Below, piece after piece: positions 1-38,763 of a stretch of DNA of 38,763 nt. A program made the translations under genes and the position numbers. How positions within the stretch are numbered: position 1 is the stretch's first letter; each line of letters opens with the position of its first letter. The notes below the pieces were generated by a model. It was given only the letters and a program-made list of their open reading frames with translations. It did no database searches and had not been told where the DNA came from. This DNA is from Thermoanaerobaculia bacterium (GTDB lineage: Bacteria > Acidobacteriota > Thermoanaerobaculia > Multivoradales > UBA5704), in assembly GCA_044226625.1 (NCBI GenBank), contig JBGAGQ010000057.1, positions 1-38,763 on the forward strand. The letters run 5' to 3'.

Positions 1-2
1 GG

Positions 3-953
3 CGGAACGTGCGGCTCGCGATCGCGGCAGACGTCGCGACCGCCTGGTTCGATCTCCTGGTGTTCGAGCGGGAGCTCGCGATCACCCGGGAGACCCTCGA
101 CACCCGGGGCGAATCGGTCCGCCTGCAGAAAGTCCGCTACGACGCGGGCACCATCTCCGAGCTCGATTTCGCGCAAGCCCAGTCGGAGCTTGCGGCGGCC
201 GAGGCCACGGTGCCCGCCCTCACCCGCGCGATCCGCCAGACCGAGAATCGCCTGAACGTCCTGCTCGGCCGGGTCGGCGGCGCGATCGACCGGCCCGGGA
301 GCTCGCTCGAGGCGACGAAGTTGCCGGAGATCCCGGTGGGCCTGCCGTCGGAGTTGCTCGCCCGGCGTCCCGACGTGATCGCGGCCGAGCAGCGGCTGAT
401 CGCGGCGAACGCGCGTATCGGCATCGCCCGCGCGGCCTACTTCCCCTCGATCTCGCTCACCGCTTACGCCGGCTCGGAGAGCACGGACCTCGGCGATCTG
501 CTCTCGTCCGGCACGGGGATCTGGCAGGCCGCCCTCGGCGTCCTCCAGCCGATCTGGAACGCGGGCCGCACCCGGCGTCAAGTAGAGGCTGCGGCCGCGC
601 GTGAGAAGCAGGCCGAGGCCGCGTACCAAAAGTCGATCCAGACCGCGTTCGCCGAGGTCGAAGATGCCCTGGTCGCCCGTTCGACCGGAGCCGTCGAGCG
701 CGAGGCGCGAGAGCGCCAGGTCGAAGCGCTCGGCCGCGCGCACCGGCTGGCCGACATCCGGTACGACGCCGGAGAGTCCTCGTATTTCGAGGTCCTGGAC
801 GCGCAGCGCAACCAGTTCCTCGCCCAGCTCAACTGGGCCGGGGCGCGCCGCAACGAGCTGGCCGCCGCTGTCGCGCTGTTCAAAGCGCTGGGGGGCGGGT
901 GGGAGCCGCCGGCGACCCCGCCGACCGAGCCGGTGGCCGAGCCGACGCCATAA
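3..953 (+). CDS. Efflux transporter outer-membrane subunit (OprM/NodT/TolC family), 5'-truncated by the window edge
   Basis: Motifs 'GLPSELLARRPDVIAAEQRLIAANARIGIARAAYFPSISLT', 'AFAEVEDAL' and C-terminal 'LFKALGGGW' are typical of OprM/NodT proteins; the frame is open from the window start. Confidence 0.95.
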   Translation, partial: RNVRLAIAADVATAWFDLLVFERELAITRETLDTRGESVRLQKVRYDAGTISELDFAQAQSELAAAEATVPALTRAIRQTENRLNVLLGRVGGAIDRPGSSLEATKLPEIPVGLPSELLARRPDVIAAEQRLIAANARIGIARAAYFPSISLTAYAGSESTDLGDLLSSGTGIWQAALGVLQPIWNAGRTRRQVEAAAAREKQAEAAYQKSIQTAFAEVEDALVARSTGAVEREARERQVEALGRAHRLADIRYDAGESSYFEVLDAQRNQFLAQLNWAGARRNELAAAVALFKALGGGWEPPATPPTEPVAEPTP

Positions 954-963
954 TCCTGAAGCC

Positions 964-991
964 GGCTCCGCCCTCTTGTGGGGGCGGAGCC
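964..991. terminator. GC-rich hairpin between convergent genes (putative terminator or REP-like)
   Basis: GGCTCCGCCCTC-TTGT-GGGGGCGGAGCC forms a 12-bp stem with one G:T pair, 10 nt after the efflux gene stop; no U-tract. Confidence 0.5.
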
Positions 992-1090
992 TGTGGCGAC
1001 ACTTGCCTCGGCAGCTGCGAGGCGTGCGCGAGCGCCAACTGCACGGGGCCGAGCTGCAGTTACAGCTCGCCGATGAATGTGCATCTCTTT

Positions 1091-1336
1091 TCAGCGAGCG
1101 CCGGCCATCATCTCTTCCTTCCTTGCCCGCCGCAGCTTCTTGATCCTTCGCTCCTCACGTAGCGCTTCGCTCCAGGTTTGGACCTCGATCGACCAGGCGA
1201 GGTCGACCGGCAAACGCGAGCGGGTGTAGCGGGAGGCCTTGCCGGCCTGATGCTCGCGCAAGCGCCGGGCGAGGTCGACGGCGGCTCCCGCGTAGAGCGT
1301 TCCGTCGCGGCAGCGCAGCAGGTAGACGAACGGCAT
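1091..1336 (-). CDS. Small GIY-YIG nuclease family protein (UPF0213/YazA-like)
   Basis: 'FVYLLRCRDGTLYAG...DLARRLREHQAGKASRYTRSRLPV...ALREERRIKKL.R..KE' pattern; 81 aa. Confidence 0.9.
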   Translation of the reverse strand: MPFVYLLRCRDGTLYAGAAVDLARRLREHQAGKASRYTRSRLPVDLAWSIEVQTWSEALREERRIKKLRRARKEEMMAGAR

Positions 1337-1493
1337 GCGGCGGATGCTACCCGGGGACCCGGAAGCGGTCGAGGCGCTTCGGGTCGCAGCACTCCTTCGG
1401 GTTCTACCGCCTGTGATAGCTTGCTCGCCCGGATTTGAAAAAAAAAGTCATGGCTGCGCTGGGCGTCGGGTTCCGGCGTCGGGGAAGAGGTAG

Positions 1494-1991
1494 ATGATCC
1501 GGCGGGGTGACGTGGCAAAAGTGCATTCGGCGTCGCGGGCGCTGCTCGCAATCGCGCTTTGGATCTCGGTCGCGGGCTGCGCGAAGCTGCCGCGCGCGCG
1601 TTCGTTCTTCGGCGGCTCTTTCCGGATGGACGTGACGGTCGAGGCCGGAATCAACCAGAACAGTCCGGTGCCGGTCGAGGTCGTCCTGGTTTACGACTCC
1701 TCTCTCTTCGGCACGCTCTCGAAGATGACCGCCGCGCAATGGTTCGCCGGTCGCGCTCAATTTCTTCTCGACAACCCGGAGGGGGACGGCTGGAGCTCTC
1801 AGATGTGGCAATGGGTGCCGGGTGAAACGGTCACCTCGCCCGAGATCTCCTATCGACCCGGAATCAACGGCGCGATCCTCTTTGCCGGCTACTTTTCGCC
1901 CGGCGCGCATCGGGCGATCTTCCAGCCGTTCCACGACCAGAGACTGACCCTTCATTCGACCGATTTCTCGCTGGTTCGAATCCGGGATTGA
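1494..1991 (+). CDS. tssJ: T6SS TssJ-like lipoprotein
   Basis: Signal peptide with lipobox VAGC, 'INQNSPVPVEVVLVYD' and 'ILFAGYFSPGAHR' segments, size (165 aa) and position directly before tssL-tssM; purine-rich RBS at 1481-1490. Confidence 0.65.
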   Translation: MIRRGDVAKVHSASRALLAIALWISVAGCAKLPRARSFFGGSFRMDVTVEAGINQNSPVPVEVVLVYDSSLFGTLSKMTAAQWFAGRAQFLLDNPEGDGWSSQMWQWVPGETVTSPEISYRPGINGAILFAGYFSPGAHRAIFQPFHDQRLTLHSTDFSLVRIRD

Positions 1992-1999
1992 ACTGCGCG

Positions 2000-2830
2000 A
2001 TGGCCGCCCCCTCCCTGCCGACCGATCCGGTGTTGCGCTTCCGCGCCTTCGCGGCGGAGGTGGCCGAGATTCTCGACCAGCTCGCGGCGGGCACGTTGCC
2101 GGTGCGCACCGCGCCTTCCGGCTCGGCGGGCTCGGGCGGCTCGAACACCGCGGCGACCGCCGCCTCGATGGCCGCGTCGGGCGCGACCGCTCCGACAGCC
2201 ACCAGCGCCACGGCCTCTCCGCCGGCGATCTATGACGCGGTTCGCGTCCGCCTCGTACCGTTCCTCGCGCCGCCCGCGGCCGGAAGTGCGTCGAACCCGC
2301 TCACCGACATCTCGCGTTATCTGATGGCGACGTTCGGCGACGACACGTTTCTGAACCTCGACTGGGCGGGTCAGGTCGCCTGGCAGCGGTCGACACTCGA
2401 AAAGCAGTTCTTCGGCACCGAGGACGGAGCGACGGAGGTCCTCTCCCGGATCGACCAGCTGATCGCGGCTCCCGGACCTCGAGCCGTCCCCCAGGCGCGG
2501 ATGTACCTGATCGCGCTCGCCCTCGGCTTCGAAGGCGCGCTGCGGGGTACGACCGGTGCCGAGGCCGAGCTGGCGGAAAAGCGCCGGTCGCTCGGAGCGC
2601 TCATCGCGGCCGGCGATCCGCGCGATCCGGCCACGGCCGGGCGGCTGTTTCCCGACGCCTATCGCCACACGCTCGAAGGCGGCAAGCCGCAGACCCTGCC
2701 GCGCGCGGGCGTCTGGGCGCTCTCGCTGCTCCTGGTCCTCCTCGCCTGGTGGGCGATCTCTTGGCCGCTCTGGCGCGCGGGCACCGCCGAGCTCCGCTCC
2801 CTCCTCCAGACGATCCTGCCGGCGAGCTGA
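2000..2830 (+). CDS. tssL: DotU/TssL family T6SS inner-membrane protein
   Basis: 'YLMATFGDDTFL...W.....W....LEKQFFGT..G', 'MYLIALALGFEG..RG' and a single C-terminal TM helix; no OmpA domain. ATG at 2000 chosen; an alternative TTG at 1988 overlaps the tssJ stop. Confidence 0.9.
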   Translation: MAAPSLPTDPVLRFRAFAAEVAEILDQLAAGTLPVRTAPSGSAGSGGSNTAATAASMAASGATAPTATSATASPPAIYDAVRVRLVPFLAPPAAGSASNPLTDISRYLMATFGDDTFLNLDWAGQVAWQRSTLEKQFFGTEDGATEVLSRIDQLIAAPGPRAVPQARMYLIALALGFEGALRGTTGAEAELAEKRRSLGALIAAGDPRDPATAGRLFPDAYRHTLEGGKPQTLPRAGVWALSLLLVLLAWWAISWPLWRAGTAELRSLLQTILPAS

Positions 2831-5800
2831 TGGACGCCCTCTCTTCCACCTCGGCACCCTACCTGCTCCTCTGGGCCCTCGCGCTCGCGCTCGGGCTCGC
2901 ACTGGTGCTCTGGCTCGCGCTCCGGCATTCGCGCCGCGAGGGGGGGCTTCGAGAGGTGGCCGAGGATCCGTCGACCACGGTGGTCGATTTCTCCGGCGAA
3001 TCGAGCGACGCCGAGATCCGCGCGACTTTCTCGCGCGGCCTCGAGCTGCTCGCGCGCCTCGCTCCCGGGCGCAACGGCCGGTATCAGCTCCCGTGGTACG
3101 TGATGATCGGTGGCACGCCGCAGGAGAACGCCGAGATCCTCGCGAGCCTCCGGATCCCCTTGCCGTTCGGGGCGCCGCCGGGACCGGCGGGGCCTGTCTC
3201 GTGGTGGATCTTCGACCGCGCCGTGGTGATCGAGGCCTCGGGCGCGGCCTCGGCGGTCGATGCCGAAGGGGCTCCCGCGCCGGGCGCCTGGATGGAGCTG
3301 CTCCGATGCCTGCGCACCACCCGGCCGGCACGGCCGATCGATGGATTGGTCGTGGCGATCCCGGCCTCCGACCTCGAAGGGGTCGAACCGAGCTCGGCCG
3401 CGGTGCAGACCCGCTCGACCCTGTTGGCCACCCGGGCTGCGCAGCTCGTCGAGAGGCTCGGTTTCCGCCTACCGGTCCACGTCGCGATCACCGGCACCGA
3501 GACGCTCTCGGGCTTCTTGCCGACGGTCTCGACGATCGATCCGGAGGAGCGAGGGCAGATGCTCGCCTGGGCGAACGCCCAGGGGCTTTCCTCCGCCTAT
3601 TCGTCGGCCTGGGTGTCGGAGGCGATCGCGACGCTCGCCCGCGGCTTCGCCCGGTATCAGCTCGAGACGTTCGCGGAGGCGACGCTGCCGGACGACGTGC
3701 GCCAGGTCTACCTCTTCCCGCAGCAGGTGGCGGCGCTCGAGCCGGCGCTCTCGGCTTACCTGAACCGGATCTTCCTGCCGAGCAGCGACGCCGAGCCCTC
3801 CTTCCTGCGCAGCATCGGCCTCTGCGGCAAGGCGTCGGCCGACCCAGCGGCATCGGCCGACACTCCGGAGACGCTCGCGAATTTCGGCTGGGCGCGCGGC
3901 GACGCGAGCTCCGGCTCTTCGACCAGCGCGGAGGTCTCGTTCGTCGAGGACTTGTTCGGGGCGAAGGTCTTTCCGGAGCGCGCGCTCGCCCGGCCGGCCG
4001 GCTCGACGGAGCAACGCCGGCTCAAGCTCGGCCACGTCCTGCGCGCGGCGACGGTGGTCGCGGCGCTCGCCGCGATCGTCGGTCTGCTCTACGGGCCGTA
4101 CCAGGTAGGCAAGAGGACGGGGGTGCTCGATCCCTGGCTCGAGCGCGCCTCGAGCCGCCTGCATGCCGATCCGGACGCCGGCGATGCGCTCGACTCCGAC
4201 CGCATCCTGCTCTCGGATCTCGGGGCGATCCGATCGTTCGAGGTGCAGACTTGGATGCTCCCGGCGTCCTGGGGCACCGGCGTCGATCGCGACGTGCGCG
4301 GGGCGATCTCGACCACCCACGTGGGAATCTTCCTGCCCGACGTCCGCAAGGGTCTCCTCGACCGGCGGACCGCCCTCGCTCGCGGCGCCGTCCCTCGCCC
4401 GGCGCCCAAGCAGCAGGGTGCGGGTGCGGTCGAATCGACCGGCGAGTTCCTCGACCTCGCGGGGTTCGCGCGTCGGCTCTCGGAGCTCGAGGCGCAGGCG
4501 CGGCGCTACGACACTTTCGCCGGCGGCCGGGGCCTGCCGGGTCGTCGGCTTCGCGACTTCGAGCAGCTCGCCCGCTTCGCGCTCGGTGTGACGTTCGCTC
4601 CGCCGACCTCCTCGGCGAAGACGTCCAATGCCCTGGCGCTTTCCACCGTCGCGCTGCCCGCCGATCAGGCGATCGCGATGGTGGCGCGGCCGGAGATGAC
4701 CGCCCGCGCGAACGCCTGGGTCGAAGCGCTGTTTCGGAAGATCTTCACCGCGAGCTGGGTACAGCTCGGCGCGAACGATCTCGCGGCGAGCATCGATGCT
4801 TTCGGTCGCACGCAGAGCGCGGGGGAGAAGGCGTTCCTCGAGATGCGCCGGCTGCTCGCGAAGATCCAGGCGTTCGAGCAGACGCTCGCCCGCCCCGATC
4901 AGCAATGGCTCGCCGCCGCGACCTTCTCACCCGGCGCCGCCTACGACGCGACGGTCGCCTCGCTCTCGCAGTCCGCCTGGCTCGGCTCGACCTTCGGTCC
5001 GTCGATGAACGCCCGTGGGAACCGGGGCTTCCGCCAGATGCAGAACGACCTGATCGCGGTCGAATCGGTGTTCGTCGGGCCCATCCTCGCCACCGCGGAC
5101 GGCCGGCCGAAGCTCGCGCTCGCGCCGGAGGCGGCGATGCTCGAGCCGGCGATCCAGGGGCTGCTCAACGAGCCGTTCGTGCCGCAGGATCCCGCCCAGA
5201 TCTGGCAGATGAATCTGCCGCCGGGCCAGCGCCTGACCTGGGACACGCAACGCTTGTCCGATACCGCCCTCCTGGGGGCGGCGTTCGACTCGTTCCTCGC
5301 CAAAGGTCTCCAGGTCTTCCCGCAGTCGCTTCGGCGCACCGCGGCTGAGGCAGCGCGCAACCGATTGAGTCTGGACGTCTCGAACAACCTAGCCGCCGCG
5401 CAGATCTTCACCCCCGCGCCCCCGCCGGCCGGTCAGACTCCGCTCGAGCTGGCGGTTCAGCAGGACGTGGCGAACTTCTCGACCTCGTCCACCTATCTCG
5501 GGCAGATCCTCGCCTATGGCCAGCGTCTCAATCTGTCCTATGGGGTCCGGCCGCTCGCCAACCTGATGGGACAGCAAGGGGTCTTCATCCTGCGCGAGGT
5601 CGAACGCCTGATGATCGCGTCGCGCCTCTATCTGCCGCAGCCGCGGAGCCTCGAACAGTGGAGCGGCGACGCGCCGCCTTCGCCCGACGCCTTCGGCGTG
5701 TCGAGCGCGTCGGCGCTGACCACCTACCTCGGGAGCCAGCGCAGCCGGGCGAGCCAGATCGCCAACGTCTACGCTCAGCCGGTTCTCGCGGGCCTGCAGC

Positions 5801-6987
5801 CGGCGACGGCTTACGTGCCCTCGATCGCGCTCCATCCTGTGGTCGGCGAATGGAACGCGATCCTCGCCGCGCTCAAGGCGGCGGGGCAGCAGACCGCCGG
5901 AGGCTCCGTCGCCGACCTCGAAGGATTCATCTCCGGGCCGATGGCGCAGATGACCGGAGCGACCTGCAAGAGCTATTTCTACGCCCCGCCGACGAGCTCG
6001 AACCCGACCTCTTGCGCTCAGGTCGCCCCGAGCGAGCCGGTCGATCCACCCGCGGGAAGAGATTTCTTCCGCCGCCGCGAGCGCGAGCTGTGGGCGACGC
6101 TCGGCGACCGTTGCGATCAGTTGGTTGCCCAGAACGCGCGGAGCGGCTACTGTGCTTTGCGCGCCTCGTTCGACAAGGAGCTCGCGCGCCAGTTTCCGTT
6201 CGCCGAGCACGATCCGCTCACGAACGGCGCCGAGGCGCAGCCCGCCGCGATCGCCCGTTTCTACCAGGTCTACGACCAGAAGCAGCCGCTGGTCGTGCAG
6301 GCGCCCACGGGAACCTTCGGTCCGCAGCAGCGCGAGATCGACGATTTCCTGGAGCGGATGTGCGAGGCGCGGCCGCTCTTTGCGACCTACCTCGCCAAGC
6401 CGAGTCAGGCGCCCATGCTCGACTTCAACGTCGTCTTCCGCGTCAATCGAAATCGAGAGATCGAAGGGCGACAGATCTTCAACTGGTCGCTCCGCTCGGG
6501 CGACCAGACGATCGCGACGACCAACCCCGGATCCACCGCGACCGCGCCGCCGTCGGCGGGGAGCCCGGCGAGCTCCGCCGACACGACGGTCGGCCGCTGG
6601 ACCTACGGACAGCCGGTCGCCGTCGCCTTCACCTGGGCCCAGAACTCACCGTGGCAGCCGGCGACGCGCGGCCTCGAGCCCAACGCCTCCTCCGACGGCA
6701 CGGTCGTCACCTATTCGTACGCCAACGCCTGGTCGCTCCTCTCGCTGCTGCGCAACCAGGAAGGCCAGGCGGCGGACTTTCCCGGTCTCACCGATCCCGA
6801 TCCGCAAACGTTGCGCTTCCTGATCAAGACCGTTCCCGACGCGCCACCGACGCCTCCGTTGCCGGACGACGTGCGGGTCTACGTCCGCGTGGCGCTCCAA
6901 TCGTCGGATCAGAAACAGCGTCTCGTCATGCCCACCTCATGGTGGACCACGGCGGCGCCGGCCTACGTCTGCCGACAGAATCCGTAG
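2830..6987 (+). CDS. tssM: IcmF/TssM family T6SS membrane-complex protein
   Basis: N-terminal TM, 'RYQLPWYVMIG', 'WWIFDRAVVIE', 'W..LL..L...RP.RPIDGLVVAIP', 'LGFRLPVHV..T..E...GF', second TM, long periplasmic part with 'FPF'. ATG at 2830 overlaps the tssL TGA (TGATG coupling). Confidence 0.9.
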   Translation: MDALSSTSAPYLLLWALALALGLALVLWLALRHSRREGGLREVAEDPSTTVVDFSGESSDAEIRATFSRGLELLARLAPGRNGRYQLPWYVMIGGTPQENAEILASLRIPLPFGAPPGPAGPVSWWIFDRAVVIEASGAASAVDAEGAPAPGAWMELLRCLRTTRPARPIDGLVVAIPASDLEGVEPSSAAVQTRSTLLATRAAQLVERLGFRLPVHVAITGTETLSGFLPTVSTIDPEERGQMLAWANAQGLSSAYSSAWVSEAIATLARGFARYQLETFAEATLPDDVRQVYLFPQQVAALEPALSAYLNRIFLPSSDAEPSFLRSIGLCGKASADPAASADTPETLANFGWARGDASSGSSTSAEVSFVEDLFGAKVFPERALARPAGSTEQRRLKLGHVLRAATVVAALAAIVGLLYGPYQVGKRTGVLDPWLERASSRLHADPDAGDALDSDRILLSDLGAIRSFEVQTWMLPASWGTGVDRDVRGAISTTHVGIFLPDVRKGLLDRRTALARGAVPRPAPKQQGAGAVESTGEFLDLAGFARRLSELEAQARRYDTFAGGRGLPGRRLRDFEQLARFALGVTFAPPTSSAKTSNALALSTVALPADQAIAMVARPEMTARANAWVEALFRKIFTASWVQLGANDLAASIDAFGRTQSAGEKAFLEMRRLLAKIQAFEQTLARPDQQWLAAATFSPGAAYDATVASLSQSAWLGSTFGPSMNARGNRGFRQMQNDLIAVESVFVGPILATADGRPKLALAPEAAMLEPAIQGLLNEPFVPQDPAQIWQMNLPPGQRLTWDTQRLSDTALLGAAFDSFLAKGLQVFPQSLRRTAAEAARNRLSLDVSNNLAAAQIFTPAPPPAGQTPLELAVQQDVANFSTSSTYLGQILAYGQRLNLSYGVRPLANLMGQQGVFILREVERLMIASRLYLPQPRSLEQWSGDAPPSPDAFGVSSASALTTYLGSQRSRASQIANVYAQPVLAGLQPATAYVPSIALHPVVGEWNAILAALKAAGQQTAGGSVADLEGFISGPMAQMTGATCKSYFYAPPTSSNPTSCAQVAPSEPVDPPAGRDFFRRRERELWATLGDRCDQLVAQNARSGYCALRASFDKELARQFPFAEHDPLTNGAEAQPAAIARFYQVYDQKQPLVVQAPTGTFGPQQREIDDFLERMCEARPLFATYLAKPSQAPMLDFNVVFRVNRNREIEGRQIFNWSLRSGDQTIATTNPGSTATAPPSAGSPASSADTTVGRWTYGQPVAVAFTWAQNSPWQPATRGLEPNASSDGTVVTYSYANAWSLLSLLRNQEGQAADFPGLTDPDPQTLRFLIKTVPDAPPTPPLPDDVRVYVRVALQSSDQKQRLVMPTSWWTTAAPAYVCRQNP

Positions 6988-7168
6988 TCACGCGGGTCGC
7001 GAATCGAAAAGGATTTCGCCGCCCGAGATGGAACGGAGACGCACCTGAGATAAAACCGCGGCACCGGCAACTTCTCTCCTGAAACCAGACATCTACGTCC
7101 CCGCGAGCAGTCGGGACGGAGATTCGATCCGCGGTGGCCGCGCGCCGCCGCCTCAGGAGAGGTCTGTC

Positions 7169-8635
7169 ATGTTCGATCGTTTTTCCATCCGCGGCGGTCT
7201 TCGAAACGTCTCGTCGTTCGCCTTCTTCACCGTCTTCGGCCTTCTCTTCGGCACATGGGGCGCCGCGCCTGGTCGCGCGCTCGTCTGTCCGGATCTCGAG
7301 TTCAAGTGCGCTCTCGGCGACACGTTCGAGATCGAGACGCATTTCGCGTTTCCCCACCATTGCGAGGCGAACGGCAGCGTCCAGCTCGCGGCGAGCCGCT
7401 ACTGCGACATGCAGGGCTGCGTCGGTGCGTTGCAGCGGACGGACGGCTGCAGCATCCCGGTCCCGGGGATGAATGCGATCTACAACGGTCTTTTCAAATC
7501 CGCCTGCGACCTGCACGACATCTGTTACGACACCGTCGGCACGACCCAGAGGGAATGCGACGCGAACTTCTACGACAACCTGATGGCGCTGTGCAGGCTC
7601 CCGGGCCTCGGCAAGTTGCGCTTCGGGGACTGCTACCTCAACGCGAACCTGATGTGGGCGGCGGTATCGGCCGTCGGCAAGAGCCATTTCGTCGACGGCC
7701 AAAAATGGGCGTCGGTCAACTGCTCGGAGGTCGACGTGCCGCCTCTTCCCGCTCCATTGGTCGATGACCCCATCCGGCTGCGTCCCAAGAAGAGCGGCGA
7801 CTTGGCGCTGTGCATCGACGCCGGCCGGATCGACGACGGCATGCCGGCTCATCTCTGTCCCGACGCGGGCGTCCCGAGCCAGCGCTGGACGATCCATCGA
7901 GAGACAAAGGACTACTACTCGTTGAAAGCCGATCTCTCCGAGAAGTGCCTCGACGTCAAAGACGGCAGCAAGGCCGACGGCGGCGCGATCCAGCAGTGGG
8001 TCTGCAGCACGTTCGACAACTCCAACCAGCGTTGGGCGCTCCTCCTCGACGGCTCCGACGGCTGGGTGCTACGCGCGAAGGTCTCCGGAAAGTGCCTCCA
8101 GTACAACACGCAGAACAACACCGTCGAGCAGAGGAGCTGCAGCGGCGGCGACGACCAGAGGTGGTTCCTGGAGAACGATCTGGAAGAGGGACTGCCTCCC
8201 CTCGGCAAAGATCTCCAGATCGTCGGCGTGGATTCCGACAAGGCGATCGGCATCGAAGGCTCGAAGATGGAGAACGGCGCGGGAACCGTTCTCGTCTATA
8301 CGGACCGCGACCAGAAGTCGCAGATTTGGCAGATCGAAACCGCCCCGAGCGGCTTCTTCTACCATCTGAAAGTCAAGCATTCGAACAAGTGCCTCGATCT
8401 CAAGGATGGGGGCACCGTCCAGGGCACTCGCGTACAGCAGGTGGACTGCGACGATGACGACCCGAACCAGCTCTGGGACTTGGAAGAAGTTTCCGGAGGT
8501 TGGTTGATCATGGCGCAGGTATCGGGGTTCTGCCTCGACGCCAAGGGTATCCAAGCCGCTGCGGGAACCGAGGTCTACTCCTGGCCCTGCACCGCCGCAA
8601 AGAACCAGGTCTGGCAGCTCAAGCCCCTGCAGTAA
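7169..8635 (+). CDS. Secreted protein: Cys-rich phospholipase A2-like domain plus two ricin-B lectin (beta-trefoil) domains
   Basis: Sec-type signal peptide; 'DGCSIP...FKSACDLHDICYDT...CDANFYDNL...C' resembles the secretory PLA2 catalytic His-Asp motif; C-terminal QxW repeats (SQRW, NQRW, DQRW, SQIW, NQLW, NQVW) with 'KCLD' motifs; AGGAGA RBS. Confidence 0.8.
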   Translation: MFDRFSIRGGLRNVSSFAFFTVFGLLFGTWGAAPGRALVCPDLEFKCALGDTFEIETHFAFPHHCEANGSVQLAASRYCDMQGCVGALQRTDGCSIPVPGMNAIYNGLFKSACDLHDICYDTVGTTQRECDANFYDNLMALCRLPGLGKLRFGDCYLNANLMWAAVSAVGKSHFVDGQKWASVNCSEVDVPPLPAPLVDDPIRLRPKKSGDLALCIDAGRIDDGMPAHLCPDAGVPSQRWTIHRETKDYYSLKADLSEKCLDVKDGSKADGGAIQQWVCSTFDNSNQRWALLLDGSDGWVLRAKVSGKCLQYNTQNNTVEQRSCSGGDDQRWFLENDLEEGLPPLGKDLQIVGVDSDKAIGIEGSKMENGAGTVLVYTDRDQKSQIWQIETAPSGFFYHLKVKHSNKCLDLKDGGTVQGTRVQQVDCDDDDPNQLWDLEEVSGGWLIMAQVSGFCLDAKGIQAAAGTEVYSWPCTAAKNQVWQLKPLQ

Positions 8636-8652
8636 GGAAAGACGCCGAGGCG

Positions 8653-8695
8653 CCGGGTCCGGGTTCGATCGGACAACGAACCCGAGCCCGGTCTT
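8653..8695 (+). terminator. Putative terminator hairpin after the PLA2-lectin gene
   Basis: CCGGGTCCGGGTTCG ... CGAACCCGAGCCCGG (13/15 complementary) followed by TCTT. Confidence 0.4.
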
Positions 8696-8737
8696 CGAGT
8701 TGGAATCCGCGGCCCGACGCGGCGGTTCCGGAGGGGC

Positions 8738-9268
8738 ATGACCGAGCTTCTTCCTTCCGCCACCGCCGTCGGGCCGGTCGCGCTCGCCGTCCGCGATCTC
8801 GACCGGTCGCTCGCCTACTACACCGAACGAATCGGGCTCGAGCGACTCTCGGAGGGAAGCGGTTTCGACCCCCGGACGATCGTTCTCGGCGCCGGCGGAC
8901 TTCCTCTCCTCGCGCTGGCCGAAAACCGTGCGGCTCGCGCCGTCCGCGGGACCACGGGCCTCTACCATTTCGCTCTCCTCGTTCCGTCCCGGTCCGAGCT
9001 CGGGGCCGTCCTGGCGCGCCTCGTCGCGTCGGGAACACGCCTGTCCGGCGCCGCGGATCACGGGGTGAGCGAGGCGCTCTATCTATCCGACCTCGAGGGC
9101 AACGGGATCGAGATCTACCGCGACCGGCCGCGCGAAGAGTGGCCGCGGCACGGGGAGAATCTGGAGATGTTCACCGAGGCGCTCGATCTCGAAGCATTGC
9201 TCTCGGAGGGGACCGCAGCCCCCGAGAGGTCGAGCCTGCCGGCGGGCACCACGATGGGTCTGGTGTAG
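8738..9268 (+). pseudogene. VOC family / CatE-like extradiol dioxygenase, C-terminally truncated
   Basis: 'VGPVALAVRDLDRSLAYY', 'GLYHFALLVPSR', 'GAADHGVSEALYLSDLEGNGIEIYRDRP' match CatE-like two-domain VOC proteins; the reading stops at 'LPAGTTMGLV*', where such proteins normally continue 'GHVHL...' into the second domain. Confidence 0.75.
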
Positions 9269-10822
9269 CTTGCCCGGCTCGCCGGAGAGCTCGATCGCAT
9301 CATCGAGCCACTCGACGATCGCGCCGGGCGGGATCGTGAGCCGGCCGCTCTCGGGTGCCGAGACGGTCACCTGGGCGCCGGCGACCGAGACGATCGAGAA
9401 CGTCTGCGAACCGTTCTGCCGCGACCACTTGAAGGTCGCGACCGGCCGGTCGCCGGTGGCGTTCGGTTCGATCGGCAGGCCGCCGTCGTGGATCTCGATC
9501 CGGTAGAGCAGGTTGCCGAGCATCGTCGGAGGCGGAAGCGTGCGCCGGGCGGCGAGCGTTCCGCGCGGGGACCGGGCCGCGGCGAGAAACGTGTCCCAGG
9601 TCTCCTTGGCTCCGCGCTCGCCGTCCACCGGCAGGAGGCGCACTTGCGCCACCGTTCGCGAACGGGCGGTCGTGGTCGGGCCGCCAAGTGCGACCTCGGC
9701 GATCTCCGGATCCTGGATCGCGGTGATGAAGCGCTCCCAGAGGTCGAGATAGGCGAGGTGCACGCCCCCCTCGGGGAGGACGAGCCCCGGCGCCTCCGGT
9801 TGTGCCGTGAAACGCGTGGGCTCGAAGTTTTCGCAAGGAACACCGTGGACATAGAAGCGGCCCGGGCCGATCCCGAGGTCCTGCACCGTCCACTCCGGCC
9901 GGCTTGCGCCCGCCCCGAGGACGCCGTGCGCGCCGCTGGCCGACCGATCGGTGACGGCGTCCCCGTCGGCGTCGGAGACGTCGAGCGGCCACCAGGCCGC
10001 GAGGTCCGTTGGCGGGAGTGCGACCCGCGCGGCAGCGGCCGCCAGCTCGCGCGCTGACAGCGGCCGGTGCCACCAGCGCACGTCGTGGATGCGTCCTGCG
10101 AACGGCATGTGAGGCCGGCGCCCTTCGAGCGCCGCGCCGATCAGGAAGACCGCCGGCAGGTCGGCGAGCGCGCGCCCGACCGGGAGCTGCGCCGCGAGGC
10201 GACCGTCGACCCAGATCGAGGTCGATCGGGTAGCCGAGGTGACCGCGACGTGCTGCGTGCGGTTGGTCGCGAGCGGCCGGTCGGCGGCGATCTCGATCGC
10301 CTGCACCCCGCTGCGACGGAACGCGAGCTTCCCCTCGGCATCGAGAAAAAGGATCGCGACGTCGCTCGCGGCTGCGGCTCCTGCCGTCTGCCCCTGCGCC
10401 GCCTGCGCGAACCGGCCGAGGATCGCGCCGCCGCCCGCGGCGGGGCGGATCCAGGCCTCCCAAGTGAAGCCCGCCCCCTCGTCCTCGACGCCGCTCGCCG
10501 CCCCAGGGGTCCCGGTGGTTCCCGCCGTCGGGACCGTTCTGGCGCGGGGCGCGGGGGGCGAGGGGACGTAGACGTAGTCGTCGCGCCCATCGAACGACAG
10601 CTCGCCCAACAGAGAGATGGCGAAGCCTGCGTGCTCGAAAGGTGCGCCGCTCGCGCCGATCACGTCGGTGACCGCGAGCTCCCGAGCGCGTCCGGCGAGA
10701 GCCGCCTGCTCGTTCCAGTCGGAGTCGAGCTGCACCCGGCCCTGCTGCATCCAGACCGCGGTGTAACGGCGGCCGGGTTCCGAGAGAAAGCGGGAGAAAT
10801 CGCCGGTGGCACGGCTGCGCAT
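9083..10822 (-). pseudogene. DUF6519-type eCIS protein with inserted LamG domain, apparently truncated at ~9260
   Basis: Starts at ATG 10822 (AAGGAGAG RBS) with 'GDFSR...YTAVWMQQGRVQLDSDWNEQ'; later 'IGPGRFYVHGVPCEN', 'AYLDLWERFIT..QDP...EVALGGP', 'NLLYRIEIH', 'ATFKWSRQNGS'. After 'GEPGKLHQ' the frame runs into the antisense of the VOC gene until a stop at 9083. Confidence 0.75.
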
Positions 10823-10838
10823 CGGGTGGGGCTCTCCT

Positions 10839-13058
10839 TTAGGTGGCGAAGACGATATCGGCTTCGAGCCCCCAGGGGAGGAACTCGGCGGCGATATCGG
10901 GAAGGAGCGCCAGCCGGGAAGGCTGCCGCAGCTGATGGAACACGCCCAGCTCGCCGTAGGGGCCAAGGGCGATCGAGCTCGAACAGGTGGGGGCGAGCTG
11001 CGCGTAGCCCGGCTGCCCGTAGATCCGCGACGTGAACGAGGGGGGCGACGTGTCGCCTCCCGGCTCGGGCAGCGAGGACTCGCGATGGGGTGTGGAAGAA
11101 CCTCCGGGCAGGTAGGAGCGCCGGACCAAGCCGCGGGTCCGCCGCTCGACCAGGACGGGATCGACGAACAGCATTTCCGAGGCGACGGCGAGCTCGATCA
11201 GATGGACGCGACCGAAGATCGTCGAGCGGACCAACCGCGCGGTCGGCCCGGGCGGGTCGACGATCGGGGCGATTCCGAGCGGTCCGGCGATCGCGGAGCC
11301 GGGCCCCGCGGCGTCGACGACCGAATCCTCGATGTCGAGACGGCACCCCTCGGACGGCAGCCGAAGCGAACCGACCAGGCTCGATTGGATCGTGACCTCG
11401 AGGCTCGAGGGGGATTGGCCGGTGAACGAGAGAGCGGTCCGGCGGGTCGGCCGAATCGTCGCGTGCTCGAACAGGAGCGAGGCGATCTCGCCCGACGCTT
11501 CGATCGTGCCGTCGACCCAGAGGCCGTCGATCCCGAGCGCCGCGGAAGGGGCCTGCCCTTGGCCGAGGCTCGCGGGTCCGACCGCTTTGAGGTCTCCGAC
11601 CAGGCAAGGTCGACGGCCGTTCGCGGCGACGATCTCGAGCCGCCGCCCCAGGCCCTGCGGCGTCGCAAGCGCGAGCGAAAACGGCTCCGACCCGAGGTCG
11701 TAGATCTCGTCGCTCGCGATCACGATCCGCCCCGAAGCGGTCGCCGCGTCGTCGTTCCATGCCGACAGCGCCTCGGCGAGCGTGGCGAACGAGGCCCAGT
11801 GGCCGCCGGAGATCGAGTCCGTCGGAGGGACCCCTGTCGCGATCGGCGCGTCGGGGGTGGGGCGTAGGGGAGCTCCCACCTCCGCCCGCCATTCGACCGC
11901 GCGTCGCTCCGCGCTCGGCGGCCGGGCGTACGGGCCGCCGCCGAGGTCCGCGGAGAACCCATAGGCGTACGAGACCTGGACTTTCTCGACCTCGATCCCC
12001 TTCGGGAACGCGATGCGGCCGAGCGCGGGATCGACCGCGACTTGGATCGCGCGCTCGCCGCCGCCCGGCAAGGGCGTCACGTTGGGCGGCGGCGCCCAAG
12101 AGGAGAGGTCGCTGTAGAGCACCGCTTGCGGCGGGATCCGCTGCGCTGCGCCGCGGGTGCCGGCGTAGCGGACGTGGATCTCGACCGCCGGCTCGGGAGA
12201 GAGGAAGCCGAATTCGGCGCCGTTCCTCCGCGAGAGGGCGGCCGCCTCGGCATTCAGCGTGCTCGCCTCCAGCGGGAGCGGGAGGTGCGCTGGAGTCGGC
12301 CGGCCGTCGCGCCGCCGCGGGGGATTGAACAGCGGTGCGTCGATGCCGAACGGATGGAAGGTGTAGGTTCCACCTCCCCTAGGCCGGGCGGCCGCCCGTG
12401 TCATGGGATAGCTCGCGAGCCGCCAGAAGAACAGCCCGATGCGGTCGAGGCCGTAGCGCTCGTCGGCGCTCGAGACCGAGATCGAGAGCGGCGCTGCGGG
12501 TGGTGCTGGTGCCGGCGCAGGCAGAGGCCGAACGCCGCCCGCCGAACCGCTGACCTGGACGTTCCTCTGGATCGTGTCGAAGGGGCCGCCGAATCGAGAG
12601 GCGCCGCCGGTTCCCAGATCGAGGCACCGCAGGTCGACCGTGCCGCCACGATGCGGGTGCGGGTCGAGCATCGACTGGGTGGCCGCGAGCAGAGGGAAGG
12701 AAGGGATCGCGATCGCCGGCCAACCGGTCGCGTCCGAGGCGGCTCCGGCGAGAGCGTCGGGGGTCCCCTTCCGCCGGCGATAGTGGAGCGAACGCCCGAC
12801 GAAGGCACGGGAGGTCCGAGCGCGCGCGAGCGTGCTGCTCTCGATGCCGACCAGGTCGCCGATGTACGGCAGCAGCCACTCGTCGCAGGTTTCGACGAAC
12901 CAGTCGTTATAGAGAGCGGCGATGCTCCGCTCGATCGCCGCGTACTCCTGATCGAAGACGGCGAGGAACGCGCGAAGTCCCTGCCCCGCCTCGGCGTCGG
13001 CGTAGCGCAGGAATTCCGGGAGCAGACCGTAGAGGCGCTCGGGACCGAGGTCGCTCAT
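10839..13058 (-). CDS. eCIS baseplate/tail protein with N-terminal P2 gpI-like domain
   Basis: 'LYGLLPEFLRYAD', 'LYNDWFVETCDEWLLPYIGDLVG', 'YRRRKGT', 'VAVDPALGRIAF', C-terminal 'PSFTSRIYGQPGYAQL...ELGVF'; typical position between baseplate J and DUF6519. Confidence 0.8.
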   Translation of the reverse strand: MSDLGPERLYGLLPEFLRYADAEAGQGLRAFLAVFDQEYAAIERSIAALYNDWFVETCDEWLLPYIGDLVGIESSTLARARTSRAFVGRSLHYRRRKGTPDALAGAASDATGWPAIAIPSFPLLAATQSMLDPHPHRGGTVDLRCLDLGTGGASRFGGPFDTIQRNVQVSGSAGGVRPLPAPAPAPPAAPLSISVSSADERYGLDRIGLFFWRLASYPMTRAAARPRGGGTYTFHPFGIDAPLFNPPRRRDGRPTPAHLPLPLEASTLNAEAAALSRRNGAEFGFLSPEPAVEIHVRYAGTRGAAQRIPPQAVLYSDLSSWAPPPNVTPLPGGGERAIQVAVDPALGRIAFPKGIEVEKVQVSYAYGFSADLGGGPYARPPSAERRAVEWRAEVGAPLRPTPDAPIATGVPPTDSISGGHWASFATLAEALSAWNDDAATASGRIVIASDEIYDLGSEPFSLALATPQGLGRRLEIVAANGRRPCLVGDLKAVGPASLGQGQAPSAALGIDGLWVDGTIEASGEIASLLFEHATIRPTRRTALSFTGQSPSSLEVTIQSSLVGSLRLPSEGCRLDIEDSVVDAAGPGSAIAGPLGIAPIVDPPGPTARLVRSTIFGRVHLIELAVASEMLFVDPVLVERRTRGLVRRSYLPGGSSTPHRESSLPEPGGDTSPPSFTSRIYGQPGYAQLAPTCSSSIALGPYGELGVFHQLRQPSRLALLPDIAAEFLPWGLEADIVFAT

Positions 13059-13088
13059 CGCGTCTCCCTCGACATCAAGTCACGGTCC

Positions 13089-16000
13089 TCATTTCGTTTC
13101 GGGGGCGTCGCCCGGTAGCGTGAGACGGATACCATTCGCGTCGATCAGCACGATCTCGGCCGGGGCGAGCCGGTCGTCGTCCCGATCCCAGTGCGCCGGC
13201 TGGGAGGGGAGGAAGTCGTTGATCCGGGGGGCGCTGCCGGAGAAGTAGAGCGCGTCGAGCTCAACCGATTGGACCCCCGCGACATCCTGAAGGACGGCGA
13301 TCACCTCGGAGCTCGCGACCCCCTGGTGGAACTTCCGGGAGTCGAAGCCGAACGCCGCGAGCAGAGCGGCGCGGAGCGCAGTGCGGAGGTCGTCGGTCGA
13401 AGCGACCTCCGGCGTAACCTGGATCCGCGCGGCGAGCGAGAAGCCGCGCCGGCGATAGGAGACGATCGTGAGCGGGCGGGCGAGATATCGCTGGCCGTGA
13501 ATCGCCGACGAGAGCGCCGAATAAAGCTCGGAATCCGCCGCGACGGGTGCGCCGTCCGCGCCCGCCACCGTGAGAGCGATGAGCCGCGAGCGCCCGGTCC
13601 AGACCACCGCGGTTGCGGCGCGCGCGATTCCGGGGAAGGTGCGGGCGAAGTCGGCGTAGTCGTCGAGCGCCACGATCCGGTCCATGGTGCGCACGGCGAG
13701 CGGCCCCGAGGTGCGAGCTTTGTCCGACGACTCCGCCGGAATCGCCCCGGGCGCATCCTCGGGATTCGACACGTCGCGCAGGCCGAAAGGGCGCGACTGG
13801 AGCAGCCGCAGGGCTCCCGCCGGCTGGTCGGCGGTCCACTGACCGGCGCGGTACCGCGCCGCCACGTTTTCGATCCCAGTCGGCAGGCGGGCGCCGTACG
13901 TGCCGTCGCCGAAGGTCACGGTCGCCGCGCCCGTCTCGTCGACCTCGACCGAATAGACGCGGCTCGCCGGCCCCTGACCGTAGAGCGTCGGCACCTCGCG
14001 CCAGGCCGCGCCGTTGACCAGGACCTCGAGCGTCGACCGGTAGCCGGTCTTCGGATCGGGCACGAAGGTGAGCGGTTTGCCGCGCAGGACGAAACGCTGG
14101 TTGGCGCGGTTGGCGTTGCCGCTGCCGATGATCTCGTTCGGGATCGTTTCGCCCTGGGTCGCGGTGCCGACGTTGGCGTTGATCGTCACGGTAGACGGAT
14201 CGTATAGGTAGCGCAACGACGGGGAGATCCAGACCGAGGCCCGCGGCGCGCCGGCCGTGGGAGTCGACGAGCTCGTAGAGCTCGTCGAGGACATCGAGGT
14301 CGAGTCGGCGGTGTTCGGATCCGGTTCCTCCTCGTCCGTTTCCTCTACCGCCGTCGCGCCCAGGCAAGAGACGGTTTCGGCGATGGTCGGATCGTCGTCT
14401 CCCGCGTTTTGCCAGGACAGCTCCTCCCGCAAGGCGAGCAGGCGACCGCGCACTCCGCTCGCCGTCTCGACGTGCCATGCGATTGCCGGCCGCTGCGCGC
14501 CGCTCGCCCCGTCGGCGCCTTCCACGGCGCTCGGAGCGCGCAGGATCAAAAGGTGGTCCCCCGGACCGACGATCGGCGCGAAGAGGGTGTCGGTCGACAG
14601 CGGGCGCGGCGGTGCGGTCGGGATCAGAACCGCCCGGATGCGCCGTCCTGTGATCGCGAGCAGACGGCCGGAGCGCGGTGCGTCGGCAAACGGGAGCGCG
14701 AGTTTGATCTGCGATCCTTCGAGCGGTTCGAGAATCGGCAGGCGGGCTAGAGGCAGAGCGTTGCTCGCGACGTTCGCCTCGGTGGTGCGCAGGTCGAATT
14801 CGGTGAGCTGGCCGTCGTCGGTGACCTCCAGGCGGGTGACCTGAGCCGTTACGCCGAAATCGTCCCGATTGACGGTCAGGATCCCCTGGATCGGATAGGC
14901 GCCCACCCGTGGCGGCAACGCGGGAAACGGCGTCGGCTGCGGCCGGCTCTGAGACAGCACCGCCCAGCCCTGCGGCGCGAGGTCGGGGACGGTGGTTGAA
15001 AGGTCGATCTGCCCGGAAGACATCCGAAATCCCGGCCACTCGTCGCAGAGGAATCCGTCGAACGGATTCGCCGCCGCGACTCGGCGGCCACCCGCCGCGA
15101 GGGCGCTGATCGGCGGCAATGGCGATCCCGAGCGACCCCCCGGGAGCGTGAGAGGCCGCCAGCTGTCGCCGAGGTCGTCGGAGCGATAGAGCTCGACGCC
15201 CCCCTCGCCGGTCGCGGCATAGAGCAGCGGCGCGAGCGTCGTCTCGTCCACCGCCGCGGCGAGCAGGACCACCGGGGCCGCGGCGCCTAAGGTTCCGGCC
15301 GCGGCGGCGGGGAGGCCCGAGCTCGCCGGGGTGAACCGGTCCCCCCCGTCGCTGGAACGATAGAGCCCGGACTCGGTGGCAGCGAACAGGTAGGTCTGGC
15401 GCGATCGAGGGTCGGTTGCGACGGCCACACCGTTCGCCGCCGCGGGGCCGTTCTTGGTTCGCGGATAGCCCCAGCCAGCGCCGTGCCAACGGAGGCCGGA
15501 GTCCGTCGTGCGGAAGACCCCCTGGTCGGTCGCGGCGTAGACCGTCCCCGGATCCGGACCGACCGAAAACGCGCGCACTGTGACGTCGGCGAGCCCGGTC
15601 GTCGCGTCGACCTGCGGCAGCCCCTGGTTGACCGGCAGCCAGCCGCCGCCGCTCGCCACCGTGCGGTAAACCCCTTGCGTCGTGCCGGCGAACAGAAAGT
15701 TGGCTTCGTCGTCGCCGGTCGCGGCGAGCGCGAGCACCGGTTGGCCGGACAGCCGGGGCTCGGGCCGGACGGTCTGACCGAGCGACGGCAGGACCTTCGC
15801 CACCAGGGCGCGCAGCTTCGCGACGAACGACTTGAGCTTGTCGCCGATCGTCGCGCCGAAACCGACCGAGGGTTTTTTCGCGTCCGTGGTGCGGCGGAGC
15901 GCGAGGGCCGCGGGGGCGAGATAGCTCCAGGTGTCGCCGTCGTCGGTGGAGCGGTACACGCCGGAGGTGGTGCCCGCGAACAGCTGGCCTCGGGCGCCCA

Positions 16001-17249
16001 CGGCGATCGCCTGGATCGGCGTCCGGCCGAGGCCGGAGGTCGGCGCCAGCCACCCGTCGTCGGTCGAACGGAAGAAGCCCTGGACCGTGCCGGCGACCCA
16101 TCTGCCGCTGGAGTCGAGCGCGAGGGTGAGGATCTGTGTCGTTGGAAGTCCCTGGTTGAAACCGACGAAGGCGACGCCCCGGTCGTCGGAGGCCTGGACG
16201 CCGCCGCGGCGCGGACAGACCGTCATCTTGGTCGCGTCGGGCACCTGGTCCCAGGGGATCGCGTTGTAGCCGAAGAGATGCGTCCGCTTGCCGAAGGTGC
16301 AGGCTTGCGGGTCGGCGAACGGCTGGTCGTTCGCGGCCGTGCCGTCGGCCGGAGCCGGCCGCTCGAGTGGCTCCTCCCAGGTGGCGATCGTCACGCCCCG
16401 GGATCCGACCGATCCGCCGGTCGAGCCCGCTGAACCGCCCCCTCCATCGGCAGTCGAGTTCGTGGCGCGAAACCGCTCGACCGCGACCGAGCTGAGAATG
16501 CGGAACAGACGGGTCGCGCCGCCGTCGGCGACGATCAGCAGGCCCGAGCCGGCGCGCAGGCCGGTCCGTGTTCCCTCGAGCGCGATGGAGGTGGCTCCCA
16601 CTCGCAGCTTAGGCTGCGCGGTCCGACCCGCCGCGAGCGGTCGGATCGCGCTCCAGTGCACGAACGTCTGGAGCGGGAGGTCGAGCTCGTAGACCTGGGG
16701 CAGCTGGTTGCCCGTGGGGAGGCTCCGCACCTGGAGCTGGGCGGGGACCAGCACCCCCTCGGGCAGACGCCGCCCGGCGGCGACGGTGAACGCGAGATTC
16801 GCCGTGCCGGCAATCCCGGGCCTCGGGGCATAGCGGATGGTCCGCAGCAGCTGCCAGACCGAAAACGGCTCGACCGCGGTCCGAAGGTAGCCCTCGTTGG
16901 CGATCCGCTCGAGGTAGAAGGTGAGCACGTCGCCCACGACCGCCCAGGCCTCGGTCAGTCCGAGCAGCCAGTCACGTGGCTCGCCGAGATGAAGGTTGTG
17001 GAGAGGCCTCTTGCCGTCGGGCGGCACCGGCTGCAGGCGCAGCCGAGAGAGCATGCCGGAGAGGAACGTCTCGTAGGTGCCCGGCCGGAACCTGAGACTG
17101 GTGGCGTCGGGCGGATTCTCGATCGGCTGCCCCAGGGGCGGGAGCTCGATGGGTTCGCCGGGGGATTCGGCGGGGGTCGTCGTCGGCGCGAGGCGCCTCA
17201 GCTTCGCTCCCACCAGCAGCCGGAGATCGATCGGCGGCCCGGAGGTCAT
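13089..17249 (-). CDS. eCIS baseplate J/gp47-like protein with BNR/Asp-box beta-propeller insertion
   Basis: 'LTEAWAVVGDVLTFYLERIANEGYLRTA', 'VTFGDGTYGARLPTG.ENV.ARYR', 'DRIVALDDYADFARTFPGI'; internal S/T-x-D-x-G-x-x-W/F repeats. Start overlaps the upstream stop (ATGA). Confidence 0.88.
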   Translation of the reverse strand: MTSGPPIDLRLLVGAKLRRLAPTTTPAESPGEPIELPPLGQPIENPPDATSLRFRPGTYETFLSGMLSRLRLQPVPPDGKRPLHNLHLGEPRDWLLGLTEAWAVVGDVLTFYLERIANEGYLRTAVEPFSVWQLLRTIRYAPRPGIAGTANLAFTVAAGRRLPEGVLVPAQLQVRSLPTGNQLPQVYELDLPLQTFVHWSAIRPLAAGRTAQPKLRVGATSIALEGTRTGLRAGSGLLIVADGGATRLFRILSSVAVERFRATNSTADGGGGSAGSTGGSVGSRGVTIATWEEPLERPAPADGTAANDQPFADPQACTFGKRTHLFGYNAIPWDQVPDATKMTVCPRRGGVQASDDRGVAFVGFNQGLPTTQILTLALDSSGRWVAGTVQGFFRSTDDGWLAPTSGLGRTPIQAIAVGARGQLFAGTTSGVYRSTDDGDTWSYLAPAALALRRTTDAKKPSVGFGATIGDKLKSFVAKLRALVAKVLPSLGQTVRPEPRLSGQPVLALAATGDDEANFLFAGTTQGVYRTVASGGGWLPVNQGLPQVDATTGLADVTVRAFSVGPDPGTVYAATDQGVFRTTDSGLRWHGAGWGYPRTKNGPAAANGVAVATDPRSRQTYLFAATESGLYRSSDGGDRFTPASSGLPAAAAGTLGAAAPVVLLAAAVDETTLAPLLYAATGEGGVELYRSDDLGDSWRPLTLPGGRSGSPLPPISALAAGGRRVAAANPFDGFLCDEWPGFRMSSGQIDLSTTVPDLAPQGWAVLSQSRPQPTPFPALPPRVGAYPIQGILTVNRDDFGVTAQVTRLEVTDDGQLTEFDLRTTEANVASNALPLARLPILEPLEGSQIKLALPFADAPRSGRLLAITGRRIRAVLIPTAPPRPLSTDTLFAPIVGPGDHLLILRAPSAVEGADGASGAQRPAIAWHVETASGVRGRLLALREELSWQNAGDDDPTIAETVSCLGATAVEETDEEEPDPNTADSTSMSSTSSTSSSTPTAGAPRASVWISPSLRYLYDPSTVTINANVGTATQGETIPNEIIGSGNANRANQRFVLRGKPLTFVPDPKTGYRSTLEVLVNGAAWREVPTLYGQGPASRVYSVEVDETGAATVTFGDGTYGARLPTGIENVAARYRAGQWTADQPAGALRLLQSRPFGLRDVSNPEDAPGAIPAESSDKARTSGPLAVRTMDRIVALDDYADFARTFPGIARAATAVVWTGRSRLIALTVAGADGAPVAADSELYSALSSAIHGQRYLARPLTIVSYRRRGFSLAARIQVTPEVASTDDLRTALRAALLAAFGFDSRKFHQGVASSEVIAVLQDVAGVQSVELDALYFSGSAPRINDFLPSQPAHWDRDDDRLAPAEIVLIDANGIRLTLPGDAPETK

Positions 17250-19723
17250 CGGGGATCTCCGCGCAGGAACTCGATCCCGCCGAGCTGCGGCGCGCCCGCG
17301 GCGCTATCGGCGCGGACGATTTCCAGAGGCTCCGGCTGGATTCGGCCGCTTGCGATTTCGCCGCGCGGCGGTTGTCCCCATCGGCCGAAGCGCAACACGT
17401 CGACCCGTTCGACGCCCGAGACCGCGGTCGCCTGGGCGATCACGGAGGAGAGGAAGACCGGCTGGCCGAACGTGAAACGATCGGGGGAAAAGTACCCCGC
17501 CGGATCGACCGCCGAAAAGGCCAGCGTGAGCGCGCGCTGGACGTCGATCCAGGGCACGCTCGGGCGGCGGTGGACGGTGAGCGCGATGTCGAGCGGTAGG
17601 TAGCGGGGCGCGAGGATGCGCAGCGCGGTTCCGGCGAGCACCCGCGGCTCGAGGTAGGCGTCTAGGCTCGCCCGGAAATAGGGGTCGAACGGCCGCCCCC
17701 CCTCGCGCTCGACGAAGACGAACGCGGTGGTCCAGCTGCCGGTCCAGACCAGGCTGGCCGCGGCTCGGCGTACACCGGGGAAGCTCTCGGCGGCGTCGAC
17801 GAAATCAGCCTCGGTTACGCAGCGCTCCTGCGCGGCGAGCGCCTGGGGGGCGAGCAACCGGATGCGGTCCTCGCTCTCCGGATTGGTGCCGCCGACCGCT
17901 TGGAGCGGATTGCCCACCCCTTGGACCCCGGCCATCTCGAGCCGGTTGATGGTTCCGGGCCCGAGGTTGCCGTCCGCTCCCAGGCCGATTCGATAGGTGG
18001 CGCGGAATCGGGTGCCGGCGAGCGGCCGGCGCCCGAACTGTCCGTCACCGAAGCGCAGACTCGCCGTGCCGTCGCTCTCGACCTCGACCACGAAGGTGTC
18101 GGAAAAAGGGCCCGAGGAGAGCAGGTCGGGGACCGGGCGCCAGGTCGCGATCGAATCGCCTTCGGCGGAGAGCTCCAGCAGCTCGACCTGCGGCACGGCC
18201 CAGCGGGTCTTGGGGTGCAGGAAATCGATCGCCGGCAGGCGTCGCGCGGCGACCGGGTCGAAGGGCGACGCCTGGGTCACCCAGCGGTTGCCGAGCGAAG
18301 GGGCGTAGTCGATCGCCGGGAGAACGTCCTGGAGCATCTCGGTTACGGTCTGCCCCTGGTCGATCGGAACCAGATTGCCGAGCACCACCGCGAGGTCGCT
18401 ATGGAGCGTGCCGCCGATCCGCCCGGCGATGGTCAGCGGGGCGGGCAGGGCGTCGCCCGCAAACCAGGCCACCTCGGTGATCTCGGTGCCGAACGTCGGG
18501 TCGGTCGTGCACCTCGGCTTGTGGGCCAGGCGGACCGGATGGCCCAACGGCGCGTTCTTGGCGGTGTCGAGCGCGGTCGACTCGACCGGCGCCAGGATCA
18601 GCACGTCGCCCGCTTCGAGGTCGGGGAAGCTGCCGGTGAGCGCCGCCGAGGTGGTTCCCGCGGGCAGAGTGAGCTCCATGGCGCCCCAGGTGTAGAGAGG
18701 CATCACGAGATGCTCGGCGACGACCAGGGTGTCAGCCATGACCTCGAAGGTGTTGCTGCTGGGCAGCCGGTTCGCGTCGGGGCCGTACGACTCCTCGTGC
18801 ACCGGCGCCCCCGCGACCGCGATCGATGAGGGCGCGCCGCGGCCCTCGGCGTAAACCGGCGTGCCGCGTTTCAAGGTCAGCTTCTTCGCGTCGGGCGAGA
18901 CGTCCACCTGGAGCCAGGTCCGCGCGTTCGCGCCGTTGCCGATCGAATAATCGAGCAGCCGGGCGTGGCGTGCGAGAGAGACCCTGCGCCGCGCGGTGCC
19001 GAGATAGGCCTCGGTCGCCACGGCGTCCTGGAAGTAGGAGAGATTGTCGGCCGCGTAGGCGAGGACCTCGATTACGGCGATGCCATAGTCCGAGGGATTG
19101 CGCTCCGTCCAACTCGGAACCGCGAGTGTCATCCTCTCGAGCATCAGGCGCCGGAAGCTCTCGTAATCCTTGGCCAGGTAGTCGATAGCCGCCGGCTCGA
19201 CCTCTTTCGATTTCACCGTCGGCACGGACTGCTCGGGTGGCGGCGGCGTCCCGTCGAGCGTGAACGACGCCTCGCCGAAGAAGCGATCGACGTTCGGCAC
19301 CCCGAACAGGGAGAGCGTGTAGACGAGGCCCGGTCCGAACGCGCCTTCGGGGCCGAGCGGCTGCGGCTCGAGCCGCTCCGCGACCAGCGGCAGCACGTTC
19401 GCCGCGTTGGCCTCCCTGCCGATCGAAGCGTCGCGGATCCCGACGATCCGGAGCCCGGGATCGCCGCCGCCCGCGACCGAGACCTTGAAATTGTTCGTGG
19501 TGAGGCCGGGAGGGATCGGGTCTTTTGTTGCCGCCACCGGCGCGGACGGCACGAAATAGAGCAGGAGGACAAAGCGGTCGGCCGCCGCGGGCGCCCCGTC
19601 GGGACCCGTTGACAGCTGCCGCTGCGCTTCGACGTGATCGAGCCCGCGCACGGTGGCGCTATGAGCGATCGCCAGCCGGCGGCGGTCGCGTAGCGAATGC
19701 GGCACCGTGCGCGGATCGATCAT
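17246..19723 (-). CDS. eCIS baseplate assembly protein (baseplate J-like)
   Basis: 'IDYLAKDYESFRRLML', 'W.ERNPSD.GIA.IEVLAYAAD.LSYFQDAVATEAYLGTA', 'LRFGDGQFGRRP', 'QERCVTEADF', 'WTGSW'. Start reassigned to ATG 19723, which overlaps the gp25 stop. Confidence 0.88.
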   Translation of the reverse strand: MIDPRTVPHSLRDRRRLAIAHSATVRGLDHVEAQRQLSTGPDGAPAAADRFVLLLYFVPSAPVAATKDPIPPGLTTNNFKVSVAGGGDPGLRIVGIRDASIGREANAANVLPLVAERLEPQPLGPEGAFGPGLVYTLSLFGVPNVDRFFGEASFTLDGTPPPPEQSVPTVKSKEVEPAAIDYLAKDYESFRRLMLERMTLAVPSWTERNPSDYGIAVIEVLAYAADNLSYFQDAVATEAYLGTARRRVSLARHARLLDYSIGNGANARTWLQVDVSPDAKKLTLKRGTPVYAEGRGAPSSIAVAGAPVHEESYGPDANRLPSSNTFEVMADTLVVAEHLVMPLYTWGAMELTLPAGTTSAALTGSFPDLEAGDVLILAPVESTALDTAKNAPLGHPVRLAHKPRCTTDPTFGTEITEVAWFAGDALPAPLTIAGRIGGTLHSDLAVVLGNLVPIDQGQTVTEMLQDVLPAIDYAPSLGNRWVTQASPFDPVAARRLPAIDFLHPKTRWAVPQVELLELSAEGDSIATWRPVPDLLSSGPFSDTFVVEVESDGTASLRFGDGQFGRRPLAGTRFRATYRIGLGADGNLGPGTINRLEMAGVQGVGNPLQAVGGTNPESEDRIRLLAPQALAAQERCVTEADFVDAAESFPGVRRAAASLVWTGSWTTAFVFVEREGGRPFDPYFRASLDAYLEPRVLAGTALRILAPRYLPLDIALTVHRRPSVPWIDVQRALTLAFSAVDPAGYFSPDRFTFGQPVFLSSVIAQATAVSGVERVDVLRFGRWGQPPRGEIASGRIQPEPLEIVRADSAAGAPQLGGIEFLRGDPR

Positions 19724-20082
19724 CGCGCCCTCGGACGGATGAAGCGGCTGCGGAATGTGCGTTGACTCTGCCGGATCTGGTAGGTGACGTCGATCGTGAG
19801 GTCGCTCTGAGTGAAGTTGAGGTCGACCCCATCCACCTGGATCAGCTGACCGAGCCACTGTTGCAGCTGCCCCTGGACCAGGAAGCGGGTCGCCGCGAGC
19901 AGCTCGTCGCTCGCCGGGGCGAAGATCAGCCGTATCAGCCCGGCGCCGAAGGTCGGCCGGTTCACCCGTTCGCCCGGTGCGGTGAACAGCACCTGCTCGA
20001 TCATCTGGCGGATGTGCAGCTCGTAGCTGGTCTCCGCCACTCGGCCCCGGCCGTCGATGTGGAAGGGAAAATCGATCTGCAT
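19720..20082 (-). CDS. GPW/gp25 family baseplate protein (Afp9-like)
   Basis: 'FPF', 'HIRQMIEQVLFTAPGERVNRPTFG' gp25 signature. Confidence 0.93.
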   Translation of the reverse strand: MQIDFPFHIDGRGRVAETSYELHIRQMIEQVLFTAPGERVNRPTFGAGLIRLIFAPASDELLAATRFLVQGQLQQWLGQLIQVDGVDLNFTQSDLTIDVTYQIRQSQRTFRSRFIRPRAR

Positions 20083-20119
20083 GAGGTCGGCGCCGTTCTC
20101 GAGACGTCCCCCGCGCGCC

Positions 20120-21181
20120 CTAGATCACGATCGGCTGCAGGCCGTCGATCAGGAGGTCGCCGTTGACCTCGACCACGCCGTTGAGCATCTGGGTCACGGC
20201 CGTGGTCATGACGTCGGCGATCGCGGTGATCTGGATCGCGGCGCCGCCGGTGACCGCGACGTCCGCTCCGGCGGTGACCTCGACGGCCGCGCCGCCGGTG
20301 ACCGCGACGTCCGCTCCACCCGTGACTTCGACCGCCCCGCCGCCGGTGACCGCCACGTCACCTCCGCCCGTGACCTCCACCGCTCCGCCGCCGGTGACCG
20401 CCACGTCGCCTCCTCCGGTCACCTCGACCGCTCCGCCGCCGGTGACCGCCACGTCGCCGCCGCCCGTCACCTCGACCGCTCCGGCTCCCTCGATCGAGAC
20501 GTTCGCGCCGCTCGCGAGGTTCACCTCGCCTCCCGCTTCGAGCGAGGCCGCTCCTTCGGCCGAGGCGTTCAGCGCCACACCGTTGATCTCGATCCCGGCC
20601 TCGCTCATCGCGATCACGCTCGGACCGACGGTGAGCGTGATCCCTTCCTCGGGATTGATCAGGATGTTCGAGACGCCGCACTGGATCTCGATTCCGGCCG
20701 AATTGGCGAGCACGGTGATCGGCACCGCGACCGCCGGGTCGATGATGTTGAAGATCATGCCGCCGACTTCCGGCGTGTCGTTGAAGAGCAGGGTGCAGAA
20801 GTCGGTGCGCCACGCCTTGACCAGCGCCGGATCCTCGGGCGAGAGCGCCTGGACGAACGCCGCTTCTCCTTCTTCCCAGAAGCAGCCGGACCAGATCGGG
20901 TGATCGGGATTGCCTCCTTCGAACTCGATCCAGACGTTGCTGCCGATCGGCGGGATCGACCAGAAGCCGACTTCGAGCCCTGCGTACGGAGCGCACGGAA
21001 GCGCCCAGTTGATCAGCGAGCCTTGCACCGCGGGGACGTAGGCAAGGATCCGTCCCAGCCCGAACAGGTCGATGTTGTCGAGCACGGTGCCGCGGAATTT
21101 GCCGAAGAATGTTCCGCGCTTGGCGAACTGACCCCCGGTGTGGGCGGCGGGATTGGGTGTGGTGACGGCTTGGTGCGACAT
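20120..21181 (-). CDS. Spike protein: gp5/gpV OB-fold plus beta-helix repeats (C-terminal half of a split VgrG/Afp8)
   Basis: 'FFGKFRGTVLDNID..GLGRI...VP.V....NWA.PC.P', 'PPIGSNVWIEFEGGNPDHPIWSGCFW', then 8-residue beta-strand repeats. Confidence 0.88.
   Translation of the reverse strand: MSHQAVTTPNPAAHTGGQFAKRGTFFGKFRGTVLDNIDLFGLGRILAYVPAVQGSLINWALPCAPYAGLEVGFWSIPPIGSNVWIEFEGGNPDHPIWSGCFWEEGEAAFVQALSPEDPALVKAWRTDFCTLLFNDTPEVGGMIFNIIDPAVAVPITVLANSAGIEIQCGVSNILINPEEGITLTVGPSVIAMSEAGIEINGVALNASAEGAASLEAGGEVNLASGANVSIEGAGAVEVTGGGDVAVTGGGAVEVTGGGDVAVTGGGAVEVTGGGDVAVTGGGAVEVTGGADVAVTGGAAVEVTAGADVAVTGGAAIQITAIADVMTTAVTQMLNGVVEVNGDLLIDGLQPIVI
20240..20479 (-). repeat. Five tandem 48-bp coding repeats (AVEVTGGGDVAVTGGG) in the spike gene
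   Basis: Read directly: three identical 16-aa units and two variants, each made of two 8-aa halves. Confidence 0.9.
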
Positions 21182-21214
21182 GGGAGCTCTCTCTCGGTCG
21201 TTCGGGCGGAAGCC

Positions 21215-22405
21215 TCAGACTTCTTGGATCGTGCTGCCGGTCCCCTCGCGGGCCAGCTTGAAGGTCTGCTTGTAATCCCAGTCGCCTCGGCGGCTGGTGA
21301 TCTTGTGAGTCACGCTGCGAACGCTATAGAGGCCATCGTAGGACATTCCGGCGCCGCGCACCGGCACGACGCCTGGAGCCGAGAGGATCGCGCCGTAGCG
21401 CGTGACGTCGAGCTCCCCTTCGCAGGTCACCACCTCGTCGGTCGACAGGTTGAGGGTCGCCTGTGCCTCGGCCATCGATTGCGGCCACTGCAAGCCCGCT
21501 CCCTGAAACAGCGCGCCGCGGGTCTCGAGCTCCAGGATGTTGGCGATCGCCGAGATCGGATTCGGGATGATGCCGAGGATCGAGTCGCCCACCGCCGGAT
21601 CGGTGGCGAGCGGCGGCGTGCGGGTCGACGACGCGGCGACCACCGGAAGCGGAATGTAAGGATCGATCATCGTCTCGAGGTCGAGGCCGTAGACCAGCGT
21701 CGGGGCGAGCGCGTTGTATGAGAACTGCATCGAGTTCACGTTGGTGCCCGGGCCCATGTCTACGGAGAGCGCCGGCTGCGGCGCGCCCGAACGGATCGGC
21801 GGACCGAAGTAAGCGACGTTCATCCCCGGGATCTCGGACGGCCGGACGAAGAAGACGAAGCCGTTCCTCAGCGCGAGCACCTTCAGATAGTCGAGGTCGG
21901 TCGAGTTCTGCTGCGGCACGTATTCGAACGGCAGGATGCTGCCGATCGTCGGCCACACCTCAGGGAGGACGCCGAGCAGGATGTATTTCGCGAGCACCAG
22001 CTCGGCGATCAGGAAGTCGCCCATCGCCGGATATTCGAGCGACAGCTCGAATAGGTTCATCTTGCAACTGATGTCCTCGCCCATCACGGTGAGCAGCGAC
22101 GCGCCGGGGGAAACTCCCGGGACCAGCTGGACCTGCGTGATGAAGCCATCCATGAGAACGGAGGAAAGACCGTTGACGGCGGCCGAGATGCGCACCCGCG
22201 TCCACGGCTTGAGCGTCTCGATCAGCGGGTAATCGTCGCCCGAGCTCTGACGCGCGGCGGCGAAGGTCATCTGGAATCCCGACGGTGCCTCGGTCGCGCT
22301 GCGGTTGATCTCGATCCCCTGGAGCGCGGTCATCACCGACGAAGGCGCCGGGGAAGGGATGGTGCCGCCGATCGAGATCGACAGCTGGATCCGTTGGAGC
22401 TCCAT
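21215..22405 (-). CDS. Baseplate hub protein (phage late-control D/gp27-like; N-terminal half of a split VgrG/Afp8)
   Basis: 'LMDGFIT', 'LTVMGEDIS', 'QQNSTDLDYLKVLALRNGFVFFV', 'V.VRGAG..YDGLY.V.SVTHKI'; lies immediately upstream of the spike gene. Confidence 0.8.
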   Translation of the reverse strand: MELQRIQLSISIGGTIPSPAPSSVMTALQGIEINRSATEAPSGFQMTFAAARQSSGDDYPLIETLKPWTRVRISAAVNGLSSVLMDGFITQVQLVPGVSPGASLLTVMGEDISCKMNLFELSLEYPAMGDFLIAELVLAKYILLGVLPEVWPTIGSILPFEYVPQQNSTDLDYLKVLALRNGFVFFVRPSEIPGMNVAYFGPPIRSGAPQPALSVDMGPGTNVNSMQFSYNALAPTLVYGLDLETMIDPYIPLPVVAASSTRTPPLATDPAVGDSILGIIPNPISAIANILELETRGALFQGAGLQWPQSMAEAQATLNLSTDEVVTCEGELDVTRYGAILSAPGVVPVRGAGMSYDGLYSVRSVTHKITSRRGDWDYKQTFKLAREGTGSTIQEV

Positions 22406-22427
22406 GGCGCGCTGGGGCCGACCTCGC

Positions 22428-22715
22428 TCAGGAGGTCGGTCGCGGCACGGTGAGCACCCGGCCGGTGACCACCAGGGTGAAGGGATCGAGCGCGGCGTTG
22501 GCGTCGGCGATGCGCCACCAGAGCTCTGGCTTGCCGAGCGTGCGGTAAGAGATCAGGTCGATCCGGTCGCGCTGTCCGACCGTCGCCAGAGTGAGCGGCA
22601 GCATGCTCTCGGGAGGCGGGCAGAAACGCCGCTTCTTGTAGACGATCGTCTCGCCGTTCGGCTGGGTGTAGGTCGCGTTGCCGATGTTGGCGTAGCGGCT
22701 GGTGGGATCGAACAT
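22428..22715 (-). CDS. LysM-like/gpX-like small baseplate protein
   Basis: 'MFDPTSRY', 'DRIDLISYRTLGKPELWWRIADAN', 'GRVLTVP'. Confidence 0.85.
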   Translation of the reverse strand: MFDPTSRYANIGNATYTQPNGETIVYKKRRFCPPPESMLPLTLATVGQRDRIDLISYRTLGKPELWWRIADANAALDPFTLVVTGRVLTVPRPTS

Positions 22716-22730
22716 GGCGACTGTCTCTCT

Positions 22731-23399
22731 CTAGAGCTGAGTCGGATCGACGCCGATCGTCGCGCGGGCGCTGCTCGCGGGGGTCTGGGCGAGCGGCGCC
22801 AGCCGCTCGAGCTCCTGCTGGTAGACGAGGAACAGGTGGTAGTCCGGGTCGGTCGCCGGCACGTCGGAGTAGGACAGCACGCGCAACGATAGGTTAACCG
22901 TCGCGCGCAGTGGATTGAGCGAGGTGTCGAACAGCTCCTCGGTCACGTCGTAGCTCTGGAGCCGGACCGGCAACACCCGGTTCGGCCCCCAGACGAACAA
23001 GGTGCGCGGCTGGGTCATCGGCACGATCTCGAGCGAGCCCGAGGCGAGCAACGCCTCGGTCTGCACCACCTGGAGCGAGGTCGGATAGATCAGCAGCTCG
23101 AGCGCCGCGAGCTGGGGCAAGATTCCGACGGTCTGCGCCACGGTGCTGCCCGCGCTCAATTGATCGGAGGCGTCGATCTGGACCTCGACGCTGACCGTTT
23201 CGGCGGGAGCGCCCGCGTAGCGCGGCAGCTCCGTGCGGTCCCCCGGCTGGCCGCCCACGGTGAACGGCTCGAGTTGTCGCCGCATCGTGGCGGGGTTGTA
23301 CTGGAAGGCGACGACCGACACCTGCTGCGTCGTGTCGTCGATCGTCACGAGAGCCCCTTTGAGCAGTGGGATCTGGAGCGGCGGCGGCGGTAGCGACAT
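22731..23399 (-). CDS. CIS tube-initiator protein (Afp7 N-terminal-like)
   Basis: 'FQYNPATMRR', 'LFVWGPNRVLPVRL.S..VTEELFD..LNPLRATV.L.L'; ATG 23399 preferred over TTG 23444 because of an upstream AGGA. Confidence 0.8.
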   Translation of the reverse strand: MSLPPPPLQIPLLKGALVTIDDTTQQVSVVAFQYNPATMRRQLEPFTVGGQPGDRTELPRYAGAPAETVSVEVQIDASDQLSAGSTVAQTVGILPQLAALELLIYPTSLQVVQTEALLASGSLEIVPMTQPRTLFVWGPNRVLPVRLQSYDVTEELFDTSLNPLRATVNLSLRVLSYSDVPATDPDYHLFLVYQQELERLAPLAQTPASSARATIGVDPTQL

Positions 23400-23447
23400 T
23401 GTGGTGGGTCCTCGTCTCGTGTCGTCGGATCTCGGGTCGGGCAAGGC

Positions 23448-24098
23448 CTAGGAAGGGGCACTCGCGCCCGCCGGCGGAGCCGGTGCGGCGGCGGGTGCTC
23501 CAGCGGCGGCCGGCGCCGAGGAAGCCGGGGCGGAGGAGGCGAGAGAGTCGTGCACGCCGCCAGCCGCCGCGCGGGCGCCGGCCGCCTCGGCCTCGGCCTC
23601 GAGCTTCGGATCGTCGTTGATCGGCGCTCCGGCGCCGACCGGCGAGGCGACGCGCCCTTGCGCCTGCTGCACCACGTGCGCGAGCTCGTGGCCGAGCAGG
23701 CGTTGGCCCGGGCCGCTGGTCGGATCGTAGGCGCCGCGCTGGAAATGGAGATCGGTCCCGCGCGTATACGCGAGAGCGCCGACCGACTCGGCCTCCTCCC
23801 CCTGGTGGATGCGGACGCGCGAGAGATCGGAGCCGAGCGCGCGCTCCATCTTCGTCCGCACGAGGCTCGGCAGCGGGCTGCCGCCGCCTCCGGCTTTCGG
23901 CGGATCGGGGTGGCGCGAGGCCCGCTGCACGGGAGGCAGGCGGGCGAAGTCGTGGCCGAGCCGCTCGGCCGTCTCGAGCTGGAGGCCCGGTCTCGGCCCC
24001 GGGTCGGATGCCGGTGTTTTCGCCCGCGCCTCCCCCTTCGGAGTATCGGGCATCGAAGGCTTGGGCGCTTTCGGCGTCCGGGTGCTCTGGTAGCTCAC
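23448..24098 (-). CDS. DUF4157 (eCIS core domain) protein
   Basis: 'PLP..VR.KME.ALG.DLSRVRIH', 'ALAYTRGTDLHF..GAYDP', 'LLGHELAHVVQQ' (HExxH), 'LEAEA'. Confidence 0.92.
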   Translation of the reverse strand: MSYQSTRTPKAPKPSMPDTPKGEARAKTPASDPGPRPGLQLETAERLGHDFARLPPVQRASRHPDPPKAGGGGSPLPSLVRTKMERALGSDLSRVRIHQGEEAESVGALAYTRGTDLHFQRGAYDPTSGPGQRLLGHELAHVVQQAQGRVASPVGAGAPINDDPKLEAEAEAAGARAAAGGVHDSLASSAPASSAPAAAGAPAAAPAPPAGASAPS

Positions 24099-24502
24099 GA
24101 GCTTCGCCTCGCGGGAGCGCTCAGATCCACGGGGAGGGCGATCTCACCTCCGTGTGCGCGTGAGGCGATACGGAGAGCGAGCTCGCGTGCGGCGGTGGTG
24201 CCGACGACGGACGACGCCGTGCGCGGCGGCAGGTCGATCCGGGCCTGGTCGAGGTGGAGGATGCCGCCGCGCGCCAGCGCGCTGCCTGAAAACAACTCGG
24301 GACCATGTTCGGCGAGCTGCGCCGCGAGCTCACGCTCGAGGTCTTCGCGAATCCGTGCCGCAGCGGCCGGCGCGACGCCGTCGAGCACCAGCTCTCCGAT
24401 CGCCAGGTCGAATCGGAGATCGGACCTGGGATCGGAGGAGCGGCCCGCGGTAGGGCTCGATTTTCCTCGCACTGGCTTCATCGGTCGCATCGCGTGCTTC
24501 AA
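24095..24502 (-). CDS. Small eCIS-associated hypothetical protein
   Basis: Coupled by 4-nt overlaps to both neighbours; 'LAIGELVLDGV...IREDLERELA' resembles the small proteins commonly following eCIS ATPases. Start codon uncertain. Confidence 0.65.
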   Translation of the reverse strand: MKHAMRPMKPVRGKSSPTAGRSSDPRSDLRFDLAIGELVLDGVAPAAAARIREDLERELAAQLAEHGPELFSGSALARGGILHLDQARIDLPPRTASSVVGTTAARELALRIASRAHGGEIALPVDLSAPARRSS

Positions 24503-26544
24503 ACCCAGTCGCGCGTTTCGGCGTCGGTGAGCGGCCGTCCGACCTTGATCAGCTCGATGCGCGCGGCCTCGAGCAGATGGGCCATGCGCACGGGAGACCC
24601 TTCGGCGGCGGCCAAGAATGCGGCGGAAAGCGCAATGTTGCGAATGTTACCCCCGGAAACGTTCAGGCGCGAAAGCTTTTCCACGTCGAGGCCCTCGGTG
24701 GGCGTCGTCGCCGGGAAGGCCCGGCGCCAGATGCCCGCCCGCTGGTCGGCGTCGGGGAACGGAAACTGCACCATGAAGCGCAGCCGGCGCAGGAACGCCG
24801 GATCGAGCGCGTCTTTGAGGTTGCTGGTGAGGATCGCGAGCCCCCGGTACGACTCCATCCGCTGCAGGAGATAGCTCACCTCGATGTTGGCGTGGCGATC
24901 GTGGCTGTCCTTGACCTCGCTCCGCTTGCCGAACAGCGCGTCGGCCTCGTCGAACAGGAGGATCGCACCCCCTTCCTCGGCGGCGTCGAACACCCGGCGG
25001 AGATTTTTCTCGGTCTCGCCGATGTATTTGCTCACCGTGATCGCGAGGTCGATCCGGTAGAGGTCGAGCTTCAATTCCCCCGCGAGCACCTCGGCCGCGA
25101 GCGTCTTGCCCGTGCCGCTCGGGCCGGAAAACAGCGCCGAGACGCCGCGCCCCCGCCAGCCCCCCTCGCCCATTCCCCATTTCTCGTGCACCGTGGTGCG
25201 CTGGCCGATGTGGGCGGCGATGGTCGCGATCAGGTTGCGCTCGCGCGGTGGCAGGATCAGGTCGTCCCAGCCGGCGGAGGGCTCGATGCGCTGGGCGAGG
25301 TCGTCCAACCGGGGGCGCGCCTGCTCGCGGCAGGCGTGCCAAAGCGCCGCGGCGACTTCCTCGCCGCTCGGAGTGGCTTCTCCGTCGCCTTCTCTTGCGC
25401 CTTGTTCGTTCCCGTCGACCGGGGAGCCGAGCACGCCCAGGGCTGCAGCGGCCGCAGCTTCCAGGCGCGGCGCCGGCAGGTCGAACTGCTCGGCGACGTT
25501 CTCGATCGTCGCCGTGAGATCGAGGCCGGGGATAGCGGAAAGGCGATCGCGCCAGAGCTCGCGCTGTTCGGGGCCGCTGGGCCGTTCGACGTCGATCGCG
25601 ATCAGCGGGCGCTCGCGCCCGCGCCGCCGCTCGCGCGAGGCGAGGAACAGGGGGCCGTCGAGCCGTTCGACGAAGCGTTGGAGGGCAGACTCGCGCGCGC
25701 CGTCCGTCCCGGGGTCGATCTCCGTGGCGTCGATCAACAGGGCGCCCGAGCCGAGCATCATCTCGCGCTGCCAAAGCCGGAGCAGGTCGTCCAGCTCGCG
25801 CGGCGCGGTAGGGAGGGCCTCGGCGCTCATCGCGACCAGTTCGAGCTCCAGCCGGTCGCAGACCGCGGCGGCGACCGCTCGCCGGCTCGCCGGATCGGGG
25901 CCGCAGAGCTGGATCGCCGGAAGCCCGCCGCGGGGCGCGGCATCGGTCCAGATCGAGGCGATCCGGTCGGCCAGCAGGCGATGGGAGGGCACGAGCGGTC
26001 CACTCGGATGAACCGGATCGGACAGGTGCTGCAGCCGAGCGTCTCGATGATCCACCCCGGCGAGGAAATGGAGGATCCGCTCGTCGATCTCGAGCCGGCT
26101 CGCGGCGAGGCCCCCGCCTCCTCCGCTCTGGACCTCGATCAACCGCCAGCGGCGGAGCGGAGCCTCCGGCGACAGCTCGGCCCAGGCGGCGCCGGGGAGG
26201 GCGGCGAGCGCCAGCCCGAACGTCGGAAAGGCGCGCTGAGGATCGCCTTGCGCCCGGGCGCAGAGCGGGGCGAACCGAGCGTCCAGCTCGATTCCTGCGG
26301 CGAGCGCGAGCAGCGCCCGGGCGAACGGCGAGAGGTCGAAGAGGTCGGCGACGATCTCGAGCGCCGGCGGGGCGTCCGGAAACGGCCAGGGCCTCACGGC
26401 GTGCGGCGCGGCCGCGGGCGGCGGCTCCGAGCGATCCTCCGGTTCCGCGTTCGGATCGTCGCGCCGGGCATGCGATTCGAGCGCTTCGCGAACCGCGCCG
26501 AGGACGCTCGCGAGATAGCTCTGGTTCGCTTCCGCCCAGCTCAC
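24499..26544 (-). CDS. eCIS AAA+ ATPase (Afp15/Pvc15-like)
   Basis: Walker A GPSGTGKT, 'VSKYIGETEKNL', Walker B 'LLFDEADALFGKR', 'AFLRRLRF'; N-terminal winged-helix-like region. Start reassigned to GTG 26544, overlapping the DUF4255 stop (GTGA). Confidence 0.93.
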   Translation of the reverse strand: MSWAEANQSYLASVLGAVREALESHARRDDPNAEPEDRSEPPPAAAPHAVRPWPFPDAPPALEIVADLFDLSPFARALLALAAGIELDARFAPLCARAQGDPQRAFPTFGLALAALPGAAWAELSPEAPLRRWRLIEVQSGGGGGLAASRLEIDERILHFLAGVDHRDARLQHLSDPVHPSGPLVPSHRLLADRIASIWTDAAPRGGLPAIQLCGPDPASRRAVAAAVCDRLELELVAMSAEALPTAPRELDDLLRLWQREMMLGSGALLIDATEIDPGTDGARESALQRFVERLDGPLFLASRERRRGRERPLIAIDVERPSGPEQRELWRDRLSAIPGLDLTATIENVAEQFDLPAPRLEAAAAAALGVLGSPVDGNEQGAREGDGEATPSGEEVAAALWHACREQARPRLDDLAQRIEPSAGWDDLILPPRERNLIATIAAHIGQRTTVHEKWGMGEGGWRGRGVSALFSGPSGTGKTLAAEVLAGELKLDLYRIDLAITVSKYIGETEKNLRRVFDAAEEGGAILLFDEADALFGKRSEVKDSHDRHANIEVSYLLQRMESYRGLAILTSNLKDALDPAFLRRLRFMVQFPFPDADQRAGIWRRAFPATTPTEGLDVEKLSRLNVSGGNIRNIALSAAFLAAAEGSPVRMAHLLEAARIELIKVGRPLTDAETRDWV

Positions 26545-27779
26545 GGCACCACCACGGTCGGGGCGGCATAGCGCCCGAACGTCGGGCTGGTCGGATCCTC
26601 GTCGAGGACCAGTGTGCTCGTCGCGCCGTCGACCGCGATCCGCACGAGGTAGGTCCCGGCCGGTATGCCTTCGGCCGAGAAGACCAGCCGCTTGCTCTCG
26701 ACCGACGCGAGGAACGAAACCGAGTAGCCGGCCGGAGGCTCCGACGGTGAGGTCGAGGCGGTCGAGTCGAGATAGAGCGAGACCTGTTGGCCGGCGACCA
26801 CCGCGGGAGAGACGGGCACCAGGATCGCCGGCTGCGGCAGGGAGGGCGCGTCGGCCGCGTAGCTCGGCGCGCCGTCGATCCGCGGCCTCAGCATCACTGC
26901 GGCGGGGTTCGATTCGGCGGAGTGGTCCGTCCGCGTCGAGGTCTGAACCACCCGAACGGAGACCGGGCCGGCCGCGAGGCCGGATGGCAATGCCACGGTA
27001 ATCGCGCCGGGCGCCATCGAGCTGGGCGGTACGGCGAGCTCCGCGCCAGAGATCGCCGAGGCGAGCCGCACGGTCGAGGCCGAACCGCCGAGCTCCGCGC
27101 CGCGGATCTCGAACGTCGTTCCCGGAGCGTCGTCGATCACGGTGGGCTCGATCGCGTCGATCCGCGGTCGGGTGGACGACGGAAGCACCGAAAGCGCCAT
27201 CCGCCGGATCGGCAGAACGGGGCCGGGCAGCGGAACGGTCGAATCGATCAGGACGGCCGAGGCCTTGTAGACCGCAGAGAGAGCGTAGGGGATCTGGAAC
27301 ATCGTCCAGAGCTTCGACAGCTCGTCGAGCGTAAGCGCGATCGGAACGTAGGACGGCGGCCCGGGCGCCTGGACCAGCTCGGCGCGTGGCGAGAACGGGC
27401 CACCCGGCCGTTGGACGATCCCCGTGGGGGCGAGCGGCGCGGGATTCGCCGTCAACGCCGCGACGACCGCACCGAGCATCAGCTCGGGCACCTGCTCGCT
27501 CTCGTCGCCGAAAAACGACAAGAGGTAATAGAGGTCGAGGGCGGTGCGCGGGCGCTGGACGAACGTACCGTCCGCGCGGCGCGTGGGGACGTCGCTGTTC
27601 CGCCACTGCGGGTTCGGGGCGACCTGGTAGAGGAAGATGTTGACGATCGGCCCCGAGGTGCCGGTCGAGGGGCGCTCCGGCCGGCCCGTCCGGGTGACCG
27701 CCCCGAGCGAGTTCACGGCCGTCTGCAGGATGTCCTGGAGCGACAGGGTGACGGCGGCCAACGCCCGAAAGTCGCTCAT
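26541..27779 (-). CDS. DUF4255 / Afp16-Pvc16-like tail terminator with C-terminal IPT/TIG-like domains
   Basis: 'ALAAVT..L..IL', 'VNIFLYQVAPNPQWRN.D.P', 'ALDLYYLLSF.G', 'DELSKLW..F..PY.LS..Y..S.VLI'. Start reassigned to ATG 27779 (ATGA overlap). Confidence 0.88.
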   Translation of the reverse strand: MSDFRALAAVTLSLQDILQTAVNSLGAVTRTGRPERPSTGTSGPIVNIFLYQVAPNPQWRNSDVPTRRADGTFVQRPRTALDLYYLLSFFGDESEQVPELMLGAVVAALTANPAPLAPTGIVQRPGGPFSPRAELVQAPGPPSYVPIALTLDELSKLWTMFQIPYALSAVYKASAVLIDSTVPLPGPVLPIRRMALSVLPSSTRPRIDAIEPTVIDDAPGTTFEIRGAELGGSASTVRLASAISGAELAVPPSSMAPGAITVALPSGLAAGPVSVRVVQTSTRTDHSAESNPAAVMLRPRIDGAPSYAADAPSLPQPAILVPVSPAVVAGQQVSLYLDSTASTSPSEPPAGYSVSFLASVESKRLVFSAEGIPAGTYLVRIAVDGATSTLVLDEDPTSPTFGRYAAPTVVVP

Positions 27780-30700
27780 CGCCTTCCCCTCCGCTCGGCC
27801 AGATAGTCCGCGAGCGACGGCACGCTCGGTCGCCGCGGAGCCGGCTTCGGCGGCTTCACGGTTTCGGTGACCCGGATTTCCACTCGGCCGATCGAGATCC
27901 GAACCGTCGCCGGCCGGGCCTGGCGCTGCTCGCCCTCGGCGTCGGCGCGCTCCGGCTCGAAACTCCGGTGCCGCGCGGGCGGGCTTTCGAGCGGAGCTTC
28001 TTGTGGGGAGGTCGATCGGCGGGGCGGCGGCGCGAGCGCGGCGATCTTCTCCTCCGCTTGCGGGAGGATCGGCCGGAGGGCTTCCGATTCGAGATCGGTG
28101 GGGCCATCCACTTCGGCGATCAGCGGTGCTTTTCTTCCTCCCCCCTTGTGGGGGAGGACCGAGGAGGGGGGCTCTTCTAGGTTGGACGCCTGTCGAGCTG
28201 GACTGGCCGGTTCGGTGGCGGCGGTAGTGACCTCGACGGAGGGCGGAGGAACCGGAAGGGCGCCGGTAAGTTCGAGGCTCGCCGGAGGCGCTGGCTCCGC
28301 GGAAAAGCGCTGGATGGGGGCGCGCGCTGCCGGGGGACTGAGCTCGGGCGAAGAAGCATGGGCAGGACGCTCTGGCCACGGGATAGCACCTCGGCGCGCT
28401 GTCGCACCTGCTGGGCTCTCGGCCGCTTGCTGCGCGTGAGGGTTTGGCTGAGGAGCCGGTGAGAGATTGTTGGATCGAGGCGTGGCTGGAGCGGTGGGCT
28501 CCAAGCCGGGCCGTTGGTGGCCGGCGTCGCGGCCGTGAGATGTCAGCGAGGGAGGGGCGGCCGAATCGGCGGCGCCGAGATCCGCGCTCTGAGCCGGCCT
28601 AACCGACGGTTCCAAGGGGGTGGTGTGAGACTCTTTGGATCGGCGAAGGGGCGGAATAGGGAAGGCTCTTTCGTCCCTTTCTGATCGGGCGGCAATTGGG
28701 GTTTCTGGCAGGCTGGATGGGACTTGATCTGCCGATTCGCCAGCGCGACGCCCTTGCGCCGAAGCCTTTGGGATCTTTTGGTCAGCCTTCGTGTCGAGCG
28801 GTTCCTGGAGGATCTCCGAGTGGGTCAAATCCGCATCCGTTGCCGGCCCGCCGACGCGGGTCGGTTGGATCGGGATCGTCGAATCCGTCGTCTCGCGAGT
28901 GGTCGGACGGAGGATCGTCGGGGCCGATTCTTGCCTGGCTCGACTTTGGGTCGCCGAATCGGCTGCTTCCCACGTAGGGACGGAGCTAGCCTCCGCCCGT
29001 GGAGTTCTCGGTTCTTGGGCGGAGGCAAGCTCCGCCCCTACGGTGTGCGAGCCCTCTTGCGGCGCCGGGACGACACGTTCCGTCGAGTCCGAGGAAAGCT
29101 GAGCACGATGTGCCGGCGGGAGCTCGCTCGAGTGCTGCGCAGGTCGAGAGGGCCTCCCTTCGCCGACCCGGTGGCGGTCCTCCTCCCCTCGGTGAGCTTT
29201 TGTCGTCGAAGGCGAGGTAGCCGAGCCGTCCGTGCCGAGATCGAAAGGCGGACGGCCTTCGTCGCCGCGGTGCGTTCTTGTCGCCGAGGGTGAAGTGGCC
29301 GAACCGTTCGTACCGAGATCAGAAGGTGGTTGGCCTACGTCCCCTCCGCGCGTTCTTGTCTGCGAGGTAGGGATGGCGGAGCGGACCGTGTCGAGATCGG
29401 TTCGTTCGCGACCTTCGTCGCCTCGATGGGCTTGGGTTGGAGAGGCGGCAGAGCCTTCGGTATCGAGGTTCGCCTTCGGCGTCGCCGGAATCGTTGGCCA
29501 AGAAGCCGCTTGTCTCTCCTCGTCCCGCTGGAGAGGGGCCGAGCGCGAGGGCTGCGCCGTAAGCTCTGTTTCAGGCGTCCTTTCGATCGGCCCGGTGGAG
29601 CGGTTCTCGCGGAATGAACCCGCTGTTGGCGAACTCTCGTCGGCGTCTGTGGAGGTCCTTTGAATCGGAAGACTCGGATTGGCCGATTCCCGCGTAGGGG
29701 CGGAGCTTGCCTCCGGCCGCGGAGGTCTCCCCTCGGGCTCCGACCCTACGGCGCGCGAGCCCTGTTGCGGCGATGCAGCAACGCGTTCCGCCGATTCCTT
29801 CGGGGGAACTTGAGCGCGAACAGCGGGCGGCACATCGCTCGAGTCCCGTGATGGTGGTGTCGGTTGCCCTTCGCCGAGCCTCTCTTCCCCCCGGTGAGCT
29901 ATTGCCGTCGAGGACGAGGTGACCGGATCGTCTGTGGCGAGATCCAGAGGTGGAAGGCCTTCGTCCCTTCGGTGAGCTCTTGTCAGCGAGGGAGAGGTAG
30001 CCGGACCGGTCGTGCCGAGATCGGTTCGTTCGTGGCCTTCGTCCCCTCGGTGAGCTGCTGTCAAGGAGGGGAGTGTGGCCAGATCTGCGGAGCCGAGAAC
30101 GGTGTGTTCGCGGTCTTCGCCGTTTCGGTGAGCTTGAGTTGACGAGGGAGTTTCGCCGGGGTTCACGCTCCGCGTCGCCGGATTCGTAGGCCGAGAAACC
30201 GCTTGTCTCCCCTCTCCCCGTGGAAGAGGAGCCGGGGAAGAGGGCAGATCTGCGGCTTCCGCCTGCACCGCCGTTTCGGGCCCGAAGGAGCTGCCTTCGG
30301 AGGCACCCTGCGCTCTTCCCAGACCTTCCGCGGCATCGATTGTGGCCGCCCTTTGAATCGGAAGACTCGAATCGGCGGCATCCCGCGTAGGGGCGGACCT
30401 TGCCTCCGCCCGCGGAGGTCGAGGTTCTCGAGCGGAGGCAAGCTCCGTTCCTACGGCATGCGGGTGCTCTTGTCGCGGAGGAATCGGATCGGGAAGGTTG
30501 GGCGGCCGCTCGTTCGAACCCAGCGTAAGCCGAGCCGGATGCTCTTTGACGGGCCGTTCGCGGTCCTCCTCCCCTCGGTGAGTTTTTTTCGCCGAGGGTG
30601 AAGCGGCCGAGCCGTCTGTGCCGAGATCGAGAGGTGGGAGGTCTTCGTCCCCTCGGTGAGCCTCTGTCAGCGAAGGAGGGGTCGCCGGAGGGACTGTGCT

Positions 30701-32740
30701 GAGATCGGTTCGCTCGCGGTCCTCCTCCCCTCGGTGAGCCTTTGTCAGTGAGGGAGAAGTGACCGGGCCGGCAGAGCCGAGATCGGTTCGCTCAAGGCCT
30801 TCGCCGCCAGATTGAGCGCTCGCAGGTGAGACGGCAGGAACCTCGGTTTTGAGATCCGCGCTCCGCGTCGCCGAAATCGTTTGCGCTTCTTGCGGACCCA
30901 CTTCGAACTCAGCGAGGTGTGCCCTCTGGATCGGAAGACTCGAATCGGCCGATTCCCGCGTAGGGGCGGAGCTTGCCTCCGCCCGCGGCGGTCGCGGCTC
31001 TCGGGCGGAGGCCAGCTCCGCCCCTACGGCGTGCGAGTCCTCGTGCGGTGCCGTGGGAACGACGCGCTTCATCGCCTCCGAGGGAGGAAGCTGATCTCGA
31101 CCCGTGGGTGGCAGCTCGCTCGAACCCTGCGCAGGTCGAGCCGGGTGCCATTCGCCGGGCCGCTCGCCCTCCTCCTCCCTTCGGTGAGTTTTTGTCAGCG
31201 AGGGAGGGGTGGCCGGACCGGCCGAGCCGAGATCAAGTCGTTCGAGACCTTCGTCTCCTCGGTGAGCGCTTGCGGGCGAGACGTCAGAGTTCTTCCCTTC
31301 GAGATTCGCGCTCCGCGTCGGGCCGATCGTTGGCTGAGGAGCGGCATCTCTCCCTTCCCCCCATTGAAGAGGAGCCGGGCCAGAGGGCTTAGCTGCCGAA
31401 GCAGGCCGTTCTCCCGGTCCCTTGCCGTCCCTCTCGAAGGGCGATTGAGCCGTTTCCCGATTTTGCCCTTCGTTGCCAGCGGTCGCCCTCTGGACTGGAA
31501 GGCTAGATTCGGCACTTGCCTCCGCCCGCGGAGGTCTCGTCTCTCGGGCGGAGGCAAGCTCCGTCCCTACGTCGCGTGGGCCCTCGTCTGGCGCCACGCT
31601 CGGACCCTGTGCCGGCCGAACCGGATGCACTTCGCCGAGCCGCTCGCGATCCTCTTCCCCTCGGTGAGTTTTTGTCGCCAAGGGTGAGTTAGCCGAGCTG
31701 TTCGTGCCGAGATCGAGAGATGGGAGGCCTTCGTTCCCTCGGTGAGTTCTTGTCAGAGAGGGAGAGGTGGCCGGACCGCCAGTGTCGAGATCGGTTCGCT
31801 CGCGACCTTCGTCGCGTGGGTGAGCGGTTTCGGGCGAAGGGGCGGCGGCAGAGCTCTGTTTGCCCAGCGTCGATGTCGATTGAATCGTGGGCTGGGGAAC
31901 GTCTTGGCCTTCCTCTCCCGAGGGGAGAGCGGTCGGAGGAGATGGCCTAGCCGCCACCTCTGGCGGGACTGTCGTTCCTGCCTTCTCCCTGACGTCGCCT
32001 TCGTGTGCCCCTTGCGTTTCTCTCGGACCTTGTTCGGATTGGGCAGTATGGGACCTCTGGATCGGACTCGAATCGGCCGATCCCCGCGTAGGGGCGGAGC
32101 GTGCCGCCGCCCGCGGGGGCCTCGTCTCTCGGGCGGAGGCAAGCTCCGCCCCTACGTCGCGCGAGCCCTCGTCCGCCGCCGCCGCGCGAGGACCCTGCGC
32201 AGGCTGAGCCGGGTGCCCTTCGCCGAGCCGCTCGCTGCCCTCCTCCCCTCGGTGAGCTTTTGTTTTGGAAGGTGAAGTGGCCGAGCCGTCCGCGCGGCGA
32301 TCGAGCGATGGAAGGCCTTCGTTCTCTCCGTGAGATTCCGACGGCGAGCGATTTTCGCTATCCAGGCTCGTTGATTTCTGCTCGAGCTCTGAGGCTTGCG
32401 CCTTTTCCTCGGGCGCGCCGGGCCGCGGCGCTTCCGCTCCCCGCGGCCGATCGGGCCGAAGCCGCGCGGGCAGCGGCAGCTCGTCCTCGGCAAAGGATCG
32501 CTCCGGCTTCAGAGCTTCGGGCTCGGCCGGTCGGGCCCGCTCCGCCTTCCGGGCCGCTTCCCGCTCCCGTTCGAAAGCGCGCTCTTTCTCCTCCAGTCGT
32601 TGGGGCAGCGGCAGCGAGGGCCCTTCGGGCTCGAGGCCGAAAGGTCGCGTGTCCTCGGCGTATCGCGGGGCGATCCAGGGGCGGACCAGTGGCCCCAGGC
32701 CCAACGCCCGTTCGGCGAGCCGCGTGAAGAAGTCCGGCAT
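27776..32740 (-). CDS. Giant (1654 aa) low-complexity eCIS-associated protein with short ordered termini and a repeat-expanded disordered core
   Basis: Open frame of ~5 kb coupled to DUF4255; N-terminal 'MPDFFTRLAERALG' and C-terminal 'VRISIGRVEIR...PSLADYL' resemble termini of hypothetical proteins in this position of eCIS loci; core rich in P/S/T/E/A/R. Confidence 0.8.
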   Translation of the reverse strand: MPDFFTRLAERALGLGPLVRPWIAPRYAEDTRPFGLEPEGPSLPLPQRLEEKERAFEREREAARKAERARPAEPEALKPERSFAEDELPLPARLRPDRPRGAEAPRPGAPEEKAQASELEQKSTSLDSENRSPSESHGENEGLPSLDRRADGSATSPSKTKAHRGEEGSERLGEGHPAQPAQGPRAAAADEGSRDVGAELASARETRPPRAAARSAPTRGSADSSPIQRSHTAQSEQGPRETQGAHEGDVREKAGTTVPPEVAARPSPPTALPSGEEGQDVPQPTIQSTSTLGKQSSAAAPSPETAHPRDEGRERTDLDTGGPATSPSLTRTHRGNEGLPSLDLGTNSSANSPLATKTHRGEEDRERLGEVHPVRPAQGPSVAPDEGPRDVGTELASARETRPPRAEASAESSLPVQRATAGNEGQNRETAQSPFERDGKGPGERPASAAKPSGPAPLQWGEGRDAAPQPTIGPTRSANLEGKNSDVSPASAHRGDEGLERLDLGSAGPATPPSLTKTHRREEEGERPGEWHPARPAQGSSELPPTGRDQLPPSEAMKRVVPTAPHEDSHAVGAELASAREPRPPRAEASSAPTRESADSSLPIQRAHLAEFEVGPQEAQTISATRSADLKTEVPAVSPASAQSGGEGLERTDLGSAGPVTSPSLTKAHRGEEDRERTDLSTVPPATPPSLTEAHRGDEDLPPLDLGTDGSAASPSAKKTHRGEEDRERPVKEHPARLTLGSNERPPNLPDPIPPRQEHPHAVGTELASAREPRPPRAEARSAPTRDAADSSLPIQRAATIDAAEGLGRAQGASEGSSFGPETAVQAEAADLPSSPAPLPRGEGRQAVSRPTNPATRSVNPGETPSSTQAHRNGEDREHTVLGSADLATLPSLTAAHRGDEGHERTDLGTTGPATSPSLTRAHRRDEGLPPLDLATDDPVTSSSTAIAHRGEERLGEGQPTPPSRDSSDVPPAVRAQVPPKESAERVAASPQQGSRAVGSEPEGRPPRPEASSAPTRESANPSLPIQRTSTDADESSPTAGSFRENRSTGPIERTPETELTAQPSRSAPLQRDEERQAASWPTIPATPKANLDTEGSAASPTQAHRGDEGRERTDLDTVRSAIPTSQTRTRGGDVGQPPSDLGTNGSATSPSATRTHRGDEGRPPFDLGTDGSATSPSTTKAHRGEEDRHRVGEGRPSRPAQHSSELPPAHRAQLSSDSTERVVPAPQEGSHTVGAELASAQEPRTPRAEASSVPTWEAADSATQSRARQESAPTILRPTTRETTDSTIPIQPTRVGGPATDADLTHSEILQEPLDTKADQKIPKASAQGRRAGESADQVPSSLPETPIAARSERDERAFPIPPLRRSKESHTTPLEPSVRPAQSADLGAADSAAPPSLTSHGRDAGHQRPGLEPTAPATPRSNNLSPAPQPNPHAQQAAESPAGATARRGAIPWPERPAHASSPELSPPAARAPIQRFSAEPAPPASLELTGALPVPPPSVEVTTAATEPASPARQASNLEEPPSSVLPHKGGGRKAPLIAEVDGPTDLESEALRPILPQAEEKIAALAPPPRRSTSPQEAPLESPPARHRSFEPERADAEGEQRQARPATVRISIGRVEIRVTETVKPPKPAPRRPSVPSLADYLAERRGRR
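28134..28171. repeat. C-run/G-run hairpin element inside the CDS
   Basis: CCTCCCCC-CTTGT-GGGGGAGG followed by ACCGAGGAGGGGGG; resembles small palindromic intergenic repeats. Confidence 0.55.
28974..29041. repeat. REPIN-like inverted GTAG-REP doublet (intragenic)
   Basis: GTAGGGACGGAGCTAGCCTCCGCCCG ... TGGGCGGAGGCAAGCTCCGCCCCTAC. Confidence 0.8.
29694..29749. repeat. REPIN-like doublet, right arm partly deleted (intragenic)
   Basis: GTAGGGGCGGAGCTTGCCTCCGGCCG ... GGGCTCCGACCCTAC; 12 bp shorter than the full copies. Confidence 0.7.
30387..30454. repeat. REPIN-like inverted GTAG-REP doublet (intragenic)
   Basis: GTAGGGGCGGACCTTGCCTCCGCCCG ... CGAGCGGAGGCAAGCTCCGTTCCTAC. Confidence 0.8.
30960..31027. 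repeat. REPIN-like inverted GTAG-REP doublet (intragenic, best preserved)
   Basis: GTAGGGGCGGAGCTTGCCTCCGCCCG-N16-CGGGCGGAGGCCAGCTCCGCCCCTAC. Confidence 0.85.
31515..31570. repeat. REPIN-like doublet, left arm partly deleted (intragenic)
   Basis: CTTGCCTCCGCCCG ... CGGGCGGAGGCAAGCTCCGTCCCTAC. Confidence 0.7.
32088..32155. repeat. REPIN-like inverted GTAG-REP doublet (intragenic)
   Basis: GTAGGGGCGGAGCGTGCCGCCGCCCG ... CGGGCGGAGGCAAGCTCCGCCCCTAC. Confidence 0.8.
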
Positions 32741-32779
32741 CGAAACGTCCTCAGCGCGGTCGGGAAGTCGCCCCGAGCC

Positions 32780-33463
32780 TCACTCCGAGAGCCTTTCGAG
32801 GTAGGCCTGTCGCCGGGCGGGGCTCATCGCCAGGATCTCGCTCTGGGGCCAGCCGTAGGCGCGCGCGAGGGTGTGGACCTCCCCCAGCAGCCGCTCGGAC
32901 TGCGCGGCGGTCTCGGTCCAGAAGAAGTGGCAGATGTCGAGGTAGGAGGACCAGCCGTGGCCGCAACGGGCGCAGGTGAGGCGCAGCTCCACCTCCGCCT
33001 GCGGATCGTCCGCCATCATCCGCTCGCCGAGCGCCTCGACGAGGGCTTCGGGCATCCGGTCGAGGACCTCGTGGGCGGGAACCGGCTCACCTTCGAGCGA
33101 GGCTTCGAGGATTGCGCGGCGGAGCAGCTCGAAACGCACGGAGGCCACGTCGCGGCGGTTGCCGGCCGTCGCGGCGACCAGGTCTCCTGCCGTGAGCAGC
33201 CGATAGCGGACCGACCAGCCGTCGTGAGCGAGCGTTCCTTCGAGCGGCGGCGGCGCTTCGCCTTCCGGCGTGTAGACGTCGCGGATCGGCAGGGTGAATT
33301 CGAGGCGGGAGTTGCAGACCGGGCACTCGGTCCGGCCGCGGAGGTCGGGCCCGAGCGACCGATCGCGAACCGCGAAGAGCCCGGCGTCCGCGCGGTCGGG
33401 GAGCGGGCGGTGCGCGCCGCGCTCCCAAACCTCGATCAGCCCCTCGGCGGACAGCGAGCGCAC
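32780..33463 (-). CDS. T4 gp26-like baseplate hub assembly protein with two CxxC motifs
   Basis: 'ECPVCNS', 'VRYRLLTAGDL', 'M..DDPQAEVEL.LTCARCGH.W...LDI..FFW', 'EVHTLARAYGW..SEILAMS..RRQAYL'. Confidence 0.8.
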   Translation of the reverse strand: MRSLSAEGLIEVWERGAHRPLPDRADAGLFAVRDRSLGPDLRGRTECPVCNSRLEFTLPIRDVYTPEGEAPPPLEGTLAHDGWSVRYRLLTAGDLVAATAGNRRDVASVRFELLRRAILEASLEGEPVPAHEVLDRMPEALVEALGERMMADDPQAEVELRLTCARCGHGWSSYLDICHFFWTETAAQSERLLGEVHTLARAYGWPQSEILAMSPARRQAYLERLSE

Positions 33464-33466
33464 GGC

Positions 33467-34021
33467 TTACGACGAGGGCTGCGTGAAGCTCGGCAGCGAC
33501 GGTGCGCTCACCGAGTCGTCGCGCGTCCAACCCTCGTTCTGCAGGGTGAGACTTTCGAGCGCCACGGCGTTGGCGCCGCCGTCCAGCTCGGGCATCGCGA
33601 TGTACTCCGAAGGCCAGCAGTTGAAGATGTAGTAGGACATCACCACCTGGCCGGCCTGGTTCATCAGCTGGATGTTGATGTCCTTGCGGAAGTCTTTGAG
33701 CGAGACTTCCTGGCCGAGCTTGCCGGTGTTCGGGTAGTACCAGATCTTGTTCGCCCACTGCTCGAAGGCGACGTCGAACGTGATCCCCCGTTCCAGCGTG
33801 ACCGGGCCGTACTCGGTCTGGCCGGGGAGGCGCCGCACGCCCTGGGGCGCTCCGCCCTCGCGCCACGAGGCGACCTGCGTGGTGCGGGTGAGCGCGCTCA
33901 CCTTGCTCACCATGGCGATGGGGGTGGTTCCCGGCGGCGTCGGGTTCGAGCCCCAGAACACCGCGAACTTGTAGTTCAGGAACGGGTCGACGAGACTGGT
34001 TGCGACGTTCGATGGCGCCAT
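33467..34021 (-). CDS. Contractile tail tube protein (T4 gp19-like; Afp1/5-like)
   Basis: 'DPFLNYKF.V', 'WREGG', 'LPGQTEYGPVTLERGIT', 'FRKDINIQLMN.AG..V..Y...NCWPSEY', 'VALESLTL..EG'. Confidence 0.95.
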   Translation of the reverse strand: MAPSNVATSLVDPFLNYKFAVFWGSNPTPPGTTPIAMVSKVSALTRTTQVASWREGGAPQGVRRLPGQTEYGPVTLERGITFDVAFEQWANKIWYYPNTGKLGQEVSLKDFRKDINIQLMNQAGQVVMSYYIFNCWPSEYIAMPELDGGANAVALESLTLQNEGWTRDDSVSAPSLPSFTQPSS

Positions 34022-34055
34022 GGCGTACCTCTCCTCTGATCTCTCGGTCCTGCGA

Positions 34056-35654
34056 TTACGACGTCTGTCCCGCGATCTGCTGGATCTGCAGGATGACGAA
34101 CTCGGCGGGTTGGACGGGGGCTACGCCGATCACGATGTTCACGATGCCCTGGTCGATGTCGGTCTGCGTCGTGGTGGTCGAGTCGACGTTGACGAAATAG
34201 GCCTGCGCGGCGCTCGCGCCGGCGAACGCCCCCTGCGAATAGAGCCCCGCGAGGAAGCTGCCGACCGAAACCCGGATGTTCGCCCACAGCGCTTCGTCGT
34301 TCGGCTGGAAGACGGTCCACTTCAAGCTCTGCTGGAGCGAAAGCTCGATGAAGTCGAGCAGGCGGCGAACCGGGATGTACTTCCACTGGCTGCTGATCTG
34401 GTCCGCCCCGGCGAGCGTACGGGCGCCCCAGGAGAGGTTGCCGAACACCGGGAACGAGCGGAGGGCGTTGATCCCGAGCGGGTTCAGCTGGCCGTTCTGC
34501 GCGTCCGAGATCTGCACCGCGACGTCCGCCCCCTGGAGCACCGAGTCGGTTCCGGCGGGCGCTTTCCACACGCCCTCGGTCGCGTCGATCCGGGCGTAGA
34601 CTCCGGCGAGCGTGCCGCTCGCGCCGACGTTCCGCGGTTGGAAGTTCGCGCTCGGGTCGGGGATCACGAGCCTCGGGAAGTAGACCGCCCCCGAGTAGTT
34701 GTCCTCGCCGAGGACGTAGGTCTGCGCCCAGGACTGCATCGCCTCGACGGTCACGAGGTTCTGCGGGATGTCGATGATGTAGAACGCCTTGCGGTCGCCG
34801 CAGAACTTGAGCGCCGCGGTCATCGCGTTCGCCATCTCGCCCGTCGAGACGCCGGCCTTCGCGGTCGCCGGCAGGCAGAGCGTGTTGAACACCGCCGGGG
34901 CGATCCGGTCGAGCGCGTCGAGATTCTGGTCTTGGGTGAGGACGCCGGGGCCGGGAATCGCGCCGTCCGCGCCGCCCGAAAGCGGAAACGAGATCGCGGG
35001 GGCGCCGGCCGCAGGGATGGAGGTCGACGTCACCGGAGCCCCGGCCGGTAGGGGGATGCGGATCAGCCGGGACGCGGAGTTGATCACTGCCGGGGCGTAC
35101 ATCGCGCTGGTCGGGTCGAGCGTCAGGTTGAGGTAGCTCTCCGAGCCCATCTGCCGCCCCTGGACCACTTCGGCGACCGCGAGGTTGAACGTCCCGGCGG
35201 CGACCGCCTGGGTGCCGACCTGCATCGGCGCCGAGATCGTGACTGTGAGGTTGTTGCCCCACGAACCGGGGTTCGCCGACTGGATCAGGAACCCCGCGCC
35301 GCTCGAGCTCGCAAGAGCGGCGAGCGCGCCGGCGGTCGAGTCGGTGTTCACCACCCGGACGATCCAGCCGATCAGTCCGCCGTTCAGGAAGTATTGGTAA
35401 GCGGCGTAAGTCGCCTCGCTGTTGCCGTCGATGCCGCCGTAAAGCCGCTGGAAATCGCTCCAGTTGTTGACCTGGAAGGCGACCGGCGTGAACGTCGGAT
35501 TCTGCAGATTCTGCGGATTGTCGGCGATGGTCACCGGGCCGCGGCGGAAATAGTCGACGAAAGCGGTCGACGACGTGGTGACGCCGGTGACCACCTGCTG
35601 CGTGCTGGGCAGCTCTTCGATGTAGATGCCGGGATAGCTGACTTGTACGGGCAC
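34056..35654 (-). CDS. Contractile tail sheath protein 2 (Afp2/3/4-like)
   Basis: 'YPGIYIEEL', 'AVYFPRL', 'SGTLAGVYARID...GVWKAPAG', 'LNPLGINALRSF', 'WGARTL', 'WKYIPVRR', 'PAEFVILQI'; GTG start with AGGAGAG RBS. Confidence 0.95.
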   Translation of the reverse strand: MPVQVSYPGIYIEELPSTQQVVTGVTTSSTAFVDYFRRGPVTIADNPQNLQNPTFTPVAFQVNNWSDFQRLYGGIDGNSEATYAAYQYFLNGGLIGWIVRVVNTDSTAGALAALASSSGAGFLIQSANPGSWGNNLTVTISAPMQVGTQAVAAGTFNLAVAEVVQGRQMGSESYLNLTLDPTSAMYAPAVINSASRLIRIPLPAGAPVTSTSIPAAGAPAISFPLSGGADGAIPGPGVLTQDQNLDALDRIAPAVFNTLCLPATAKAGVSTGEMANAMTAALKFCGDRKAFYIIDIPQNLVTVEAMQSWAQTYVLGEDNYSGAVYFPRLVIPDPSANFQPRNVGASGTLAGVYARIDATEGVWKAPAGTDSVLQGADVAVQISDAQNGQLNPLGINALRSFPVFGNLSWGARTLAGADQISSQWKYIPVRRLLDFIELSLQQSLKWTVFQPNDEALWANIRVSVGSFLAGLYSQGAFAGASAAQAYFVNVDSTTTTQTDIDQGIVNIVIGVAPVQPAEFVILQIQQIAGQTS

Positions 35655-35690
35655 GTTGCTCTCCTCGCTCTCTCGATCGCCTTACCTAGG

Positions 35691-38237
35691 TCACGACGCC
35701 GACTGACCGGCCATCAGCTGGAACTGCAGGATCACGAACTCGGCGGGCTTAACCGGCGCGATGCCGATCACCACGTTGACGATGCCCTGGAGGATGTCGG
35801 TCGGCGTGGTCGTGGTCGAGTCCGCGCGGACGAAGAACGCCTGGTCCTGCGTCTGCCCTTGGAGCGCGCCCTGCGCCCACAGGCCGGCGAGGAACGTGCC
35901 GATCTCGGAGCGGAGGTTCGCCCACAGCGGCTCGGCGTTCGGCTCGAACACGGCCCATTTGAGGCTCTGGTCGAGCGAGAGCTCGATGAAGTCGGTGAGG
36001 CGCCGGACCGGGATGTATTTCCACTCGCTGTCGATCTGGTCGGCCCCCGCGAGCGTCCGCGCCCCCCAGGAGATGTTGCCGAAGATCGGGAACGTGCGCA
36101 GGCAGTTGATACCGAGGGGATTCAGCTGGCCGTTCTCGGCATCGGTCGTCTGCACCGCGGGCGAGGCGCCCTGGAGCACGGCGGTGGTGCCGGCCGGCGC
36201 CACCCAGACGCCCGCCTGCGTGTCGTTCCGAGCGTAGACCCCGGCGAGCGTGCCGCTCGCGCCGACGTTCCTCGGTCGGTAGCCGTTGATCGGGTCGGGC
36301 ATCACCAGCCGCGGGTAGTAGACCGCTGCGTGCACGTTGTCCTGCGACAGGAGTTGGGCGTCGTTGGCGAACTGCTGCATCGCCGCGACGTTCGTGGTCG
36401 CGGGGGGGATGTCCACCAGGAAGAACGCCTTGTGGCTGTCGCAGTACTGGATCGCGTTGGCGAAAATCCCTTGGATCGCCTGGGGCGTGAGCGTCGCGAT
36501 CGCCGGCATGGACAGCAGGTTGAACGTGTTCGGCGCGATCGAATCGAGCGGCGCGAGCGGGTTCCCCGTGGCGTAGGCGCTCGAGATCAGGTTCCCCCCG
36601 TTGGTCTCCGCACCATCGCTGCCGCCCGAGAAGGCGAGGCCGATCGGCCGCGAAGGCGGGGTGAGCCAGACGCCGGTAGCGCCCGCGGCCGGAGGGGGAG
36701 CGGTCGCCGTGACGAGCTGCGCCGTCGAGAGGACGCGCGAGACGAAACTCCCCGCGTTCGGGTTGCTGGAGGTGAGGTTGGTGAAGCTCTCGGTCGCCTG
36801 GATGCGGCCGTTCACGACCGCCTGGGCGGTCAGGTTGAACGCACCCGCGCTCGTGCCGGGTGTGAGCGTCACGACGATGTTGTTGCCCCAGACGCCCGGG
36901 TTCGCCGCCGCGAGCTGGAAGCTTCCGGCCGCCGGTCCGCTGCTGGCCGCGGGGGGCGCGGCCGCGCCGCCGACCGGCTTGATCGAGATCGCCTGGTTCC
37001 CGGCCGCCACGACCTGACCGTTGGTATCGAGCCCTACCACCTGGATCGTCGCGGCGGTCGTGCCGTTCGGCACCGGGAAATCAGCGATGGCGACCGTGGC
37101 GGTGAGCGTCGCGGCGGGGATCGGCGTCGGAGGCGTGCTCTTGAGCGGGTTGAAGGTCGCTCCGCCGTCGGTCGACAGGCGGATCGCGTAGGTGGCCGGC
37201 GTCGCGCCGGTGGGCGCGGTCCAGGTCACCGTCACCGGCCCCGTCGTCGAAAGGTCTACCGTGTCGTTCGCGGCGGGCGCCGTCAAGGGGATCTGCGGTC
37301 CCGATTCGAGCGTGATCGTTCCCGACGTGCCGGCCGCCACGGGGTTGCCGAGAGCGTCGCGGCCGACGACCTGGAACTGCACCGAGGAGGTGGTGCCCAC
37401 CGCCGGCGCGGGCAGGTTCGGGACGTTCGCCGTCAGGGCGTCGCCCGGAATCGTCGCGGGGGAGGTTGCGATCGGCGCGAAAGTCGCCCCCGAATCGGTG
37501 GAGATCAGGATCGCGTAGCTTTCCGGCGCCGTCGTGGGCTTGGTCCAGGTCACCGCGACCGGCAGCCCGCTCGGCAGGTTGATGGTGCCGGTCGGGGCGG
37601 TGACGGTGAGCGTCGAGCCCGCGCCCGACGGAAGGATCGGGAAGGCCGCGCTGTCGCCGCTGGCGATCAGGTTGCCGTTCGCGTCGTTGAGGATCAGCCG
37701 GACGACCCCGCTCGCCGCCGCGGTCAGGCTCGGCAGCGTGAGGGAGAAAGGCGTCGAGGCCGGCGCGAACGGGTTCTTGCCGCTGCCGCTCGCCTTGGCG
37801 GTGGTGAACGTCCGGCCGCCGTCGGTCGAGAGCAGCGCGGTGATCTTCGCGTTGGCCGGCGGATTCGGGGCGCTGTACGCCACGTTCACCGTGCCGCCCG
37901 AGGTCTGCGCGCCGCCGCCGGGAGAGGTGACCGCGATCGTCCCGCTGGCCGCCGCCGATTTCGCGGTCGTCGGATCGACCAGGCGGATGATCCAGGCGAT
38001 CTGGCCGCCGTTCAGGAAGAACTGGTAGACGCCGTAGCTCGCTTCGCTGCGAGTGTCGAGCCCGCCGAAGATGCGCTGGAAGTCGTTCCAGTTGTCGACC
38101 TGGGTCGCCAGGTTCACCGGGCCGCGCGGGAAGAAGTCGACGAACGCGGTCGCCGAGGTGCTGACGCCGGTGACGGTGTGGGCGCTACTCGGGATTTCCT
38201 CGATGTAGACGCCAGGAGAGGACACGGGAACGGTCAT
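35691..38237 (-). CDS. Contractile tail sheath protein 1 with three inserted Ig-like repeats
   Basis: Same sheath N- and C-terminal signatures ('PGVYIEEI', 'WGARTL', 'WAVFEPN', 'PVKPAEFV') plus a ~320-aa insert absent from sheath 2; GAGGAGG RBS. Confidence 0.95.
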   Translation of the reverse strand: MTVPVSSPGVYIEEIPSSAHTVTGVSTSATAFVDFFPRGPVNLATQVDNWNDFQRIFGGLDTRSEASYGVYQFFLNGGQIAWIIRLVDPTTAKSAAASGTIAVTSPGGGAQTSGGTVNVAYSAPNPPANAKITALLSTDGGRTFTTAKASGSGKNPFAPASTPFSLTLPSLTAAASGVVRLILNDANGNLIASGDSAAFPILPSGAGSTLTVTAPTGTINLPSGLPVAVTWTKPTTAPESYAILISTDSGATFAPIATSPATIPGDALTANVPNLPAPAVGTTSSVQFQVVGRDALGNPVAAGTSGTITLESGPQIPLTAPAANDTVDLSTTGPVTVTWTAPTGATPATYAIRLSTDGGATFNPLKSTPPTPIPAATLTATVAIADFPVPNGTTAATIQVVGLDTNGQVVAAGNQAISIKPVGGAAAPPAASSGPAAGSFQLAAANPGVWGNNIVVTLTPGTSAGAFNLTAQAVVNGRIQATESFTNLTSSNPNAGSFVSRVLSTAQLVTATAPPPAAGATGVWLTPPSRPIGLAFSGGSDGAETNGGNLISSAYATGNPLAPLDSIAPNTFNLLSMPAIATLTPQAIQGIFANAIQYCDSHKAFFLVDIPPATTNVAAMQQFANDAQLLSQDNVHAAVYYPRLVMPDPINGYRPRNVGASGTLAGVYARNDTQAGVWVAPAGTTAVLQGASPAVQTTDAENGQLNPLGINCLRTFPIFGNISWGARTLAGADQIDSEWKYIPVRRLTDFIELSLDQSLKWAVFEPNAEPLWANLRSEIGTFLAGLWAQGALQGQTQDQAFFVRADSTTTTPTDILQGIVNVVIGIAPVKPAEFVILQFQLMAGQSAS

Positions 38238-38272
38238 GCCACATCCTCCTCAAAAAGCCCGAATCCGTACTT

Positions 38273-38360
38273 CTACCGCTCATCGGAGGCGTACGGCCCG
38301 CCGACTCTCGGCGAACCCGCTGTGCGAGGAGGGCGTTTCGGTCCGCCCCTCGCGCCGATG
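38273..38360 (-). promoter_or_regulatory. Structured 5' leader of the eCIS operon with an ops-like GCGGTAG core
   Basis: Two hairpins (38324-38353, 38295-38317) enclosed by CATCGG/CCGATG pairing (38281-38286 with 38355-38360), followed by GAGCGGTAGAAG about 35 nt before the ATG. Confidence 0.4.
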
Positions 38361-38379
38361 GCACGAAGACTGAGGCGGG

Positions 38380-38409
38380 AGTATGTTGTCGAAGCCAGAG
38401 GCGTGTCAA
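38380..38409 (-). promoter_or_regulatory. Putative sigma70-type promoter of the eCIS operon
   Basis: Minus strand TTGACA (38409-38404), 18-nt spacer, CATACT (38385-38380). Confidence 0.55.
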
Positions 38410-38431
38410 ACGCTGGGAGCGCTAAAAACCT

Positions 38432-38740
38432 CTACCCGCCGAACTTGATCGGGTCGCCCAGCTCGTCGAGCGAGAAGTTGGCCATGATCTGGTGGCCGTT
38501 GAAGTCGAGCACCCGGATGTCCTCGTCGTTCTCGAGGTCCTTGAGGATGTTGGCGAAGGAGTGCTCGTACCGCGTCTCGACGGCGTCCCGATCGACCTCG
38601 TACGCGATGAACTTGTCGATCCCCTTGTAGCGCAGCTTCGAGACCAGCCGCTCGTCGGTCAGCTTCGGATAGGTCGACAGCACGAGGATCGGTCCGGTGC
38701 CGGTGAAGATGATGTAGGCGCGCAGCGTCGACTTGGGCAT
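38432..38740 (-). CDS. Small hypothetical cytosolic protein
   Basis: Globular-looking 102-aa ORF with GC3-rich codons and AAGGAGAGG RBS; 'IIFTGTGPIL...KL..KGI.KFIAYEV...RY...D.RVLD..GH'. No function assignable. Confidence 0.8.
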   Translation of the reverse strand: MPKSTLRAYIIFTGTGPILVLSTYPKLTDERLVSKLRYKGIDKFIAYEVDRDAVETRYEHSFANILKDLENDEDIRVLDFNGHQIMANFSLDELGDPIKFGG

Positions 38741-38763
38741 TCCGACCTCTCCTTGGGCACTTC

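Follow-up and report, generated by a model that had tools for sequence, protein, structure and literature searches.

In teaching, T6SS and eCIS are set against each other as alternatives: a T6SS is equipped with a membrane complex and fires from inside the cell, an eCIS has no such complex and is released. In the stretch of Thermoanaerobaculia DNA analysed here (38,763 nucleotides; hereafter the window), genes of both kinds occur. We wondered whether its T6SS-type TssJLM genes and its Afp/PVC-like eCIS operon could be parts of one injection system.

Genes of the two blocks

On the plus strand, a TssJ-fold lipoprotein, a DotU/TssL protein and an IcmF-type TssM are encoded in a row (1494-6987). 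A small divergent gene bounds them upstream, as the sequence-only reading had claimed; it matches GIY-YIG (1094-1336, minus strand; 7e-16). On the minus strand, profile searches recovered a complete Afp/PVC-like eCIS operon (9260-38237), with the full gene set behind the ~29 kb operon of the same reading. The features are:

1494..1991, plus: TssJ-like outer-membrane lipoprotein, 165 aa (lipobox, AlphaFold model, Foldseek)
1988..2830, plus: TssL (DotU family), tail-anchored; an ATG at 2000 may be an alternative start (PF09850, TIGR03349, single TM)
2830..6987, plus: TssM-like, 1385 aa; TM, cytoplasmic IcmF_N domain, TM, ~960-aa periplasmic part (IcmF profiles, TM prediction)
9259..9260: unsupported assembly join; left-hand DNA continues in contig C91 (relatives, C91, Logan contigs)
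9260..10834, minus: tail-fibre/baseplate-anchor protein, DUF6519 with inserted LamG, 3' end cut by the join (PF20129, PF13385)
10839..13058, minus: Tail_P2_I baseplate wedge protein, Afp12/TssG-like (PF09684, TIGR02242)
13089..17249, minus: large baseplate protein, 1386 aa; TIGR02243 C-terminal part, propeller-like insert (profile search)
17246..19858, minus: Baseplate_J protein, Afp11-like, marker for the eCIS tree (PF04865; TIGR02243 4e-75)
19720..20082, minus: gp25-like wedge protein, Afp9/TssE-like (PF04965 1e-14)
20120..21181, minus: spike, VgrG/Afp8-like OB domain (PF04717 3e-18)
21215..22405, minus: conserved 396-aa eCIS protein, perhaps hub-like (orthologues in every eCIS locus compared)
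22731..23444, minus: CIS_tube protein (PF19266)
23448..24098, minus: DUF4157 'eCIS core' protein, HExxH (PF13699 1e-27; alignment)
24095..24502, minus: 135-aa ORF (orthologue only in G229 among the loci compared)
24499..27606, minus: AAA+ ATPase with winged-helix domain, Afp15-like (PF00004, PF22977)
27776..32740, minus: putative tape measure, 1654 aa (position and size only)
32780..33463, minus: T4_baseplate/baseplate-hub-like protein (PF12322; phrog_150)
33467..34021, minus: tail tube, gp19/Afp1-like (PF06841 1e-34)
34056..35654, minus: sheath, 532 aa (PF04984, PF17482)
35691..38237, minus: second, longer sheath, 848 aa, with extra N-terminal domains (PF04984, PF17482)

The first protein of the trio carries a lipobox (...VAGC) whose Cys29 is the same in 10/10 aligned homologues. 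No Pfam or NCBIfam profile matched it. When its AlphaFold model (pLDDT 84) was compared with the PDB by Foldseek, the best ten matches were all TssJ/SciN/Lip chains, among them 6ixh_A, 3zhn, 4y7o_C, 4a1r and 3rx9 (E 8e-7 to 5e-4; TM by target 0.61-0.67). Judged by this model, the protein is a TssJ-type outer-membrane lipoprotein with the TssJ beta-sandwich fold, and complete T6SS loci carry homologues of it upstream of tssK. TssL matches PF09850 (4e-22) and TIGR03349 (1e-18) and has one predicted TM, at the C terminus (residues 240-258), giving a DotU protein with a C-terminal membrane anchor. TssM matches IcmF-related_N (PF14331, 2e-41), with TIGR03348 restricted to positions 31-454; the IcmF-type domain lies between predicted TMs at 12-30 and 403-421 and is followed by a large periplasmic part. 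Textbook TssM has three TMs, against the two detected here. Lipobox, TssJ fold, PF09850 and IcmF-related_N together show the identity of the three-gene set named in the sequence-only reading. Upstream of tssJ, genes for FadL-like, TIG-domain and SPOR-domain proteins recur.

In the eCIS operon, the sheath, tube, gp25, Baseplate_J, spike, AAA ATPase and DUF4157 genes by which an eCIS is recognized stand together. As in Afp/PVC-type eCIS, with their sheath(s) and gp19 tube, CIS_tube, Tail_P2_I and DUF6519 genes accompany them. A Pfam search for a tail terminator (Afp16/Pvc16_N) and a tape measure (CIS_TMP) gave no match; the 1654-aa and 135-aa ORFs, neither of which matched a family in Pfam, NCBIfam or PHROG, are candidates by position. 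The 396-aa protein had no Pfam or PHROG match. A passage in PMC12923769 equates DUF6519 with the fibre anchor eBAP5, and by its PF20129 match the gene cut at 9260 encodes a fibre with this baseplate-anchor domain. Its G229 orthologue is complete (1056 aa) and ends in a C-terminal Kelch propeller.

The source genome (6.6 Mb, 97.9% complete, 5.5% contamination) contains a single IcmF_N match. Across the whole of it, the profiles for TssK, VipB, TssF and Hcp (PF05936, PF05943, PF05947 and PF05638) found nothing, and tblastn with TssK, TssA, TssB, TssC, Hcp, TssE, TssF and VgrG from sister T6SS loci likewise returned none. TssG and ClpV from these loci were also used as queries: TssG matches were confined to a C-terminal cNMP-binding part, and ClpV matches were ClpB/ClpA-like. 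By these searches the canonical 13-core-gene T6SS set is absent from the source genome, and the earlier description of an orphan TssJLM, which had called for such a search, holds.

Absence of the tail genes could mean that the trio is a decaying leftover of a lost T6SS. TssM would seem to fit, having lost its Walker A motif (its P-loop reads GGTPQENAE) and giving no Pfam match past residue 452, including IcmF_C and ImcF-related (PF06744, PF06761). However, sister-clade TssMs in complete T6SS loci also lack IcmF_C matches, and the window TssM is homologous to them over its full length (26-29% identity), its periplasmic part aligning throughout. Walker A loss marks the window subclade, where it also weighs against the dock model proposed below, and some T6SS-linked sisters lack the motif too. 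Moreover, the frames are intact and full-length in all carriers of a clade so deep that its two subclades share ~27% identity, and dN/dS values of 0.18-0.33 for tssJ, tssL and tssM (window versus two relatives) show purifying selection. Decay is therefore disfavoured, and we regard it as the least probable of the readings considered here.

The join at 9259/9260

The sequence-only reading had placed TssJLM only two genes from the eCIS operon, with the caveat that a junction at ~9260 may have brought them together. The caveat was justified. At 9259/9260, homology to G229, an independent assembly from the same genus, leaps over 3.9 kb, from a glyoxalase gene to a point midway through the DUF6519 fibre gene. 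Homology in the fibre protein stops at residue 570, and an open frame at 9083-9259 runs antisense to the glyoxalase gene. Contig C91 of the source genome is identical to 9121-9260 (140 bp, 100%) and beyond that continues like the relatives. Logan contigs from either side cease to agree with the window exactly at 9260 (two runs, two studies), and no Logan contig in any of 4 runs spans this position. The two-gene spacing is thus probably an assembly artefact, and that part of the earlier claim is not upheld.

Might the whole neighbourhood be an artefact, with the blocks far apart in the source genome? The alternative continuation and the unbridged join speak for this, but in G229 a single 118-kb contig carries both blocks, and the positions equivalent to 9258 and 9260 are 3.9 kb apart on it. 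The objection also bears on distance alone and leaves co-occurrence untouched. We consider it very improbable. The probably misassembled join does not decide linkage, because the blocks share a contig in G229 and are adjacent in four more genomes.

Co-inheritance in Thermoanaerobaculia

Above the cut-off, the class sample of 401 genomes held IcmF_N in 62, TssK in 58 and DUF6519 in 53. IcmF_N without TssK occurred in four (G000, G229, G031 and G329); all four have DUF6519, in three of them at most 13 kb away on a shared contig. Among 13 TssK-positive genomes with DUF6519, it was near tssM in none. TssK-less TssJLM sets were found in 12 genomes, all of this class and including the source genome. 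An eCIS baseplate gene is present in 12/12, counts that come from metagenome bins, like all genomes compared, with relatives not being independent samples. In the other 11 carriers, neither TssK (0/11) nor VipB (TssC; 0/11) was found.

TssK-less TssMs form one clade (SH-aLRT 81 in a 36-row tree and 99 in a 26-row tree), which in the latter branches from within the T6SS-linked TssMs. In the eCIS baseplate tree (Baseplate_J marker, 43 rows), one clade (99) unites 11 rows from TssK-less genomes, that is, every placeable carrier, with two others; G329 and G006 each have a second eCIS copy, which groups elsewhere. This linked clade was detected in only 6 of the 401 class genomes. Both trees agree in pairing G329 with G010 and G008 with G006, in placing G014 with them, in setting G031 apart and in the window group. 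Such agreement could arise from shared vertical descent alone.

Sixteen loci from the genome collection comprised 6 complete T6SS (order tssJ-K-L-M-A-B-C-hcp-E-F-G-vgrG), 5 in which tssLM neighbours eCIS genes while tssK and tssA are missing, and 5 that were too short to classify. The two blocks stand side by side in five other genomes in varying arrangements, and complete eCIS operons adjoin tssJLM in G229, G008, G010 and G031 in different orders. For example, tssLM of G008 is flanked by ATPase/DUF4157 genes on one side and fibre/baseplate genes on the other, and in G329 the place between tssJ and tssL that tssK takes in T6SS loci is occupied by a DUF4157 gene. Metagenome contigs read DUF4157-tssL-tssM (L095) and ATPase-tssL-tssM (L096). 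The check for linkage in relatives that the sequence-only reading had suggested thus found it as co-occurrence, adjacency in several distant genomes and matching trees, and together these show co-inheritance.

Could the TssK-less TssJLM nevertheless have an envelope function of its own and travel with the eCIS by vertical descent or on a shared genomic island? Because every carrier comes from a single class, the tree match is possibly trivial, and the FadL-like, TIG-domain and SPOR-domain genes upstream of tssJ would suit such a role. Linkage in the window subclade is also loose: G001 has the blocks on separate contigs, with ~95 kb after the fibre gene, and metagenome locus L099 has no eCIS gene within 9.3 kb past the glyoxalase gene. 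Against this, all carriers have the baseplate gene, 11 of them in an eCIS clade that is rare in the class; in subclade 2, eCIS genes in shuffled order surround tssLM, and a merely conserved neighbourhood would not readily explain that; and the 13 T6SS-linked TssMs in eCIS-bearing genomes show no such linkage. We judge an independent function unlikely, though well ahead of the artefact and decay readings.

A slightly stronger rival, in our view still an improbable one, accepts the partnership and gives TssJLM a task other than a firing dock: a platform for assembly or positioning, a contact sensor or trigger at the envelope, or a channel that exports fibre, DUF4157 or effector proteins or allows lysis-independent release. 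The class survey and both trees apply to it equally. A distinct DUF4157 subfamily (55-62% mutual identity) lies directly beside or within the tssJLM operon in L007, L009, L011 and G329, but in the window subclade no DUF4157 gene adjoins tssJLM. The fibres retain the Kelch propeller, apparently like the majority of the large DUF6519 family; Kelch-bearing fibres are consistent with binding of outside targets and count against docking. Furthermore, two genomes of one genus (G197 and G297) have a linked-clade eCIS and no IcmF_N, with unrelated genes in the G297 flank past the fibre gene; this tail can thus exist without the dock. Comparison with the ordinary eCIS of G057 (same genus) and G413, whose core genes are the same, found no eCIS gene peculiar to the linked clade. 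On the other side, we know of no established role for TssJLM besides dock and conduit for a contractile tail, and a whole sheathed particle is much wider than the TssJM channel; both points weigh against this rival.

A proposed envelope-anchored eCIS

Overall, we lean towards a model where TssJLM detached once from a T6SS tail and was kept as the accessory dock of one eCIS lineage, which fires through TssM/TssJ. The three genes would encode a T6SS-type trans-envelope complex of TssJ lipoprotein, tail-anchored TssL and TssM reaching through inner membrane and periplasm. TssK, TssA, TssBC, Hcp and TssEFG would have been lost at the separation, and the complex retained in Thermoanaerobaculia as an accessory module of one Afp/PVC-like lineage. 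An eCIS-type particle would be built in the cytoplasm, drawing on a tape measure, ATPase and baseplate of its own. We infer that this baseplate seats on the cytoplasmic domains of TssL/TssM and that contraction would push tube and spike outward via the TssM/TssJ channel, yielding a cell-anchored T6SS-like weapon with an eCIS tail. The contact partner may be the DUF6519 fibre with Tail_P2_I, in place of TssK with TssG. More tentatively, and with doubt prevailing, this may be a further class of type VI-like secretion, in which a fixed-length, tape-measured eCIS tail fires through a captured T6SS-i TssJLM and DUF6519 on Tail_P2_I corresponds to TssK on TssG.

With canonical (type i) T6SS, the locus shares the three proteins and their order, the DotU and IcmF_N domains, a TssJ fold with lipobox and the TM topology, and its sister TssM clade resides in complete T6SS loci. 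In contrast to that system, carrier genomes have no TssK, TssA, TssB/C, Hcp or TssF/G, the slot between tssJ and tssL holds no tssK, IcmF_C finds no Pfam match in the periplasmic part of the window TssM, and the tail that accompanies the complex belongs to the eCIS type (tape measure, Afp15-like ATPase, DUF4157, fibre). T6SS type iii of Bacteroidota, a study of which is cited in PMC12210884, shows that contractile tails can work with another membrane complex: there a T6SS-type tail pairs with its own, novel one; here, an eCIS-type tail is paired with a T6SS-i membrane complex.

The account in PMC6899500 describes eCIS as freely released, with no need of a membrane complex, and T6SS-iv as close to eCIS and without IcmF. 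In contrast, one eCIS clade here, known from its genes, is co-inherited with TssJLM, and this genetic link argues against free release without a membrane complex for the linked eCIS. The eCIS-like gene set is shared with T6SS-iv (Amoebophilus) and other cell-bound eCIS-like systems, which have no TssJLM/IcmF; cell anchoring is a proposal in our case. Precedents for an accessory membrane protein or anchor on eCIS-like particles are CisA, with which the Streptomyces CIS is reported to work (PMC12237407), and the thylakoid-anchored tCIS, a name found in PMC12923769. However, CisA is a single membrane protein and tCIS uses baseplate extensions; these anchors are unrelated to TssJLM and are not outer-membrane-spanning channels, and the Streptomyces CIS is cytoplasmic, unlike the system proposed here.

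Our literature search found no published account of a TssJLM-eCIS pairing. According to its description in PMC8213781, a large eCIS survey dropped loci with TssM within 10 kb; surveys of this kind remove exactly the TssJLM-eCIS loci and so have a blind spot for them. The co-inherited TssK-less TssJLM and eCIS lineage of these uncultured Acidobacteria points to an undescribed hybrid injection system. A lineage that stably inherits an eCIS tail alongside a T6SS membrane complex, while lacking the T6SS tail, makes the divide between T6SS and eCIS less sharp and opens T6SS modularity and origin to direct tests, including the question of how a baseplate recognizes TssL/TssM without TssK. If the model is true, these bacteria would offer a natural experiment in which tail and membrane complex prove to be interchangeable modules, a present-day counterpart of the first acquisition of IcmF/DotU by a phage tail, and an engineering chassis joining eCIS cargo loading to contact-dependent delivery.

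Membrane complex genes and the search for T6SS tail genes in the genome

The window, which is the entire contig C53, belongs to a 6.6-Mb bin (G000; 133 contigs, 97.9% complete, 5.5% contamination). Its GC content is ~0.70, and its close homologues carry the labels of Thermoanaerobaculia, phylum Acidobacteriota. Rfam gave zero matches in the window, and PHROGs contributed only 'baseplate hub' and 'baseplate wedge' annotations. The features are as follows:

3-953, plus strand, outer-membrane efflux protein fragment
1094-1336, minus strand, GIY-YIG domain gene (81 aa), divergent from tssJ
1494-1991, plus strand, lipoprotein with lipobox VAGC (tssJ)
1988-2830, plus strand, DotU/TssL
2830-6987, plus strand, IcmF-type TssM
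7169-8635, plus strand, secreted phospholipase A2 (PLA2) with ricin-lectin repeats
8738-9268, plus strand, glyoxalase
38237 down to 9260, minus strand, complete Afp/PVC-like eCIS operon, comprising:
first genes, minus strand: two sheaths, gp19 tube, hub-like protein, 1654-aa putative tape measure
middle, minus strand: Afp15-like AAA ATPase, 135-aa ORF, DUF4157, CIS_tube, conserved 396-aa protein
end, minus strand: spike, gp25, Baseplate_J, second large baseplate protein, Tail_P2_I, DUF6519 fibre

The gene that the sequence-only reading had placed divergent from tssJ is real, and the DNA at this GIY-YIG gene is 75-83% identical in four relatives. Within the eCIS operon, a 95-aa ORF without Pfam match (22428-22715, minus strand) separates the 396-aa gene from that for CIS_tube and resembles by eye the small LysM/tail-X-like genes of eCIS operons. 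Three short stretches inside the putative tape-measure gene (28125-28171, 30958-31028 and 32085-32156) also turn up elsewhere in the genome, on contigs where they are 85-96% identical, and have the appearance of repetitive coding sequence. Positions 38421-38763 overlap contig C23:1-343 at 98.8%, and because the genes that follow on C23 have housekeeping roles (M20 peptidase, MmyB-like regulator), the eCIS operon begins near the window's end.

TssL carries a DotU domain and a single C-terminal transmembrane segment (TM), and TssM consists of a TM, an IcmF_N domain, a second TM and then ~960 periplasmic residues without IcmF_C match. The lipoprotein had no family match; its lipobox Cys is invariant across 10 homologues, and a search of the PDB with its model (pLDDT 84) returned TssJ/SciN/Lip chains at all of ranks 1-10 (E 8e-7 to 5e-4). 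Other genomes have homologues of tssJ, tssL and tssM inside complete T6SS loci, which are arranged as tssJ-tssK-tssL-tssM-tssA-tssB-tssC-hcp-tssE-tssF-tssG-vgrG. The domains, the TssJ fold and these homologues therefore identify the trio as a T6SS-type membrane complex with a non-canonical TssM subfamily. TssJLM is not a decaying relic, as judged by dN/dS values, for the window against the related loci L002/L004, of 0.24-0.33 (tssM), 0.18-0.22 (tssJ) and 0.25-0.26 (tssL), and by full-length frames kept in both subclades of TssK-less TssM despite an identity of only ~27% between them. On an N-terminal TssM alignment, the Walker A motif was intact in the second subclade and lost in the window subclade and several T6SS-linked sisters; as it is kept or lost on both sides, it was dropped as a marker of the eCIS-linked clade.

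The non-canonical T6SS-i subtype, with TssM lacking IcmF_C Pfam matches, occurs in the loci L006, L008, L010, L012, L014 and L016 and in many genomes of the class; it is common in Thermoanaerobaculia and was also found in some Proteobacteria. Other families of Thermoanaerobaculia have a different TssM type, which is canonical-like and scores about 220 bits to IcmF_N. Upstream of tssJ, genes for a FadL-like outer-membrane protein, a TIG/PKD-domain protein and a SPOR-domain protein recur (L009 1046-5966; L011 4928-8586; L005 1915-6176; L010 5447-6451; L017), the SPOR domain being carried by TssM itself in L017, from Burkholderiales. These proteins may serve this TssM subfamily as accessories that anchor to peptidoglycan.

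A search of the whole genome for T6SS tail genes, which the sequence-only reading had called for, found none. TssK, VipB, TssF and Hcp had no Pfam match in the 6.6 Mb, in which IcmF_N occurs once, and tblastn with TssK, TssA, TssB, TssC, Hcp, TssE, TssF and VgrG from sister loci (complete T6SS loci with related TssM) gave no match; tblastn matches of ClpV were housekeeping Clp ATPases. The eCIS of the window is the genome's sole eCIS.

Linkage and co-inheritance of TssJLM and eCIS in relatives

Relatives of the window TssM were collected at 16 loci from a one-genome-per-species collection. Six are complete T6SS (L006, L008, L010, L012, L014, L016), five have eCIS genes beside tssL-tssM without tssK or tssA (L004, L007, L009, L011, L015), and five have flanks too short or uninformative (L002, L003, L005, L013, L017). 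At the genome level, TssK is present in 7/16 and DUF6519 in 9/16; eight of the nine TssK-less genomes carry DUF6519, and the ninth, G012, carries an eCIS baseplate gene. An even sample of the class (401 genomes) contained IcmF_N in 63 (62 over cut-off) and TssK in 58. DUF6519 was present in 53 of the sample, a count that takes in the unpublished G195. IcmF_N lies ~2 kb from TssK in every TssK genome of this sample. Four genomes have IcmF_N without TssK (G000, G229, G031, G329); all four carry DUF6519, in three of them on the IcmF_N contig and within 13 kb. DUF6519 is also present in 13 TssK-positive genomes and near tssM in none of them; in G413, the one closed genome, 513 kb lie between tssM and DUF6519.

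In total, TssK-less TssJLM was found in 12 genomes (G000, G001, G002, G229 (= G003), G004, G006, G008, G010, G012, G014, G031 and G329), with VipB in none of the 12: ARRANGEMENTS

The named carriers are all Thermoanaerobaculia by class, 'Candidatus Multivoradales' among them, and one carrier is an unclassified bin. Of 331 genomes sampled across the phylum, only G000 and G031 matched the profile in its periplasmic part, with none found in the others searched.

Complete eCIS operons adjoin tssJLM in G229, G008, G010 and G031, usually in a convergent layout in which the fibre end of the eCIS faces the tssM end. In G008, tssL-tssM is flanked by ATPase/DUF4157 genes on one side and by fibre/baseplate genes on the other; in G010, tssM is followed by a DUF4157 and a pentapeptide-repeat gene; the stretch between tssJLM and the eCIS operon of G031 holds genes for a PAAR protein, a methyltransferase, a radical-SAM protein and a DUF4157 protein. 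The G329 operon reads tssJ-DUF4157-tssL-tssM, with an eCIS marker gene at the tssK position and the linked-clade structural operon on a separate contig. A metagenome scan, which yielded only five loci, included DUF4157-tssL-tssM (L095) and ATPase-tssL-tssM (L096). The DUF4157 proteins beside tssJLM (L007, L009, L011, G329) form one subfamily with mutual identity of 55-62%. As the details of the arrangement vary among genomes, these loci argue against a merely frozen neighbourhood. Two distant eCIS-linked loci share an ORF pair (111 aa, then 356-385 aa) without Pfam match after tssM (L009 14226-15736; L015 4683-6099).

The linkage with eCIS proposed from the window thus held for relatives in that TssK-less TssJLM genomes carry eCIS, adjoining in several, but it is loose in the window subclade. 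In G001 the two blocks are on different contigs, the eCIS contig extending ~95 kb beyond the fibre gene, and the metagenome locus L099, whose TssM is 76% identical to that of the window, extends 9.3 kb past the glyoxalase gene and shows no eCIS gene there.

In a first TssM tree (36 rows, 1340 columns, IQ-TREE quick search, LG+G4), the TssK-less proteins formed one clade (SH-aLRT 81), sister to the T6SS-linked non-canonical TssMs, and the canonical-like TssMs were placed apart. With distant rows removed (26 rows, 1298 columns, quick tree rooted on two gammaproteobacterial loci), support for the clade was 99 and it was nested among T6SS-linked lineages. In a tree of Baseplate_J proteins of eCIS (43 rows, 40 genomes, 835 columns), one clade (99) united 11 rows of TssK-less genomes, every physically linked operon among them, with 2 rows from G197 and G297. 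G329 and G006 each have another eCIS copy, which fell outside this clade, as did the eCIS of the TssJLM-less same-genus genomes G057 and G169. This linked clade and the TssM tree show the same grouping: (G329,G010) and (G008,G006), both joined by G014; G031, which stands apart; and the group of the window. IcmF_N was not found in G197 or G297, though both carry linked-clade eCIS, a pattern suggestive of natural loss of the dock. These ~10-Mb genomes of one genus (G197:C49, G297:C25; L085-L087) each also have a second, ordinary eCIS.

In the simplest reading, one ancient event would have taken a TssJLM set from its T6SS to one eCIS lineage, after which both would have been inherited together, with TssJLM lost at least once (G197/G297). 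Because shared vertical descent could give the same match, the trees support co-inheritance rather than contact. Overall, the findings support a functional, co-inherited pairing of TssJLM and eCIS.

The PLA2-lectin gene and the join at 9260

The gene between tssM and glyoxalase (7169-8635, plus strand) encodes a 488-aa protein that combines a PLA2G12-like phospholipase A2 domain with three ricin-B lectin repeats, has a signal-like N-terminus and is probably a Sec-secreted lectin-lipase. It is missing at the corresponding place in L002, L004 and L099, where the glyoxalase gene directly follows tssM, and its local GC is 0.63-0.64 versus about 0.71 elsewhere. The gene is probably a recent insertion outside the conserved module.

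Homology of the window to same-genus G229 (locus L004) extends through the glyoxalase gene to 9258 and resumes at 9260 inside the DUF6519 gene. At this point 3.9 kb of G229 are missing, including the C-terminal ~490 fibre residues with a Kelch propeller, and the window fibre ORF apparently ends in 60 codons (9083-9259) that run antisense to the glyoxalase gene. Contig C91 of the same bin (2.7 kb) is an exact repeat of 9121-9260 and past 9260 continues like the relatives, with genes for another glyoxalase, for an aldo-keto reductase and for HxlR. We also compared Logan contigs from four public runs over 7000-11500, drawing no conclusions from runs X3-X7, which have small shares of the stretch, and interpreting only the covered parts. 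In X1, the run that covers the stretch best and is possibly its source, and in X8, from another study, contigs of both sides end their match exactly at 9260 and continue beyond it unlike the window; no Logan contig of the four runs bridges 9260. A minor deletion variant at this position is possible, because contigs can drop rare variants.

The 9260 join is unsupported, and by analogy with G229 tssM and the eCIS of this organism probably lie several kb farther apart than in the window. The caution of the sequence-only reading about this junction was therefore justified by the G229 skip, the C91 continuation and the X1/X8 contigs, and the close spacing of tssJLM and eCIS, which rests on the join, was not borne out. 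What stands of its proposed hybrid are the genes and the functional, co-inherited pairing supported by the relatives; the spacing does not.

Candidate contacts and place among contractile injection systems

In its core genes, the linked-clade eCIS is the same as the ordinary eCIS that occur in its genus and in G413, and hence no dedicated adaptor gene was found. According to the 2026 eCIS fibre catalogue (PMC12923769), DUF6519 is the baseplate-anchor domain eBAP5, and baseplates of the Tail_P2_I type show a likeness of the related eBAP3 fibres to TssK and of Tail_P2_I to TssG. If the eBAP3-TssK likeness applies, tssK could be lost because these eCIS would already have a TssK-like component at the appropriate position; by this analogy, the fibre with Tail_P2_I is the first candidate contact to TssL/TssM. 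A profile-profile comparison of DUF6519 (52 rows) with sister-locus TssK (6 rows) gave a probability of 0.1, no similarity, and when a DUF6519 model (pLDDT 83) was searched against the PDB with Foldseek and VIA-align, an inserted LamG domain occupied both match lists. The Kelch propeller was dropped as a TssLM-specific head, as it is present in the fibre of TssJLM-less G297 and Kelch-like repeats occur in the DUF6519 family consensus. From the genomic pairing, we infer that the eCIS may dock on TssJLM.

Full-text literature searches returned no paper describing an eCIS linked to TssJLM, and a term search of a 2025 metagenome survey of CIS found no mention of TssJ, TssL or TssM (PMC12210884). 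In the filtering described by Geller et al. 2021, putative eCIS operons with T6SS COGs, for example COG3523 (TssM), within 10 kb were removed, and TssM-linked eCIS loci were thus filtered out by design (PMC8213781). The 2026 catalogue left out 18 clusters with 'T6SS distinctive' Pfams; the terms IcmF, DotU, Thermoanaerobaculia and Acidobacteri were not found in the part of its supplementary text that was searched, and its T6SS Pfam list is apparently without the two domains present here (PMC12923769). The pairing of an eCIS with TssJLM would be new among contractile injection systems, and it merits experimental follow-up.
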